Assembly (NCBI GenBank): GCA_963805975.1
Contig: CAWDVR010000002.1
Span: forward strand, 1,024,001-1,088,000
Reading direction: 5' to 3'
Source: an uncultured Acidobacteriota bacterium
Lineage (GTDB): Bacteria; Acidobacteriota; Thermoanaerobaculia; Multivoradales; SZUA-115
Length of the DNA stretch: 64,000 bases
Part shown: piece by piece, positions 1 through 64,000 of the stretch
Position numbering within the stretch: the stretch's first letter is position 1
Layout of the letters: each line of letters begins with the position of its first letter
The notes under the pieces: generated by a model
Seen by the model: the letters and a program-made list of their open reading frames with translations, nothing else
The model's database searches: none
What the model was told of the DNA's origin: nothing
Made by a program: the position numbers and the translations under genes

Positions 1-416
1 TCGATGCCGAAGCCCTGGACCCCGGTGGCGGTCTCCAGGAAGAGCTTCAGTCCCTTGGCCGTTCCTCGCCAGCGGGAGAGATAGGCGGCGGCAGCCGTGA
101 GCTCGCGCAGGCGCCCGATCTCGATCGTGTCGGTGAGCCGGCCGGAGCGATCCCTCTGCCGGCGGCCGGTGCCGGTGTGAGCCATGCCGGGGCGCTCCTC
201 GAGCAGGCGGTCGAGGTCCAGCCAGCGTGCGAGGAGCGGCACGAAGGCGTCCGGGGTGCGGCGCGGGTCGAAGATCTCGTCGAGCCCCGCGAGCCGGCTC
301 TCGGCCGGCTGGTGCAATGCCTCCATCGCCGCCAGCACGGCGGCGAGCGGGCTCGCGGGCTGCGCGCCGGCGCGGAAGACCGCCGGCAGCAGCCGTTCAA
401 TGGCCTCGGCTCTCAT
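1..416 (-). CDS. Phage tail protein I (P2 gpI-like baseplate wedge) of eCIS; truncated at window edge
   Basis: Hand translation from ATG 416: MRAEAIERLLPAVF...EIFDPRRTPDAFVPLLARWLD...RWRGTAKGLKLFLETATG. The FDP..TP..F...LA.W and RWRGT..GL motifs are typical of this family. It overlaps the end of baseplate-J. Confidence 0.8.
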   Translation of the reverse strand, partial: MRAEAIERLLPAVFRAGAQPASPLAAVLAAMEALHQPAESRLAGLDEIFDPRRTPDAFVPLLARWLDLDRLLEERPGMAHTGTGRRQRDRSGRLTDTIEIGRLRELTAAAAYLSRWRGTAKGLKLFLETATGVQGFGI

Positions 417-3003
417 CTTCGCTCACCACTTCGATCTCGTGTGCGCCGGGGCAGAAGAGCCAGGTCGCCGGCAGGGTCACCTTGTCCGTGAACTCGCGGC
501 TCGAGGCCGGCTCGTAGAGCGTACCGCCATTGCCGCTCCGCACCACGCCGACCGGCGTGCCCGCGAGCACCAGGCTGCCCCCGGGGAGCGCCGCCAGCGC
601 GCGCACCGGGTAGAAGCGCCCGCGGTCGCGCATCGGCAGGTTGGAGCCCACCTCCGGCGACCACCACTCGGCGTCGCTCTTCGAGCCGTCGAGCCGCAGC
701 ACGCCTGCCTGGTGGGTGGCGGCGAGCACCTGGCCGCCCTGGAAGGCCAGGGCATGGCAGCTCCCGCCCTTCCAGCCCTTGCCCTGGGGGCGCCAGGCCT
801 CCGCGGCCTCGGCCGAGCCGCGCAGCTCGCGCACGAAGCAGCCGCGGCCCGTCTCGCTGCCGCCCTCGGCCGCGAGGCCGGCCCACAGGAAGAGGCGGGG
901 CCCGTCCTCCTGCACGGCGAGCACGCGCACGTCCTCCCCATCGAGACCGATCTTCTGGAAGCTCTCCGCCCGGCCGCCCTGGGCCGAGAGGTAGACGCCT
1001 CCCGTCCGCTGCGCCGCCACCGCCACCTGCACGCCACCCCGCAGATCGGTGGCGGCGGCCACGGCGTAGAAGCCGAGGTCCGGCGAGCCCGGCGCCACCA
1101 GCACCTGGAGCGGGCTCGCTCCGGGCTTCTGCGCCAGCTCGTAGAGGCCCTTCTCGGTCGCCATCAACAGCATCGACACGCCTTCGCGCGTCACCCAGGC
1201 CAGGTCCTCCACCTGGAAGGCGAGGCGGGCGGCCGGCTGCCAGGTCTCGCCGCAGTCGAGCGACAGGTGGAGGCGCGTGCCGCCCTCGCCCTCGACGCGG
1301 GTCAGGACCGCGAGATGGCCGGGCCGTTCGGGGTGGGCGGCCACCTGCTCGACGGCCTCGCCCGCGAAGCGGCCGGCCGGCTCCCAGCCGTCGCCGTCGT
1401 TTCCCGAACGGTAGAGGAGAGAGCCGCAGCCGGCATACCAGGTCGAGCGCTGGAAGGAGTCGGCGGCGAGCGCGGTGACGTTGCCGGCGGGCACCTCGTC
1501 GACCAGCAGGCGCACCGAGTCCGCGTAGGCGACGCCGGGCTCGGCGAGGATCGCCTCGTAGACGTGCGAAGCGCGCAGCGCCTGGCCGAACGGCCAGCCC
1601 GGCGTGGCCCTCTCGCCGCCCCGCGGCAGCGGGCTCAGGGTGGCGTCGAGGCGCGCCAGGACCCGGTCGCGGACCGCGGCCGGGTTCTCCTGCCGGTAGA
1701 CCACCACGCGGCCCGCCACCTTGACGGTCTTGTAGCGCGCCCAGCTCACCAGGCAGGTGGTGGCGAGCGGGCGCCGCTCGTCGAGGGTGGCGAGGATCAC
1801 GGCGCGCACCTCCTCGCGCTCGAGCGCGGCGAGCCGCGCGGCATCGACCGCTCCTGCCGCCTCTCCTTCCCCCGTCTCCGGACCGCGCGGCAGCTCGGGC
1901 ACCAGCAGCACCTCGACCGTTCCCGGCTGCGCGTGCGCCCACAGCTCGGCCTTGGTGAACGCCTTGGCGCGCGCCACCCCGCCGGTCGCCGCCAGGGCCA
2001 GCAGCTCGAAGTCCCGCGCGGTCACCGCCCGCTCCAGGGTGTGGAGCTGCTGCGGGCCGCGCACCAGGGCGTTGTCCACGCTCTCGGCGTCGCGACCGCC
2101 GGCGGCGGGCCCGGCGTTGACCACCGTCAGGCCGGGGATCGGGTCCTTGAGCGCGGTCAGCGCGCCGGCCGCCACGTTGCCGACCCGGCCGCCGCCATGG
2201 CGGTACCAGAGGCGGATCTGGCAGTCGGCCGCCGGCACCTCGGCCAACGCCTCCGGCCGCTCGGAGAGCACGCCGTCGCCGCTCATCTGCCGCGCCGCCG
2301 GCGCGAAGGTGACCCGTCCGGAGACCCGGTCGGCGATGAACACGAAGCGGTCCGCGCCCAGGTTGGTGAAGCTCTCGACCTCGCGCCACACGCGGAAGGT
2401 GCGGCCCTCGAAGACCACCGCGGCGAGGCCGGCCTCGAGGTCTCCCCCCGGCTCCTCGATCCCCACCACCAGGTCGAGGCCGTCGCCGGTGGGCGCCACG
2501 ATGGGCAGCCGGCGGGCGGCCACGGTCTGGCCGGGAAGGCCGGTGCCGAGGCCCGCGAGCTCGCCGTCGACCAGCTCGCAGCCCAGCGCCATGACCGAGA
2601 CCGAGGTGGCGCCGGCAGCGATGGTCTCGGCGCGGACAGTGGTGAAGATGGGGCCGCCTCCCACGCCGCCGGCGCCGGCCGTCACCCGCGTGCCGCGCGG
2701 GATCTCGATCGCCTGCGGCGACGGCTTGGGCCGGCTGAAGGTGAGCTCGGCGACGGCGGGGGTCGGTGGCCGGAGCGTCACCCCCAACAACCGCAACAGC
2801 TCGACGTAGACCTTCTCCGGCACCCGGTTCAGCCGGTAGATCATGGTCTCGGTCAGAAAGGCGAAGAGCTCCAGCAGGACGGTGCCGGGGTCCGAGGCGG
2901 AGAGGTCGGTCCACTCGCGGCAGGTGGCGCCCGCGCGACGCCGGGCCAGCTCCACGAGCTGGGCGAAGGTGCGATCGTCGAGATTGGGGCTGGGCAGCGA
3001 CAT
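397..3003 (-). CDS. eCIS baseplate-J/gp6-like assembly protein with C-terminal beta-propeller (BNR/YCF48-like) domain
   Basis: N-terminal LPSPNLDDRTFAQL...WTDLSASDPG..LLELFAFL...YRLNRVP and ERAVTARDFE motifs. The C-terminal ~365 aa have Asp-box-like repeats (YRSGNDGDGW, HLSLDCGETW, YLSAQGG, RSGNGG). Confidence 0.85.
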   Translation of the reverse strand: MSLPSPNLDDRTFAQLVELARRRAGATCREWTDLSASDPGTVLLELFAFLTETMIYRLNRVPEKVYVELLRLLGVTLRPPTPAVAELTFSRPKPSPQAIEIPRGTRVTAGAGGVGGGPIFTTVRAETIAAGATSVSVMALGCELVDGELAGLGTGLPGQTVAARRLPIVAPTGDGLDLVVGIEEPGGDLEAGLAAVVFEGRTFRVWREVESFTNLGADRFVFIADRVSGRVTFAPAARQMSGDGVLSERPEALAEVPAADCQIRLWYRHGGGRVGNVAAGALTALKDPIPGLTVVNAGPAAGGRDAESVDNALVRGPQQLHTLERAVTARDFELLALAATGGVARAKAFTKAELWAHAQPGTVEVLLVPELPRGPETGEGEAAGAVDAARLAALEREEVRAVILATLDERRPLATTCLVSWARYKTVKVAGRVVVYRQENPAAVRDRVLARLDATLSPLPRGGERATPGWPFGQALRASHVYEAILAEPGVAYADSVRLLVDEVPAGNVTALAADSFQRSTWYAGCGSLLYRSGNDGDGWEPAGRFAGEAVEQVAAHPERPGHLAVLTRVEGEGGTRLHLSLDCGETWQPAARLAFQVEDLAWVTREGVSMLLMATEKGLYELAQKPGASPLQVLVAPGSPDLGFYAVAAATDLRGGVQVAVAAQRTGGVYLSAQGGRAESFQKIGLDGEDVRVLAVQEDGPRLFLWAGLAAEGGSETGRGCFVRELRGSAEAAEAWRPQGKGWKGGSCHALAFQGGQVLAATHQAGVLRLDGSKSDAEWWSPEVGSNLPMRDRGRFYPVRALAALPGGSLVLAGTPVGVVRSGNGGTLYEPASSREFTDKVTLPATWLFCPGAHEIEVVSEDESRGH

Positions 3004-3440
3004 CACGGCCTCTCTGCGTAGAGCATCAACGGATAGGTGAGCGTTCCCACGGCCAAGAGGCTCTTCACCCGGTACTCGAGCGTGATGTCGAGCCGGCCGG
3101 GATGCGAGGGGTTGGGGTCGGCGTCGAGGTGCAGGATCTCGACCCGCGGCTCCCAGCGCTCGACGGCGCGGCGCACGTAGTGGATGGCGAGGCCCGCGGT
3201 GGTGGCGTCGTTGGGGGCGAAGACCAGGCGGTGGAGCTCGCAGCCGTAGGTGGGCCGCATCACGCGCTCCCCCGGCACCGTCGACAGGAGGAGCAGCAGC
3301 GCCTGGCGCACGGCCGGCTCGCCCTCGACCATCTCGACGCCGCGCGGCCCGATGTCGAGCCCGCTCTCCTCGGCGGGGGACTCGAGGTCCGGCAGCAGGA
3401 AGCGCCAGGCGCGCCAGCGGGGCGAAGAGGTGAGCCTCAC
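3003..3440 (-). CDS. GPW/gp25-family baseplate (sheath initiator) protein
   Basis: VRQALLLLLSTVPGERVMRPTYGCELHRLVFAPND...VERWEPRVEI. GTG start overlaps the upstream stop (GTGA). Confidence 0.9.
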   Translation of the reverse strand: MRLTSSPRWRAWRFLLPDLESPAEESGLDIGPRGVEMVEGEPAVRQALLLLLSTVPGERVMRPTYGCELHRLVFAPNDATTAGLAIHYVRRAVERWEPRVEILHLDADPNPSHPGRLDITLEYRVKSLLAVGTLTYPLMLYAERP

Positions 3441-3778
3441 GGCGACTCCCCCACCAGCTCCTGGCCGGGATGGCGCACCTTGTACTCGACGATGCCGGGC
3501 GGCGTGCCGTCGGTGAGGCCGCGCACCGTGTCCAGACAGATGCGCTTGCCCTCGATGCGCAGCAGGTCCGAGTAGCCCTCTTTCACCGGCAGCGTGGTGG
3601 TGCAGGGCTTGATCGCGATGCCGATGTTGGGGCAGCCGACGATCGGCCGGCCCTCGGGGTTGACCGACACCAGCACGCGGCGGCGCTCGACCGTCACCAG
3701 CTCCTGCGTAGGCTCGATCTGGATCACCCCCTGCTCGTGGGTGCAGACCAGCCGCGCGTCCTCGGTCAGCCAGCGCAT
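3437..3778 (-). CDS. PAAR-like/DUF4280-like spike tip protein
   Basis: 113 aa with LVCTH, GCP and KPC metal-binding-type motifs; lies between the spike and gp25 genes. Confidence 0.7.
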   Translation of the reverse strand: MRWLTEDARLVCTHEQGVIQIEPTQELVTVERRRVLVSVNPEGRPIVGCPNIGIAIKPCTTTLPVKEGYSDLLRIEGKRICLDTVRGLTDGTPPGIVEYKVRHPGQELVGESP

Positions 3779-3781
3779 CGC

Positions 3782-5296
3782 TCAAGCCCGCTCGAAGTCG
3801 ATCGAGGCGCCGCGCACCACGATCGGCTGGCCCGGCGCCTCGAGGGTCAAGGGCGTCGCGGCGTGGAGGGTCAGCTTCTCGGGCCCCAGCTCGAGGAAGC
3901 TGCCGTTGGTGGTCTGGACCTTGACGCTCCGCGCCGCGTCGTCGAGGGAGAAGCGATGGCCGCCGGGAGTGCGCAGGACGAAGCGCCGCACGGCGCCCTC
4001 CTCCACCGCCGCCTCGGGCAGCCCCTGGGAGCCGTAGAGCCCGCCCACCACCACGCCGCGGGCGGGGTCGCCGTGGGTGAAGATCACCAGCACGCGGTCC
4101 CCCACCTCGGGGAGGGCCAGCAGACCCTTGCCGGCGCCGGCCGCCAGGCAGACGACGTTGATCCACTCGGTCTCGAGCTCGCCGTAGACCGGCAGCGAGA
4201 CCTTGACGCGGCCCCAGCCCTCGGGGTCGTCCACCCGCGTCACCACCGCCCAGGCGGCGACCCCCTCGCGCCGCCGTGGCGGCGGCAGGGGTGGGACGGT
4301 GGTGATCTCCGAGACGTAGCCGGCCTCGGCGTCGATGCGGTGCTCCACCCCGGTCAGCACGTAGCGGCCGGTGAAGGGTGCCGCCACGCCCGCCACCGTG
4401 ACCCGCGTGCCGGGCCGCAGCGCCGGGTTCCCCTCGGCGACGCCGGTGAGCACCACCTCCGCCGCGCTCAGGCGGTCGAGCTCGGCCTGCGCCAGGCCCT
4501 CGGCCTCGGCAGCGGACGTGGCGCGGCCGTCGGTCAGGCTGCGCTCGCCGCTCCCGCCGAGCGCGGCGGGCGGCGCCTCGGCCGCCACCGCGCGGCCCAC
4601 GCGCGGCGAGCGCGCCTCGCCCACCGCCGCCTCGGCCCGCCAGGGGTCCCAGCCCGCCGCCTTGACCGTGCGGCAGCAGGGGTCGCCGTTGGCCTCGAGG
4701 CGCGCTTCGAGGAGCGTCCGGCCCAGCTCCAGCGCCACGCTCTCGCCGATGCCCTCCAACGTCAGGAGGTGGAGCGCCCCGTCGCGCAGCACCGGGTAGA
4801 GGCCCGCCGCCGCCGTCTCCTCCACCAGCAGCTCGAGGTCCGACTGGCCGTGCTGCAGCACCCGCTCCTTCGCCGGGCCGTCTGCCGCGGCCTCGACCGC
4901 GAGGCCGAGGTCCGCCACCAGCTCGCGGGCCAGCTCCGCCGCGGTGGAGCGCACGTGGGCGCGCAGCGGCTGGCGCTTGCGGAGGCGATGCAGCAGGTCG
5001 TAGCCGCGCACCGAGAGCTCCACCCCGCGGTCGCCGCCGTAGGCCAGCTCCACCGCCGTCACCTCGCCATCGAAGAGCGGCGGCGCGACACCCGCGAGCG
5101 CCAGCCGCAGCCGAGATCCCGGCTTCACCGGCAGCTCGGCACCGGGCTCGGCGTCGAAGAACACCAGCTCGGCCTGCGCCGGCAAACCCAGCTTCTGCGC
5201 CACCCGCGCCTCGCCCAGGGCGCGGGCCAGCGGCTCGGCGAGCGGCGCGCCATCCACCTCGACGACCAGCGGCGGCAGGGCGCGCACCGGCCTCAC
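3782..5296 (-). CDS. VgrG-like spike (gp27 hub plus gp5/gpV OB fold)
   Basis: QHGQSDLELL, GNPALRPG, VDDPEGWGRVKV, LPEVGDRVLV.F.HGD and LRTPGGH motifs; GTG start at 5296. Confidence 0.88.
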   Translation of the reverse strand: MRPVRALPPLVVEVDGAPLAEPLARALGEARVAQKLGLPAQAELVFFDAEPGAELPVKPGSRLRLALAGVAPPLFDGEVTAVELAYGGDRGVELSVRGYDLLHRLRKRQPLRAHVRSTAAELARELVADLGLAVEAAADGPAKERVLQHGQSDLELLVEETAAAGLYPVLRDGALHLLTLEGIGESVALELGRTLLEARLEANGDPCCRTVKAAGWDPWRAEAAVGEARSPRVGRAVAAEAPPAALGGSGERSLTDGRATSAAEAEGLAQAELDRLSAAEVVLTGVAEGNPALRPGTRVTVAGVAAPFTGRYVLTGVEHRIDAEAGYVSEITTVPPLPPPRRREGVAAWAVVTRVDDPEGWGRVKVSLPVYGELETEWINVVCLAAGAGKGLLALPEVGDRVLVIFTHGDPARGVVVGGLYGSQGLPEAAVEEGAVRRFVLRTPGGHRFSLDDAARSVKVQTTNGSFLELGPEKLTLHAATPLTLEAPGQPIVVRGASIDFERA

Positions 5297-6054
5297 GAGC
5301 CGCTCCCGAGCCCGAGGCGAGAGGGCACTTCGAGCAGCCGGTGGGAGGCGAGGCGGAGCGGATCGGTCACCCGGTTGGCGATCGCCAGCAGGCGCCACCA
5401 GGCGGCGTCGCCGAAGAAGCGCTCGGCGAGCTGATCCAGCCGCTCGCCGGGGTCGTCCCCTGCTTCACCGATCACGTAGTGGAGGCGTGTCTCGGGGGCG
5501 GCGCCCACCGGGGCTCCCGCCTGGGTGCCCGCTGCGACCGCGGCCTCGGCAGCGGCCAGCACTTCCGGCGGTGGCGGGGGGGCCGGTGCGGGGGGGCGGT
5601 CCTCCACCCGCAGCAGGCGCAGCCGCAGCCAGGAGCGGCCGGGTGCGCCGCTCCCCGAGAAGCGTTCCAGCCGCTCGGCGACCGCCGCCACCACCCCCGG
5701 CACGTTCCACGCCTTGCCCCACACGAAGCGCACCTGCGGCGGACGGCCGTAGCCCTCGCCGTCGGTCGCGTTCTCCGCCAGCTCGACCAGCGGCCGGGTG
5801 AGCTGCCGGACGTCGTCGGTGGCGATCGAGGAGCCGGCGAGCGCGACGTCGAACAGCAGGTCGAGCGAGAGCTGGGTCCGGCCGCCGCCGGTGTAGAGCA
5901 GCGCGTCGTCGCCCATCCCGGCACCGGTCAGCCGGCCGACGGTGGAGCTCCGCGGGCGCACCCCGGCCTGGCGCTCGAGCACCAGGCTCTCCGGGTTGAG
6001 CAGGCAGGTGAGCCGCTCGCCGCTGCCTTCGAGGAGGAAGGCTACGCGCTCCAC
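5293..6054 (-). CDS. CIS tube-initiator protein with LysM-like C-terminus
   Basis: LLNPESL, PPQVRFVWG, ERLERFSGSGAPGR; C-terminal GERLDQLAERFFGDAAWWRLLAIANRVTDP. Confidence 0.85.
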   Translation of the reverse strand: MERVAFLLEGSGERLTCLLNPESLVLERQAGVRPRSSTVGRLTGAGMGDDALLYTGGGRTQLSLDLLFDVALAGSSIATDDVRQLTRPLVELAENATDGEGYGRPPQVRFVWGKAWNVPGVVAAVAERLERFSGSGAPGRSWLRLRLLRVEDRPPAPAPPPPPEVLAAAEAAVAAGTQAGAPVGAAPETRLHYVIGEAGDDPGERLDQLAERFFGDAAWWRLLAIANRVTDPLRLASHRLLEVPSRLGLGSGS

Positions 6055-7249
6055 GGCAGGCCTCTCTGCTCGTGCTCGAGCCGGCGGCGGTGCTCCAGGC
6101 GGCGGGCTTCGAGGCGCAGGTTGACGGCCTCCGCCTCGGGCGCGGTGGGCAGAGAGGGCCAGAGCCCCTCACCCCAGCCCTCTCCCCCCTGCGGGGGGCG
6201 AGGGGGCCAGAGAGAGACCGTGGACTCCACCAGTGGCGCGCGCTCGAGCGTGGCGATGGGAAACGACGACTCTTGATCGGGCGACACCACCTCCTCCACC
6301 CCTGCACCCTCTGGCCCCCTCTCCCCGCGACGCGGGGAGAGGGTAGGGGTGAGGGGCGCTGCCGCCAGCGACTGTGCCCGAACCTCCTCACCCCGGCCCT
6401 CTTCCCCCCGCAGGGGGCGAGGGAGCCGGAATGGGAGGGGAGGCTCGGCACTGCGCCTCGCGCCGGCGGCCCGAATCGCCGAGGCCAGTTGGAAGCTCGG
6501 CAGAAGCCGCCTCGAGCCTCGGCGTCCTCCGTCCGCCTCACCCCGCGTGGCGGAGAAAGGGATGGGCTGAGGGGTGCCGCCTCACGCGGCTGCGCCCGCA
6601 ACCCCTCTCCCCGGCCTTCTCCTCCCTCCGCGGGGCGAGGGAGGCAGAGCGGGAGAGGTAGCTCCACCGTGGCCTCGCGCTCGAATGTCCTGGCGCGCCG
6701 AGGGAAGTCCTGGTTTCTGGAAGGCTCTTCTCTGGCCTCGACGCCCTGGGGCCGCTTCGCCCGAATCTCTCTACCCCAGCCCTCTTCCTCTTGCGGGGAC
6801 CGAGAGGGACGGAGCGGGAACGGAGCCTCCGCCTCGCTCTCAGACTGCACGGACCGCCGAGGGAGGTCGTGGTACCGGGAGAGCGGCGGGGAAGGGACTG
6901 GAGCGAGGGGCGGTGCCGCGGCCGCTCGCGCCCGAACCCCCTCACCCCGGTTCTCTCTCTGCGGCGGGCGAGGGGGCCGGAGGGGAAGCGGAGAGGAGAT
7001 GGGCGTCCGCGGTCGCGCGGTCGAGACCTGGCCGCCAGGAGACAGACCGTCCCGCCCCGGGACGAGGTCCGGCCGCGCGCGGCGCACGTCTTCCAGCCAG
7101 TGCGACGGCGGCCCACCGTGGGGCGGCGCGACGGTGGGCCGTTCTTCGGCGCCGCGCTCCGCGGCCTGGGGGCGCGCCTCTCCCTCGAGAGCGCGCGCCC
7201 AGCGGGCGAACAGGCGTGCGAGCCAGCGCCGGCGGGACCTGGCTGCCAT
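6042..7249 (-). CDS. Pro/Arg-rich eCIS hypothetical protein containing palindrome-derived repeats (one frameshift near 6450-6540)
   Basis: The N-terminus (MAARSRRRWLARLF...HWLEDVRR) is in ORF 5465..7249 and the C-terminus (..RRLEHEQRGLPWSA*) is in the 6042 frame. The repeated peptide stays in register only if the frames are joined. Confidence 0.6.
6165..6980. repeat. Cluster of about 8 degenerate REP-like palindromic units (CCCCTCACCCC.GCCCTCTCCCC...GGGG.GAGGG), in both orientations
   Basis: Forward copies near 6165, 6383, 6601, 6767 and 6937; inverted copies near 6316, 6536 and 6877, e.g. ccctctccccgcgacgcggggagagggtaggggtgagggg. Confidence 0.75.
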
Positions 7250-7255
7250 CTCGTC

Positions 7256-7741
7256 CTACCCGCGTTCCAGGTAGTTGAAGGTCAGCTCCATCTCCTCGAT
7301 GGCGGCCTTGTTGCCGAGCGCGTCGAGCGGCGTGCCGCGCCACGCGCAGGGCCAGGCCTCGTACAGGTTCCAGCGCGTCACCTCCTGGTCGCTGCCCTCG
7401 GTGTCGAGCAGCAGGATGGAGACGTTCTTGCGCTCGACCTTGCCCGCGGCGACCTCCATGAACCAGTCCCACAGCAGGCGCGAGGTGGTCATGCCCCAAC
7501 GCAGCGTCAGGTTGTCGTAGACGATCTTGCCCGGCAGGCGGTGGACGACGCGCCCGGCCCCGCCTTCGCGGAACTGGATCGCTTCGACGCGCGCGCCGAG
7601 CCCGGAGCACTCGGTGAAGTAACCCTCCACCTGGCCCTGGAACTCGAGGCGGAAGTTGTACGCGCGCCACGGGTCGACGTAGGTTCCCGGCTGCGCCGGG
7701 GACGGTTGACTCGCGGGCGGCTGAGCAGCGGCTTCCGGCAT
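7256..7741 (-). CDS. T4 gp19-like tail tube protein
   Basis: DPWRAYNFRLE...FTECSGL...FREGG...LPGKIVYDNLTLRWG...RWNLYEAWP. Confidence 0.92.
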   Translation of the reverse strand: MPEAAAQPPASQPSPAQPGTYVDPWRAYNFRLEFQGQVEGYFTECSGLGARVEAIQFREGGAGRVVHRLPGKIVYDNLTLRWGMTTSRLLWDWFMEVAAGKVERKNVSILLLDTEGSDQEVTRWNLYEAWPCAWRGTPLDALGNKAAIEEMELTFNYLERG

Positions 7742-7744
7742 GGC

Positions 7745-8989
7745 TTACCCTCCTTCGCTTTCGATCGCGGCGCCGGCGGCGGTTTGACCGATCTGGAAAA
7801 TGACGAACTCGGCGGGCTTGACCGGGGCGAGGCCGATGCGCGTCACCACGCGCCCCTGGTCGATGGACTCGGGCGGATTGGTCTCTTCGTTGCACATCAC
7901 GAAGAAGGCCTGCTCGGGGCTCGAGCCCATCAGGGCACCGTCGCGCCAGAGCTGCAGCAGGAAGGCCCGCACGTCGCGCTCGATGCTCTTCCACAGCGAG
8001 CGGTCGTTGGGTTCGAACACCACCCAGCGGGTGCTCTTGGCGATCGACTCCTCCACCATGTTGAACAGGCGCCGCACGTTGAGATACCGCCACTCGCTCG
8101 ACGGGTCGGCCAGCGTGCGCGCACCCCAGACGCGGAAGCCCTCGCGCTGGAAGAAGCGCAGGCAGTTGACGCCGTTGTCGTTCAGCGCGCCCTGCTCGGC
8201 GTTGGTCAGCCGATAGGTGAGGTTGAGCGCGCCGTTGATCACCTCGTTGGCCGGCGCCTTGTGCACGCCGCGGTTGCCGTCCACCCGCGCGTAGATGCCG
8301 GCCAGATGGCCCGAGGGCGGGCAGTTGACCAGCCGCGTCGGGGCGAGCGGGTCCGCGACCGTGATCCACGGGAAGTAGAAGGCGCCGAAACCGCGGTCCG
8401 ACTGCCGGGGCCTGAGGCCCGCGGCGGGCGGCGCGGGTGCGGGCTCCGCAACGCCTTCCTCCGCACCTTCACGGCGCGTGCGCCGTGAAGTGGGGGCTGC
8501 CGGCGCCGCGCCCACCTCTTTCAGGCGGTCGATGTTCTCCACCTCCTCGGGCGCGTCGAGCACCGCCACGCGGTCCTCCATGCGCTCGCAGTGGGTGAGC
8601 ACCGCGTCGTAGGAAGCGGTGTCCGAGTAGCCCGGCGCGGCGACGATCGCCACCTCGTCGATCGCCTCGAGCAGGTCGAGCCCTTTCTTCTTGTTGCCGC
8701 TGCCGGTGAGCGCGCCGCCTTCGCCGACGTTGACCACGTAGCACCTTTGGCCGCCGTTCAAAAAGAAGCCGAAGACCGCGTGCGCGAGCGGCGTGGCCTC
8801 CGTGGCATCGCCGCAGAACTCGCGGCGGAACTGCTCGCGGTTGTTGATCGCGACCGCCTCGTCGAGATGCGCGCCGGAGAGCGGCGGCACCCCCACGAAG
8901 GCGGCCGTCGAGGTGCCTACGGCCTGGATCGGGCGCGCGCCGCTCGACACCTCCTGGATGTAGACGCCCGGGGTCGAGTAATTGGGCAT
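7745..8989 (-). CDS. Contractile tail sheath protein
   Basis: MPNYSTPGVYIQEV..GARPI, GVHKAPANE, RVWGARTL, WRYLNVRRLF, VFEPND, APVKPAEFVIF. Confidence 0.95.
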   Translation of the reverse strand: MPNYSTPGVYIQEVSSGARPIQAVGTSTAAFVGVPPLSGAHLDEAVAINNREQFRREFCGDATEATPLAHAVFGFFLNGGQRCYVVNVGEGGALTGSGNKKKGLDLLEAIDEVAIVAAPGYSDTASYDAVLTHCERMEDRVAVLDAPEEVENIDRLKEVGAAPAAPTSRRTRREGAEEGVAEPAPAPPAAGLRPRQSDRGFGAFYFPWITVADPLAPTRLVNCPPSGHLAGIYARVDGNRGVHKAPANEVINGALNLTYRLTNAEQGALNDNGVNCLRFFQREGFRVWGARTLADPSSEWRYLNVRRLFNMVEESIAKSTRWVVFEPNDRSLWKSIERDVRAFLLQLWRDGALMGSSPEQAFFVMCNEETNPPESIDQGRVVTRIGLAPVKPAEFVIFQIGQTAAGAAIESEGG

Positions 8990-8991
8990 TG

Positions 8992-9663
8992 CTATTCCTC
9001 CTCGATCGGTTGAAAGTGAACGGTGAGCGGCTGTCGCTGGTTCCCGGCCGCGACGGCGAGCGTGCGGCCCTTGGCGTGGACGGTGAGCGGGCTCGGGCCC
9101 GCGGGCACGGCCGCGAAGTGGAAGCGGCCGTCGAGATCCGTGCGGGTGGCCTTGCCGCCGGCCGCGAGCTCGACCCTGGCGCCGGCGATCGGCACGCCGC
9201 CAGGCCCCAGCACCTGGCCCGAGAGCGAGGAGATCGGCTCGACGGAGATCTCGAGCGGCAGGCGAACCAGCGGCGCCAGCTTGAGCGGCCGCTCGCGGCG
9301 CGCCGGCAGCTTGAGCAGGAACGACGGCCGCGGCCGGGCCCCGAGCGCCCGCCACAGCTCGAGCGGCGGCGGCTCGAGCTCCACCTCGAGCCCCGGCGTC
9401 TCGAGCGCCGCGAAGGCGAGGTCGGCCAGCAGGCGGTGGGCCGAGGCCGGCTCGTCGCCCCAGGTGGAGACCAGGTATCGCAACAGGAGCTGAGAGAGCG
9501 GGCGGGCGGGATCGCGCGGCGGCGGGACCGGCGCGAGGTCCAGCAGATAGACGCTGACGCCGGCACCGGCCGCGTCGTCCGCGGGCGGCGCGAAGCTGAC
9601 CTCGACCTTGCCGGCGACGTTGCCGGCCCACTCGGCCAGGCGGGCATCGATCTGCTCGATCAC
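8992..9663 (-). CDS. Pvc16/DUF4255-like tail terminator with carboxypeptidase-regulatory-like C-terminal domain
   Basis: First gene of the operon; VSVYLLDL, LRYLVSTW and LWRALGARPRPSF motifs; C-terminal GQVLGPGGVPIAGARV...TDLDGRF. Confidence 0.75.
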   Translation of the reverse strand: MIEQIDARLAEWAGNVAGKVEVSFAPPADDAAGAGVSVYLLDLAPVPPPRDPARPLSQLLLRYLVSTWGDEPASAHRLLADLAFAALETPGLEVELEPPPLELWRALGARPRPSFLLKLPARRERPLKLAPLVRLPLEISVEPISSLSGQVLGPGGVPIAGARVELAAGGKATRTDLDGRFHFAAVPAGPSPLTVHAKGRTLAVAAGNQRQPLTVHFQPIEEE

Positions 9664-9813
9664 GGCGACACCTGCGCCGCGCCCGAACGCGGATCTTTCT
9701 TGCTCATGGGTGGCTTAGGCCCGGCCGGCCGGCCGGCGTTACCGCCGCGCGGTCAAACAACGAGCGCGCGTCCTCCGTATCCCTAGCGGGACGTCTCAGT
9801 GGAGGGCTGGAAC

Positions 9814-10374
9814 ATGATGCGAAAGATCGGCTGGACCGCCGTCGGGGCCGCGCTCGTACTCTGGCTCGCGCTCTCGGAAGCCGGCCGCGCCGTCACCGGC
9901 GAGGTGCAGGAGGTCTTCGTGCGCAACTTCCCCGAGCTGCAGGAGATCAAGGGCACCGTGAGCGTCGAGGGCCCCATCCGGCACTCCTCCTTCGAGCGCC
10001 GCGAGGGCGTCATCGTGCCGCCGGCCCGCCGCGGCGAGGTCGCCAACCTGACCTCCGCCGGGGTGATCGACACCGCCGGCTTCACCGGCGCGGTGCTCTC
10101 CCTCGAAGGCGAGGTGCGCGACAACCTCTTCGACTCCGGGCTGGTCGGCGCCCTGCTGATCCCGGACGAAGGGCCGGTGCTCCACGCCTTCCGCGAGGAC
10201 AGCCGCATCGAGTTCCCGCTCGAGGCCGCCGCCCAGGTCGATCCCCAGAAGGGCTCGCGCTTCAGCTCCGAGCCCACCGTCCGCCCCATCGCCTTCCCCC
10301 GCTACCGCGTCTTCCTCTACAACGGCAGCAACAAGAGCGTGGAGACGAACCTGTACGTGTATCTGACGAACTGA
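9814..10374 (+). CDS. Hypothetical secreted protein
   Basis: GGAGG RBS, signal-peptide-like N-terminus, host-like codon usage, beta-rich mature part. Confidence 0.75.
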   Translation: MMRKIGWTAVGAALVLWLALSEAGRAVTGEVQEVFVRNFPELQEIKGTVSVEGPIRHSSFERREGVIVPPARRGEVANLTSAGVIDTAGFTGAVLSLEGEVRDNLFDSGLVGALLIPDEGPVLHAFREDSRIEFPLEAAAQVDPQKGSRFSSEPTVRPIAFPRYRVFLYNGSNKSVETNLYVYLTN

Positions 10375-10405
10375 GGGGGCCCGGGCGCGGTAGAATTCTG
10401 AGCGC

Positions 10406-10603
10406 ATGCCCCGGAAGGTGCGCGACCTGATTCGAGACCTTCGGGCTGCGGGCTTCGTCGACCGGGGCGGCAAGGGGAGTCACCGGAACTTCGTTCATCC
10501 CAAGGTTTTGCGACCTGTGACCATCTCCGGCAAGAGCGGCGACGACGCGCGGCACTATCAGGAACGAGCCGTGGGGGCCGCCATCGAGGAGTCGAAGCAG
10601 TGA
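10406..10603 (+). CDS. hicA: HicA-family toxin
   Basis: 65 aa with GF..RGGKGSHRNFVHP; TAGAAT -10-like hexamer at 10391-10396. Confidence 0.88.
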   Translation: MPRKVRDLIRDLRAAGFVDRGGKGSHRNFVHPKVLRPVTISGKSGDDARHYQERAVGAAIEESKQ

Positions 10604-10839
10604 GAGACAGTGCGCGCTACGTGAAGATCGTCGAGTGGTCCAACGAGGACCAGTGCTACGTGGGAAGCTGTCCCGGCCTGCTTTACGGCGGTTGCCACGG
10701 TTCCGACGAGCAGGCGGTGTTCGCCGAGCTGTTGGAAATCGTGGAGGAAACGCTCGAGCTCTATCGTCGGGACGGTAAGTCCCTTCCTCCTCCGACCGCC
10801 GGCCGCGACTACGCCAACAGAATGCTCCAGGTGGCATAA
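10600..10839 (+). CDS. hicB: HicB-family antitoxin (short, no DNA-binding domain)
   Basis: IVEWSNEDQCYVGSCPGL..GGCHG...DGKSLPPP; GTGA overlap with hicA. Confidence 0.82.
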   Translation: MRDSARYVKIVEWSNEDQCYVGSCPGLLYGGCHGSDEQAVFAELLEIVEETLELYRRDGKSLPPPTAGRDYANRMLQVA

Positions 10840-10938
10840 GCCAGACTAGAACCGGATTTCGCTTCCTTTAGGCTTCCACCGCCAGAGGACGCGGCTATTT
10901 GGCTGTGGGCTGCGCGACCGGGACGGCTGCCGAACTCC

Positions 10939-11757
10939 ATGCTTCACGCCGAAGTCAACGGCATCCGCCTCTGGTACGAGACCGCCGGCACGGGCGGCAC
11001 GCCCGTGGTGCTGGTGATGGGGCTCGGGTTTCCCGGCACCGCGTGGCGGCCGCAGGTGGCGGTGCTCGCCGAGCACCATCGCGTGGTGTTCTTCGACCAC
11101 CGTGGCATCGGCCGCTCCGGGCCGGCGCGTGGCATCCATCGCATGGAGACCCTGGCCGCCGACACGCTCGGCCTGATGGATCACCTCGGTTGGGAAAGGG
11201 CCCACCTCGCCGGCATCTCGATGGGCGGGCTGGTGGCGCTCGAGGCGGCGCTCACGGCTCGCGATCGGTTGCAGAGCCTCAGCCTGATCTCGAGCTACGC
11301 CGGCGGCGGCCTCAACTGGTTCCCCTGCCGGCAAGCGTGGCGCTGGATACCGCAGACGGTGCTGACTCGCGGCCGGCGGCGCATGGAGGCGCTCCAGAAC
11401 CAGCTCTTCTCCCGCGAGTACCTGGCGGGAGTCGATCGCGAGGTGCTCAGCCGCGAGATGGCCAAGAGCCTCGCGGCGATCGCTCCCCTCTCGACCCTCC
11501 TCGGCCAGATGGGCGGCCTGCTCCTCTACGACGCCCGCCCCAGGCTCTCCATGCTCCAAGACCTGCCGACGCTCATCGTCCAGGCCGGCCGCGACGTGAT
11601 GATCCCCTGCCGCAAGGGCGAAGAGCTGAAACGCCTGCTGCCCTGCGCGAGGCTCGTCACCTTCCCCGGCGCGGGGCATGGCGTAACGCTGGAAAAGACG
11701 GACGAGGTCAACCGGCTGCTTCTGGAGCACTTCCGGGAGGCGGAGACGCGGAAGTAG
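10939..11757 (+). CDS. Alpha/beta hydrolase
   Basis: FDHRGIGRS, GISMGG nucleophile elbow, GRD and GAGH. Confidence 0.9.
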   Translation: MLHAEVNGIRLWYETAGTGGTPVVLVMGLGFPGTAWRPQVAVLAEHHRVVFFDHRGIGRSGPARGIHRMETLAADTLGLMDHLGWERAHLAGISMGGLVALEAALTARDRLQSLSLISSYAGGGLNWFPCRQAWRWIPQTVLTRGRRRMEALQNQLFSREYLAGVDREVLSREMAKSLAAIAPLSTLLGQMGGLLLYDARPRLSMLQDLPTLIVQAGRDVMIPCRKGEELKRLLPCARLVTFPGAGHGVTLEKTDEVNRLLLEHFREAETRK

Positions 11758-11774
11758 GCGGCTACGTCGTGGCT

Positions 11775-14700
11775 CTACCCTCCGCTCTGGGCCGCCGCGG
11801 GCTTCGCGCTGAAGATCCAGCCCACTCGCGCCTTGAGCCCCTGCTGCACGTCGTCCAGCACCGCGTAGGCCACGGGCACGACGAGCAGGGTGAAGAAGGT
11901 GGCGGAGGACATGCCGCCGGTCAGGGTCAGGCCGAAGCTCCGGTAGGAGAGGCCGATCGAGCTGGCGCTGGCCCAGATCAGGGGCAGGGTGCCGAAGATG
12001 GTGGTGAGCGCCGTCATCATGATGGGCCGGAAGCGGTCGCGGGTGGCCTTGAGGATCGCTTCCGTGCGACTCCCAACCCTCCCGGCGCAGGCGGTTGACG
12101 TAGTCGATGAGCACGATGCCGTTGTTCACCACCACGCCGATCAAGAGCACCACCCCCACGAAGCCCAGCATGTCGATCGGCTTGCCCGCCGCGAGGTGGA
12201 GGCCCACGACGCCGATGAAGGCGAGCGGCAGCGTGACGAGGATCGAGAGCGGCAGCACGAGGCTCTCGAAGAGGAAGGCCATCAGTAGGTAGATGAAGAC
12301 GATCGACAGCAGGGCGGCGTAGGTGATGGCCTTGGCGTCCCGCGCCTCGGCCTGCTCGCGCGGGTTCTCCGTCTCGCCCTCGGTCCAGGTGACGCCTTCG
12401 GGCAGGTCCATGCGGCGGGCGAAGGCCCGCACCCGCTCGCGGGCGGCATCCTCCTCGCCCTCCGCGAGCTCCAGCGTCACGATGCGGGCCATTCGTTTGT
12501 TTCGGCGCTCGATGCGCTTGGCGCCGGGTACGATCTCGACGTCCGTCACCGAGGAGAGCGCGACCAGCGCGCCGCTCTCGCTCGGCACGTCGAAGTCCGC
12601 GAGCTGGGCCAGGCCCTCGCGGTCCTCCTCCGCGAAGCGCACGCGCACCGGGATGTCGCGGCCGTCCTGGTAGAAGCGCGGCAGGGCCTGGCCGCGCAGC
12701 GCATAGCCCACCACGCCGGCGATCGCCGTCGGGTTGATGCGCGCCCGCTCCGCGCGGTCGCGATCGACCACCAGGGCGAGCTCGTTTCTCGGCCGCTCGG
12801 CCGCGCGCTGGACCGCCACCACCCCGGGCACGCTCGCGAGGAGATCCTCGAGCTCGGTCCCCACCCGCTCGAGCGCGGCGGCGTCCTCGCCGTAGAGGGT
12901 GATGAGCGCCGTCGCGTCCTTCTCTTTCTCGTCTTCGTCGCCGCCGCTCGCGTAGAGCCGCACGCCCGGCTTCTCCGGCAGCAGGTCGAGGAGCTTCTCG
13001 GTGACCTGGCGCGGCGAGTACTTCGGCCTTCCGCCCTGCGGCGCCCAGCCCTGGATCTCGCCCCAGGTCTTGGTGTGGAAGAAGAAGTAGCCCTCGAGGC
13101 CGAGCTCCCCCTGGATGCGGGCCATCACCTGCTCGACGCTGCCGAAGTACTGCTCCGCGTCCTCCAGGGTGTAGCTCTGCGGCATCTCGACGTTGACCTC
13201 GAAAGTGCTGCGCTCGTCCTGATCCTGGAGCGCGACCTCGACGGTCTCGGTGGCGAGGAGGGCGATCGCACCGCCCAGCACCAGGAGCACGGCCACCCCG
13301 AGATCCACCCACCGCCGCCCGTGGAGGAAAAAGGCGAGCCAGCGCTCGTAGAGCCGCGCCAGACGGCCGAGCGTGGCGTCGTAGAGGCGCGAGAAGGTGG
13401 CCTCCATCCCCCGGTGGAGGCGCGTCCCGAGCGCCCGGTCCTCGTCCTCGACCCGCTCGGGCAGCGTCAGGTAGACGGCGAGCGGCACCACCACCAGGGC
13501 GACCAGCAGCGAGGCGAGGAGCGACACGGAGATGGGGATCGAGAGGCGCAGCAGGAAGAACTGCATCTCGCCCTCGACCAGCGACACGGGCAGGAAGACG
13601 GTGACCGAGGTCAGCGTGGCGAGAGTGATGGCGAGCGAGATCTCGCCCGCGCCGCGGATCGCCGCCTCGCGCCGCGAGAGGCCGGAGCGGTAGAAGCGGT
13701 AGATGTTCTCCGCCACCACGATCGAGTTGTCGACCAGCATGCCGACGCAGATCATCAGCCCCAGGAGCGACAGGATGTTGAAGGTCTCGCCCGCGAAGTA
13801 CATGACGGCGAGCGCCATGAAGAGCGAGATCGGGATCGAGAGCGTGATGATGATCGTCATCCGCGTGCGGCGCAGGAAGAAGAAGATCACCGCCACCGCC
13901 AGCCAGGCGCCTACCTTGCCGCTCTCGATCACCGTGTCGAGCGATTCCTTGATGACGCTGCCCTGGTCGAAGACCACCCGCAGGTCGACGCCGGAGAGGC
14001 GGGGGTTGGCCTCCAGCCGCGTGATCTCGGCATGGATCGCCTCGGAAACCGCCACGGAGTTGGCGTCCCCCTCCTTCAGCACCTCGATGAAGATCGACGG
14101 TCGGCCGTTGACCCGCGCCCGGTAGGTCTTCTCCGGCTCCTCGTACTTGACCTGGGCGATGTCTTTGAGGCGCACCGCGGGCGCCACCAGGCGGTTGGCG
14201 AGCGCCTCCACGCTGTCGTAGCGGGCCACGGAGCGCAGCAGGAGCTTCCGGTCGGCGGTGAGCACGCTGCCCGAGGCGAGCGAGAAGTTGTCGTTCGCCA
14301 GCCGCTCCGCGAGCTGGTAGATGTTGAGCCCGCTACCCTCGGTCGCGGCGCGGTCGAGCTCGATCAGGATCTCTTTCTCCTCGAGGCCGTGGGCGGTGAC
14401 CGAGGCGATGCCGTCGATGCGCTCGAGGCGCAGCAGAACCTCGTTCTGCAGCAGGTCGTAGGGATCGGCGAGGCCGGGATCGACGGTCGCCACGATGAAC
14501 GCGATGGGGAAGCCCGAGGTGTCCTCTTTGCGGATGAAGATGCGGTCGGCGTCCTCGGGCAGCCGGCCGCGGGCGCGCTCGATCCGGTCCCGCACCTCGC
14601 GGTAGGCCACCTTCATGTCCGTGCCCTGCTTGAAGAACAGGCGGCAGCTCCCGCGCCCGGTCGAGGCGAAGGAGTTGATGCGGTCGAGGCCGCGCACCGT

Positions 14701-14976
14701 CGCCAGCTCCTCTTCGAGCGGCAGCACCACCTTCTGCATCACCTCTTCCGCCGGCGCGTCGCGCCACGGCACGTCGACGCCGAGCGAGGGGCTGGTATAT
14801 CCCCGCGGGAACATCTCGAGCGGGATGCCGATCGTGGCCACCAGGCCGACCACCAGCACGGTCGCGGCCAGCATCAGCACGGTGATGCGCCGCTCGAGCG
14901 AGAAGCGCGGCAGGAAGAGCTCCGCCGCAGTGAGCGAGGGAAGCCTCGCGGGCTCGGGGACAGGGCCTTCGCTCAC
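11775..14976 (-). CDS. RND efflux transporter, AcrB/MdtC-like (frameshift near 12073)
   Basis: GMLVDNSIVVAENI and GVVVNNGIVLID. Removing one G in TGGGAG restores RTEAILKATRDRFRPIMMTALTT. Confidence 0.9.
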
Positions 14977-17900
14977 CGGGCCGGCTCCCGGACGGCGGCG
15001 GCGATCTCCGCCGGCGGCGGGCCGGCCGGGCCGGGCTCGAGGCTCGTCCGCCGGCCCAGCACCCGGGCCTTGGCACGCTCGACCAGGGCGTAGAGCGAGG
15101 GGATGATGAGCAGCGTCAGGGCGGTCGAGGAGACCATGCCGCTGATCACCGCGATCGCCATCGGTCGCCGGATCTCGGCGCCGTCGCCCAGCCCGAGCGC
15201 CATCGGCACCAGGCCGAGCACGGTGGTGAGCGTGGTCATCAGGATCGGCCGGAAGCGCACCGTGCCGGCGGTGACGATCGCCTCTTCGAGCGCGTAGCCG
15301 CGCTGGCGGAGCACGTTGATGTAGTCGACGAGCACGATGGCGTTGTCGACCACGATGCCGACCAGGAGGATCGCGCCCAGGAAGACGACGATCGACACCG
15401 AGAGCCCGAGGACCTGGAGCGTGAGCACGGTGCCGAAGAGCGCCAGCGGGATGGTGAACAGGATCACCAGCGGCTGGAGCAGGGACTCGAACTGCGCCGC
15501 CATGATGACGTAGACCAGGAAGATCGAGAGCGCCAGCGCCAGGATCAGGCTGCCGCGGCTCCTCTCCCACTCCTCGTTCTGGCCGGCGATCAGGAAGGTC
15601 ATGTCCGCCGGCCAGTCGATGCGCTGCGACACCTCCCGCTCGATCGCCGCGACGGCGCCGCCCAGCGAGCCGCCCGGCCCCAGCCCGTGCGAGAGGTTGG
15701 CTCCCACCACCGCGACCCGCCGGCCGTCGATGCGCCGCACCTCGCTCGGCCCCTCGGCGAGCTTCACCTCGGCCACGGCGGAGAGCGGGATCGGCCGTTC
15801 GGCACCGGGGTTGACGATCAGGTCTTCCACGTCGGCCACGGTCTCGCGGTCAGCCTCGCCCAGGCGCACCACCACCGGGATGCGGCGGTCCTTGAGATTG
15901 AAGCGGGTGGCCTCGGTACCCTTGACCTGGTTGCGAATCTCGAGCGCCACCTGCCGGATGTTCAAGCCGTAACGGGCCAGGAGATCGCGGTCGTAGACGA
16001 TCTCGACCTCCGGGGCGCCGGTCTTCAACGTGGACTCGACGTCCGCCAGCTCGGGGAGGCCCGCCATCACCTCCCGCACCTCGTCGGTGGTGCGCTTGAG
16101 GCGCGCGAGATCGTCGCCATAGATCTCGACCTCGATCGGCGTCTTGAAGGAGAAGAGCACCGGCCGCACCACCCGCACCGAGGCGTCCGGCACGGCCGCC
16201 AGCCGCCGCCGCACGCGCTCGACCACGGCCTGCTCGACCTGTGGCTCCGAGGAGTCGAGCAGCAGCTTGAAGCGCGCCGTGTGCTCGCCCTCGTCCGAGG
16301 TGCGCGAGGTCTCGGGATCGAAGCCCACGGTCAGGATCAGGGCGCGGATGTGCTGGCGCTCGGCGAGGATCGCCCGCTCGACCGGCGCCAGCGCGGCCTC
16401 GGTCTCCGCGAGCGGCGTGCCCACGGGCAGCGCCACCTCGAAGGTCAGCTCGCCCTGGTGGACCTCGGGGAGGAGCTCGCTGTCGAGCCCGGAGCCGATC
16501 GCGATCGACAGCGCGAACATCACCACCACCACGCCGGCCATCGCAGCCGGGTGCCCGACCGCCCAGCGCACGGAGCGCTCGTAGCCCTCCCGCAGGCGCG
16601 CCATCCCGGCTCGCTCCGCGCCGGCGGCGCTCTCCCCCGGCGTGCGCAGCGCCGCCACCCGCCGGCCCACCGCCAGTGCGGCGGCGCGCGCCAACCCGTA
16701 CGCCCCGCGCGCCAGCCACAGCAGGCCGAGCACCAGCGCCAGCGCGAGCTTGGCGAGGACCTCCAGCACCAGGCCGAGCACCAGCCGCAGGGCGAGATAG
16801 AGGCCGGCGAACGGCACGGCCAGGAGGCGTAGGGGCGCGAGACGCCGCCCGCCTCCCGCGCCGGCGGGTTTCACCCAGCGGCCGAGCCCTGCCATGTCCT
16901 GGCGCAGGGCCGCGACGCTGCCGAGCCGAAAGAGCGAGCGCCGCGCCAGCACCGGGCCCGGTCGCGCGCCGCCCGCCGGCAGCTCGAGGCCGCGGCGGCT
17001 CGCCAGCATGGGCACCAGGTAGATCGCCACCACCATCGAGGCCAGCAGCGACACGGTGACGGCCAGACCGAGGTCACCGAACGCCTGACCGGCGATGCCC
17101 TCGACGAAGACCATGGGGAAGAACACCGCGATGGTGGTCAGCACCGTCGAGATCACCGCGGCGCGCACCTCGCGGATGCCCCGCTCGGCCGCCGCCACCA
17201 CGTCGTCGCCCTCTTCACGGCAGCGGAAGATCGACTCGATGACCACGATCGAAGCGTCCACCAGCATGCCGACGCCGAGCGCCAGGCCGCCCAGCGACAT
17301 GATGTTGAGGCTGGTGCCGGCGAGCTGCAGCGGCGCGAAGCTGATCAGCAGCGAGACCGGGATCGACACCGCGACGATCAGCGTCGTCCAGGCGTTGCGG
17401 AGGAAGAGGATCAGCACCAGGACCGCGAGGATGGCGCCCTCGATCGCCGAGCTCTTGACCTCGTCGATCGAGCTCTCGATGAAAAGCGAGCGGTCCGCCA
17501 CCACCGCCAGCGTGGCACCTTCGCTGCGGTAGAGCTCGGTGGCGAGGCCGGCCGGCTCCTCGCCACCGGGACCGGAACCGCCCGGCCCCCATCCCCGCTT
17601 CGGGGCCGGGGCCGTGCCGGTATCGCGCGCCGCCTCGGCCGCCGGGTCGAGCTTGCCCAGCCGCTCCTTCACCCGCGACGCCAGGTCGACGATGTTGGCG
17701 TCCGCTTCCTTGAAGACGTCGACCTGCACGGAGACGCCGCCTTCCGTGCGGGTGAGCATCTGCTGCTCCTCGTGCGACCACGAGACTTGGGCGAGGTCGC
17801 GCAGCCGTACTTCCCGGCCGCCGGTGCTCGCCACCACGGTGTCGCGGATCTCTCCCAGGTCCATGTACTCGTTGAGCGTGCGCACCATGTACTCGGTGCG

Positions 17901-18596
17901 CCCTTCCTTGATCGTGCCGCCGGCGACGTTGACGTTCTCCTGCGCCAGCCGCGTGGCCACGGTCTCGACCGCGAGGCCGCTCCTGCGCAGCTTGTCCTCG
18001 TCGATCGCCACCAGGATCTCTTCCTCGAGGCCGCCGCGCACCCGTACCGCCGCCACTCCCTTGATCGGCTCGAGAGCGCGCTTCACCTCGCGATCGGCGA
18101 GGCGGCGCAGGCGCCGCAGGCCCTCCTCGCCCGCGAAACGGTCGCCGCTGCCGGCGAGCGACAGCTCCATCACCGGGTCGAGCGAGGGGTCGTAGCGCAG
18201 GATCAGCGGCCGCTCGGCCTCGTCGGGGAGAAAGACCAGGTCGAGCTTCTCGAGCGTGTCCTGCGCCGCCTCGGACATGTCCGTGTCCCAGGCCAGCTCG
18301 AGCACCACGTCCGAGACCCCGGCGCGGCTCACGCTCGAGATGCGGGAGAGGCCGCCGATCACCCCCAGGGCCTCTTCGAGCGGCCGGCTGATGTCGTTCT
18401 CGACCTCCTCGGGCGCGGCGCCGGGGTACTCCGTGCGGACGGTGAGCGTGGGGTAGGACAGCTCCGGCATCAGCGCCACCGGGAGCTGCTGCAGCGAGAA
18501 CCAGCCGAAGACGACGGTGGCGACGGTCACCACCAGCACCGCTACCGGCCGGCCGGTGACGAAGCTCGCGGGGCGGGGCGGCGCCGCCTCAGGCAC
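14973..18596 (-). CDS. RND efflux transporter, AcrB/MdtB-like
   Basis: YPGAAPEEVE, GMLVDASIVVIESI, GIVVDNAIVLVD, RFRPILMTTLTT. Confidence 0.93.
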   Translation of the reverse strand: MPEAAPPRPASFVTGRPVAVLVVTVATVVFGWFSLQQLPVALMPELSYPTLTVRTEYPGAAPEEVENDISRPLEEALGVIGGLSRISSVSRAGVSDVVLELAWDTDMSEAAQDTLEKLDLVFLPDEAERPLILRYDPSLDPVMELSLAGSGDRFAGEEGLRRLRRLADREVKRALEPIKGVAAVRVRGGLEEEILVAIDEDKLRRSGLAVETVATRLAQENVNVAGGTIKEGRTEYMVRTLNEYMDLGEIRDTVVASTGGREVRLRDLAQVSWSHEEQQMLTRTEGGVSVQVDVFKEADANIVDLASRVKERLGKLDPAAEAARDTGTAPAPKRGWGPGGSGPGGEEPAGLATELYRSEGATLAVVADRSLFIESSIDEVKSSAIEGAILAVLVLILFLRNAWTTLIVAVSIPVSLLISFAPLQLAGTSLNIMSLGGLALGVGMLVDASIVVIESIFRCREEGDDVVAAAERGIREVRAAVISTVLTTIAVFFPMVFVEGIAGQAFGDLGLAVTVSLLASMVVAIYLVPMLASRRGLELPAGGARPGPVLARRSLFRLGSVAALRQDMAGLGRWVKPAGAGGGRRLAPLRLLAVPFAGLYLALRLVLGLVLEVLAKLALALVLGLLWLARGAYGLARAAALAVGRRVAALRTPGESAAGAERAGMARLREGYERSVRWAVGHPAAMAGVVVVMFALSIAIGSGLDSELLPEVHQGELTFEVALPVGTPLAETEAALAPVERAILAERQHIRALILTVGFDPETSRTSDEGEHTARFKLLLDSSEPQVEQAVVERVRRRLAAVPDASVRVVRPVLFSFKTPIEVEIYGDDLARLKRTTDEVREVMAGLPELADVESTLKTGAPEVEIVYDRDLLARYGLNIRQVALEIRNQVKGTEATRFNLKDRRIPVVVRLGEADRETVADVEDLIVNPGAERPIPLSAVAEVKLAEGPSEVRRIDGRRVAVVGANLSHGLGPGGSLGGAVAAIEREVSQRIDWPADMTFLIAGQNEEWERSRGSLILALALSIFLVYVIMAAQFESLLQPLVILFTIPLALFGTVLTLQVLGLSVSIVVFLGAILLVGIVVDNAIVLVDYINVLRQRGYALEEAIVTAGTVRFRPILMTTLTTVLGLVPMALGLGDGAEIRRPMAIAVISGMVSSTALTLLIIPSLYALVERAKARVLGRRTSLEPGPAGPPPAEIAAAVREPAR

Positions 18597-19697
18597 CGGC
18601 GCCTCGGGACTCGAGCACCCGCACCAGCGCGCCTTCCTTCAGGCCCGCCTGGCCGGCGGTGACCACCCGGTCGCCGGGGGAAAGGCCGGTGCCGGCGAGC
18701 CCGGGCGCCGGCTCCACGTGCTCCTTGTCCTCGAGCACCGGGCGCAGCAGCACGCGCTCGACGCGGCTCTCCTCGCCCAGCTTGTAGACGAAGACCTGAT
18801 CGTTGTCGTAGACCAGCGCCCGCTTGGGCACCAGCAGGGCGTCGCTGCGGGTGGCGGTGACCAGCTCCACGTCCACGAACATGCCGGGCTTCAGGCCCGC
18901 CGTGTCCGGCAGCGCCACCGTCACCTTCACCGTGCCGCTCTTGGGGTCGACGATCGGCGCCAGGCGCTCCACCCGCCCGCTGTAGACCGCCTCGCCCAGG
19001 GCCGCCGAGGAGAGGCGGGCGAGCTGGCCGTTCTTCAACCGCGGCAGCTCCTTTTCCGGCACGTAGACGCGGGCCACGATCGAGCCGAAGTCCACGATGT
19101 CGAACAGGTGCTGGTTGACCATCACGTGATCGCCCAGGCTCACCAGCCGCTCGGTCACGGTGCCGGAGATCGGCGCCCGCACCTCGGTGTAGGAGAGCTG
19201 GCGCACCCCCTCCTCCTGGGCGAGCTTCAACTGCTCCAGCTCGTAGGTCGCGTTGTTGAACGCCTGCTCGGAGATCATCTGGCCCTCGTAGAGGCGCTCT
19301 TGGCGCTCGTACTCGCGGGCCGCCCTGGCGAGCTGGCTCTCGGTCTTGGCGAGGGCGTTGCGCTGCTCCTCGTCCTGCAAGCGCAGGAGAAGCTGGCCCT
19401 TGCGCACGGCCTGGCCCTCCTCCACCATCAGGTCCCGTACCTGGCGCGCCGCCTGCGAGTAGACCGCCACCGACTCCTCGGCCTCGAGGTTGGTCGAGAA
19501 ACGCAGCACCGCTTCCATGGCGCCGCGCTCGAGGGCCGCCACCTCGACCGGCACCGCCTCCTCCACCTTCGGCTCGCCCGGCTTTCCGGCCTTACGTTCC
19601 TCGGCGTCGGTCGAGCCGGAGCAGCCGGAGCGACCAGGAGTAAGAGACCAGCCAGCGCGGCAAGCCCCCGAGCGATGTTTCTATGGACTCTGTTCAA
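18589..19697 (-). CDS. RND periplasmic adaptor (MFP) lipoprotein (frameshift near 19631)
   Basis: VEEGQAVRKGQLL, VRAPISGTV, LKPGMFV. TTG start at 19697 with GGGAG RBS; a lipobox LVASGC is restored by one base. Confidence 0.88.
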
Positions 19698-19795
19698 GGG
19701 TTTTCTCCCAGCAAGGACTTGCGATACTCCCACCCTACAGGAACGATGGCCTCGGGGACTTCTTACGTCCCGGGCAGGGGGCATGTTGCGTCGCG

Positions 19796-19981
19796 TCACC
19801 CCAGCCCGCGCACGAAGACCACCACCCCGGTCCCCAGGAGCACCAGCGCCACCAACGTCGCCGCCGCCGCCCACCAGCCTGCCTTCTCGCCTTGGACCTC
19901 GCGGGCCATCCAGTAGGCACAGCCGGCGGCCAGGGTGGTGAACAGCACGAAGAGGAAGACGGCGAAGACCGGGGATCTCAT
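19796..19981 (-). CDS. Small two-helix membrane protein
   Basis: MRSPVFAVFLFVLF...VVVFVRGLG*; ATGA overlap with the fadJ stop. Confidence 0.6.
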   Translation of the reverse strand: MRSPVFAVFLFVLFTTLAAGCAYWMAREVQGEKAGWWAAAATLVALVLLGTGVVVFVRGLG

Positions 19982-22125
19982 GTCTGCCGGTAGAAGGTGC
20001 TGCCGGAGGCGGCCATGCTCCGGAGCAGCTCCGTCGGCCGGAAGCGGGTGCCCAGCCGGTCGGCGTAACGCTCCAGGCGATCGACGATCCGCGACAGGCC
20101 CTGGCGCTCGGCCTCGCGCAGGATACCGCCGCGGAAGGCCGGAAAGCCGAAGCCGAAGAGCACCCCGATGTCCACGTCGATGGGGTTGCCGATAATCCCT
20201 TCCTCGAGGGTGCGCGCCGTCTCGTTGAGCATGGCGAGGAAGCAGCGGTCGGCGATCTCCTCGGCTGCGATCTCGGCCGGCTGCCAGCCGAGGAGCGGGT
20301 ACAGCGAGCGGTCGACCTTCTTCGCCTTGCCGCTGTAGAGGTAGAAGCCCCGGCCCGACTTCCGGCCCAGCCTGCCGGCGGCCACCAGCTTCTCGAGCAC
20401 GGCCGGCGCCTCGATACGCTCGCCGAAGGCGGCGCGCATCACGCCGCCCACGTGCAGGCCGATGTCGAGCCCCACCTCGTCCATCAGCGCCAGGCCGCCC
20501 GCCGGCCAGCCCCAACGGGTGAGGGCGGTGTCGATCTGCTCGACGCTGGCGCCCTCGGTGAGGCACCAGGCGGCCTCGTTCAGGAAGGGGGCGAGCACCC
20601 GCGTGGTGAAGAAGCCGGGGCCGTCGCCGACCACGATCACCGTCTTGCCGAGCTGGCGGCCGATCTCGACGGCGGTGGCCACGGTCATCGGCCCCGTCTT
20701 CGGCTGGCGGATCACCTCGAGGAGCGGCATCTTGTGGACCGGCGAGAAGAAGTGCATGCCGACCACGTTCTCCGGCCGGCGGCTGACGCGGGCGATGTCG
20801 GCGATCGGCAGCGTCGAGGTGTTGGAGGCGAAGATCATGCGCTCCGGGGCCACGGCCTCGACCTCGCGGAGCACCGCGTGCTTGAGGTCCAGGTCCTCGA
20901 ACACGGCCTCGATCACCAGGTCCACGCCGCGGAAGGCCGCGAGGTCGGTCGAGCCGTGGAGGCGGGCGATCGCGGTCGCGAGCTCGGCCCGGGGGAGCCT
21001 CCGGCGCTTGCCGAGGTCGGCGAAGAGGCCGGCCGCCTGCTTCATGCCGCGGCTGAGCGCCGGCAGGTCGCGGTCCTTGAGCACCACGGAGACGCCCTTT
21101 GCCGCCAGGGACTGGGCGATGCCGGCACCCATGAAGCCGGCGCCGAGCACACCCACGCGCGCCGTGCCCTTGCGGATCGCGGGCCGTGCCGTCTCCGCCA
21201 GCTTGGCCGCGCGCGCCTCGACGTCGTTCTTCATGAAGAAGATCGCCATCAGGTGCTTGGCGGCCGGGGTGACCACGAGGCGGGCGAAAGCCTCAGACTC
21301 CACCTCGAGCCCGCGGGGCAGGGGCTTGGGCAGGCCGCTCGCCATCACCGCCACGGCCGCCAGCGGCGCCGGGTAGTGGCCGCCGGTCTTGGCCTGGATC
21401 TCGCGGCGCGCCTTGGCGAAGACCAGCGCGCCCGCCACCGGCACCTTGGCGAGAAAGGTCACGGCGCGGGCCCCAAAACCCACCAGCCGCCGGCGCGGCG
21501 GGCGACGCCCCAGGAGCCCGACCGCGGCGCTCTCCAGGTTGGCGCGGTGACAGGTCTCGTCGACCAGGCCGAGGCTCCGGGCACGGCGGGCGTCGATCGC
21601 CCGGCCGGTGGCGATGAGGTCGAGGGCCGCGGGCACCCCGATCAGACGGGGCAGCCGCTGGGTGCCGCCGAGCCCGGGGATCAGTCCGAGCTGCACCTCG
21701 GGCAGGCCGAGGCGGGTCTCGGGGGCCTCGGTGGCCACCCGCCAGGTGCAGCCGAGGGCCAGCTCCAGGCCGCCGCCCAGGCAGGCGCCGTGGATCGCGG
21801 CCACGGTGGGAAAGGGCAGGCCCTCGAGACGCCCGAGGAGCGCGTGCCCGCGTTTCAGGAGACGAGTGACACCCTCCGGGTCGCTGAAGCCGGCGAGCTC
21901 TTCGAGGTCCGCACCGGCCACGAAGCCGGCCCGCTTGCCGGAGAGCAGCACCAGCCCGCGCGGCGGGTCGGCCTCCAGCTCGGCCAGATGGTTCTCGAGC
22001 CAGATCAAGGTGCGGCTCGACAGCGTGTTGACCTTCTTGCCCGGCTCGTCGAGCACCAGCCAGGCGATGCCCTCCTGGTACTGGAGGCTGCCGGCGGCGG
22101 GAACGCCCGAGGCGGTGGTGGTCAT
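19978..22125 (-). CDS. fadJ: Fatty-acid oxidation complex alpha subunit (enoyl-CoA hydratase/3-hydroxyacyl-CoA dehydrogenase)
   Basis: FVAGADL, CLGGGLELAL, LPEVQLGLIPG.GGTQRLPRLIG, GAGFMGAGIA, ASNTSTLPI, GMHFFSPVHKMPLLE. Confidence 0.9.
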   Translation of the reverse strand: MTTTASGVPAAGSLQYQEGIAWLVLDEPGKKVNTLSSRTLIWLENHLAELEADPPRGLVLLSGKRAGFVAGADLEELAGFSDPEGVTRLLKRGHALLGRLEGLPFPTVAAIHGACLGGGLELALGCTWRVATEAPETRLGLPEVQLGLIPGLGGTQRLPRLIGVPAALDLIATGRAIDARRARSLGLVDETCHRANLESAAVGLLGRRPPRRRLVGFGARAVTFLAKVPVAGALVFAKARREIQAKTGGHYPAPLAAVAVMASGLPKPLPRGLEVESEAFARLVVTPAAKHLMAIFFMKNDVEARAAKLAETARPAIRKGTARVGVLGAGFMGAGIAQSLAAKGVSVVLKDRDLPALSRGMKQAAGLFADLGKRRRLPRAELATAIARLHGSTDLAAFRGVDLVIEAVFEDLDLKHAVLREVEAVAPERMIFASNTSTLPIADIARVSRRPENVVGMHFFSPVHKMPLLEVIRQPKTGPMTVATAVEIGRQLGKTVIVVGDGPGFFTTRVLAPFLNEAAWCLTEGASVEQIDTALTRWGWPAGGLALMDEVGLDIGLHVGGVMRAAFGERIEAPAVLEKLVAAGRLGRKSGRGFYLYSGKAKKVDRSLYPLLGWQPAEIAAEEIADRCFLAMLNETARTLEEGIIGNPIDVDIGVLFGFGFPAFRGGILREAERQGLSRIVDRLERYADRLGTRFRPTELLRSMAASGSTFYRQT

Positions 22126-22135
22126 GAGTGGAGCC

Positions 22136-22552
22136 TCAGAGCTGGTACAGCATCCAGTAGACGACCACGCCCGTCACCGAGACGTAGAGCCAGATCGGCA
22201 ACGTCCAACGGGCCAGAGCGCGGTGGCGGTCGAAGCGGCCGCGCAAGGCCAGGCGCAGCGTGAGGATGGCCAGCACCGGCACCGCGGCCGCCAGCACGGT
22301 GTGGGTGAGAAGAATCGACAGATAGAGGGTCCGCACCCAACCGGTGCCCTGGAAGCGGACCGAGCCCACCTGCGAGTGGTAGAAGAGGTAGGAGGCCAGA
22401 AAGAGTACCGAGCAGCCGAAGGCGGAGAGCATCACGGCGCGGTGGGCCCGCACCCTGCCGCGGCGGATCAGCCCGTAGCCCACCACCAGCAGCGCCGCCG
22501 CCGTGGCGTTGAGCGCGGCGTTGACGGTGGGCAGGTCGCGGACCTCGAGCAG
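22136..22552 (-). CDS. DUF420 membrane protein (oxidase-assembly associated)
   Basis: LPTVNAALN...HRAVM...LTHTVLA...HRALARWTLPIWLYVSVTGVVVY. The start is uncertain (CTG after GAGGGG). Confidence 0.85.
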   Translation of the reverse strand: MLEVRDLPTVNAALNATAAALLVVGYGLIRRGRVRAHRAVMLSAFGCSVLFLASYLFYHSQVGSVRFQGTGWVRTLYLSILLTHTVLAAAVPVLAILTLRLALRGRFDRHRALARWTLPIWLYVSVTGVVVYWMLYQL

Positions 22553-22563
22553 ACGTCCCCCCT

Positions 22564-23187
22564 CTAGCCGCCGGGCTCGGTCAGCAGCGCCTCGAGATCG
22601 GCCAGCAGCCGCTTGACCTGGGCCTTCTCGAAGGCGTCGTAGTAGCCCCGGATGCCGCCCTCGCGGTCGACGAGCACGAAACGCGTCGAGTGCACGATCG
22701 GCCCCTGCTCCTCCGGCGCTCCCTCCGTGGCCCGGGCCACGCCGAGCTTGAAGCCGTCGACCGACAGCTCCCAGATCGCCTCGCGCGTGCCGGCCAGGAA
22801 CAGCCAGTCGTCCCCCGCGCCGTAGCGCGCCGCGTACTCCGCCAGCACCTCGGGAGTGTCGTAGTCGGGATCGACGGTGAAAGAGACGCGGCGCACGCCT
22901 GGAGGAAGCTTGCTCCCCAGCGCGGCCATCTCCTGGCTCATCTTGAGGCAGGGTCCGGGACAGCGGGTGAAGATGAAGTCCGCCACCCAGGGGGCCGTGG
23001 AGAGACTGGCCAGCGTCACCTCGCGGCCGTCGCGGTTCACGAGCACGAAGCCCGGCAGATAGCTGAGCTTGGGCGGCGGGGAGGGGATGGGCTGGCCCCT
23101 CTTCCACAGCGCCAGTGCCGTCGCCGACCCCAAGGCCACGGCGAGCACCCCCCAGAGCAGGGCACGCGTCCATCCGCGGTTGGCCAT
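22564..23187 (-). CDS. sco: SCO1/SenC copper chaperone
   Basis: FIFTRCPGPC (CxxxC), VDPDYDT, HSTRFVLVD. Confidence 0.92.
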   Translation of the reverse strand: MANRGWTRALLWGVLAVALGSATALALWKRGQPIPSPPPKLSYLPGFVLVNRDGREVTLASLSTAPWVADFIFTRCPGPCLKMSQEMAALGSKLPPGVRRVSFTVDPDYDTPEVLAEYAARYGAGDDWLFLAGTREAIWELSVDGFKLGVARATEGAPEEQGPIVHSTRFVLVDREGGIRGYYDAFEKAQVKRLLADLEALLTEPGG

Positions 23188-23194
23188 CGGCGGC

Positions 23195-24106
23195 CTACGC
23201 CAGCAGCCGATCGACGACCATGGCGCCGAGGACCGCTGGCAGGTAGAGGACCGAGGCGAGGAGCAGCCGCCGCGCGGCCGGAACCGAGGTGTCGCGAGCG
23301 AAGAGGAGGGAGCACGCCAGGTAGCCGAGCCCCAGCGCCAGAGCGGCGAAGAAGTAGAGCGCTCCGGCCAGGTGGAGGGCCGTGGGCAGCAGGGAGACGG
23401 GGATCAGGGCCGCGCCCCAGAGGATCATCTGCTGGGCCGTGCGGCGGCCATCCGGGTCCTCGACGGTGAGCATGCGGAAGCCGCCGCGGGCGTAGTCGTC
23501 GCGGTACATCCAGGCGATGGCGAGGAAGTGCGGCATCTGCCAGAAAAAGAGCAGGCCGAAGAGCGCCCAGGCGCCCAGCTCGATCTCGCCCCGCGCCGCC
23601 GTCCAGCCCATCATCGGCGGGATGGCGCCGGGCACCGCGCCCACCACCGTCGAGAGCGAGGTCCAGCGCTTCATCGGGGTGTAGACGAACACGTAGCCCA
23701 CCACCGTCAGCGCCCCCAGGCCGGCGGTCACGCCATTGACCTGGGTGAGGAGTGTCACGAGACCGAGGATCACCAGGCCGACCCCGAAGGCGAGGGCGCC
23801 GTCCGGGTCGACACGCCCGGAGGGCACCGGCCGGCCGGCCGTGCGCCGCATGCGCGCGTCCCACTCCCGCTCCAGCACCTGGTTCAGGACCGAGGCTCCG
23901 GAAGCGAGGAGCGCCGTGCCGAGGAGAGCCCAGAAAAGGAGCGCTCCGGCGGCGCCCATCGGGGCCGCGGCACCACCGGCGAAGAGGAAGCCCGCCGCGG
24001 CGGTGATCGCCACCATGCTCGTGATGCGGGGCTTGGTCATCTCCAGCCAGTCGCCAAACCGCGCCCGGGCGGCGGGCCGCGCACCCGGCGCCGGAGGTCC
24101 GGTCAT
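23195..24106 (-). CDS. ctaB: Heme o synthase (protoheme IX farnesyltransferase)
   Basis: TKPRI, NQVLEREWDARMRRTAGRP, YTPMKR, GAVPGAIPP, FFWQMPHF, DYARGG. Confidence 0.93.
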   Translation of the reverse strand: MTGPPAPGARPAARARFGDWLEMTKPRITSMVAITAAAGFLFAGGAAAPMGAAGALLFWALLGTALLASGASVLNQVLEREWDARMRRTAGRPVPSGRVDPDGALAFGVGLVILGLVTLLTQVNGVTAGLGALTVVGYVFVYTPMKRWTSLSTVVGAVPGAIPPMMGWTAARGEIELGAWALFGLLFFWQMPHFLAIAWMYRDDYARGGFRMLTVEDPDGRRTAQQMILWGAALIPVSLLPTALHLAGALYFFAALALGLGYLACSLLFARDTSVPAARRLLLASVLYLPAVLGAMVVDRLLA

Positions 24107-24315
24107 GGCAGGCGCGCTCAGACGGCCTCCGCGAGGACGGAACGGAACGGGATGACGGCGAGGAAGGCGAGAGCCATGGTCGATGGGCGCGTGGGAGCTT
24201 CGGACAGGCGGCCCGCGCGTGCAAACGTGCAAGCGAGCAACTGGCGGGGCCGACCGCGAGAGTGTATCTCACGTAGGGCGCCCCGGCTGGCGCGGCGGCC
24301 GGCGCACGGGGGAGA

Positions 24316-25086
24316 ATGACGCCCGTGTTCGGCTTCGACGAATGGCTGGCGGCCCGGGGCGGCAGCGGCGCGCTGGCGCTGCTGGTTGCGGTCCTTCTCG
24401 GCCTGCGCCATGCCACCGACCCCGACCATCTGACCGCGGTCTCGACGCTGGTCCTCTCGGACGAGCGCGAGGGCACACGGCGCGCCGGCCGGCTCGGGCT
24501 CGCCTGGGGCCTGGGGCACGCGGTGACCCTCTTCCTCTTCGGGCTGCCGGTGATTCTGTTCCGACGCTTCCTGCCGCCCGTGGTCGAGACCGCGGCCGAG
24601 GTCGGTGTGGGGGTGCTGATCGTGGTTCTGGCGGCGCGGCTCCTGCTGCGCTGGCGCCGCGGCAGCTTCCACTCCCATCCGCACGCGCACGGTGACGTAG
24701 CGCACGCCCATCCGCACGCCCACGAGCTCGCCGCCGGAGCCAAGCACGGCGGGCAGCACCAGCACGCGCACGCCGAGAGCCTCGGGCGCTCGCCGCTCGC
24801 CGCCTTCGGCATCGGCCTGCTGCACGGCGCCGGCGGCTCGGCGGCGGTGGGGGTGCTGCTGGTGGGCGCCGTCTCCGGCCGCGCACGCGGCGCCCTCGCG
24901 CTGGTGCTGTTCGCCGTGGCGACCGCGGCGTCGATGGCGCTGGTGTCCTCGGCGGTGGGCTACGCGCTGGTACGCGGTCGCGCCACGCGTCGCCTGGAGA
25001 GCTGGGTCCCCGTGCTCAGCGTCGCCGGAATGCTCTTCGGCCTCTGGTATGCGGTCGATGCGCTGGGCGGTCTGCCGGGGCACTGA
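24316..25086 (+). CDS. NiCoT/UreH-like Ni/Co permease with His-rich loop
   Basis: GLRHATDPDH, WGLGH, HSHPHAHG..HAHPHAH, GLLHGAGGS. Confidence 0.85.
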   Translation: MTPVFGFDEWLAARGGSGALALLVAVLLGLRHATDPDHLTAVSTLVLSDEREGTRRAGRLGLAWGLGHAVTLFLFGLPVILFRRFLPPVVETAAEVGVGVLIVVLAARLLLRWRRGSFHSHPHAHGDVAHAHPHAHELAAGAKHGGQHQHAHAESLGRSPLAAFGIGLLHGAGGSAAVGVLLVGAVSGRARGALALVLFAVATAASMALVSSAVGYALVRGRATRRLESWVPVLSVAGMLFGLWYAVDALGGLPGH

Positions 25087-25104
25087 GTCCTGCTCGAGGT
25101 GCAG

Positions 25105-25143
25105 CCAAGCCAAGGTGGCTTGGGTCGGTATATCCTTCGACCC
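25105..25143 (+). promoter_or_regulatory. Putative toxin-antitoxin promoter/operator with two inverted repeats
   Basis: CCAAGCCA-agg-TGGCTTGG (25105-25123) and GGGTCG-N10-CGACCC (25122-25143) flanking a TATCCT -10-like hexamer just before the ATG. Confidence 0.5.
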
Positions 25144-25146
25144 GCG

Positions 25147-25398
25147 ATGAGCGAAGACCAGCTTCTGGAGCGCATCACGGTCAACCCGGCGATCTTCGGC
25201 GGCAAGCCCATCGTGCGCGGGCGACGGCTCGCCGTCGAGCATGTTCTCGGCATGCTGGCGACCGGGGACAGCGTCGAGACCCTCCTCGAAGGCTATCCCT
25301 GGCTCGAGCGGGAAGACGTTCTCGCCTGCCTGGCCTACGCGCGGCGCCTTGTGGGCCACGAGCGAGTCGAGCCTCGCGTCCAAGTTCTCGCCTCGTGA
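25147..25398 (+). CDS. DUF433-family antitoxin
   Basis: RITVNPAIFGGKPIVRGRRLAVEHVL...YPWLEREDVLACLAYA. Confidence 0.9.
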   Translation: MSEDQLLERITVNPAIFGGKPIVRGRRLAVEHVLGMLATGDSVETLLEGYPWLEREDVLACLAYARRLVGHERVEPRVQVLAS

Positions 25399-25742
25399 GA
25401 CTCCTCCTCGATTCCTGCGTCTGGGGGCGCACTTGTGAGCCGCTCGCGCAGGCGGGCCACGACGCGGTGTGGGTCGGCACCTGGGAACAGGACCCAGGGG
25501 ACGAAGAAATCCTGCAACACGCCTTGCGGGAGAACCGCGTTCTGGTGACGCTCGACAAAGACTTCGGCGAGCTGGCGGTGGTGAAGGGCCAAGCCCACGC
25601 CGGGATCATCCGGCTCGTCGGCTTTTCGGCTCGCGAGCAGGCCGAGGTCTGCCTCGAGCTCCTCGCTCGCTATGGCGAAGAGCTGGCGGCTGGGAGCCTG
25701 ATCACGGCCGACCCCGTGCGGGTGAGAATTCGCCCCGGCTGA
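25395..25742 (+). CDS. DUF5615 PIN-like toxin
   Basis: MRLLLDSCV...GHDAVWV...DEEILQHA..ENRVLVTLDKDFGEL; coupled to the DUF433 gene. Confidence 0.88.
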   Translation: MRLLLDSCVWGRTCEPLAQAGHDAVWVGTWEQDPGDEEILQHALRENRVLVTLDKDFGELAVVKGQAHAGIIRLVGFSAREQAEVCLELLARYGEELAAGSLITADPVRVRIRPG

Positions 25743-25786
25743 GCGTCAATAAGGAGGGGGGCATGCTCCGATCGCACCCGCCCCCC

Positions 25787-27187
25787 TCACACCGTCCGCG
25801 AATACACCGGCCGGCCCCGTTCCCGCTGTGCTTCGAGGTAGCGGTCGAAGGCCATGCAGAGGTTGCGCACAAAGATCCGGCCGGGCTCGGTGACGCGCAG
25901 CGCACGTCCCTCGTCCACGACCAGGCCGGCGGCGCGCGCTCCGTCCGGCTGCGCCAGCTCGGCGAGCGGGCCGGCGAAGTAGTGGTCGAAGTCGATGCCG
26001 AAGCGCCGCTCGACCTCGTCCTTGTCGAGCACGAAATTGCACATCAACTGGCGGATCACGTGCTGGCGCAGGCGGTCGTCGTCGTCCAGCAGGTAGCCGC
26101 GCTCGATCGGCAGCCGGCCGGCGTCGAGCGCCCGGTAGTAGGCCGGAAGCTTGCGCTCGTTCTGGAAGTACGCCCCTTCCACCTCGCCGATGCCGGAGAC
26201 CCCGAGGGCGACCATCGCCGAGGCCGGCTGCACGGTGTAGCCCATGAAATTGCGGTCGAGCCGCGAGGCGTGGGCGGCGCGCGCCAGCTCGTCGCCGGGC
26301 AGGGCGAAATGGTCCATGCCGATCGACTCGTAGCCGGCGCCGAGCATTCGTTCGAGGGCCATCGAATAGAGCGCCAGCTTGACCTCGCCCGCCGGCAGGG
26401 CTGCCACGTCGATGCGCTTCTGGTGCGGCCGGGCCCACGGCACGTAGGCGAAGGAGTACATGGCCACACGATCGGGCTTGAGCTCCAGCAGGCGGTCGAG
26501 ATTGGTCTCGAAGGTCGCCTCGTCCTGGCGCGGCAATCCGTAGACGAGGTCGAAGTTGATGCCCTCGCAGAAGCCGAGATCGCGCGCCGCCTCGACGATG
26601 GTGCGGGTCTCCTCGAAGGTCTGGCCGCGCCCGATCGCCTCCTGGACCGCGGGGGTGAAGTCCTGGACTCCCAGCGACAGCCGGTTGAAGCCGAGACGGG
26701 CCAGGGTCTCGAGATGGTCGCGCGTCGTGAAGCGCGGATCGACCTCGATCGCTATCTCGGCGCCGGGCTCGAAGGCGAACCGTCCCGTCACGGCCGCGAA
26801 CAGCTCCTCGAGCTCGGTCGGCGAGAGGTAGGTCGGCGTGCCGCCGCCCCACTGCATCTGGGCGAGCGAGCGCCGCTGCGGCAGGCGCTCGGCCAGGAGA
26901 TCGATCTCGCGCCGGAGATAGTCGAGGTAGGTCCGAGCGACCTCGTGATGCGGCGTCGGGACGAAGTGACAGGCGCAGAAGGTGCAGGTTCTCTCGCAGA
27001 ACGGGATGTGCACGTAGAGGCTGAGCGCTTGCCGGTCCTGGTCGGCGCGGGCCAGGCGCTCGAGGTACGACGTTTCACCCACACCCTCGTGAAACTCGAC
27101 CGCGGTCGGGTACGAGGTGTAGCGCGGCCCGGAGCGATCGAAGCGGCGGACCAGCTCGGGGTCGACGCGGAGGCGCTCGCCGCTCAT
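25787..27187 (-). CDS. hemN: Oxygen-independent coproporphyrinogen III oxidase
   Basis: GPRYTSYPTA, YVHIPFCERTCTFCAC, GGGTPT, RNFMGYT. Confidence 0.95.
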   Translation of the reverse strand: MSGERLRVDPELVRRFDRSGPRYTSYPTAVEFHEGVGETSYLERLARADQDRQALSLYVHIPFCERTCTFCACHFVPTPHHEVARTYLDYLRREIDLLAERLPQRRSLAQMQWGGGTPTYLSPTELEELFAAVTGRFAFEPGAEIAIEVDPRFTTRDHLETLARLGFNRLSLGVQDFTPAVQEAIGRGQTFEETRTIVEAARDLGFCEGINFDLVYGLPRQDEATFETNLDRLLELKPDRVAMYSFAYVPWARPHQKRIDVAALPAGEVKLALYSMALERMLGAGYESIGMDHFALPGDELARAAHASRLDRNFMGYTVQPASAMVALGVSGIGEVEGAYFQNERKLPAYYRALDAGRLPIERGYLLDDDDRLRQHVIRQLMCNFVLDKDEVERRFGIDFDHYFAGPLAELAQPDGARAAGLVVDEGRALRVTEPGRIFVRNLCMAFDRYLEAQRERGRPVYSRTV

Positions 27188-28242
27188 ACGAAAGCGGAGC
27201 CTACCGAGGTCCGCTGGTGAACGTGGTCGACGAGGCGCGCCACCTTGTCGGGATCGGTCGTGGGCTCGATGCCGTGACCGAGGTTGAAGATGTGGCCCGG
27301 CGCCGGGCCCGCCGCGTCGAGCACGTGGTCGGCCTGCCGGTCGAGCTCTTCGTCCGGGGCGAAGAGCGCCGCCGGGTCCAGATTGCCCTGCACGGCGAGG
27401 CCGGGGCCGGCGATCTCGCGGGCCCGGGCGAGAGGCATGCGCCAGTCGACGCCGAGAACCTCGACGGGCAGCTTCGAGGCGCTTTCGAGCAGGGTCGCTC
27501 CCTGGTACGGGAAATAGATGCGCGGCAGGCCGAGCGGGCCCAGGGCCTCCAGAATCTTCCGCATCGGCGGCAGGGCGAAGCGCCGGAACTCCGCCGGCCC
27601 GAGCAACCCGGCCCAGGAATCGAACACCATCAGCGCCCGTGCACCGGCGCGCGCCTGGGCCGCGAGGTAGGCGATCGAGAGGTCGGCGAGCCAGTCGAGC
27701 AAACGCACCGCCGCTGCCGGCTCGGCGTAGAGAAACGACCGGGCGGTGATGAAGCTCTTCGAAGCCTTGCCCTCGACGAGGTAGCAGAAGAGCGTGAACG
27801 GCGCGCCCGCGAAGCCGATCAGCGGCACCTCGGGTGGAAGCTCGGTGGAGAGCGCACGGAGGGTCGCCGTCACGTAGGGAAAGCTCTCCTCGAGGTCGTG
27901 CCGCCGCAGTGCATCGACCGCCGCGGGAGTCCGTACCGGCCGTTCGAGCACCGGCCCAGGCGAGAAGGTGAGGCCCAGGCCGAGGCCGTCGAGCGGGGTC
28001 ATGATGTCGGCGAAGAGGATGGCGGCATCGAGCGCGAAGCGCCGGATCGGTTGCAGCGTGACCTCGGCCGCCAGCTCCGGCGTGCGCATCACGGTCAGGA
28101 AGTCGTGTTTCTCGCGCAGCGCCCGGTACTCGGGCAGGTAGCGGCCGGCCTGCCGCATGATCCAAATCGGCGTGTGCGCGGCCGGCAACCGGCGGCAGGC
28201 GGCGAGAAACGGCGGCAGCGGTGGCGAGGCGCCGTCGATCAC
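27184..28242 (-). CDS. hemE: Uroporphyrinogen decarboxylase
   Basis: PIWIMRQAGRYLPEY, DAAILFADI, GFAGAPFTL, QGNLDP, IFNLGHG. Confidence 0.96.
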   Translation of the reverse strand: MIDGASPPLPPFLAACRRLPAAHTPIWIMRQAGRYLPEYRALREKHDFLTVMRTPELAAEVTLQPIRRFALDAAILFADIMTPLDGLGLGLTFSPGPVLERPVRTPAAVDALRRHDLEESFPYVTATLRALSTELPPEVPLIGFAGAPFTLFCYLVEGKASKSFITARSFLYAEPAAAVRLLDWLADLSIAYLAAQARAGARALMVFDSWAGLLGPAEFRRFALPPMRKILEALGPLGLPRIYFPYQGATLLESASKLPVEVLGVDWRMPLARAREIAGPGLAVQGNLDPAALFAPDEELDRQADHVLDAAGPAPGHIFNLGHGIEPTTDPDKVARLVDHVHQRTSVGSAFV

Positions 28243-28252
28243 GCGGTTTCCA

Positions 28253-29242
28253 TCACCGTGGCTCCCGGAGCCAGCGGGCCACCTGGGGCGCGAAGTAGGT
28301 GAGGATGATGTCGGCGCCGGCCCGCTTGATGCCGGTCAGGCTCTCGAGCACCACGCGGCGCTCGTCGAGAAAGCCGCGTTCGGCGGCAGCCTTGATCAGG
28401 CTGTACTCCCCGGAAACCTGGTAGGCCGCGGTCGGCATGCCGAAGGCGTCCTTCACCCGCCGCACGACGTCGAGATACGGCCCCGCCGGCTTCACCATCA
28501 CGATGTCGGCGCCCTCCTCGATGTCGAGCGCCACCTCGCGCAGGGCCTCCAGGGCGTTGGCCGGGTCCATCTGATAGGCCTTGCGGTCGCCGAAGGCCGG
28601 AGTGGAGCCGGCCGCTTCGCGGAACGGCCCGTAGAAGGCCGAGGCGTACTTCGCGGCATAGGAGACGATCGGCAGATCGGGAAAGCCGCCCTCGTCGAGC
28701 GCCGCGCGCAGCGCTCCCACCCGGCCGTCCATCATGTCGGAAGGGGCCACGGCATCGGCGCCCGCCGCGGCATAGGCGAGCGCCGACCGGGCGAGAAGCG
28801 GCAGCGTCTCGTCGTTCTTCACACGGCCCTCGCCGTCGAGCACTCCGCAATGCCCGTGGCTGGTGTACTCACAGAGGCAGACGTCGGCCCAGACCAGGAG
28901 CTCCGGCAGCGCGGCCTTGAGGGCGCGGATGGCGCGCGGCACGATACCGTCCGCAGAGTAGCCTTCGCTGCCCAGGGGGTCCTTGTGCTCCGGGATGCCG
29001 AACAGGATCACCGCCGGCACACCCGGCTCGTGCGCGGCGCGGGCCTCGATCACCAACTGGTCGATCGAGAGCTGGCAGATGCCCGGCATGCTCCCCACCG
29101 GGTTGCGCACCCCCTCGCCGGGGACCACGAACATCGGGTACACCAGGTCCGCCGCCCGCAGGTGGGTCTCGGCCACCATGTCGCGCCAGGCGGCAGAAGC
29201 GCGCAGCCGGCGCGGGCGTTGTTGGGGGAAGGGCATCGTCAA
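28253..29242 (-). CDS. hemB: Porphobilinogen synthase (Zn-type)
   Basis: [53 protein letters not shown]. Confidence 0.96.
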
Positions 29243-31041
29243 GCTCCTGGCGCAAGGGCTGGTTGCGGGTCGAGCGCGTTCGTCAGCGCGGCCACCAGAC
29301 CGTCGAGTGTACTCGGCCGGGCTTCGGCGTCGGGTGCACGGCCATGGGAGAGCAAGGCCCGCGTCGTGGTCGGGCCGATCGAGACCACGAGCCGCCCACG
29401 GAGCGCGGCGGCGAAGTCTGCGGCTCCGAGAGCCTCTTCGAGTCCGGCGACGGCCGACGGGCTGGTGAAGGTGATCGCATCGACCTCTCCGGCGGCGAGA
29501 GCGGCGCGGCAGACTGCGGCATCGAGCCCGGCCGGCAAGGTCCGATAGGCCTCGACGCTCGTGACCTCCGCGCCGAGCTCGCTCAATCCATGGGCCAGCT
29601 CGGGCCGGGTCAGGGCGCTCGACGGCAGCAGGACACGGGCGCCGGGAGCGTCACCGGCGGCACGGAAGCTCTCGACCAGGCCTGCGGCGCGGAAGTCGGC
29701 AGGCATGCGCTCGACCCGCCAGCCGGCCCGCTCCGCCGCCGCCGCGGTCTCCGGCCCGACGGCCGCGACCCGGAGCCCCCGTGGAGCGGGCAGAGCCACC
29801 GCAGTCAGGGCGGCCACCGCGTGGGCGCTCGTGAAGACCACCCAGTCGTAGCGGTCGAGGCTCATCCCGGCCTCGGTCAGGGGCCCAGGGTCGGCCGGCG
29901 GAGCGATCGCGACCGCGTTCCAGCGCAGCGCGCGGGCGCCCAAATGGGCCAGGCGCCGTTCGAGCGGCCCGCCGGGCGGCTCCGCGCGGGTGATGGCGAC
30001 GACCCGCCCGGCGAGAGGCAGTAGGGGCGACCGGCGGTCGCCCTCCGAGCGCAGCCGGATCGCTGCCAGAATCTCCCCCGCCCCGCGAGCCAGGAGCTCC
30101 TCGGCGAGCGCCAGGCCCAGAGCCTCGGCGTCATCCGCCTCACCCTCGAGCCGGCCCTCCACGGCTTTGCGGCCGTCGAGCGAGCAGACGATGCCGGCGA
30201 TCGTGAGCCGGGTGCCCTCGATCTCGGCGAGCGCGCCCACGGGGACCTGGCAGCCGCCTTCGAGCCGGGCGAGGAACGCCCGTTCGGCAGCCGTCGCGGC
30301 GCGGGTAGCGGCATCGTCGAGCCGTTCCACCCAGGAACGGGTTTCGGTGTCAGCCTCCCGGACCTGGACCGCGATGGCACCTTGCCCCGGCGCGGGCAGC
30401 GCTCGTGCCGTGGGCAGGAAGGCGCTGATCCGGCCCGCAAGGCCCAGTCGCTTGACGCCGGCCGCGGCCAGCACGATGGCGTCCATGCAGCTCTTGTCCA
30501 GGGCCCCCTCGTCGAGATGTCGAATGCGGGTCGGCACGTTGCCGCGCAGGTCGACCAGCTCGAGGTCCGGCCGCCAGCGGGCGAGGAGCGCTCGCCGGCG
30601 CAGGCTGCAGGTGCCGACGCGGGCGCCGGCAGGAAGCGTGTCGAGCGTCCCGCCGTCGAGCGCTCTCGGCGCGGCACCCTGGCGGGCGATCAGCACGTCG
30701 CGTGGGTCCTCGCGCGCCAGCACGGCGCCGAGAGCCAGGCCGGGGGGCTCGCTGGTGGCGAGGTCCTTCAAGCTGTGGACGGCGAGGTCGATCTCGGCGC
30801 TCGACAAGGCGTGCTCGATCTCCCGGGTGAAGAAGTCCTTGCCGGCGACCTGCGACAGCGGCAGGTCGGTGACCCGGTCGCCCTGGGTGCGGATCACCAC
30901 CAGCTCGGTCGGCGGCGCACCGGGCAGGGCGGCGAGTTGCTCCGCGACGTGGCGAGCCTGCCAGAGGGCCAGCTCCGAGCCACGGGTACCGATGCGGAGC
31001 GAGCCTGACGAACGCGGCGGCGAGCCTTGGTGAGACATCAT
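29239..31041 (-). CDS. hemC: Fused hydroxymethylbilane synthase / uroporphyrinogen-III synthase (HemC-HemD)
   Basis: [27 protein letters not shown] and LEGGCQVP, continuing in frame into [31 protein letters not shown] and SIGPTT. Confidence 0.9.
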
Positions 31042-31657
31042 CCCGCGGCTTTGACGAGCGCTTCGAGGAGCGCGGAACGCGTCGCCGCCTGCTGCGCTTC
31101 GCGGCTGACGGTCGCTTCGCCGTCGAAGAGCTGATGACCGTAGTGGCCGAACTGAGAGTGATTGCCTCCCTCGATCTCCACCCACGTCGTGTGCTCCGGC
31201 AGCAGCCCCTTGTTGGACAGGACTCGATCCGGAGGAGCGATGCCGTCGTTCGAGGCGATCACGCTCCCTGCACGACCCATCGCGGTCCTCCTGTGCGATT
31301 CGAAGGGTGCGAAGCGATAGGGCAATTTCACCACGAAGACGGCGTAGCCGGCCTCGGCGATCGGCCGCAGCAGCGGGGCGTAAGCCTGGGCAGCAACACC
31401 GGGACCGCACAGGAAGACGAGCGCCGCCCGACTCTCGGACCTGGCGGGCAGGAATTCCAACGTGGCAGCCGAGTCCACCACGGAGACCTCGGGACTGCTC
31501 CGCAGAGTCTCCTCGTCGACTCCGCGGGTCCGAACGGAGTTGACCAGCCAGGAGGTCGACACGACGGCCCAGACCAGGAAACCACGTCGAGCCCAGCGGT
31601 GGATCCTGGACCGTCCTCGATCCTTCGTCGCTACCGCGCGGGTCATGACGTGCCCGC

Positions 31658-31661
<4 letters not shown>
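31038..31661 (-). pseudogene. Alpha/beta hydrolase (Abhydrolase_5-like) with an apparent internal in-frame deletion of the nucleophile region
   Basis: Has LVFLCGPGV..AYAPLLRPIAEAGY, SNDGIA and IEGGNHSQFGHYG but no GxSxG motif; only 207 aa. Confidence 0.6.
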
Positions 31662-32970
<1,309 letters not shown>

Positions 32971-32974
<4 letters not shown>

Positions 32975-34356
32975 CGCGCGATCTCCTCTTCGGCCAGCGC
33001 CTCGGCCAGAGCGTCGTCGAGCCACCGGATCTCGCCGGCCGGCGCGGCTGCCGCCGGCTTCCCTGTGGGCTCTAGCGCCGCGAACAGGTCCTCGTCGCAG
33101 GCGGCGAGGAAGCTCCGCACCGCGTCCATGCCCTGCTCGGCGGCGAGACCCTTGAGGCCCAGGGTCGGAAGGTGGGCGAAGCGGCGGGCGAGAGTCTCGG
33201 CCCAGCGCTCGAGATCGTCACGGCTCTCTCCTTCGAGGACCAGGCCCTGCTTCCTGAGCAGCCGTTCGACCCCCTCGAGCGCGGTCTCGCGGAAGCGGCG
33301 GTTGATGCGGGCGATCACCGGGGCGAGCGCGCGTTCGGCGAGCCGGCGCTTGAGGCTCGAAAGCGCCGTCTCGACCACCTCGCGGGCGGCGGCAGCCTCC
33401 GCCAGCCGGGCCTCGTGCCCCTGGCGGGCGATCCCGCTCACGTCGTCGATGCCGACCCGCTGGACCCCCACCTCGTCGGCCACCCGCGGGTCGACGTCGG
33501 GCGGCACGGCCAGGTCGACGACGAGCGGCGGCTCCTGGCTCTCGGTGCGGGCCGCGAGGCGCTCCAGGGCGGCGCGGTCCAGCACCGGCTCCGATGCGCC
33601 GGTGGCGCAGAGCACCGCCTCCACTCGGGGCGGGCGCTCGCGGAGCTCCTCGAGCGCCAGGCACTCGCCGGCGCCCACCTCCGCCACCAGCGCCTCGGCG
33701 TGGGCCAGCGTGCGGTTGACCACCACGAACGGCACGCGCTCGCGCCGCAGGATCTCGGCCGCGCGGCGGATCATCGGCGAGACCCCCACCAGGGCCACCG
33801 GCGAGGGCGTGCGGCGCACCCGTTCGAGCAGGAGCTCGCCCGCGATCTCGGCGAGCGACACGCGCCCGCGGCCGAGCTGGGTGGTGAGATGAACCTGCCG
33901 GGCCACCTTGAGCGCCTCTTCGAGCAGCACGCCCAGCATGCCGCCCGCGGTGCCGGCCTGCCGCGCCTGGGCGAGGGCCTCGCGCATCTGCCCCTGGATC
34001 TCGCGCTCGCCCAAGAGCGCCGAGTCCAGCCCCGAGGCCATCTCGAAGAGATGTCGAACGGCGGGCTCCCCCACTTGGCAGGAGAGCAGGCTTTCAGCCT
34101 CTCCCGGCCCGGCTTCCCGGCCGGCGAGGGCAAAGAACAGCCGCCTCCGAAGGTCCTCGGCCCTCGGCGCTTCTGGGCCAGCCACGATCACCTCGACCCG
34201 GTTGCAGGTGGCGAGATAGACCAACTCGGGCACGCCCAGAGCCGCCGCCAGGTCGCCCATGCGGCGCGCGCGGTCCTCACGGGGAATTGTCAGCCGGGCC
34301 AGCTCCGCCGCCCCGTGCTCGCGCCCCGAGATGCCAATGACGCCGATCGATTCCAT
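32971..34356 (-). CDS. hemA: Glutamyl-tRNA reductase
   Basis: LATCNRVE, HLFEMASGLDS.LLGEREIQGQ, VVNRT, DLAVPPDV. Confidence 0.92.
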
Positions 34357-34531
34357 GGGCGGTCATCTTCGCACGCTCCCCAAGGGTCTAGCACCAGGCA
34401 AAGACCTTGTGCCATGATTGCTGCCAACAGAGCAGACGAAGCATGGGGCCCGAGCGAGCCGGTGGGGCGGAATCCCGGTGGGTCCAATCAGGGACATGGG
34501 TCAGTCGCCCACCACGGCGCCGAGCGAGGGC

Positions 34532-36049
34532 ATGAGCGGAACGCACGACGAAAGCGGTCCGATCGCGGGCCGAACCAGCCAGACGGCCGAGATCTCGGCC
34601 GATCTGGCTTCCCCCGACCTTCTCGACCCGGTTGACCACCGCGCGCCGCTGATTCTCGGCGCGCCGACCTTCCACGCCATCACCGAGGCGGTAGCGCGGC
34701 CGCTCGAGCGGCCGCCCACGCGCGGCTGGTGGATCTGCTTCCTCACCTCCCTCTCGATGCTGGGCCTTCTGGGCGTCGCCATCGCCTGGCTGTTCTGGGA
34801 GGGGATCGGCGTCTGGGGCCTCAACAACCCCGTCGGCTGGGCGTTCGACATCACCAACTTCGTGTTCTGGGTGGGCATCGGCCACGCCGGCACGCTGATC
34901 TCGGCGATCCTCTTCCTCTTCCGCCAGAAGTGGCGGACCTCGATCAACCGCTCCGCGGAGGCGATGACCATCTTCGCGGTGATGTGCGCATTGATCTTCC
35001 CCGGCATCCACGTCGGCCGGCCCTGGGTGGCGTACTGGATGTCGCCGCTTCCCAACCAGATGGACATGTGGCCGCAGTTCAGAAGCCCGCTGATGTGGGA
35101 CGTCTTCGCGGTCTCGATCTACGGCTCGGTCTCGGCGCTGTTCTGGTTCGTGGGCCTGGTGCCGGACCTGGCCACCATCCGCGACCGCTCGACCGGCCTG
35201 CGGCGCAAGATCTTCGGCGCGCTGGCCCTGGGCTGGCGCAGCTCGGTGCGCCACTGGCAGCACTACGAGAAGGCGTACCTGGTCCTCGCCGGGCTGGCGA
35301 CGCCGCTGGTGCTCTCGGTCCACTCCATCGTGTCGATGGACTTCGCGACCTCCCAGCTCCCCGGCTGGCACACCACCATCTTCCCGCCCTACTTCGTCGC
35401 CGGCGCCATCTTCTCGGGCTTCGCGATGGTGGTGACGCTGATGGTGATCACGCGCAAGGTGTTCGGCCTCGAGCAGGTGATCACCATGAAGCACTTCGAC
35501 TACATGGCCAAGATCATGCTCGTCACCGGCATGATGGTGGGCTACGCCTACAGCCTGGAGTTCTTCATCGCCTGGTTCTCGGGCAGCGCCTACGAGCTGT
35601 TCACGTTCAAGAACCGCGCCTTCGGGCCCTATGCCTGGGCCTACTGGACGATGGTCTCCTGCAACGTGCTCTCGCCGCAGCTCTTCTGGTTCAAGAAGGT
35701 GCGCTCGTCCCTGCTGTGGCTGTTCGTGCTCTCGATCTTCGTCAACGTCGGCATGTGGTTCGAGCGCTTCGTGATCATCGTCACCTCGCTGCACCGGGAC
35801 TTCCTGCCGTCCTCCTGGTTCTACTTCACGCCGACGTTCTTCGACATCGCGACGATGATCGGCAGCTTCGGCCTGTTCTTCACCATGTTCTGCCTCTTCG
35901 TGCGCTTCCTGCCGATCGTCGCCACCGCCGAGGTGAAGACGGTGCTGCCACAGGCGGCGGCGCATCCGCTGGTGGCGCCGAGGATCGAGCACGACGAGCC
36001 TGCCGTCGTCGGCCGGCGTTCGGATCTCGCCCGAGGAGAAGCCGGCTGA
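34532..36049 (+). CDS. actC: Alternative complex III subunit C (NrfD/PsrC family)
   Basis: [71 protein letters not shown]. Start is 34532 or 34496. Confidence 0.93.
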
Positions 36050-36606
36050 TGGCCCTGTTGCGGCCCAGCCTGCCGGCCGGCGACCGCTTCGGCGCTCTCG
36101 CCGAGTACGCCTCGCCCGCGGCGCTCTACCATGCCTGCGAGGCGGTGCGCGACGCCGGCTACACGCGCTGGGACGCGCACACGCCGTTCCCCGTGCACGG
36201 GCTGGACCGGGCCATGGGCCTCAAGGCCTCGCGCCTCCCTTGGGTGTCGCTCGTCCTGGCGCTCGGCGGCGGCCTGGCCGGCATGGGCCTCCAGGGCTGG
36301 GTGAGCACGACCGCCTACCCGCTGGTGATCAGCGGCAAGCCGTTCTTCAGCTGGCCGGCGTTCGTTCCCGTGACCTTCGAGCTGGCGGTGCTCGGCGGCG
36401 CCCTGGGCGCGGTGTTCGGCATGTTCGCCATGAACCAGTTGCCTACCCTGTACCACCCGCTCTTCGGCAGCGCGAGCTTCGAGCGGGCGAGTGACGACGG
36501 CTTCTTCATCTCGATCGAGTCCTGGGACCCCCAGTTCGACGCCGACCGGACGGTCGAGTTCCTGCGCCGCCTGGGAGCCACCCAGGTCGAGCTGGTCGCG
36601 AGCTAG
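36049..36606 (+). CDS. actD: Alternative complex III subunit D (DUF3341)
   Basis: DAHTPFPVHGLDRAMG, YPLVISGKP, PAFVPVTFEL. Confidence 0.92.
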   Translation: MALLRPSLPAGDRFGALAEYASPAALYHACEAVRDAGYTRWDAHTPFPVHGLDRAMGLKASRLPWVSLVLALGGGLAGMGLQGWVSTTAYPLVISGKPFFSWPAFVPVTFELAVLGGALGAVFGMFAMNQLPTLYHPLFGSASFERASDDGFFISIESWDPQFDADRTVEFLRRLGATQVELVAS

Positions 36607-36618
36607 GCGAGCCTCCCG

Positions 36619-37845
36619 ATGAGCGATCACGGCCACCACCCGCACCCGCCCGTGCTGCGCGCCTCGTCGCTGTGGCTGCCGCCGGACCATGCCTGGCGTC
36701 GCCTGCCGAAGCTCGGCCTGGTGCTGGCGGTGCTGGGGCTCGGCGGCAGCCTGGCTCTCGGGCTCCTCTCCCACGACGGGCGGCACCAGCTCTGGCACTC
36801 CTGGCTCGTGGGCTCGCTCTTCGTGCTCTCCGTGGCCCTGGGCGGCCTCTTCTTCGTGCTCGTCCACCACGCCACGCAGGCGGGTTGGAGCGTGGTAGTG
36901 CGGCGGATCGCCGAGAACGCCATGGCCACGCTGCCCTTCCTGGCGCTGCTGTTCGTGCCACTGCTCTTTGGCATGCACGACCTCTTTCACTGGAGCCATG
37001 CCGACGCGGTGGCCGCGGACCCGTTGCTCGCCCACAAACGGCCCTACCTCAACGTGCCGTTCTTCCTGATCCGCACCCTGGCCTACTTCGGCATCTGGTC
37101 GTTTCTGGCGATCTGGTTCGGCCGGCTGTCCCGGCTCCAGGATCAGACCGGCGACCACGAGCTCACCCGGCGGATGCGGCGGGCGAGCGCGCCGGGGCTG
37201 CTGCTCTTCGCCATCAGCGTGACCTTCTTCGCCTTCGATTGGGTGATGTCGCTCGACCCCCACTGGTACTCGACGATCTTCGGGGTCTACTTCTTCGCCG
37301 GCTCGACGGTCGCCTTCTTCGCCTTCCTGGCACTGGTGGCTCTCGGCCAGCGGCACATGCTCGCCCGGGTGCTGAACGCCGAGCACCTGCACGACATCGG
37401 CAAGCTGCTCTTCGCCTTCGTCGCCTTCTGGGCCTACATGGCGTTCTCCCAGTACCTGCTCATCTGGTACGCCAACCTTCCGGAGGAGACCGGCTTCTTC
37501 GCCCAGCGTCTGAACGGCTCGTGGCGGCCGGCGAGCGCGGTGCTCGCCCTCGGGCATTTCGTGGTGCCGTTCTTCTTCCTCCTGCCGCGCACCACCAAGC
37601 GCCACACCACCGCTCTGGCCGCGGCCTCGGTGTGGCTGCTGGTGATGCACTTGCTCGACCTCTACTGGCTGGTGATGCCGAGCCTCCATGCGGACGGTAT
37701 GGCGCCGAGCTTGCTCGATCTCGCGACGCTGATAGGCTGTGGCGGTGTCTTTCTGGCGGCTTTCGGTTGGTCCCAGAGCCGTCAGGCCTTGGTGCCGTTG
37801 CGCGACCCGCGTCTTCCGGAGTCGCTCACCTTCGAGAACGTTTGA
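36619..37845 (+). CDS. actF: Alternative complex III subunit F
   Basis: AGWSVVVRRIAE, KRPYLNVPFF, DWVMSLDPHWYSTIFG, HLHDIGKL, FSQYLLIWYANLPEE. Confidence 0.9.
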   Translation: MSDHGHHPHPPVLRASSLWLPPDHAWRRLPKLGLVLAVLGLGGSLALGLLSHDGRHQLWHSWLVGSLFVLSVALGGLFFVLVHHATQAGWSVVVRRIAENAMATLPFLALLFVPLLFGMHDLFHWSHADAVAADPLLAHKRPYLNVPFFLIRTLAYFGIWSFLAIWFGRLSRLQDQTGDHELTRRMRRASAPGLLLFAISVTFFAFDWVMSLDPHWYSTIFGVYFFAGSTVAFFAFLALVALGQRHMLARVLNAEHLHDIGKLLFAFVAFWAYMAFSQYLLIWYANLPEETGFFAQRLNGSWRPASAVLALGHFVVPFFFLLPRTTKRHTTALAAASVWLLVMHLLDLYWLVMPSLHADGMAPSLLDLATLIGCGGVFLAAFGWSQSRQALVPLRDPRLPESLTFENV

Positions 37846-37909
37846 GGAAGCCACAGCAATGTCCCACACCCACCACCATCAGATCTTGCCCACGCGGAGG
37901 AGCTCCACG

Positions 37910-38625
37910 ATGTCCAAGCACCTCAAGTCCCTGGCGGGCACCGGCCTAGCCTTTGCCCTCGCCCTCGCCACCAGCCCTGTCTTCGCCGCCGGCATCACCG
38001 GCACCGTCACCTACACCGGGAAGGTACCCACCCTGAAACCCCTCGCCATGGACGCCGACCCGGGCTGTGCCGCCAAGCACTCCGGCCCGGTGCCGAGCGA
38101 GGTGCTGGTGCTCGGTTCGGGCAACACCATGGCCAACGTCATGGTGCGGGTCAAGAACGCTCCCGCGGGCGGCACCGCCCCGTCGACGCCGGCGGTGATC
38201 GACCAGAAGGGCTGCCAGTACTCCCCGCACGTCCTCGGGATCATGGTCAACCAGACCTTGAAGCTCAAGAACTCCGACGGCGTGCTGCACAACGTCCACG
38301 CCCTGCCCAAGGTCAACACGCCCTTCAACATGGCGATGCCGGCCAACCGCACTCGAGGCGGACACCAAGTTCGGCAAGGAAGAGGGCATGTTCCTCGTCA
38401 AGTGCGACGTCCATCGGCTGGATGACCGCCTACGTCGGCGTGTTCTCGAACCCCTTCTTCGCGGTCTCGGGCAAGGACGGCAAGTTCTCGATCCCGAGCC
38501 TGCCGCCGGGCACCTACGAGCTCGAGGCCTGGCACGAGAAGCTCGGCGTCAAGACCGCCAGCGTGACGGTCACCGCGGACAAGCCGGCGACCGCCAACTT
38601 CGCGTTCGCCGCGCCGGGCGGCTGA
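37910..38625 (+). CDS. Secreted cupredoxin-like / carboxypeptidase-regulatory-like protein (two frameshifts near 38353 and 38414)
   Basis: GGAGG RBS, signal peptide, DQKGCQYSPHV, LHNVH, KCDVH.WM, and C-terminal LPPGTYELEAWHE. Confidence 0.75.
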
Positions 38626-38666
38626 GCGCGGCCCGAACCGTAACCGCCGTCTAGCCCGGGGAGACC

Positions 38667-40466
38667 ATGGCCACCACCGCGACCCAAGCACCAGCCCACT
38701 CCCACCACGGGAGTGGGCACCACGACGCTGCGCACGAGCACGCCCATCCCGACCTGGGCTTCTGGCGCAAGTACGTGTTCTCGACCGACCACAAGGTCAT
38801 CGGCATCTGGTATGCGGTGACCGGCCTGCTGTTCCTGTTCTTCGGCTTCTGCCTGGTGATGCTGATGCGCTGGCAGCTCGCCTTCCCCGGGCGGGCGCTG
38901 CCGATCATCGGCAACCTGCTCGGCGAGGCCCGCATGCCGGGCGGCGCCATGCTGCCCGAGTTCTACAACGAGCTCGGCGCCATGCACGGCACGATCATGG
39001 TGTTCCTCGGGGTCGTGCCGCTGGCGGTCGGCGGTTTCGGCAACTTCGTGCTGCCGCTCCAGATCGGCGCCCCCGACATGGCGTTCCCGAAGATCAACCT
39101 GGCGAGCTACTGGTCGTACTTCCTGGGCGGCGTGACCATGCTGGCGAGCTTCTTCGTGCCCGGCGGCGCGGCGCAGTCCGGCTGGACGTCGTACGCGCCG
39201 CTCTCGGTGATCGCCGGTGAAGGCCAGACGATGTGGCTCATCGGCATGATCTTCCTCATCACTTCCTCGCTGCTCGGCTCGATCAACTTCATCGTCACTA
39301 CGGTCCAGCTCAGAGCGCCCGGCCTCTCCTACTTCCGGCTCCCGTTCTTCGTCTGGGCGCAGCTCGTCACCTCGTTCCTTCTGCTCCTCGCCTTCCCGCC
39401 GCTCGAGGCCGCCGGCATCCTGCAGCTGATGGACCGGCTGGCCGGGTCCAGCTTCTTCATGCCCAGCGGCCTGGTGGTCTCCGGCCAGATAGCGGCCTAC
39501 ACCGGCGGCGGCAACCCGATCCTGTGGCAGCACCTGTTCTGGTTCCTCGCCCACCCCGAGGTCTACGTGCTGATCCTGCCGGCTTTCGGGATCGTGGCGG
39601 AAGTGATGGCCAACAACACCCGGAAACCGCTCTTCGGCTACAAGATCATGGTGCACTCGTTGTGGTTCCTGGGCTTCATGTCGTTCATCGTCTGGGCGCA
39701 CCACATGTTCTTCACCGGCATGGGCACGACGATGGCGGCCTTCTTCCAGACCACCACGATGATCATCTCGATCCCCTCGGTGGCGCTCCTGACCTCGCTC
39801 CTCATCTCGCTCTGGGGCGGCTCGATCCGGTTCAACACGCCGATGCTCTTCGCGCTCGCCTTCCTGCCGATGTTCGGCATCGGCGGCCTGACCGGCCTGC
39901 CGCTGGGCCTCTCGGCCGCGGACATCCCGCTCCACGACACCTACTACGTGATCGGGCACTTCCACTACGTGGTGGCGCCGGGCACCCTCTTCGCGCTCTT
40001 CGCCGGCATCTACTACTGGTTCCCCAAGGCCACCGGACGGATGATGAGCGAGCGCCTGGGCAAGCTCCACTTCTGGCCTTCGCTGATCTTCATCAACGGC
40101 ATCTTCATGCCGATGTTCATCCAGGGCCTGGCGGGAGTGTCGCGCCGCCTGTACGACGGCGGCGCCTCGTACGACTTCGCGCAAGAGGTGAGCCACTGGA
40201 ACGTGTTCATGTCCTACTCGGCCTGGGGCCTGGCGATCGCCCAGATCCCGTTCATCATCAACTTCTTCTGGAGCATCAAGCGCGGCCAGAAGGTGGGCGA
40301 CAACCCCTGGAACGCCACGACCATCGAGTGGGCGGCCCCGTCGCCGCCGCCGCACGGCAACTTCCTCACGCCGCCCGAAGCACACCGCGGCCCGTACGAG
40401 TACAGCGTGCCCGGACAGCCGCTCGACTACTCACCGCAGTACCAATCGGAACAACGGGCGAGCTGA
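38667..40466 (+). CDS. ctaD: Heme-copper oxidase subunit I, A1-type
   Basis: TDHKVIG, MHGTIM, APDMAFPKIN, HPEVY, WAHHMF, HDTYYVIGHFHYV, RR pair. Confidence 0.96.
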   Translation: MATTATQAPAHSHHGSGHHDAAHEHAHPDLGFWRKYVFSTDHKVIGIWYAVTGLLFLFFGFCLVMLMRWQLAFPGRALPIIGNLLGEARMPGGAMLPEFYNELGAMHGTIMVFLGVVPLAVGGFGNFVLPLQIGAPDMAFPKINLASYWSYFLGGVTMLASFFVPGGAAQSGWTSYAPLSVIAGEGQTMWLIGMIFLITSSLLGSINFIVTTVQLRAPGLSYFRLPFFVWAQLVTSFLLLLAFPPLEAAGILQLMDRLAGSSFFMPSGLVVSGQIAAYTGGGNPILWQHLFWFLAHPEVYVLILPAFGIVAEVMANNTRKPLFGYKIMVHSLWFLGFMSFIVWAHHMFFTGMGTTMAAFFQTTTMIISIPSVALLTSLLISLWGGSIRFNTPMLFALAFLPMFGIGGLTGLPLGLSAADIPLHDTYYVIGHFHYVVAPGTLFALFAGIYYWFPKATGRMMSERLGKLHFWPSLIFINGIFMPMFIQGLAGVSRRLYDGGASYDFAQEVSHWNVFMSYSAWGLAIAQIPFIINFFWSIKRGQKVGDNPWNATTIEWAAPSPPPHGNFLTPPEAHRGPYEYSVPGQPLDYSPQYQSEQRAS

Positions 40467-40475
40467 GGCCAGGCC

Positions 40476-41066
40476 ATGGAAATCCCCTACACCGTCGCGG
40501 AGCGGCCCGACACGGGCCTGAACAACGGCAAGATCGGCATCTGGCTGTTCCTCGCCTCGGAGGTCATGCTCTTCGGGGCGCTGTTTGCGACCTACCTGAT
40601 CATGCGCATCGGCGCCGAGACCTGGCCCCGCGGCGACTCGATCCTCAACGTGCCGCTCGCCACCATCAACACCGCCGTGCTGATCACCTCGAGCGTCACC
40701 ATGGTCATGGCCTGGGCGTCGCTCAAGCGCCACGACTTCGGTAAGTTCCGCCTGTTCATGGGCCTCACGGTACTGGCCGGCTTCGGCTTCCTGCTGATCA
40801 AGTACTTCGAGTACTCGGCCAAGCTCCACCATGGCCTGCTGCCCTCGACCAACACCTTCCTGGCGATCTACTTCACGCTCACCGGCCTGCACGGCCTGCA
40901 CGTCATCGGCGGCATGGTGGTCAACGGCTACCTCTGGGGCCCCGGCTCCAAGCTCTGGAAGACCAACCCCGAGCACTTCACCAACCGGGTGGAGAACTCG
41001 GGGCTGTTCTGGCATTTCGTCGACCTGGTGTGGATCTTCCTGTTCCCGGTCCTCTATCTTCTCTAG
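40476..41066 (+). CDS. ctaE: Heme-copper oxidase subunit III
   Basis: WLFLASEVMLF, LTGLHGLHV, FWHFVDLVWIFLFP. Confidence 0.95.
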   Translation: MEIPYTVAERPDTGLNNGKIGIWLFLASEVMLFGALFATYLIMRIGAETWPRGDSILNVPLATINTAVLITSSVTMVMAWASLKRHDFGKFRLFMGLTVLAGFGFLLIKYFEYSAKLHHGLLPSTNTFLAIYFTLTGLHGLHVIGGMVVNGYLWGPGSKLWKTNPEHFTNRVENSGLFWHFVDLVWIFLFPVLYLL

Positions 41067-41096
41067 ACAGCGGGCAAGCACGTAGGAGCCGTCGCC

Positions 41097-41394
41097 ATGG
41101 ACCACCACGCTGACCTCGACCGCCACGTCAAGACCTACATCCTCGTCTTCGTGACCCTGCTGGTTCTGACGATCGTCACTGTCGCCGTGGCGCGGCTGCA
41201 CCTGCCCGTCGCCGGCGCGGTGGCGGTGGCGCTGATCGTGGCCTCGATCAAGGGCGACGCTGGTCGCCGGCTTCTTCATGCACCTCCTCCACGAGCGCAA
41301 GCTCATCTACTGGGTGCTCGGGTTCACCGTGGCCTTCTTCCTCGCAGTGCTGCTGATGCCACTCTGGACGCACTTCGATCCGATCACCAATTGA
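41097..41394 (+). CDS. ctaF: Heme-copper oxidase subunit IV (frameshift near 41252)
   Basis: YILVFVTLLVLTIVTV. Removing one G in AAGGGCG gives IKATLVAGFFMHLLHERK. Confidence 0.85.
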
Positions 41395-41404
41395 GGGGCT
41401 TCCC

Positions 41405-41602
41405 ATGAACCTCAAGAGCTTCCACGTCGTCTTCATCGTCTGCGCGATCGCCCTCGCCTACCTGCTCGGCGCCTGGGTCCTCCAGAGCCCGGCGCTCACC
41501 GGGGCGCCGCGGCTCGCGGCCGCGGCCGGTGCGTTCGGCGCGGGCCTGGCGCTGGTCGCCTACGGGGCTTGGTTCCTGCGCTATTCCCGGAGACGAGGAT
41601 GA
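41405..41602 (+). CDS. Small two-helix membrane protein
   Basis: MNLKSFHVVFI...; GAGG RBS; lies inside the cox operon. Confidence 0.7.
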   Translation: MNLKSFHVVFIVCAIALAYLLGAWVLQSPALTGAPRLAAAAGAFGAGLALVAYGAWFLRYSRRRG

Positions 41603-41886
41603 GCGGGCGGCTGCGCCCGCTGGCGCTCCCTGCCGGCGCGCTGCTGGCCGCTGCGCTCTGGGCGGTGCCGGCGATCGCGTGCACCGTGTGCTACGGCGCT
41701 GACGCCAACGCCTCGCCGCTCCTCACCGCCGCAAGGCTGGGGGTCTTCCTGCTCCTCGGGATCACCGTCGCGTTGCTCGGCGGCTTCGCGAGATTCTTCT
41801 TCTATCTGCGCAACCGTGCCCGGCAAGTCGAGAGCGAGAGCATCGCCGCGGAGTGGGCGCAACTGCAACGGAGTGCCTCGTCATGA
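41599..41886 (+). CDS. Small membrane protein with a signal peptide followed by CxxC
   Basis: AVPAIACTVCYG then a TM helix; ATGA overlaps at both ends. Confidence 0.7.
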   Translation: MSGRLRPLALPAGALLAAALWAVPAIACTVCYGADANASPLLTAARLGVFLLLGITVALLGGFARFFFYLRNRARQVESESIAAEWAQLQRSASS

Positions 41887-42683
41887 CCAGTTGGCTACCC
41901 CCGATCGCCTCGGAGCACGGCCCCCAGATCGACAGCGCCCTCACCTGGGTTCACTGGCTGATGCTGGTGCTCTTCGTCGGCTGGATCATCTTCTTCGTCG
42001 TCGCCCTCTGGCGGTTCCGGCGCTCGGCGAACCCGGTGGCGAGCTATACCGGCGCCACCAGCCACGCCTCGAGCTGGCTCGAAGGCGGGGTGGCGGTGGC
42101 CGAGGCCATCCTCCTGATCGGGCTCTCGATCCCGCTCTGGGCGGACCGCGTGGCCGAGTTCCCGCCGGAGAGCGAGTCCGTGGTGGTGCGCGTGGTGGGC
42201 GAGCAGTTCGCCTGGAACGTGCACTACCCCGGCCCTGACGGCACGTTCGGCCGCACGGCGATCGACAAGATCGACGTCCAGAGCAATCCCCTGGGCCTCG
42301 ACCGGACCGACCTCGCGGCCCAGGACGACGTCACGACGGTGAACCAGCTCTACCTGCCGGTGGGTAAGCCGGTGATCGTCCACTTGAGCAGCAAGGACGT
42401 CATCCACAGCTTCGGCCTCCCGGAGATGCGCATCAAGCAGGACGCCGTGCCGGGCATCGTCATCCCGGTCTGGTGGAAGCCCACCGTCACCACCGCCGAG
42501 ATGCGCCAGCGCCTGGGCAAGCCCGAGTTCGTCTACGAGATCGCCTGCGCCCAGCTCTGCGGTATCAGCCACGCCAGCATGCGAGGCTTCGTCACCATCC
42601 AGGAGCCGGCCGAGTTCCAGGCCTGGATGGACGAGCAAGTGGCGGCCCAAGCCTCGACCGGGGAAGACGCGATCTGGGAGTAG
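41883..42683 (+). CDS. ctaC: Heme-copper oxidase subunit II (CuA)
   Basis: EQFAWNVHYPG, SKDVIHSF, KQDAVPG, CAQLCGISHASM. Confidence 0.94.
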   Translation: MTSWLPPIASEHGPQIDSALTWVHWLMLVLFVGWIIFFVVALWRFRRSANPVASYTGATSHASSWLEGGVAVAEAILLIGLSIPLWADRVAEFPPESESVVVRVVGEQFAWNVHYPGPDGTFGRTAIDKIDVQSNPLGLDRTDLAAQDDVTTVNQLYLPVGKPVIVHLSSKDVIHSFGLPEMRIKQDAVPGIVIPVWWKPTVTTAEMRQRLGKPEFVYEIACAQLCGISHASMRGFVTIQEPAEFQAWMDEQVAAQASTGEDAIWE

Positions 42684-42768
42684 GGGCACAGCTGGCGAAC
42701 CTACCGCTTCTGCTGCTCCTTGGCCTTCTGGCTTCCTCACCTGTAGCCGGCCTAGTTTCTCTCCCAGC

Positions 42769-43818
42769 ATGAGCACAGGCGAGAACCTACCGCAGGACAC
42801 CGAGGTGGCGTACTACGCGCACGCCTTTATCACCTCCTCAAACCGGGTGCGGTACGCGGTGATTACGATCACGGTCGCAAGTACGCTTCTCTTTGCGGGG
42901 CACCACAACTCAGATCGTCTAAGCTGGTTCAACTCCCGAGTGAACGTCGCCTACGAAGCTCTGCACGAGCAGGTGTGGGAGAAGTCGGCCGACTTGCCAA
43001 AGGACCAGAAGAGCATCGCCCAGAGATGGGCTGAAGCCCGGCGCTTGAAGACTCGAGAAGAGATTCAGGAACACGTCCAAAGCCTGGAGGCTGCGCGCAC
43101 TGAGCACATCCTCCTTCTGCATATGCCCTTCTTTGGTATCGCATTCGACGTAAATGACATTGGGTTCTTTGGAAGTATTGCCCTGCTGGTCCTGATGCTG
43201 ATGCTGGCTTTCGCAGTATCAAGACAGCACGAAAACCTCTACCTGGCCCTTTGGAAGGTCCGGCAAGCGTGGCGCGATGAAGGATGTCCAGATTCGCCCA
43301 AGAGTTATGCAAACCTTATTTATCACACGCTGGCAATGACCCAGCAGTTCAGCCGGCCGCCCAGCCTAGCTCGATGGGACAAGCGCAGCCTAAGAAGTCT
43401 CTCCAACGTACTCCTTCTATCGCCAGTCATCGTCCAAGCTGTCTGCCTGCAGCATGACTGGTCTAGCCGTGATCTCGGTCTCGCGCTCAATCGCAACGCG
43501 ACAATCATCTCGCTTTCACTTCAGTTCGCTTCGCTGTGCATTGTCACTGTGCTGACCGTCGTTTGCCTCCTCTATACTCGATCCAACGAGAAGCGCTGGG
43601 AAAAGACTTTCTTTCGGATCAATCCTTCGTTTGACGGGACACCACAACCGTCTTGGCTTGAGTGGGTACAAGTTCGCGCGCCAAAGCAGCTCTACTGCGA
43701 AGAACACCATCCAGGAAGGTCACGGCCCGTGCAGGGAAGTGTTCAGACCGGTGTACCGCAGCATTCTGAAACGGACACGGGTATAGCTCCCGCAAAGGTG
43801 GAACCTAGGGACGCATAA
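42769..43818 (+). CDS. Hypothetical multi-pass membrane protein with atypically low GC
   Basis: 349-aa ORF with about 4 hydrophobic segments and many A/T-ending codons, unlike its neighbours. Confidence 0.7.
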   Translation: MSTGENLPQDTEVAYYAHAFITSSNRVRYAVITITVASTLLFAGHHNSDRLSWFNSRVNVAYEALHEQVWEKSADLPKDQKSIAQRWAEARRLKTREEIQEHVQSLEAARTEHILLLHMPFFGIAFDVNDIGFFGSIALLVLMLMLAFAVSRQHENLYLALWKVRQAWRDEGCPDSPKSYANLIYHTLAMTQQFSRPPSLARWDKRSLRSLSNVLLLSPVIVQAVCLQHDWSSRDLGLALNRNATIISLSLQFASLCIVTVLTVVCLLYTRSNEKRWEKTFFRINPSFDGTPQPSWLEWVQVRAPKQLYCEEHHPGRSRPVQGSVQTGVPQHSETDTGIAPAKVEPRDA

Positions 43819-43889
43819 CCACTGCCGGCACCGCTCGCGCTTCGCGCGCCGGTGAGGGGAAGAGCCGTTCGTCTGGTTGGCTCCGCAGC

Positions 43890-45215
43890 TCACCCCGCCC
43901 CAAAAACCTTCGGCGTCGGCATCCGCGCACGGATCTCTTCCAACACGGTGGCGGTCACCAGGTCCACGCCGTTCTTCGCGCACCATCCCTCGACGGCCCG
44001 CGTCACCATGCCGCGCACGAAGGCCGGGATGCGCTGCATGCGCTCGCGGGCGTCGGGCTCCCAGGTGAGGGTGATGCTCGCGGCCTGGCCGTACTCGACG
44101 GCGGCGGGTCGCAGGCGGTCCACTGCCGCCTGGAGGGTGCCTGGCTGGTGGGTACAGAGGGGATCCTCGGCCATCAAATCGCCGGTCATGCCGTAGGCTC
44201 GTGCCCGGCAGCCGCCGCACAGGCTCTTGAGCTCGCAGGGCCCGCAGCGCCCGCCGAGGTGCTCGCGCTGGCGGATGCGGGTGAAGAGCTCGGAGCTGTC
44301 CCACAGCTCGCGCAGGCCCGTGTCTCCCAGGTTGCCGGCGAAGAGGGGCAGATAGGGGCAGGGCGTGACGTCGCCGTTGGGCCGTATCCCTAAGTAGTGG
44401 GTGCCGGCCGGGCAGCCTCCGGCGCCGCCGCCGAAGCTCTTCGGAAAGGGTGCCGGCGAGTCCGACGACAGCAGCGTGCGGACGAAGTGCGGCGCGCACT
44501 TGGCGTTGACCAGCATCTTCGAGGACCAGCGCCGCTGGATCTCGGCCAGCTCCCCCAGCACCTGGTCGTACTCGGCGGGATCGAGGTCGCTGACGAAGGA
44601 ACCCCGGCCGCTCGGCACCAGGAAGTAGAGGTTCCACACCTTGGCGCCAAGCTCTTCGTGGGCGAAGGCGGCGAGCGCCTCGAGCTCGTTGCGGTTGTGC
44701 GCGCCCACCGTGGTCTGCACGATGAACGGCAGGCCGGCGCGGGTGAGGATCTTCGCGCCCTCGACCGTGTTCTGCCAGGCGCCGCGCACGCGGCGGAAGG
44801 TGTCGTGGCGCTCCGGGTCGAGCGCGTCGAGCGACAGCGCAAGGCCGCGCACGCCTTCGGCCAGGAGGATCTGCGCCAGGTTCTCGGTGATCTTGACGCC
44901 GTTGGTGCCGACCACGACCCAAAGATTCTGCTGCACGCCGTAGCGGATGATCTCGACGATGTCGCGACGCAGCAGAGGCTCGCCGCCGGTCAGGATGGTC
45001 ACGCACTCGGGAGCGAAGGCGGCGATCTCGTCGATCACCCGGTAGCACTGCTCGGTCGAGAGCTCACTGCGGTCGGCGAACGCCGGGCTCTTGACCTTGC
45101 CGGGGCCGGCGTCCAGATAGCAGTGCTCACAGGCGAGGTTACAGCGGTAGGTGAGGTTCCACGACACCACGTAGGGCCGCTCGAACCCGCCCGCGCTCCC
45201 GACGAGATCGGCCAC
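43890..45215 (-). CDS. AhbC/AhbD/NirJ-like radical SAM-SPASM enzyme with C-terminal PCP_red-like domain
   Basis: SWNLTYRCNLACEHCY, LTGGEPLLR, SPASM CPAG..CPY..CGPC...CGGCRARAY..DPLC; tail LTWEPDARERMQRIPAFVRGMV. Confidence 0.88.
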   Translation of the reverse strand: MADLVGSAGGFERPYVVSWNLTYRCNLACEHCYLDAGPGKVKSPAFADRSELSTEQCYRVIDEIAAFAPECVTILTGGEPLLRRDIVEIIRYGVQQNLWVVVGTNGVKITENLAQILLAEGVRGLALSLDALDPERHDTFRRVRGAWQNTVEGAKILTRAGLPFIVQTTVGAHNRNELEALAAFAHEELGAKVWNLYFLVPSGRGSFVSDLDPAEYDQVLGELAEIQRRWSSKMLVNAKCAPHFVRTLLSSDSPAPFPKSFGGGAGGCPAGTHYLGIRPNGDVTPCPYLPLFAGNLGDTGLRELWDSSELFTRIRQREHLGGRCGPCELKSLCGGCRARAYGMTGDLMAEDPLCTHQPGTLQAAVDRLRPAAVEYGQAASITLTWEPDARERMQRIPAFVRGMVTRAVEGWCAKNGVDLVTATVLEEIRARMPTPKVFGAG

Positions 45216-45218
45216 GGG

Positions 45219-45692
45219 TCACATCCCGAACCGCGTGCGGGCCGCGGAGAGGACGGCTTCGTCGATCAACGCGTGACCCTCTTCCCGCGCCACCATCTCG
45301 ATCCCGGCGCGGGCCATGGGCCGCACCATCTCCGGGATGGCCTCGAGCCGCGCCAGCGCACCGGCCGTCCACTCGGGGCCGCTCGGGACAACCATGGCTT
45401 GCGCCTCGGACGGCTGCGTGGTGCCGCCGAGCATGGCCGAGAAGGGACACCTGCCGGCAGGGGCCTCCGCAGGCACTGCCGCCATCCCCGGGTTGGCGAT
45501 CGCCGCCGCCGCGGCCGGGCCGATGCGGACCCCCAGGGAGCGCACCATGTCGGTCTCGTGCTTGTTGGTCAGCATCGCCATCTCGTAGCCGCAGGCCGGG
45601 CAGCTATAGACCACGGCCAGCGAGCCCGGCTCGCTCTCCTCGGTGGCGCGGAGCCGCATCGGCGTGTCGCAGGGAACGCAGAGAAATTTCAT
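45219..45692 (-). CDS. Zinc-ribbon plus PCP_red-like domain protein
   Basis: MKFLCVPCD...YSCPACG, CPF, and C-terminal EWTAGALARLEAIPEMVRPMARAGIE. Confidence 0.8.
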   Translation of the reverse strand: MKFLCVPCDTPMRLRATEESEPGSLAVVYSCPACGYEMAMLTNKHETDMVRSLGVRIGPAAAAAIANPGMAAVPAEAPAGRCPFSAMLGGTTQPSEAQAMVVPSGPEWTAGALARLEAIPEMVRPMARAGIEMVAREEGHALIDEAVLSAARTRFGM

Positions 45693-45890
45693 CGAGCCTC
45701 TCCCACTTCAGGAAGCGATCGGACGGCTGGATCCTGCTCGAGCTCCAGGCTGCCTTGGGAGGAGCGCAGCGTTACCCGCAGGGGCGTCGAGCACCGCACC
45801 AAGGCAGCCTGGAGCTCGAGCTGTGCACCGCTGACGGCTAACAGTACCGCAGGTCCGGCGCTTCCGAGCGAGGCAGCCGACACAGCGAAG

Positions 45891-48546
45891 CTAGTCGCTG
45901 CGCAGGGACTCGATCGGGTCCACGCTGGACGCCCGGCGTGCGGGCAGGTAGCTCGCGAGCACGCCGACGCCGACCATCGCGGCGGACATGCCGCCGAACG
46001 TCGGCGCGTCCAGGGCGGCGACGCCGAAGAGCAGGCTGGCGACGGCGCGGGTGGAGGCGAGCGCGGCCACCAGGCCCAGGGCGACGCTCACGCCCATCAT
46101 GCGCGCCCCCTGCGCCACCACCATGCGCCGGACCTGCGCGGTGGTGGCGCCCAGCGCCATCCGGACGCCGATCTCGCGAGTGCGAGCGGCGACCACGTAG
46201 GAGAGCACGCCGTAGAGGCCGATCGCGCCGAGGACCAGGGCGAGCGAGGACAGGACCCCGAGCGTCAGCATGGTGAACGACAGCTCTGCCATCGAGTCCG
46301 CGGCGAGCCCCGTCATGGTGAAGGTGCGGTACATCGGCGCCTCGGGCGCGACCTCGCGGACCAGGGCACGGATCTCCGGCGCGATCGTCTCGGCGCGCGC
46401 GGTCTTGACCACGTAGGCCGGCGAGCTGATCGTCCAGCTCATGGGCTCCGGGCCCACCAGCGGCAGGTAGACGAGCGCCTGCGGCGTCTCCCGGAAGCCG
46501 TCCTGCTTCACGTCCTCGACGACCCCCACGACCGTGTGCCAGCCGGGCTCGCTCCGCGCCTGGAGGCGTCGCCCGAGAGGGTTCTGCCCCGGCCACAGCA
46601 GGTCGGCCGCCTGGCGGCTGACCACCGCGTTGCCGAGCGACGACTGGTGGTCGGCGGTCTCGAACGGCCGCCCGTCGAGCACCTCGATGCCCATCGTCCG
46701 GAAGTAGTCGCCCGCCGCCCAGGTGTAGTTGAGCAGCTTGCCGGCGTCCGGGTCGGCCGCCATCTCCTCGGTGATGAACGGGTCGCTGCGGGTGCCTTCG
46801 TTGAGCGGCACGTTCTCGACCAAGCCCACGGAGCGGACGCCCGGCAGCGCCGCCAGGCGCGCCAGGAAGTCGAGGTGGAAGCGGCTCCACGCCGGGCCGT
46901 CCGCCAGCCGCTCCTGCTCGGGAGCGAACTGGAAGGTGAAGACGTCCCGCGTGTCGTAGCCGGGGTCCACGTGGCGGAGCGCCTGGAAGCTCCTCACCAG
47001 GAGGCCCGAGCCGATGAGGAGCACGAGCGCCAGCGCCGTCTGGCCCACCACCAGGGCGTCCCTCACCCACCTCCGCCCGCCGGTCGCGCCGCGCCCGCCG
47101 TCACGCAGTCGGGTCAGGTCCGACCCCGAGGCGCGGAGGGCCGGAATGACGCCGCAGGCGAGGCCCGAGAGAAGCGCCAGGACGACGGTGAAGAGGAGCG
47201 TGGTGACATCGAGGCCCACGTCGTCGAGCCGGGGGATGCCCTCCGGAGCGGCGCGCAGGAAGATCGGCCCGACCAGCACGGCGAGCAGGATCGCGAGCCC
47301 GCCGGCGAGCACGGCCACGATCAGGGACTCCAAAATCTGGAGGCGAATCACCTGGCCTCGGGAGGCACCGATGGCCCGCCGCACGGCCAGGTCGCGGTAC
47401 CGCCCCTCGGCGCGCACCAGGAACAGGTTCGCGACGTTGGCGCAGGCGATCAGCAGCACGACACCGACCGCACCCAGAAGGACCCAGAGCGGCCGCGCCG
47501 CGGAGCCCAGGAGCTCGTCGAGCAGCGGCCGCACCACGGCGCGGTGCTGGCCGATCACGCGGGCATAGGCCGCCGAGCCGCCGAAGCGCTCCGGCAGCCG
47601 CCGGGCGAGCAGTGGTGAGCTCGTCGGCCAGCGTCGCGGAGGTCGCGCCGGGCGCCAGCCGGGCCACGAGGTTCGCTCCGAAGCGACCGGGCTCGAGCCC
47701 CTCGGGGCGGATCACCCTGGGGATCCAGAGCAGGGTGCCGCTGTTCGGGAACTCGAACTCCGGCCCCATCACCGCGATCACCTCGCGGCGCTCGCCGGCG
47801 ATCTCGTAGGTGCGCCCGACGACCTGCGGGTCGCCGCCGAACCACGAGTGCCAGAGCGTGTCGCTCATCACCGCCACCCGCGTCTCGTCCTCCTGCACTG
47901 GCAGGCGCCCCAGGGCCGGCTGCGCCCCGAGCGTCGAGTAGAGCGAGTTGGTGGTGATCGCCATGCGGATGCGCTCGACGCGGTCGTCGGTACGCAGAGT
48001 CGCAGTGAAGGTGTTGTAGCTCGCAACGTCCTCGAGCCGGCGCGAGCTCTCCCGGTACTCGAGGAAGAACTCCGGCGCTACGCCGAACTCGTCCTCGAAG
48101 TCCGACCCCGGCGCCGTGGCGGAGATGGCCACCAGCCGGTCGGCGTGCGCGAAGGGCAGCGGGTCGAGCAGGATCGTGTTGACGACGCCGAACATCCCGG
48201 CGTTGGCGCCGATGGCGAGCGCCAGCGTCCCCACGGCCGTGAGCGTGAAGGCGGGCGTCCGCCGCAGGGCGCGCGCCGCGTGGCGCAGATCGGTGGTCCA
48301 CTCGCTGATCATGTTCTGCCTCTCTGCGGGTAGCCTCCGGCCCGCCCAGGATGGGTGCCAGCGCTCTCTCAAACCGGATGTAGCGAGGTCCAGGACCGCG
48401 CCCAGGGCGAACCGGAGCGCCGCCAGCCGGCCGCGTCCACGGGCGTCGTCGAGGTCGCGCTCCACCTGTTCGACGATCTCCGCGCCGAAACGGTCACGGA
48501 ACGGCTCCGGGAAGAGCCACAGCAGGACCGCGAAAAGCACCCTCAC
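45891..48546 (-). CDS. ADOP-family (MacB-like duplicated) ABC permease (frameshift near 47611)
   Basis: DLRHAARALRRTPAF, LALAIGAN, LLIACANVANLFL, GLYGVLSYVVAARTREIGVRMALGA, PARRASSVDP. Confidence 0.9.
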
Positions 48547-48866
48547 GAGCGGCCCGCCAGGCCGAGGCGCTCTTCCGCCAGGGCGGCAGTACCCCGGAGG
48601 CGGCGCGCCTCCGCCGCCAGCATCCGGCGTCCGGCCGCGGTCAAGGCGTAGTACCGGCGCGCCAGGCCCGGATGCGGTAGCTCCTCCTTCGGCCGCTCCT
48701 CGACGACGAGACCCACGGTCATCAACCGTGCCAGGACCCGGTACAGGGAACCGGCACGGGGCTCGAGCGCGCCGGACGACTCGCTCGCGATCGCCTCTTT
48801 GATGGCGTAGCCGTGGAGCTGACCATTCGCCAGCGCCAGCAGCAGGTGGTACTCGAGGTTGCTCAT
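48543..48866 (-). CDS. PadR-family transcriptional regulator
   Basis: LLLAL...HGYAI...GSLYRVLARL...RRYYALTAAGR. Confidence 0.92.
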   Translation of the reverse strand: MSNLEYHLLLALANGQLHGYAIKEAIASESSGALEPRAGSLYRVLARLMTVGLVVEERPKEELPHPGLARRYYALTAAGRRMLAAEARRLRGTAALAEERLGLAGRS

Positions 48867-48909
48867 GCCGGCGTCACTCCTTAGCTCCCGGGCTCCAAAC
48901 GGCCCAGGG

Positions 48910-48966
48910 TAATTACGCAGTGCGTAACTATTCCGAAAGAGTATTTGCCGGGAGGCGACTTGTCAA
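48910..48966 (-). promoter_or_regulatory. Sigma70-type promoter plus palindromic operator for padR
   Basis: Minus-strand TTGACA (48966-48961)-N17-TACTCT (48943-48938); palindrome TTACGCA-G-TGCGTAA at 48913-48927. Confidence 0.7.
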
Positions 48967-49845
48967 AACCTGGTCTTCGGATGGCTCACCGAGGCACTCG
49001 AGCAAAGCTCGCGACACGGTTGCCAGCGCGACTAAGGTCGGGCTTGCCTCGGTGATCGGCAGCCCCTGGTCGGAGAGCGCTGCGAGCTGCGGATCGAAGG
49101 GCACGCGGCCCAGGCAGGGCAGGGCGATCTGCTCCGCTCCTTCGGCAACGGGAAAGAGCGGGCGCACCGTGCCGCAGCCGGCGCAGGCGTAGCCGCTCAT
49201 GTTCTCGATGTAGCCGAGCAGGCGGTTCGGCAGCGGCGAGAGCGCATCGACCGAGCGAGCCACCACGCCCCGCGCCAGGGCGGAAGGGATCGAGACCAGC
49301 ACCACCGCGGCGTCGGGACCGAGGAAGTCCGCGAACTGGGCGGTGCGCTCCGGGCCCGGCGGCAGGTCCACCAGCAGCAGGTCGAGCGGGCCCCAGTGGA
49401 TCGCCGCCAGCAGCTCCGCCAGCTTGGCGAACTCGCGGGTGGCGCGCCAGACGTGCGAGTGCCGGGGCGACGCGCTGGGCCAGGAGAGCGCCTCGCCGTC
49501 GGCCAGCAGGCTCCCCACCGAGAGGATCTTCAGGCCGTCGCGGCTCACCGGCAGCAGCAGGCCCTCCTCGCCGGGCAGCGGCGGCACGTCTGCGACGCCG
49601 CCCAGCAAAGCCTGGCTGGGGCCGTTCACGTCGGCGTCCAGGATGCCCACCTTCCGGCCTCGCGCCGCCAGCACGGCACCGAGCTGCCGGGTGAGCGTGC
49701 TCTTGCCGACCCCGCCCTTGCCCGACCCCACCGCCACCACGTGGCGGATGCCGGACATGCGCCGGGCGATGGCCGCCTCCAGCTCGGCGACCTGTTCCGC
49801 AACGCCCGAGCCGCCGTCGCCTGCGATCTGCGAGTACGTGCGCAT
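48928..49845 (-). CDS. Mrp/NBP35/ApbC-family P-loop ATPase
   Basis: VAVGSGKGGVGKST, DADVNGPS, DLPPG, ENMSGYACAGC. Confidence 0.9.
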   Translation of the reverse strand: MRTYSQIAGDGGSGVAEQVAELEAAIARRMSGIRHVVAVGSGKGGVGKSTLTRQLGAVLAARGRKVGILDADVNGPSQALLGGVADVPPLPGEEGLLLPVSRDGLKILSVGSLLADGEALSWPSASPRHSHVWRATREFAKLAELLAAIHWGPLDLLLVDLPPGPERTAQFADFLGPDAAVVLVSIPSALARGVVARSVDALSPLPNRLLGYIENMSGYACAGCGTVRPLFPVAEGAEQIALPCLGRVPFDPQLAALSDQGLPITEASPTLVALATVSRALLECLGEPSEDQVLTSRLPANTLSE

Positions 49846-49857
49846 GGCGGAGGGATC

Positions 49858-50729
49858 CTATGCCGCCTGCGCCCGGGTCGCGAACAGGAGGTGCTCCGAC
49901 GCCGGGCTCGAAACCGAGCTCAGCGAGGAAGCTCGGTTCGATTTCTCCCGGCGCGACCCGCGGGAAGACGAGGGAGGCTTCCCCCTCGGCCGGCGGGCCA
50001 GGTCTCTCGATCAGCACACTCAGGCCCAGCCGGCCGAGATCTCCTGCAAGGAGGCCCATCGTCAGGATCTCCCGCCCTTCGGCGCCCTGACGATAGAGAA
50101 CCCAGGCTTCGAGCCGCTCGGACGGAATGGAACCCGAGCCCGAGAAGCTGGTCCTCGAGCTTCGACAGGGCCGGAAGGTCGCGGTGCCAGCAGCGAGCAC
50201 CTTCCTGCGTCGAGTCGAGCTGCCCGCCGTCGATCAGATCCTGGAGAGAGATGGGGGCCACGGCTTCACCTGCCGCAGCCTCGTCAGCGGCCGGCTGCAA
50301 GCTCTCGCAACGCCAGTCCATCAGCCGTGCCTCCACGTCCCAGCCGCAGGCCGAGAAGACGGCGCAGGCCGCCTCGCGCTCCGCCGGCACCTCGGCGACG
50401 AGCTTCGGGGGACCCAGGATGGCGAGCTTCTGGCCGAGCGAGGTGAGGAGGTGCCGCCCGTGCCCTCGCCGACGGTGCTCGGGGTGGACGCGGAGACCGT
50501 AGATCAGCGTTGCGGCAGGGCGCTTCGCCCCGAGGAGAACTCCCACCGGCTCGCGCCCTTCGAGCGCCACCATGCAGCTACTGCACCACAGGTCGATCCC
50601 GCGCACGAGCTGCTTGAAACCCTGGAGGTCCAGCGCCGGCGTGCCCGCGTCCTCCGGGCCGCGGCAGCTCTCGTAAGCCGCGACGAGGAGGCCCATGTCG
50701 TCCGTGCGGCAGAAGCGGTAGGCGGTCAT
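49858..50729 (-). CDS. GNAT-family N-acetyltransferase (frameshifts near 50120 and 49900)
   Basis: VHPEHRRRGHGRHLL acetyl-CoA-binding motif; C-terminus reconstructed as ...SEHLLFATRAQAA*. Confidence 0.72.
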
Positions 50730-51289
50730 GAAGGGTTGGTGCCGAAGCCAGCCGTCTCCATCACCTTCCTGGCTTGCAGCAGATGGCGCTGCTCGTGGGC
50801 GACGAGGATGCGGAAGGCATCGAGCAGGCTGTAGGTGATGAGGCTCGTGACCGGAGAGGTGATGATGATCTTCGCGGCCTTCAACGGCTCGGAGGCTTTC
50901 ATGTACCGGATGACCTGCTCCTGCTGGTCGAGGAAGCGCTGGAGGATCGCCCCATCCACGCTGCTGGCAGTCGGCTGGAAGATCTTCGGGGCCCTGAGCT
51001 TGGGCTTGGAGTCAGGGCTGACGGACCGGATCATCATCCTTCCCCACAGAGCCGGGAGCCCCGGCACCCTCTCCCAGAAGGCGCTCTTCTTGGTTCCGTT
51101 CAGGATGGCGTCGAAGAGGGGGAAGTACTCCCCATTGGCCGTCACCAAGTGGTCGAGGCACTGACCGACGCTCCACCGGTCCGGACCCGGCTTCCAATTG
51201 AGCTGCTGCGGGGTGAGGCCGGAGAAGACAGCCCGGGCTTCCTCGGTGATCGCGTTGGCGGCGGCGATCAGCTCGGGCCAGGTTGGCAC
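50726..51289 (-). CDS. DinB-family protein
   Basis: QLNWKPGPDRWSVGQCLDHL...AHEQRHLLQA. Confidence 0.88.
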   Translation of the reverse strand: MPTWPELIAAANAITEEARAVFSGLTPQQLNWKPGPDRWSVGQCLDHLVTANGEYFPLFDAILNGTKKSAFWERVPGLPALWGRMMIRSVSPDSKPKLRAPKIFQPTASSVDGAILQRFLDQQEQVIRYMKASEPLKAAKIIITSPVTSLITYSLLDAFRILVAHEQRHLLQARKVMETAGFGTNPS

Positions 51290-51341
51290 GGAGCATCACA
51301 CTTGCCATCGAAGCTCATGGACAGGACGGCACGTGAAAGCA

Positions 51342-51407
51342 GTCATTCCCGCGCCGGCGGGAACCCATCCGCGTTCGTGCCGTCGAGGAGTCGATGGACT
51401 CCCGCTT
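51342..51407. repeat. REP-like palindromic element (GTCATTCCCGC...GCGGGAA) with a partial inverted partner
   Basis: gtcattcccgcgccggcgggaacccat (51342-51368) and atggactcccgctt (51394-51407), intergenic. Confidence 0.55.
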
Positions 51408-53597
51408 ACCCGCCTTCCAGCTCCGGATGCGGTCCGGCCCGGCGGGCCTGGAGGGCCGAGGGCGAGCCCACCTCGTTGATCGGCGGCTTGCGGTCGGCGG
51501 ACGGTGCCTCGGGAGCGGGCGCTGCATGGCTCGCGTCCGCCGGAGGTGCTGCCTCGTGGCCGGGTGCGCCATTGCCGCTCGCATGGGGCGCGCCGGCGGA
51601 GACCACGTCGGTGCTCACGCCTTTCGCCGCCGCCTGGTTCTTGAGCATCTCTTCCATCATCTGCCGGCCGATGGCGATGCCCTCCTCGACCAGCGCCAGA
51701 TTGATGGCATCACGGCCGCGCTCGGCTGCCAGGGCCTCGATGCGGTCCTGGGTGCGGTTGCGCATGAAGCCTGCCGGCACGCGCAGGATGCGCTCCACGG
51801 CCTCGCCGTGCCAGGTGAAGGCGGAGAGCAGCGGCACGTGCTTGGCGTCGCGCGCGATGAGGCGCTTCTCGCCCGTCCGGAGCCTCCGGCCCGTGGGCCG
51901 GTGCCGCGTGCCCGTTGGCCGTGCCGTTGGGAGCCATCTCCTCGGCGCTTCTTCCATCGATGCCGTGGTCGGCGCGTCGCCCGCGGCGGCGATGCCGTCG
52001 CCCAAGGGCACGCCGGTCTCCTCTTCGACCACTTGCTGCGCCAGCTCGAGCGTGATGGTCGGGAGCTTGCGCAGCCGCGCCGTCTTCTCGATGCGCGCCT
52101 TGGCCCGCCGGCGCTTGTAGGCGTCCTTCAGGGTCCACAGCGCGCGGCGCGCGCTCTCGCTCCACTTGAGCTTGCGGCCGTCGTAGGTGACCTCTTCGGT
52201 GAGGGCGCCCTCGGCGCGCGCGATGCGGTCCAGCGTCTCGCGGTCGATGCGCTCGAGGTCGCCGCTGCCGCAGACCCCGCAGCGCACCGCGTCCGGCTCG
52301 CTCGCCGCCACACCGCAGCTCTTGCAGATCGCCACCGGCTGGCGCTCGGCGAGCTCGAGCGCCATGCGCTCGGCGAGCTGGAAGGTCACGTCCCGCGCCT
52401 GCTTGGGCATGAAGCGGTCCATCGCCTCGTCGATCACCGAGTTGGTGACCACGCTGTGGCCCTTCTCGAGCGCCAGGCGCAGGATGCCGGTGCGCGCGAT
52501 GCCCTTGACCTGCGGCGGCACGCGCAGCATGCGCTCCTCGGCCTCGGGCGTCCACTTGATGCTCTCCTCGGCACGCACGTCGATGTCCGGGTAGGCGAGG
52601 CGGGTCGAGAGCAGCACGTCGCAGGGGCAGCGGCGGAGCAGGTTCTCGGTGTTGCTGCCCAGGCCGGTCTCTTCCGCCGGGCTGTGGACGCCGATGCGGC
52701 CGACGACCACCAGCCATGGGTTGGTCTTGCGCACGTGGTCGAGGATCTTCTGGAACGCCTTGCCGTCGAGCAGCGTCTTGGTCACCACCGTGCCGGCGTC
52801 GAGCGCCATGCGCTCGGCGACGTCCAGGTGCGACTGGTAGATCTGCGCCAGGCCGGTGTCGATGATCTCCTCGTGGAGCTGGTTCTGCTCCTCGAAGCGG
52901 AAGACCTTGGAGGCCTTCTCGGAGAGCACGCCGACGATGCCGTGGAAGACCGAGTAGTGAAGGTACGGGTCGTAGACGCCGATGATCTCGACCTTCTTCG
53001 TCGAAGCGCTCGGCGAGCCCGAGCGCCGTCTGGAGCGCTCCGAACGACTGCGGGCTGCCGTCGATGCCCACCAGGATGGTGTCGCCCTCGGGCTCGTCCT
53101 TCTTGGGCAGGTGCTTGACCACCCAGACGTCGCGGTTGGAGGTCCGCGCCACGCGATCGCAGACCGAGCCGATCTCGCTGTCCTTGACCCGGCCGATGCC
53201 GAGCGCGCCCGATCACCACCAGGTCGTAGTCGGCGCTCTCGATGTCCCGCACCAGCTCGGTGTGGTGCTTGCCGTCCATCATCCGCGGCTCGAAGGCCAG
53301 CCCGTTGTCCCGGCAGAGGTTCTCCATCTGGTCGAGGTAGCTCTCGGAGATCAGCTTCAGGCCGAGGGTGATCAGGCTGTCGTGGATCTTGCGCTGGCGC
53401 TCGAGCTCGACCTCGTCGAGGTACTCCTCGGGGAGCGTGTACTCCATCTGCTTGAAGCGGTAGTCGTGCATGCGGGCGGCGTAGACGTGGCAACCCACCA
53501 GCGAGGAGCCGAACGCCTTGCCGAGCGCGACGCTGTTGGCGATCGCCCGGTTCGAGAAGTCGGAGTTGTCGACCGGGACGTAGATCTTGCTATACAT
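51406..53597 (-). CDS. Tandem universal-stress-protein domains plus three PCP_red-like domains and a Zn ribbon (frameshifts near 53210 and 53000)
   Basis: KIYVPVDNS..DLVVIG..IGSV; ILVGIDGS..VVVGRIG..LGSNTE; IKWTPEAEERMLRVP, CKSC..CGVC, LKWSESARRAL, FTWHGEAVERILRVPAGFMR. Confidence 0.8.
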
Positions 53598-55315
53598 GTG
53601 CTTGGACCTCTCCGTTGTCCTGGTTGCCCTGCCCGCCGGCAAGCTCTCGAGAGTTCCGGCGCCGCACCCACAGCGACCAGCAGGATCTCGACCGCCAGCA
53701 CCGCCACGGCGGCCCGCAGCATCGGCCAGACCGGCGACGGGGTCTCTCGCGGCATGGTGTACAAATACATCCACTGCGTCAAGCCCCGCTTGTTGCCGCG
53801 CTCGCGCTGGTGCCGTCCCAGAGCGAGAAGGCGACGGGAACGTACTGCCCCTCGGCGAAGGTCACGCTGCCGCTGCCGCGTAGCGCACGCTTCAGGATCA
53901 CCGACCACTCGCCGCGGTCGTAGCTCGCCACCGCCGCTCACGTCCTCGCCCTCGATCACGGTCAGATTGTCGCTTCCCGCGCCAGCGTAGCGTTGCACCA
54001 CCTTCGTCGCCAGGTCCACGAACCAGAGGTCGACCGGGTTCTGCGCGTCGCCGAACAGGAAATAGGGCTTGCGGATACCGCTCGGAAGCTGGGCCGGGAG
54101 CTGGATCGCGACCGCGTCGGAGAACTCGGTCTCGGGGCTGGTGGCCGCGGTGCCGCCGCCCTCGTCGCCCCAGAAATCGCCACCGGCGCCGTCCGCGGCC
54201 GGGGCTGCGTCCGCACCCCAGAAGTCCCCACCTTCGGCAGCGGCGGCCGCGGGCGCGGCTTCGTCACCCCAGAAGCCGCCCTCGCCTGCTGCCGGCGCGG
54301 CGGCGGCCTCGGCCTGGTCCTCCTCGGGCGGAACCACCAGGTCGGGCGCGTTGCGGCCCGCGACGTCGGCCCGCATGTCGTGCCAGGTGAGCAGGAAGGC
54401 GATCTCCCTGGCGTTGTAGACCGCTCGTACGGTGATGCCGTTGGCCGACGGATGGAACGCGCGGCCCGGCTCGGTGATCTGGCCGACGACCGGGAAGTAG
54501 GCCGGCGGCGCGGTGGCGAACGTTTCCTCGCCGCGCTCGAGGTCGATCTCGTCGGCCGTCCACTGGACCTGCAGCAGCTCGGAGTACGAGGGCGCATCGC
54601 GGGGATCGAGCGAGACGATGAAGTCCACCAGCTGCCAGCGCTGCTCGTCGGTGAGCGACTCGGCGAAGGACGGCATGGGCGTGCCGTTCATCCCGGTGGT
54701 GAAGGTGCGGTAGATGTCCTCGCGGGTCGGGCCGCCACGGTAGGTCCAGCGCTTGGTGAGGTCGGCAGGCCGGATCGAATGGTCCCAGTCGTCCTTCAAC
54801 GTGGGCGCCGAGGTGCCGTCGCCGCGCCCGAGCTCGCCATGGCAGGCCCCGCAGCCGATCTCGACGTAGACCTGCTTGCCTTTCTCGGCCGACTCCGTCG
54901 AGAACGACGGCGCCTTCGGGATGGTGAGCGCCGTGGGCTTGCGCTCCGGGTTCGCGAAGTCCGGCGAGAAGGACTTGACGGCGGCGATGAGCTGGTTGAT
55001 CTGCTCCTCGGAGAGGTGCTTCCAGCCCGGCATCGAGGTGTAGGGCATGCCCTCGCGCAGGATGTGCTGCAGGTCCTCGTCGGTGGGGAGCGCGCCGCTC
55101 GGCGTGTGCCGGACCTTGAACTTGGCCGAAGTGAAGTCGCGCGGGCGCGGCACCAGCCGCGGCGCCGCGATCCCTTGGCCGTCGCCCTGCTCGCCGTGGC
55201 ACTGGGAGCAGAGCTTCTGGTAGAGCTCTCCGCCGGGCGGGTTGTCCTGGGCAGAGGCCCCCGGCACCAGGAGCAAGGCGAACCCGAGAGCCGCCGCGAA
55301 CCGCACCCCCGTCAC
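53590..55315 (-). CDS. Periplasmic diheme cytochrome c plus EB_dh/DOMON-like domain and C-terminal membrane anchor (about 3 frameshifts at 53650-53940)
   Basis: Signal peptide, CSQCH, CGACH, VRAVYNAREIAFLLTWHD, FSDAVAIQLP, KPYFLFGD, VAFSLWDG..ERGNK. Confidence 0.8.
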
Positions 55316-56136
55316 TCGTGCACCTCCTCGCGCGCCCGCGGCTGCTGCTCCGAGAAATCGTAGAGGAACAGGATCACGTCCCACATCTCTTCCTCGGTGA
55401 GGAACTTCTCCCACGCCGGCATGGCGGTGTCCCAGGGGCCGGCCTCCTCGGGCAGGCCGGGGCCGCCCTTGCCGATGCGCCAGAAGAGGAAGGACTCCTG
55501 CAGCAGCGCGATGGCGCCGCCATCCGCGAAGTTGGTGGGGATCGGGTTCAGGCCGTGCGCGAACATCCCGTCGCCCCGCATCGCGTCGCCGTGGCAGTAG
55601 AAGCAGTTCTGGTAGTAGACCCGCCGGCCGTTGGCCAGGTGGCCGGCGAAGGCGGTCGGGTCGCTCTGCTCGAGCGGGCGGTAGGGATTGTCGAGCTTCA
55701 CCAGGTCGAACTGCTTGTCGTGCACCGTGATCGAGTCGGGCGGCGCGGGGTGGATCGTGCGGCCGAAAGCCGGCGCCTCGAGCTTGACGTTCATGCGCCG
55801 GTAGACCCCGAACGCCACCAGCGCCGGGATCAGCAGGACGACCGCGTAGAGCAGCGGGCGCCGCCGGGGCTCGAGGCACAGGCGCACCAGCGGCCCGGTG
55901 AACGCCTGCAGCCGCTCGCGGCTGGAGGTGACGTAGGCCACGGTCGCCAGGGTGACGATGCCCATGTAGAGCGAGATCACCGACTGCGGCACCGGGACCT
56001 TGAACCCGAAGCGCAGGAAGACCCAGACCGAGAACCAGGTCACCACGGTCCACAGGAACGAGCCGGCGCGGCGCTGGCGCAGCAGGAACTGCACGGCAAG
56101 GAGCGGCAGCACCACCCAGAGGACGATCGGGTTCAT
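55312..56136 (-). CDS. Membrane-anchored monoheme cytochrome c
   Basis: N-terminal hydrophobic helices, CFYCH, distal Met in AMPAWE. Confidence 0.85.
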   Translation of the reverse strand: MNPIVLWVVLPLLAVQFLLRQRRAGSFLWTVVTWFSVWVFLRFGFKVPVPQSVISLYMGIVTLATVAYVTSSRERLQAFTGPLVRLCLEPRRRPLLYAVVLLIPALVAFGVYRRMNVKLEAPAFGRTIHPAPPDSITVHDKQFDLVKLDNPYRPLEQSDPTAFAGHLANGRRVYYQNCFYCHGDAMRGDGMFAHGLNPIPTNFADGGAIALLQESFLFWRIGKGGPGLPEEAGPWDTAMPAWEKFLTEEEMWDVILFLYDFSEQQPRAREEVHE

Positions 56137-56180
56137 CGCATCATGTCCTTTGCCGGTCCCTCATCTCAGTGGCCCCTCTC

Positions 56181-56753
56181 TCAGTGGCTGGGGACCGGGG
56201 CGGGTGCCTCGGCGCCAGCCTCACCGCCGGCCGGGGCCGCCGCGGGGGCGCCCGCCGCCACACCGGCGCCGCCGGCCTGCCAGGGCAGCTTGGTCTCCAG
56301 AGTGACCGTGGTGGTCCCGCCGAGGCTCTGCAGGTAGGCGATGACGGCGAGGATCTCGTCGTCGGTCAAGCCGATCGGCGGCTTGCTGATCGCTGGCATG
56401 CCGGGGTTGAAGCCCGGCACGATGAACTTGTCCGGCTCGTAGAGCGACTGCGCCAGGTACTCGACGTCGGAGAGGCCGGCGATCCGGGTCGCGGCGCGGG
56501 CGCCGATGCCCTCGAGGTCCGGGAAGCGCAGCGCTCCCGACTTGCCCACCGTGTGGCAGGTGAAGCACAGGCCCTTGCCGTCCATGATCTCGCGGCCGAC
56601 CTTGAGCATCTGCTCCGGCGTCATGTCCTTGCTGAGCACCACCTCCGCGGGCGGATGCACTTCCTTCTGCGGCACCAACTGGCCGACATACGTGTAGAAG
56701 CCGGTCGTGGCGACCGTCAGCGCGGCGATGCGCAGGCTCACGGGGACCTTCAC
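56181..56753 (-). CDS. Monoheme cytochrome c
   Basis: N-terminal anchor, CFTCH, YLAQSLYEP..IVPGFNPGMP. Confidence 0.85.
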   Translation of the reverse strand: MKVPVSLRIAALTVATTGFYTYVGQLVPQKEVHPPAEVVLSKDMTPEQMLKVGREIMDGKGLCFTCHTVGKSGALRFPDLEGIGARAATRIAGLSDVEYLAQSLYEPDKFIVPGFNPGMPAISKPPIGLTDDEILAVIAYLQSLGGTTTVTLETKLPWQAGGAGVAAGAPAAAPAGGEAGAEAPAPVPSH

Positions 56754-58632
56754 GCGACCGCTCCCAGGTCCGTGGAGCTCGGCCCAGGGGGCTCGCCGGG
56801 GGAGGAGAGCTCACCTTGGGCTCCCAGTCCTTCTTGCCGCCCAGGCTGGCGAGCCAGAACACGAAGCCGATCAGCAGGAAGAAGATCAGCACGGTCACCG
56901 AGACCACCTGGGTGGCAAAGCCCAGCGTGGGGGTGAAGGCGTCCACCGAGGTGTCGCGGATGACGCCGTAGACGTGCCAGTGCTGGCGCAGGCCCGAGCG
57001 CACGTAGCCCATCAGCCCCATCAGCCAGGTGAAGGTGACGGCGATGAAGATCAGCACGTACTGGGAGATGGGCGCGATCTGGCCCCAGCGCGGCTCGCCG
57101 GCCTTCTTGGCGTTCCTGAACATGAAGACGTCGATCACCGTCACCGCCACCATGGCGAAGAGCACCGACAGCACCTGCGGCACCGAGAACGCGATGCGCA
57201 CGGAAGCCTCGACGAAGTAGCCGTAGACACCGAGGAAGATCACGAACGCCGCGACGCCGACGAAGATGCCGAGCTGCGCGCGGTTGCCCGCCTTCGCCCA
57301 GGGGACGATCGGGGTCTTACCGCTGCGGCGATAGAGCAGGAAGCTCACGAAGGTGGTGAGGATCAGGATGTTGACCGCGGTGTTCTTGGCCGACATGACG
57401 CCCAGGAATTGCAGGGCGGGGTGGGCGGAGCCGCCCATCGCCCGAATCTCGGACACGGTCGAGATGATCGAGCGCGGCGTCGCCCAGACCGCGAAGCAGA
57501 GCGCCACCAGGATCAGCAGGTACTTGATGTACTTCTGGAACTTCTCGGCGCCGGCGATCCGCCCCATCCCCAGCCACAGGTAGTAGTTGGCGCCGAGGAA
57601 GAGGTTGCCGATCAGCACCGCCTGGATGATGAACAGCCAGGAGAAGGCGCCGCCCATCATGGTCAGCCCCAGCGTCTGGGAGTAGGCGTAGATCTCCTTG
57701 GCCAGGTAGTAGCCGGCGAAGGGCAGCGGCAGGAAGGCGCAGATCGCCACGAAGTTGCCGATGTAGCCCATCCAGTCGTAGTGGGCGCGCTCCTCGTCGG
57801 TCTTCGCCCCCAGGAACTTGAAGGCGGCGTAGGCCGCGGCCACCGAGCCGCCGAAGGCGACGTTGGCGATGATGCGGTGGACGTTGATCGGCATCCAGGT
57901 GTAGTTGCGCACCGCGTCCCAGGTGCTGATCAGCGCGCCGGTCTCGGAGATCCCCGACGGCGAGGTCATGAAGGTGAGCCAGGCGTTGGCGATCAGCATG
58001 ATCGCCGTGCCGACCACGTTCAGGCCCACTCCCAGGAGCAGGTGGACGCGGGGCGAGAACTTCCCCCAGCCGTAGTAGTAGGTGTAGAGGAAGAAGGCCT
58101 CGAAGAAGAACAGCCCGACGTAGGGCAGGAAGGTAGGCGAGAAGACGCTCACCAGGTAGGTGGTGAACTTCGGGTAGAGGATGATCAGCCCGAAGGTCAG
58201 CATCGCCCCGAACGTCGCGGTGAGCGAGAACGACACCGAGAGCAGCTTGGTGAACTCGTGCGCCAGGCGGTCGTAGCGCGGGTCCTTGGTGCGGTAGCCG
58301 ATGAACTCGATGATCAGCGCGAACATCGGCACGGCCAGCACGAAGGCGGCGAAGAGCAGGTGGAGCTGGGCCGCGATCCAGACCGCGACCCGGCTGCCGA
58401 TCCTGGGGAAGGCGCGGTACTCGGCGTCGACGTAGGGCTTCTCCCGGTCCTTCTGCTCCTGCTCGGCGTGCTGGTCGGCGAGCCCCTCGTCGCGCGGGGT
58501 CTCGACGACCTCGCCGCCCGGGGTGCTGGTGGGGGCCCGGTACTCCCGCTTGAGGAGCAGGGTCGAGACGCCGACGATCATCGCCAGCCCGAGGAGCGCG
58601 ACCAGGCCGGCGGCGAGACCCTTCTTCATCAT
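56750..58632 (-). CDS. Cytochrome bd-like (CydA-homologous) oxidase subunit without a canonical Q-loop (frameshift near the C-terminus, ~56790)
   Basis: AQLHLLF, FFEAFFLYTYYYGW, RVHL, ANAWLTFMTSP, NVHRIIAN, MGYVRSGLRQHW. Confidence 0.82.
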
Positions 58633-59300
58633 GGCGTCACCTGCTGCGGTGCAGCCGGGGTGGTCTCTGCCGGGACCGCGGGGGCCGGGGCGGCCGGGTT
58701 GGGAGCGACCTGGGGCGGCATGGTCCCGCCGGAGCGCTCGACGCGCCGCTGCTGGAGCGCACGCAGGTGCACGATGATCGCCCAGCGGTCCGCGACGGGG
58801 ATCGGGTAGCGGTACGCGGGCATCAGGCCGAAGCCGTTGGTGATGGTGTCGAAGAGCTGGCCGTCGGGCATCTGGCGCAGCCGGTCGTCGTGGAACGACG
58901 GGGTCGGCACCTTGCCGCGCTCGAAGAGGATGCCCTTGCCGTCGCCGTTCTTGTCGTGGCAGACCGCGCAGTAGATGTCGTAGCGCCGCGCACCGCGCTC
59001 GCGCACCGTCTCGTCCACCGCCATCGGCACCGCCATGACGAACGTGCCGGCGGCGTCCTTGCCCGTCCAGTAGGGGCCGTCGTCCCGCAGCTCGCCGCGC
59101 GCCACGGTGCCGGGAACCGGCGGCCGCATCGCCTTGCCGTCGTAGAAGAAGGCGCTCGCCGCCTGGGGCTCGTAGCGCGGCTGCACGTCCATGTTGGGAT
59201 TCATATGGATCGGCGGCCGGCTGGAGGTGCAGCCGCGGGCGCACCCGGAGAGGGCGAGGAGGACGAGACCCAGGGCCAGGTGCTGGCTGCGCCGGCTCAC
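58629..59300 (-). CDS. actE: Alternative complex III subunit E (monoheme c lipoprotein)
   Basis: Lipobox [41 protein letters not shown]. Confidence 0.9.
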
Positions 59301-59304
59301 GCCC

Positions 59305-62300
59305 CTAAGCCTCCACCAGCTCGGGATGGGGGTTGCGGATGCGCGCCAGGTAGCTGGTGCGCGGCCTGTTGCCGAGCTCGGCCAGCAGCACGTAGTTGCG
59401 GCTGCTCTGCTTGCGCGCGCTCACCTGGGCTTGCGGGTCGCGGATGTCGCCGAAGACGATCGCCTGCGTCGGGCAGGTCTGCTGGCAGGCGGTCTGCACG
59501 TCGCCGTCGGCCAGCGGGCGCTCGGCCATCTTGGCGTCGACCCGGGCGCGCTGGATGCGCTGCACGCAGTAGGTGCACTTCTCCATCACGCCGCGCGAGC
59601 GCACGGTGACGTCCGGGTTGGCCGCCAGCTTGAGCAGCTCGGGCGTGTCCTTGGTGTAGTTGAAGAAGTTGAACCGCCGCACCTTGTACGGGCAGTTGTT
59701 CGAGCAGTAGCGGGTGCCGATGCAACGGTTGTAGACCATCGCGTTCGAGCCCGTCGGCGGTGTGCACGGTCGCCGCCACCGGGCAGACCTGCTCGCAGGG
59801 GGCGTTCTCGCACTGCTGGCAGGGCATCGGCTGGAACACCATCTCCGGCGTCTCGGGCGGGCCGGAGAAGTAGCGATCGAGGCGCAGCCAGTGCATCTCG
59901 CGGCCGCGGCGCACCTGCTCGTGGCCGACGATGGGGACGTTGTTCTCGCTCTGGCAGGCGACGACACAGGCGTTGCAGCCGGTGCAGGAGTTGAGGTCGA
60001 TCGCTCATGCCCCACTGCGGGCCTTCGTCGTACCGGTGCTCGGCCCAGAGCGGCCCGCTCTTCGGGATCTCCACCATCTCGTCCGCGAAGTGCGGCTCGT
60101 GGCGCCATTCCTCGAGGGTGGCCTCGCGCACCACCGGCCGCCCCTCCATGCTGCCGTGATCCTGGGTCTGGGCGATGCGGTGCCGGTTGCCGGAGGCCTC
60201 GAGCGCCGCGCCGGAGACGAAGCCGAGCGCCGTGCTCGTGCGCAGCGGATAGACGTTGGCGCCGACCCCGCTGCCTACCCGGCCGGCCGCGGCCGCCCGT
60301 AGCCGAGGTGCACGACGACGGTCTCCTCGGCCTGGCCGGGCACGATCCACACCGGCAGCTCGACCTCGGCCTCGCCCAACCGCAGGCGGGCGCCGTCCTC
60401 GTTGGCCAGCCCCAGGCGCTCGGCGGTCTTCGGGGCGAGGAGAGCGGCGTTGCCCCAGGTCAGCTTGGTCACGGCATCCGGCAGCTCCTGCAGCCAGCCG
60501 ACGTTGGCGAAGCGCCCGTCGTGCACCGCCGGCGAGGCCCTGAACGACAGCTCGAGGCCCGCGGCAGCCGCGCCGGCCAGCCCTGCGGCAGCCTCGGCCG
60601 GCAGCGCCGCCACAGGCAGCGAAACGGGAGCCGGCGCACTCCCTGGCAGGAGACCGTCGTGGAGCACCTTGTTGAAGGCGTTGTCGAAGGCGGTCGCGGG
60701 CCCGGAGACCGGCAGCAGCGTCCTCCAGGTCTCCCGCACGAGATCGTACGCCGTCTTCTCTTCGCCGCTCGCCAGGAGGCCCAGCACCTCGATGGCGCCG
60801 TGGCCGCCGAACAGCGGCTCGATCAGCGGCTGCACCACGCTCACGGTGCCGTCCGCCGCCCTGCAGTCGCCCCAGGCTTCCAGGAAATGGGCCTCGGGAA
60901 GGTGCCAGTCGGCGCGCGCCGCGGTCTCGTCCGCCGCCAGCCCGAGGTGGACGACGTTCTCCACCTGCTCCAGGGCCGACTCGAAGGCGAGGTCCGCGGG
61001 CGCGTCGTAGACCGGGTTCCCGCCCAGGACGACCAGGGTCGAGACCTGGTTGGCGCGCAAGGCGGTCACCAGGGCCGAAAGCTCCGCGGTGCTGGGAGCC
61101 AGCACGTCGACCGGCTCGCGCAGCAGGACCGTCGTCCCCACGTTGCCGAGCGCGGCGTTGATCGCCAGCGCCAGAGCGTGCACCGAGGGTGGCTGATGGC
61201 GGCCCGCGATCACCAGGCTCGCCCCCCGGTTCGCCACCAGGTCCTTGGCCATGACTGCGACCCAGCGCATCGCTTGATCCGAGGCGGCCTCGGCGCCCGT
61301 GACGGGCAGCGCGAGCGGCACGCCGGCCGCGGCGAGCGCCCGGCCCAGCGCCAGCGCGAAGCTGCCGATCTGCCCGGCGGGCAGGGCCAGGCGGTGGTCG
61401 GCCATCGCTCCGGTCGTGGTGTGGGCGCTCTCGACCACCCACAGCCGGTTCATCGCGTCCTCTTCCGAGGCGAGCCGGCGGCCCGCGGCAAAGCCGCGAG
61501 CGTGGGCCACGGCGTTGCTCTCGGCCAGGAACAGGTCGGCATCCAGGCTCACCACCACCCGCGCCGCGCCGAGATCGTAGGTGGCCTTGAGCGGCCGTCC
61601 GGCCAGCAGCGCCGCGCCGGCGAGCGCGTTCTCGTCGCTGACCGGCTCCCAGGTGGCAGCGCGCATCAGGGGAAAGCGCTGGCGCAAGGCCGCGAACAGC
61701 CGGTACAGCGTGGGGGACGACGAAGGCGTGGCGAGCACCGCCAGCCCGGCGCCGCCGCTCGCAACGAAGCCGGCCTCGAGCGCCTTCCAGGCGGCTACGA
61801 ACTCGGCCCAGCTCTTGCGTATGGCGCCCGCGGCGGCAGTCGTTTGCAGCACGTGCTGCGAGCGGTCCGGATCGTAGAGGCCCAGGATCGAGGCCTGCAT
61901 CTGGGCGCTGGCGCTGCCGGCGGTTCCCGGATGGAGCTCGTTGCCCTCGATCTTGGTCGGCCGACCCTCGTGGCTCTCGACCAGCAGGCCGTAGCCCTCG
62001 ATGCCGAAGGGCATGGTCGTGGCGTAGCGTCTCGGGATGCCCGGCACCGTCTCTTCGGGGGGCGCCACGAAAGGCACGATGTTCTCGACCGGCCGACGGC
62101 AACCGGCGAGCCCGGCGAGCGACAGGGAAGCCCCCAGGAGCTGCACCAGCGACCGGCGATCGATGCCCTCCGGCAGCTCCGACGCGCCCTCGGGGAACTC
62201 GCGCTCGAGGAAAGCCCGTGACTCCGGGCTGTCGGCCAGTTGCTCGAGGCTGCGCCAGTGCTCCCGCTCGCGCCGCCGCGGTTCCCCGCCGCCCCCACAG

Positions 62301-62383
62301 CCGCAGGCCGAGCCGCAGCCGCCGGAGGCCGAGCCCGGCTCACCGCCGGCGAGCTCTTCCGTGGGCTCGATCACCGGTGGCAC
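59305..62383 (-). CDS. actB: Alternative complex III subunit B (molybdopterin-oxidoreductase-like plus Fe-S domain; frameshifts near 60293, 60003 and 59748)
   Basis: [17 protein letters not shown] Tat-like signal with [64 protein letters not shown]. Confidence 0.92.
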
Positions 62384-63018
62384 CCCGTGCAGTCGAGAGG
62401 CGGTTGCAGGCCCTTGGCCTCCTTGATGAGGGCCGCGGATTGGAGTTGGTCGCGGGGCGGGCTCCAGTCCATGTTCGTCACCTCGTCAGCGGGTCGCAGG
62501 TAGGGGTCGGGGTTGCGGTGACAGTCCAGGCACCAGCTCATGGAGAGCGGCTCGGCCTGCGCCACCTCGTCCATCTGGTCGATGCGCCCGTGACAGGTGG
62601 CGCAGCCGACCCCGGCGCGCAGGTGGGGCCGGTGGTCGAAGAACGCGAAGCCGGGCAGGTTGTGCACCCGCACCCAGCGGATCGGGCGCCCGCTGGTGGC
62701 GCTGTCGCGCACCACCGCCAGCGTCGCGGCATCGCGCTTCACCACGCGGTGGCAGTTCATGCACACCTCGGTCGGCGGCACCACCGCGACCGGCGCGCGG
62801 TCCACCGTGGCGTGGCAGTAGAGGCAGTCGATCCCGAGGTCCCCGGCGTGGAGCTTGTGGCTGTAGGCGACCGGTTGCACCGGCTGGTAGCCGACGTCGG
62901 TGTAGCGCGGGGAGAAGAAGTACCAGACCCCGGCCACCGCCAGGCCACCGACGACGACGCTCGCCGCGGCGATGCGCAGCGGCAATTCGTTGGCCCAGCG
63001 CGGGAAGATCTGCGCCAC
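62371..63018 (-). CDS. actA: Alternative complex III subunit A (pentaheme cytochrome c)
   Basis: TM helix, QPVAYSHKLHAG, five CxxCH motifs (CLYCH, CMNCH, CATCH, CLDCH, CTGCH), LSMSWC. Confidence 0.93.
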   Translation of the reverse strand: MAQIFPRWANELPLRIAAASVVVGGLAVAGVWYFFSPRYTDVGYQPVQPVAYSHKLHAGDLGIDCLYCHATVDRAPVAVVPPTEVCMNCHRVVKRDAATLAVVRDSATSGRPIRWVRVHNLPGFAFFDHRPHLRAGVGCATCHGRIDQMDEVAQAEPLSMSWCLDCHRNPDPYLRPADEVTNMDWSPPRDQLQSAALIKEAKGLQPPLDCTGCHR

Positions 63019-63128
63019 GCGCTAGCCCCACACCTGCTCGAAGAGCCGCTCGCGTGACCCCCTACAGACCATCCTCAAGGCACCTCCCCAACGAGAAGCG
63101 GCTCTTGTTCGATTCGTAAAGTCGGCGC

Positions 63129-63158
63129 AGTCTACCGTGGCGACTTCCGAGGGGTCAA
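63129..63158 (-). promoter_or_regulatory. Putative sigma70 promoter of the actA operon
   Basis: Minus-strand TTGACC (63158-63153)-N18-TAGACT (63134-63129). Confidence 0.45.
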
Positions 63159-63252
63159 GGCGATTCGGGGGCCCTCGGACGGCGCGTTCGAGGTTGCATG
63201 TACGATACGTCGGCCCGTGGTTGCTTCCCTCCTCGATCCGCAGCCTGCTCCC

Positions 63253-64000
63253 ATGAAAGACCGCCCCGGCCTGCTGCTGGTGAACCTCGGAACGCCGGAT
63301 GCTCCGCGTCCGCGCGAGGTGCGGCGCTATCTGCGCGAGTTCCTGTCCGACCCTCGCGTGATGGACGTTCCGGCGCTCACGCGTTTTCTCGTGCTCGAGC
63401 TCCTCATCCTGCCGCGCCGGCCGCGCGCCTCGGCCGCGGCCTACGCCAGGATCTGGGGCCCCGAGGGCTCACCGCTCCTCGTGCATGGCCGCGCACTGAC
63501 GGAGAAGGTCCAGGCGCGCCTGGGGGACGCCGTGCAGGTGGAGCTCGCGATGCGCTACGGCAACCCCTCGATCGCCAGCGCGCTCGACCGCTTCGAACGA
63601 GCCGGGGTGAGCCGCCTGGTCGTCTTCCCGCTCTATCCGCAGTACAGCTCCGCCGCCACCGGCTCCACGATCGAGCACGTGCTGCGGCTCGCGGGAGGGC
63701 GCTGGAACACGCCCTACCTCCAGGTCGTGCCGCCGTTCTACGACCACCCCGCCTACCTGGAAGCTCGCGCCGAGGTAGCGCGGCCATTTCTCGCGCCGCT
63801 GCCCGAGCGCGTCTTCATGAGCTTCCACGGCCTGCCCGAGCGCCAGATTCGGAAGAGCGATCCCACCGGTGGCCATTGCCTGGCACGCCCCGACTGCTGT
63901 GCCGAGGTCGGGGCGAGGAACCGCTCCTGCTATCGCGCGCAGTGCCACGCCGCGGCACGATTGCTGGCGGGGCGGCTCGCGATCCCCGCGGAGCGCGTCG
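63253..64000 (+). CDS. hemH: Ferrochelatase; truncated at window edge
   Basis: Hand translation: LLLVNLGTPD..VRRYLREFLSDPRV..GSPL..AMRYGNPSI..PLYPQYS..SFHGLP. Confidence 0.94.
   Translation, partial: MKDRPGLLLVNLGTPDAPRPREVRRYLREFLSDPRVMDVPALTRFLVLELLILPRRPRASAAAYARIWGPEGSPLLVHGRALTEKVQARLGDAVQVELAMRYGNPSIASALDRFERAGVSRLVVFPLYPQYSSAATGSTIEHVLRLAGGRWNTPYLQVVPPFYDHPAYLEARAEVARPFLAPLPERVFMSFHGLPERQIRKSDPTGGHCLARPDCCAEVGARNRSCYRAQCHAAARLLAGRLAIPAERV

Follow-up and report, generated by a model that had tools for sequence, protein, structure and literature searches.

Alternative complex III genes divided into two complementary half-sets, each heading a putative oxidase operon, in an uncultured member of the Acidobacteriota

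In Rhodothermus marinus (6F0K; PMC5928083) and Flavobacterium johnsoniae (6BTM), the act genes for alternative complex III (ACIII) lie beside oxygen reductases. According to the available text of the R. marinus study, all of its cofactors sit in ActA, ActB, and ActE, and the quinol site of ActC consists of H139, D169, and D253, accompanied by proton half-channels (PMC5928083); work on F. johnsoniae proposes a branch at ActA/ActE (PMC8552683). In Chloroflexus aurantiacus, the ACIII-Cr operon comprises, in the accessible part of its description, actBEAG and a cytochrome c oxidase with no actCDF, and proteomics suggests that one CDF is common to two ABE sets, with assembly across operons (PMC9316378). 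Nitrospirales carry actAB1B2CDE followed by the OR-N5 genes CydAA' (PMC12342949), and the criteria for the OR-N family include 10 or 14 membrane helices (bioRxiv 10.1101/2021.01.16.426971). General background, again from the available portions of each text, was taken from PMC9040806, PMC3534657, PMC9386147, PMC8076601, and PMC11214002.

The window analyzed here, a stretch of 64,000 nucleotides from the genome of an uncultured Acidobacteriota bacterium, encodes all six conserved subunits, ActA to ActF, but does so across two operons rather than in the single actABCDEF gene cluster by which ACIII is also recognized and to which C. aurantiacus is a published exception (PMC9316378, as far as available). 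Pfam matches and open reading frames bear out the layout given in a preliminary description, with actC-D-F on the plus strand and actA-B-E on the minus strand, each set heading an oxidase operon, each subunit occurring once in the window, and about 21 kb between the sets (the actF-actE gap is 20.8 kb). That description also held that the split follows the structural modules of ACIII, which agrees with the available structural account of ActA/B/E as the electron-transfer module and ActC/D/F as the membrane module (PMC5928083). By Pfam and open reading frames, the plus-strand operon runs actC-D-F, a cupredoxin-like gene, cox1, cox3, cox4, two small ORFs, and cox2, ending at 42683:

34532..36049, plus strand: actC, quinol-binding NrfD-type membrane subunit (505 aa, intact; PF03916; E=1e-202 to 6f0k_C)
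36049..36606, plus strand: actD (185 aa, intact; PF11821, 210 bits)
36619..37845, plus strand: actF (408 aa, intact; 42% to canonical actF, weak to actC)
37910..38625, plus strand: secreted cupredoxin-like/CarboxypepD_reg protein (two +1 indels, near 38347 and 38414)
38667..40466, plus strand: cox1, A1-type heme-copper oxidase (HPEVY), with Leu at the K-channel lysine position
40476..41066, plus strand: cox3 (PF00510)
41097..41886, plus strand: cox4-like gene and two small conserved membrane ORFs (indel near 41255 in the cox4-like gene)
41883..42683, plus strand: cox2, with a CuA motif and without a fused heme c

The minus-strand operon consists, in order, of actA-B-E, a CydA-like gene, three c-type cytochrome genes, usp, Mrp, a PCP_red gene, and a radical SAM gene:

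63130..63160, minus strand: TTGACC-N17-TAGACT sigma70-like element upstream of actA, kept in close relatives
62371..63018, minus strand: actA, pentaheme cytochrome c with an N-terminal helix (5 CxxCH)
59305..62374, minus strand: actB, Tat RR and LAGC lipobox, molybdopterin-like and Fe-S domains (TIGR04519 over cut-off; three single-base indels, near 60292, 60001, and 59746)
58629..59300, minus strand: actE, monoheme cytochrome c with lipobox LSGC (1 CxxCH)
56750..58632, minus strand: lone CydA-like (bd-like, OR-N-like) membrane protein, no CydB (frame break near 56780)
56181..56753, minus strand: c190, membrane-anchored monoheme cytochrome c (190 aa)
55312..56136, minus strand: membrane monoheme cytochrome c (274 aa)
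53590..55315, minus strand: diheme cytochrome c with EB_dh-type domain (indels near 53939 and 53813; low end approximate)
51406..53597, minus strand: Usp-Usp-PCP_red protein (indels near 53211 and 53000)
48928..49845, minus strand: Mrp/NBP35 Fe-S carrier ATPase, a conserved island gene (Pfam and conserved position)
43890..45692, minus strand: radical SAM/SPASM-PCP_red gene and small PCP_red protein, position conserved, at the end of the bd-like island

The best model match of the radical SAM/SPASM-PCP_red gene is AhbD, below cut-off, and the ORF at 42769-43818 returned only hypothetical clusters in an Atlas search. Heme-synthesis genes flank the two operons at both ends.

The window ActC is closest to the R. 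marinus ActC. The equivalents of H139, D169, and D253 are H160, D190, and D270, and all 30 of the quinol-site and proton-path residues listed in the available text of PMC5928083 are present, 29 of them invariant across 25 split homologues. The actF gene lies directly 3' of actD, with actE absent from between. Downstream, the protein at 37910..38625 may be a cupredoxin, judging from its Cys/His/Met pattern. Cox1 has the six His ligands, the HPEVY Glu and Tyr, and the D-channel Asp, and CuA is present in subunit II. The alignment places no lysine at the K-channel position (K354 of P. denitrificans), which is hydrophobic in 27/27 window-type Cox1 rows and Lys in 40 of 41 other rows; 19 further Cox1 rows are also lysine-less there.

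On the minus strand, the Cys motifs of ActB are intact in the sister genome G001, and frameshifts break the window copy. The match of the CydA-like protein to solved CydA (E=3e-16 to 5doq_A) spans only about the first 300 profile positions, the Pfam match covers 2-240 of 418, and a fold search with its model returned CydA as the top 10 folds. Twelve hydropathy peaks were counted, and the model, of moderate quality (pLDDT 68), contains about 13-14 long, membrane-length helices. The His19 equivalent, H91, is kept (33 of 35), and the protein has no CxxCH (heme c in CydA would mean OR-C). At the columns of the CydA channel glutamates, as read by eye, the first is Tyr171 in 35/35, and the second is Glu178. 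No CydB partner was found among the neighbors by Pfam. With CydB, a full-length match, and the pair of channel glutamates all wanting, the protein appears not to be a canonical cytochrome bd (qOR, CydAB); it would fit the OR-N description and the bd-like cluster as given in the available text of PMC3578206.

A complete and intact actABCDEF operon with SCO and a caa3-type oxidase was located by tblastn at C2:1103912-1116765, about 16 kb past the end of the window, and its act copies share 39-64% identity with those in the window. Because of this canonical operon, the split act set is the second ACIII of this genome. The preliminary description had raised the possibility that complete act operons elsewhere supply each half with a separate partner. 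Such an operon does exist; nevertheless, in trees its copy belongs to a clade separate from the split copies, and in 18 of 19 genomes that have lost both split halves, an ActC of another type, full-length or in fragments, is still present, so the canonical operon does not explain the halves away. Further, the two ACIIIs are probably under different control, since a palindrome presumed to match the Rex consensus lies upstream of canonical actA only (19 of 25 canonical actA genes, this genome's included, versus 0/58 split actA and 0/25 split actC upstream regions); a Rex-type DNA-binding domain is encoded in the genome. Elements of the TTGACC-N17-TAGACT type occur in 11 of the 58 split actA upstream regions. 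No motif common to the actA and actC upstream regions of the split halves was found, nor was any promoter or terminator between the convergent operons, and a pattern in the window that we take to be FNR-like was uninformative.

The split is conserved well beyond this genome. Within its order, the CydA-like gene occurs in 16 of 41 genomes (G000 included); in all 16, it is preceded by actABE (read over contig ends in four), and the same cox operon by an orphan actCDF. The other 25 genomes of the order contain no real orphan actD: each actD has actA about 5 kb upstream, except for a flagged gene in G021 that is cut by a contig end. At least 478 CydA-like loci were confirmed in GTDB, and the nearest named ones among the matches listed are Thermoanaerobaculia/Holophagales MAGs of Acidobacteriota. 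Gene order was examined in the best 80 of these at least 478 loci: 50 have a full ABE set directly upstream, 9 a partial set at a contig edge, and 16 none, with 5 uninformative; in none of the 80 is C, D, or F inserted. The convergent layout of the two halves recurs across many loci, and synteny in relatives, which the preliminary description had named as a check, upholds the B-E, E-cydA, and D-F junctions together with that layout in dozens of independently assembled genomes.

Convergence on one island is not universal. In family f8, the halves lie 0.57, 0.74, and 2.47 Mb apart; two of these genomes (G014 and G024) are single contigs and 99% complete. No bc1-type cytochrome b and no canonical-clade ACIII were found in f8, the other ActC-like locus there is without E and F, and the window-type Cox1 and CydA-like protein are the only ones of their kinds found. 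Since neither a bc1-type cytochrome b nor another Cox1 or CydA turned up, the split set is the only six-subunit ACIII found in f8 that, as predicted from its genes, could link quinol to Cox1 and the CydA-like protein.

The two halves are also lost together. The search covered 50 of the 80 GTDB genomes, namely, 31 of the 50 with ABE and 19 in which no ABE was seen, the latter made up of the 16 without an act gene and 3 of the 5 with uninformative loci. A split-type ActC (at least 75% identity) is present in 27 of the 31 ABE genomes, or 28 when the frameshifted copy of G083 is included; the three without a matching CDF (G062, G085, and G089) have loci that end at contig ends and no completeness given. 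None of the 19 no-ABE genomes has a split-type ActC, the best two matches (69% and 67%) sitting in ABCDEF operons, and none has a split-type ActA, although two gave no ActA whatever and may be incomplete. The lysine-less window-type cox operon is nonetheless retained in 16 of the 19, where it starts cleanly at the cupredoxin-like gene with no actCDF ahead (16 loci, in two of which the upstream sequence extends no more than about 2 kb). On the CydA tree, ABE loss amounts to 7 changes, 4 of them forced by well-supported branches; closely related genomes are not independent, and a Fisher test therefore overstates the association. Thus, the deletion at one site accompanies that at the other, usually with both oxidases retained. 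Because both oxidases persist without it, the split ACIII is not their obligate donor.

The phylum sample comprised the 20 best ActC loci from outside the order. A contiguous A-B-E-C-D-F-cox operon is present in G134, which nevertheless keeps its bd-like module on another contig. In G007, G163, and G187, the order is A-B-E-c-C-D-F, c being a c190 homologue between actE and actC, and no match to the CydA-like gene was found in these three genomes. In the ABE and CDF module trees (IQ-TREE quick search, LG+G4, 36 rows), split and rejoined copies group in one clade (SH-aLRT 100), distinct from the clade of this genome's canonical copy and placed as sister to, or next to, a clade of ordinary ABCDEF operons; both trees share the same 12/7 division of 19 genomes. 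We considered whether contiguous ABE(c)CDF was the ancestor, from which a single break produced the split, and rejected this because both trees nest the contiguous operons inside the split clade. Forcing the split copies together was rejected by the AU test for ABE (p=0.003) and not for CDF (p=0.11); the former supports and the latter does not support the view that the contiguous operons are more likely rejoined. As the preliminary description correctly reasoned, one inversion cannot turn ABCDEF into ABE plus CDF; we infer that the likeliest history began with a single old split, arising either from two copies through reciprocal loss or through block exchange, and continued with repeated co-loss and occasional rejoining. 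Chimeric operons in G120 and G182 join canonical-side A-B-E to split-type C-D-F (G182 has one ActC match and one ActA match), which suggests that the modules may be exchangeable between clades. Co-phylogeny was set aside as proof of partnership, as the oxidases correlate almost equally well (patristic correlations of 0.75 for ABE-CDF, 0.70 for Cox1-CDF, and 0.62 for CydA-ABE); the ABE-CDF correlation therefore stems largely from linkage on one island.

Conservation, co-loss, and rejoining indicate that ABE and CDF are probably partners, and we consider it likely that together they encode a second ACIII assembling into one quinol:cytochrome c oxidoreductase. The genomic patterns argue strongly for assembly of the two halves into one complex and moderately for electron delivery from it to both predicted oxidases; oxygen as the substrate of the bd-like protein is taken from the literature's prediction only. 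In the proposed route, ActC/D/F would oxidize menaquinol and move protons, and the Fe-S clusters of ActB, followed by the heme wire of ActA and ActE, would pass electrons on to the periplasm. There they would enter the c-type cytochromes of the bd-like operon, with c190 as the likeliest first acceptor, and would end at the lone bd-like protein and at the lysine-less A1 oxidase's CuA subunit. As all cofactors are in ActA, ActB, and ActE, neither half can work alone, and as each operon lacks half of the complex, the second ACIII would form only with both operons expressed. This permits a bolder scheme, which we regard as possible but doubtful: the two operons would act as an AND-gate for one modular ACIII that supplies both oxidases, the bd-like protein would oxidize cytochrome c and not quinol, modules would swap with the canonical ACIII-caa3 to yield up to four isoforms per cell, and the split chain of f8 would be a whole quinol-to-oxygen route.

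The presence of a canonical ACIII-caa3 in the same genome means that the split set is not needed here and that either half could pair with canonical subunits. Each half might accordingly be an exchangeable module for the canonical ACIII, in which case split ABE would divert the membrane module of the canonical complex toward the bd-like oxidase, and canonical ABE would join split CDF to serve the lysine-less oxidase. The canonical operon lies 16 kb away here and near the island in many relatives, the G120 and G182 chimeras join just such parts, and in Chloroflexus a second actBEAG set has been proposed to share one ActCDF (PMC9316378, available text). Under this reading single halves should often persist, yet CDF is kept in 0 of the 19 no-ABE genomes, and f8 keeps both halves where no canonical-clade ACIII was found; as a full account, we therefore judge it unlikely. 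Mixing of this kind is compatible with the two halves forming one complex and may occur in addition.

It is also improbable, in our view, that the island is decaying in this genome, its broken genes being real pseudogenes, the canonical ACIII-caa3 sufficing, and the layout real but no longer functional. Besides actB, frame breaks affect the C terminus of the CydA-like protein, the diheme cytochrome, usp, the cupredoxin-like gene, and cox4. Frame-breaking indels number 9 in 19.5 kb of island versus 2 in 101 kb of 85 random genes, a density about 20-fold higher, and there are none in 13.4 kb around the canonical operon; for the broken genes, N/S is 114/142 here and 122/208 in the sister genome (p=0.07), which leans the same way. 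However, there is no new stop codon among 5554 aligned island codons, island-wide N/S is like that of the sister (177/287 versus 217/343, p=0.85), the breaks are mostly +1 insertions, and the broken genes are intact in G001 and G013. In addition, a frame-switch scan gave 166 events genome-wide versus 0 in 362 kb of G001, and their patchiness (at least 4 in 9 of 181 bins, 12 at the end of C2) fits patchy consensus error. In actB and the five other broken island genes, assembly errors are thus more likely than decay, to judge from these sequence patterns.

A more distant alternative is that ActA-B-E dock on the CydA-like protein as a membrane anchor replacing ActC/D/F, leaving actCDF with a separate role. 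Among the 75 informative loci of the best 80 of at least 478, 59 link ABE to the CydA-like gene, and bd-like proteins have been speculated, in the available text of PMC3578206, to act like an alternative complex III. Yet 16 of the same 75 have the CydA-like module and no ABE, ABE leave it to rejoin CDF, and ABE are lost along with CDF and not with CydA. Moreover, ActC itself carries no cofactor and depends on FeS1 of ActB (PMC5928083, as available), yet its quinol site is kept; we find docking highly improbable. That the split is a misassembly, as the many indel errors in the assembly might suggest, is refuted by synteny, the same junctions recurring in dozens of independently assembled genomes, and its probability is negligible.

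If two complementary halves do form one complex, they would be natural genetic evidence that ACIII consists of a pair of separable modules, able to be encoded at sites megabases distant, to come together again, and to be combined across clades. OR-N-like bd-type proteins, whose substrate is only predicted so far, would also gain a likely physiological electron donor. For annotation, the lesson would be that actABE or actCDF clusters in Acidobacteriota that look "incomplete" usually represent one half of a full set.

Like the ACIIIs of R. marinus and F. johnsoniae, as described in the accessible text, the window genes specify six subunits with a pentaheme ActA, a monoheme lipoprotein ActE, and a two-domain ActB, and they adjoin oxygen reductases; unlike them, they are divided between two operons precisely where the modules meet, a different oxidase going with each operon, and a second, canonical copy is usually present as well. 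C. aurantiacus likewise encodes its ABE module apart from CDF and adjoining a terminal oxidase; by its available description, however, CDF sits in a complete operon, whereas here each half is an orphan that the other completes, and the window ABE accompany a bd-like protein rather than a heme-copper oxidase. The Nitrospirales clusters also place act genes directly upstream of a bd-like oxidase, although, in the available text of PMC12342949, they keep C and D, are without F, split B, and carry two CydA paralogues; the bd-like operon of the window has a single CydA-like gene, and C, D, and F lie at another site. With the OR-N family (bioRxiv 10.1101/2021.01.16.426971) and the Nitrospina/Nitrospira/Kuenenia cluster (PMC3578206), compared here by their available descriptions, the CydA-like protein shares CydA-like N-terminal helices, a His19 equivalent, the lack of CxxCH and of a second cyd gene, and mono- and diheme cytochrome c neighbors, but it adjoins ACIII halves in Acidobacteriota and not a nitrite-oxidation cluster. 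K354-less A-family oxidases (bioRxiv 10.1101/2020.03.01.968255) are similarly hydrophobic at the K-channel lysine with D-channel residues kept, but those described in the available text are A2-type enzymes of iron oxidizers and relatives, whereas the window Cox1 is A1 HPEVY and follows actCDF. No description of the reciprocal ABE-bd/CDF-cox split was found in the openly accessible literature searched, and the gene context may already appear in the journal version of the bd-superfamily paper. With the parts and the module boundary already known and a related cross-operon case in print, the reciprocal split is a variant.

The island that holds both halves of the split ACIII, with actC-D-F heading the cox operon and actA-B-E the bd-like operon, is bracketed by heme synthesis genes, and several further genes lie within it:

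Window 27184-34356, divergent from actC: hemE, hemB, hemC-D, hemL and hemA
Window 42769-43818, plus strand: lower-GC ORF of 349 aa in the gap where the operons converge
Window 43890-53597, minus strand: three PCP_red-domain proteins (a radical SAM protein, a small protein and a Usp fusion)
Window 45891-48866, minus strand: PadR regulator and ADOP duplicated permease, between Mrp and a PCP_red gene
Window 63217-64000, divergent from actA: ferrochelatase gene

The three PCP_red-domain proteins and Mrp accompany the bd-like module in most relatives, and they likely form a set dedicated to maturing heme or another cofactor. In relatives such as the one represented by locus L025, Mrp adjoins the PCP_red gene, and the PadR-ADOP pair is an insertion in the window. 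The ADOP gene carries a frame break near 47613. Consensus quality is uneven across this assembly, with 166 frame-switch signatures distributed patchily over the whole genome, 12 of them within the final 31 kb of contig C2. The 349-aa ORF had no match in Pfam or NCBIfam, and an Atlas search with it returned hypothetical clusters only.

The A1-type Cox1 of the window (38667-40466) is without the K-channel lysine. This Cox1 type occurs independently of the split ACIII, because it is also present in 9 of the 25 order-level genomes that are without the bd-like gene (one more at 53%).

Several relatives arrange their act genes differently. Two carry chimeric operons, in which canonical-side actA-B-E is followed by caa3 genes and then by split-type actC-D-F, with canonical C, D and F absent from both:

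L146, G120:C1:827000-846999: chimeric operon
L147, G182:C3:44000-63999: chimeric operon

In G082, read over two contigs (L097 and L129), actC-D-F lies downstream of the radical SAM gene in the same direction and a cupredoxin-cox operon is divergent from actA, possibly an intermediate layout. Locus L042 (G014:C1:276000-295999) holds a divergent actABCD-like cluster with E and F missing and unrelated genes interposed between actA and actB.

Regions upstream of the split halves yielded no palindrome within two mismatches of the Rex consensus (0/83); such a palindrome occurs upstream of canonical actA in 19 of 25 regions. The window's own genome encodes a Rex-type domain at C1:1282525, and its canonical actA is preceded by the palindrome TTGTGA-N6-TCACAA (C2:1103801-1103818; L001/L002), which differs from the Rex consensus at two positions.

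Follow-up and report, generated by a model that had tools for sequence, protein, structure and literature searches.

The window, a stretch of 64,000 nucleotides, encodes a five-gene accessory set that travels with the operon of an OR-N-type bd-like oxidase. We give about an even chance that this set tailors the haem of the oxidase or hands it over, with the PCP_red domains of the set predicted to dock on a dimer of its Mrp ATPase. The conserved set consists of the genes for a USP-USP-PCP_red x3 protein, a GNAT acetyltransferase, an Mrp ATPase, a Zn-ribbon-PCP_red protein and a radical SAM/SPASM-PCP_red enzyme. The module is found in soil Acidobacteria and is unstudied; no paper describing it was found in the literature. 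A sequence-only reading of the same DNA had proposed that the PCP_red domain serves as a docking tag in a cofactor-maturation or regulatory machine for the oxidase, and this interpretation is partly supported by the results below.

PCP_red domains and their carriers

PCP_red (PF08369) is a profile of 45 positions with a Pfam gathering cut-off of 32.5 bits. When the whole genome (5,357,874 bases) was scanned, four copies exceeded the cut-off with scores of 34.7-48.2 bits, and the only matches lay at window positions 43929-44063, 45237-45371, 51682-51813 and 52423-52554. A cluster of four matches inside approximately 9 kb, in a genome of 5.36 Mb, is far from chance. As the sequence-only reading had it, the repeats reside in three co-oriented genes on the minus strand (those for the USP-USP-PCP_red x3, Zn-ribbon-PCP_red and radical SAM/SPASM-PCP_red proteins), with the Mrp gene among them. 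That reading counted five repeats, of which four passed the Pfam cut-off, while the fifth, near 52165, was degenerate and went undetected in the window.

The largest carrier (51406..53597, minus strand) has the architecture USP-USP-PCP_red-4Cys knuckle-degenerate PCP_red-PCP_red, and its stretch 51406-53493 matched PCP_red with 73.3 bits in two stretches, together with Usp. Copy 1 (52423..52554, minus strand; 38.7 bits) and copy 3 (51682..51813, minus strand; 34.7 bits) pass the cut-off. Copy 2 (~52009..52176, minus strand) displays a W...A..L/R pattern in the translation, but neither the window nor the genome scan gave a Pfam match to PCP_red there, and its counterparts in four relatives scored just 22.5-23.4 bits; copy 2 is a degenerate PCP_red. 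The domain composition proposed for this gene was correct, but two frame breaks had escaped notice. The frame plot and the translations place the gene in three frames (53223-53597, 53003-53212 and 51406-53001). The shifts result from two +1 insertions, one near 53207-53215 and the other near 53002, and these indels are evident relative to a same-genus genome and to soil contigs. The homologues are intact proteins of 700-740 aa with two full USP domains, and the Usp (PF00582) pieces in the window scored 42.5, 31.2 and 34.5 bits, above the 24-bit cut-off.

The second carrier (45219..45692, minus strand) comprises a Zn-ribbon-like domain with a 4-Cys knuckle, a linker and, after these, a C-terminal PCP_red (45237-45371; 44.4 bits). 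In an AF2 model, this PCP_red adopts the three-helix fold of the solved domains with a pLDDT of ~97, and Foldseek superposed it on 2kru with an rmsd of 1.1 Å over 53 columns, on 2ynm_D with 1.2 Å over 48 columns and on 2l09 with 2.0 Å. The linker is disordered in the model (pLDDT below 50) and carries a Cys-Pro-Phe motif (codons at 45441-45449) that is invariant among the 39 orthologues aligned. Such motifs were enriched ~30-fold among PCP_red proteins (28 observed vs 0.9 expected), and this recurring motif of PCP_red proteins appears to be new. The PCP_red residues R115 and P120 are invariant across all PCP_red types. Among the best 70 PCP_red proteins scanned, one was fused to a Haem_oxygenas_2 domain.

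The C-terminal domain of BchB/ChlB, a component of dark-operative protochlorophyllide reductase (DPOR), belongs to the same Pfam family, PF08369, and shares the three-helix fold; it has been solved alone (2KRU and 2L09) and within a complex (2YNM). In contrast to BchB/ChlB, the carriers of PCP_red found here are USP, Zn-ribbon and radical SAM proteins, a single one of which may bear as many as three copies. The genome-wide scan with the PCP_red profile revealed no BchB, in which PCP_red would follow an Oxidored_nitro core. As the only four PCP_red matches are all in the module, the genome possesses no DPOR, which agrees with the absence of chlorophyll genes noted earlier from the window.

Linkage to the bd-like oxidase

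The PCP_red genes lie downstream of bd-like oxidase and cytochrome genes, as had been noted, with a CydA-like gene and four cytochrome c genes upstream of them on the same strand. The CydA-like membrane protein (56800..58638, minus strand) matched Cyt_bd_oxida_I (PF01654) with 98 bits but only at profile positions 2-240 of 418. It aligned to the N-terminal ~230 residues of the CydA chains 9r2g_A (E 1.2e-14), 5doq_A and 7nkz_A, the PDB alignments spanning chain residues ~6-257; the N-terminal helices of CydA are thus kept, and the quinol-binding part is unmatched. Cytochrome c genes (Pfam Cytochrome_CBB3/Cytochrom_C) occupy 58629-59300, 56181-56753 and, with a membrane anchor, 55312-56136, and a dihaem c plus EB_dh-like gene, frame-broken in its 3' part, occupies ~53900-55261 (EB_dh 24.5 bits, below the cut-off), all on the minus strand. 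These cytochrome c neighbours of the CydA-like gene were kept in 75-77 of 80 related loci. This arrangement resembles OR-N of the cytochrome bd superfamily, described in the main text of the preprint by Murali, Gennis and Hemp (bioRxiv 10.1101/2021.01.16.426971) as a CydA homologue with the N-terminal helices only, near cytochrome c and ACIII-like genes; the same main text contains none of the terms 'radical SAM', 'universal stress' and 'Mrp'. The adjoining plus-strand cluster encodes a haem-copper oxidase and not one of the bd type, a point that the sequence-only reading had missed.

Of 41 genomes from the order, the 16 that hold PCP_red are exactly those that hold the CydA-like gene; they are distributed over 11 of the 29 genera, and six families were mixed within themselves for the presence of these genes, although the genomes are related and do not represent independent samples. 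In each of the 16 holders, both genes share a strand and USP-PCP_red follows the CydA-like gene ~5 kb further downstream. Across the sample of the phylum, the CydA-like gene was detected in 23 of 301 genomes, all 23 being among the 27 PCP_red holders. The proposed co-occurrence with OR-N-type CydA homologues is therefore borne out in both samples. Relatives of the USP-PCP_red protein are encoded in at least 569 species genomes.

Synteny was counted in the best 80 loci, chosen by the USP gene (hence 80/80 by selection). The CydA-like gene was upstream of USP-PCP_red in all 71 loci with enough flank. Among the 59 loci that offered 9 kb of flanking sequence, the Mrp, Zn-ribbon-PCP_red and radical SAM genes were within 10 kb in 38, 38 and 35, respectively, and 21 loci lacked the trio within this distance of the oxidase. 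The gap between the Mrp and Zn-ribbon genes had a median of -4 nt (100 nt or less in 42 of 43), and that between the Zn-ribbon and radical SAM genes a median of 20 nt. The earlier proposal that these genes form a genuine set is upheld by both the synteny and the operon-like spacing. The USP, Mrp, Zn-ribbon and radical SAM genes were all recognized in that proposal, but it missed a conserved member, the gene for a GNAT acetyltransferase (49920..50729, minus strand; Acetyltransf_1, PF00583, 38.1 bits vs a cut-off of 20.7). Where at least 1.2 kb of sequence was available downstream of the USP gene, the GNAT gene was present there in 71 of 73 loci, at a median gap of 36 nt, and one protein (P0185) is a fusion of GNAT, USP and PCP_red.

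Three further genes are local insertions outside the conserved set. The DinB-family gene (50726..51289, minus strand; DinB_2 58.9 bits) is specific to this genome, being found in none of the 80 related loci and missing from between the USP and GNAT genes in the same-genus genome G001. PadR (61.7 bits) and a frame-broken ADOP-type MacB/FtsX permease (FtsX/MacB_PCD; TIGR03434 in two pieces) form an inserted pair (45891..48866, minus strand); PadR was present in 3 and ADOP in 9 of the 80 related loci.

As the USP and GNAT genes show the firmest association with the oxidase operon (the former by selection), the set could be mainly regulatory, with the tandem USP sensing nucleotides and GNAT acetylating a target, thereby tuning oxidase expression or activity under stress, and PCP_red acting as a plain adaptor devoid of cofactor chemistry. 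The G-2x-G-9x-G-S nucleotide-binding pattern in the first USP domain and the presence of Usp in 33 of the best 70 PCP_red proteins scanned are consistent with this idea. Nevertheless, we regard it as very improbable, since it accounts neither for the enrichment of Cys-Pro-Phe nor for a radical SAM/SPASM enzyme and an Mrp paralogue that are both dedicated to the module and share one phyletic distribution.

Mrp paralogue and predicted docking of PCP_red

The Mrp/NBP35 P-loop ATPase of the module (48928..49845, minus strand) matched PF10609 (Mrp/NUBPL-type ParA) with 170.8 bits. Like the Fe-S carrier ATPases Mrp, NBP35 and ApbC, it bears the deviant Walker A GKGGVGKS and a CxxC pair (C221 and C224), presumably bridging a [4Fe-4S] cluster as in the Mrp family; both are invariant in 38 orthologues, as is an N-terminal GDGGS segment. 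Unlike those carriers, the protein with its GDGGS segment represents a paralogue of its own that only module holders possess: the 15 of 41 relatives in which it was detected are without exception holders, and none of the 25 non-holders has it (E<=1e-40). Thus, we conclude that this Mrp is a dedicated paralogue of the module. It falls below the equivalog cut-offs of MrpORP (NF041136; 162.3 vs 450 bits) and ApbC (NF008669; 112.1 vs 348 bits), has WRATRE where the family has WRGPM, and had no detectable DUF59 domain.

The complex of two Mrp chains, ATP and the Zn-ribbon-PCP_red protein was modelled with a score of 0.63 vs 0.19 for the best control; in the calibration, 116 of the 157 solved complexes and 2 of the 215 mismatched pairs attained the docking mark, and the present model, built from custom alignments with ATP included, is outside this calibration. 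The runs shared at least 79% of contacts, with a partner pLDDT of at least 68. The surest contacts connect PCP_red residues 115-131 with Mrp 87-100 and 132-148, and they include R115 and P120 of PCP_red and the invariant P91, G92, W133, T136 and E144 of Mrp. The PCP_red domain is therefore predicted to dock onto the module's own Mrp dimer, and the model supports the docking that the sequence-only reading had proposed. This result may echo the solved complex 2YNM, the L-protein-bound DPOR complex, in which PCP_red is ordered.

Radical SAM/SPASM enzyme and the haem context

The third carrier (43890..45215, minus strand) was assigned by Pfam and NCBIfam as an AhbD/NirJ2-like radical SAM/SPASM enzyme with a C-terminal PCP_red (43929-44063); the Pfam scores were 81.3 bits for Radical_SAM, 37.4 for SPASM and 44.2 for PCP_red. 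This architecture is common to the homologues listed. Its best NCBIfam families were AhbD (295.5 bits), NirJ2 (285) and TIGR04053 (263.7). The match to AhbD (haem b synthase, TIGR04545) was full-length (residues 17-358 vs profile 2-339 of 339), and the enzyme shares with AhbD and NirJ2, radical SAM/SPASM enzymes of the sirohaem-dependent haem pathway, the CxxxCxxC motif (C25, C29 and C32) and a Cys-rich SPASM region with eight invariant cysteines (C240, C268, C286, C324, C327, C333, C336 and C354), as seen in 44 sequences. On the other hand, the scores for AhbD and NirJ2 (TIGR04055) remain below the cut-offs of 500 bits, as for every tetrapyrrole equivalog; the additional PCP_red domain, no other Ahb genes seen alongside and a host haem route through HemN, HemY and HemH also separate the enzyme from AhbD and NirJ2. 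We therefore describe it by sequence as AhbD-like and do not class it as AhbD, a likeness that points to a tetrapyrrole substrate.

The failure to pass any tetrapyrrole equivalog cut-off would suit an enzyme that modifies a protein, as QhpD and anSME do, for instance through a cross-link at a residue of the CydA-like subunit or of one of the cytochromes c, with the PCP_red proteins and Mrp as assembly or targeting factors. The closest solved folds belonged without exception to SPASM enzymes that modify peptides or proteins (SkfB at 3.5e-11, PqqE, SuiB and anSME), but no AhbD or NirJ structure was among the fold-search matches, so this ranking cannot discriminate between substrates. The peptide maturase profiles MftC (145 bits) and PqqE (119 bits) scored about half as high as AhbD and NirJ2, and no small precursor-peptide gene was seen as a conserved neighbour in the comparison of the window's own genes. 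We consider protein modification quite improbable.

The surroundings of the module are rich in haem genes: the window harbours hemA, hemL, hemB, hemE, hemN, hemH and ctaB, as well as a Sco gene. HemN (522 bits) is over its cut-off, and HemY and a protoporphyrin-type HemH are also encoded in the genome; the ferrochelatase is 39-42% identical to the protoporphyrin type vs 27-28% to the ChdC-adjacent type. Neither ChdC nor CpfC-type genes were found in the host genome, and a source of coprohaem is not evident there. Within the order, ChdC and a second ferrochelatase were limited to module holders (4 of 16 vs 0 of 25 non-holders), and in one of these (G019) ChdC and a CpfC-like ferrochelatase directly follow the radical SAM-PCP_red gene.

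These genes, the AhbD and NirJ2 matches and the haem-copper oxidase cluster that is convergent with the set in 27 of the 80 loci also fit a general, oxygen-independent system of haem b synthesis, in which an AhbD-type coprohaem decarboxylase with Fe-S and electron helpers would supply every haem protein under oxygen shortage, the adjacency to the bd-like oxidase arising only through one co-inherited island for respiration and haem. However, the set tracks the CydA-like gene (16/16 holders, 0/25 non-holders) and not ferrochelatase (28/41 genomes). Furthermore, haem b needs no AhbD here, because the complete HemN-HemY-HemH route is present, with a ferrochelatase nearer the protoporphyrin type, and the lack of ChdC and CpfC-type genes in the host genome weighs against it as well. 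We therefore judge such a system rather unlikely.

Proposed role in oxidase maturation

Haem tailoring or delivery is favoured by the AhbD/NirJ2 matches, ChdC and ferrochelatase in holders, the nearby haem genes, the Cys-Pro-Phe enrichment and the Haem_oxygenas_2 fusion. It is weakened by the AhbD score far under the cut-off, the peptide-modifying SPASM folds, the HemN/HemY/HemH route, the distance of the trio from the oxidase in 21/59 loci and the frame breaks of the USP gene in the window. Assembly factors are known for other terminal oxidases, namely CydDC for bd and CtaA/CtaB, Sco and Surf1 for haem-copper oxidases. The module resembles these in that accessory genes lie beside a terminal oxidase, where theirs supply or insert cofactors, but it shares no homology with them and its parts are cytoplasmic Fe-S and radical SAM proteins.

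Altogether, we infer that the role of the set is cofactor maturation for the oxidase. By analogy with AhbD and NirJ, the radical SAM enzyme would act on an iron tetrapyrrole, and Mrp would load the three Fe-S clusters of this enzyme or otherwise service it. With PCP_red as their shared tag, the radical SAM enzyme, the Zn-ribbon adaptor and the USP scaffold would be brought together at Mrp, while the Cys-Pro-Phe of the adaptor may transiently bind haem or a metal cluster, and the nucleotide-binding USP domains and GNAT may gate the process.

PCP_red-Bearing Genes Downstream of the CydA-Like Gene

Genes in this window, of which the G+C content is approximately 70%, were called by third-position G+C combined with profile searches. 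On the minus strand, the genes between 62.4 and 43.9 kb are, in descending coordinates, ACIII-like genes, a cytochrome c gene, a CydA-like gene, three more cytochrome c genes, and a set of five genes described below. The ACIII-like portion comprises a multihaem ActA-like gene (62371–63018) and a frame-broken ActB-like molybdopterin/Fe-S gene (59297–62383), both recognized by profile matches, and is followed by a cytochrome c gene (58629–59300) and the CydA-like gene (56800–58638). The CydA-like protein matched Cyt_bd_oxida_I (98 bits; profile positions 2–240 of 418), and its alignment to solved CydA chains is confined to their ~230 N-terminal residues. The three further cytochrome c genes, identified by Pfam, lie between the CydA-like gene and the set. 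A plus-strand NrfD/COX1/COX3/COX2 cluster (34.4–42.7 kb), which is a haem-copper oxidase, converges on the set from the other side.

The sequence-only reading had recognized a PCP_red-like repeat in three genes of this region, and Pfam detected the domain in exactly these genes, all on the minus strand: a radical SAM/SPASM-PCP_red gene (43890–45215; PCP_red at 44.2 bits), a gene for a 157-aa Zn-ribbon-PCP_red protein with a 4-Cys knuckle (45219–45692; 44.4 bits), and a USP-PCP_red gene (51406–53597; 73.3 bits in two stretches). The Mrp ATPase proposed to lie among them was likewise found by Pfam (48928–49845; NUBPL/Mrp, 170.8 bits), while a GNAT gene at 49920–50729, which had escaped that reading, proved to be a conserved member of the set. 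Five copies of PCP_red had been claimed; four were detected, and the fifth, near 52165, went undetected in the window. The counterparts of the fifth copy in four relatives score 22.5–23.4 bits, and this copy is degenerate. When 29 PCP_red domains of four types were aligned, W, A, R, and P of the repeat motif noted earlier were invariant. Scanning the whole genome (5.36 Mb) yielded exactly four PCP_red copies, all of which belong to the set; thus, no BchB is encoded in this genome. No DUF59 domain was found in the Mrp paralogue of the set, and the 4-Cys knuckle of the window's protein matched no Pfam family significantly; an Atlas match at 0.82 for the knuckle is taken as a lead only. Separately, an N-terminal G-D-G-G-S stretch of the Mrp paralogue (residues 9–13; window 49806–49820) was invariant in 38 of 38 orthologues.

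Several other genes of the window were recorded. Haem and oxidase-assembly genes surround both oxidase clusters (window 22564–34356 and 63217–64000; 1088320–1089391 of contig C2 in the window's own genome, G000), including SCO1, CtaB-like UbiA, HemN (~25817–27166), hemE, hemB, hemL, and hemA, with hemH ending the window and HemY just past it. A 349-aa open frame (42769–43818, plus strand), situated between the COX2 and radical SAM genes, matched no family (the best, Cytochrom_C_asm with an E value of 0.092, was not significant). A run of contractile-injection-system genes occupies 397–9663 on the minus strand, namely Baseplate_J (397–3006), a VgrG-like Phage_GPD/Phage_base_V gene (3782–5398), CIS_tube (5293–6054), a gp19-type tube gene (7256–7741), and Pvc16_N (8992–9663). 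At 14973–19566, also on the minus strand, are genes for an AcrB-type RND efflux pump (792 bits) and its HlyD-type adaptor.

Frame Breaks in the Window

The USP gene is spread over three frames, and intact USP-PCP_red homologues are of 700–740 aa. Compared with a genome of the same genus (G001), the gene contains one extra base near 53207–53215 and another near 53002. Frame breaks were unusually dense in the window between 45891 and 62383. The USP gene has two, the ADOP permease gene one, and the ActB-like gene two, and the dihaem cytochrome c gene is affected in its 3' part; HemY, past the window's end, likewise matched in two pieces. The breaks in the USP gene may reflect either decay of the gene or errors in the assembly. 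The extra base at 53207 is absent from near-identical contigs of three soil-metagenome runs (X1, X2, and X16), and the ADOP and ActB-like genes are also broken; we therefore consider assembly error more likely than decay. One contig of X1, ~98% identical, covers both break sites in the USP gene with two gaps. No public sequencing run covered as much as half of the USP gene's words (the top share was 0.28), and contigs of RNA libraries, which matched at 88% likeness and come from relatives, were excluded as evidence for expression or habitat.

Conserved Gene Order

Relatives were sought with a profile of intact USP-PCP_red proteins, which found them in at least 569 species genomes. The window's proteins served as tblastn queries against the best 80 of these loci, mostly from Acidobacteriota (Thermoanaerobaculia and Vicinamibacteria). 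On a single strand, the canonical order was ActB-like, cytochrome c, CydA-like, cytochrome c, cytochrome c, dihaem cytochrome c, USP-PCP_red, GNAT, Mrp, Zn-ribbon-PCP_red, and radical SAM-PCP_red. Among these best 80 loci, the CydA-like gene was present in all 71 with at least 6.5 kb of upstream sequence, and GNAT in 71 of the 73 with at least 1.2 kb downstream. The Mrp, Zn-ribbon-PCP_red, and radical SAM genes were found within 10 kb in 38, 38, and 35 of 59 loci, respectively, and the trio sits elsewhere in the remaining loci. The genes are tightly spaced: median gaps were −4 nt for Mrp/Zn-ribbon, 20 nt for Zn-ribbon/radical SAM, and 36 nt for USP/GNAT, with 42 of 43, 36 of 40, and 52 of 72 gaps, respectively, at or below 100 nt. 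GNAT, USP, and PCP_red are fused in a single database protein (P0185).

Three genes lying within the set in the window were rejected as its members and are regarded as insertions. DinB (50726–51289) occurred in none of the best 80 related loci, and PadR and ADOP (45891–48866) in three and nine of them, respectively. GNAT directly follows USP in G001. The closed genome G014 has an additional 490-aa open frame between USP-PCP_red and GNAT (locus L086 on contig C1, 7879–9351, minus strand).

Co-occurrence of PCP_red and the CydA-Like Gene

The anticipated co-occurrence with OR-N-type CydA homologues held at both the order and phylum levels. PCP_red was found in 16 of the 41 genomes of the same order, and the CydA-like gene (E ≤ 1e-20) in the identical 16. 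The holders belong to 11 of the 29 genera, with f1, f2, f3, f6, f7, and f11 being internally mixed families. The USP-PCP_red gene lies ~5 kb downstream of the CydA-like gene on the same strand in all 16 holders. The Mrp paralogue (E ≤ 1e-40 and at least 50% identity) was detected in 15 of the 16 holders and in none of the 25 non-holders, the sole holder lacking a match being an 89% complete genome. In 13 of these 15 genomes, the Mrp paralogue is less than 1 kb from the Zn-ribbon-PCP_red gene; the two exceptions, the window's genome and G001, both carry the PadR-ADOP insertion. In an even sample of the phylum (301 genomes), 27 possessed PCP_red and 23 the CydA-like gene, and all 23 were among the 27. 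Two of the four PCP_red-only genomes have their matches in frames of ~530–570 aa, possibly BchB of a phototroph, and the other two a single small match. As related genomes are not independent of one another, we attach no statistic to this co-occurrence.

PCP_red as a Putative Docking Domain

The PCP_red profile matched 2113 representative clusters (E ≤ 1e-3) among 1.84 billion, and each of the best 150 of the 2113 (P0244–P0393) has 2–6 copies of the domain. In the best 70, which were scanned for domains, PCP_red was confirmed in all 70, accompanied by Usp in 33, a rubredoxin-like knuckle in nine, radical SAM and SPASM in one, and Haem_oxygenas_2 in one. A rubredoxin-like (RUBY_RBDX) identity for the 4-Cys knuckle was not adopted, the call being limited to those nine of the 70 other PCP_red proteins. 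In P0270 (463 aa), a rubredoxin-like knuckle and a Haem_oxygenas_2/TENA-type domain (109 bits) accompany three copies of PCP_red.

In the AlphaFold2 model, the Zn-ribbon-PCP_red protein has a beta Zn-ribbon, and its PCP_red domain, at a pLDDT of ~97, superposes on 2KRU, 2L09, and ChlB of the L-protein-bound DPOR complex 2YNM. Two DPOR studies, Kashyap 2025 (PMC12022308) and Nomata 2014 (PMC4071322), describe helix 398–420 of BchB as capping the pigment in trans; this helix precedes PCP_red. We modelled a complex of two Mrp chains, two ATP, and Zn-ribbon-PCP_red with an alignment for each protein. The model scored 0.63, a mark that 116 of 157 solved complexes attained, as did 2 of 215 mismatched pairs; the best control scored 0.19. 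The run fell outside that calibration, since the alignments were of our own making and a ligand was included. Contacts agreed by at least 79% between runs, with a partner pLDDT of at least 68. The surest contacts join PCP_red residues 115–131 to Mrp residues 87–100 and 132–148, and the Zn ribbon to the conserved N-terminal segment of Mrp (G-D-G-G-S), with invariant residues taking part on both sides. The model supports a putative docking of PCP_red on the Mrp paralogue, and its pass may reflect recall of a solved DPOR complex.

A Cys-Pro-Phe motif (window 45441–45449) was invariant in 39 of 39 Zn-ribbon-PCP_red sequences, where it sits in an otherwise variable linker predicted to be disordered. 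Across the 150 diverse PCP_red proteins, 28 such motifs occurred in 27, against 0.9 expected by shuffling (maximum of 3 in 100 shuffles), and in four of these proteins the motif holds the sole cysteine. The linker form across these proteins is [GK]-C-P-F-[SAN]. The motif resembles the Cys-Pro haem regulatory motif and may bind haem, or equally may ligate a cluster.

Radical SAM-PCP_red Enzyme and Haem Supply

The best families for the radical SAM protein were AhbD (295.5 bits), NirJ2 (285), and TIGR04053 (263.7), all under the cut-offs; peptide maturases scored about half of AhbD and NirJ2. The cysteines of both the radical SAM and SPASM domains were invariant in 44 homologues. The AlphaFold2 model was mediocre (mean pLDDT of 67.9), and its fold matches in the PDB were generic SPASM enzymes only.

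A housekeeping haem synthase was discarded as the main reading of the set. The window's own genome encodes HemN (522 bits, over the cut-off), HemY, and HemH, the last being closer to the protoporphyrin type; a search of it for HemF, HemJ, and ChdC found none. Given this route, the genome has no need of the radical SAM-PCP_red enzyme for bulk haem b. ChdC followed by a second, CpfC-like ferrochelatase was found in holders only (4 of 16 vs. 0 of 25 non-holders). These pairs are G019:C19:663827–666716 (locus L087), G017:C5:148833–150346, G036:C11:449131–450644, and G038:C329:19649–21333, given as genome, contig, and positions. In G019, the pair lies immediately after a divergent radical SAM-PCP_red gene with 41% identity to the window's.

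Possible Function of the Set

The set accompanies the OR-N-type oxidase and has a recurrent anatomy. Most likely, it is an accessory module of this oxidase, tailoring or delivering the haem of the latter. The Mrp paralogue would service the radical SAM enzyme, and PCP_red would be the docking tag common to the module proteins. Its chemistry, the direction in which anything would be transferred, and the parts played by USP, GNAT, and CPF are inferred. A bolder reading by analogy, which we consider improbable, is that the Mrp paralogue is more than an Fe-S carrier, namely a BchL-like, PCP_red-docked, ATP-gated Fe-S protein driving low-potential tetrapyrrole chemistry toward a special OR-N haem, e.g., a haem d type chlorin or a partly decarboxylated coprohaem derivative. 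Were this the case, it would be the first dedicated enzymatic route to the haem of a bd-family oxidase, and PCP_red would be a universal handle for SIMIBI Fe-S ATPases.

No published description of the set was found in a search of the full-text literature, which likewise returned no relevant paper on the function of PCP_red (PF08369) and no mention of IPR013580, "PCP reductase family protein," or TIGR04053. Radical SAM, universal stress, and Mrp go unmentioned in the main text of the paper on OR-N (10.1101/2021.01.16.426971), and the accessible portion of a Nitrospirales paper (PMC12342949) mentions OR-N with no comparable helper genes.

The module that we regard as an accessory of the oxidase bears on several points. 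To our knowledge, PCP_red has had no role outside DPOR, and the orphan domain now has a function that can be tested for the first time, namely that of a docking tag for an Mrp ATPase. The recurrent Cys-Pro-Phe motif is a candidate haem binder. If the radical SAM enzyme makes a modified haem, it would represent a new branch of tetrapyrrole biosynthesis. OR-N bd-like oxidases occur widely among soil and nitrifying bacteria, and we know of no characterization of their haems, assembly, or even activity. A set of genes always accompanying one OR-N oxidase thus offers a direct experimental handle on the haem of this oxidase.
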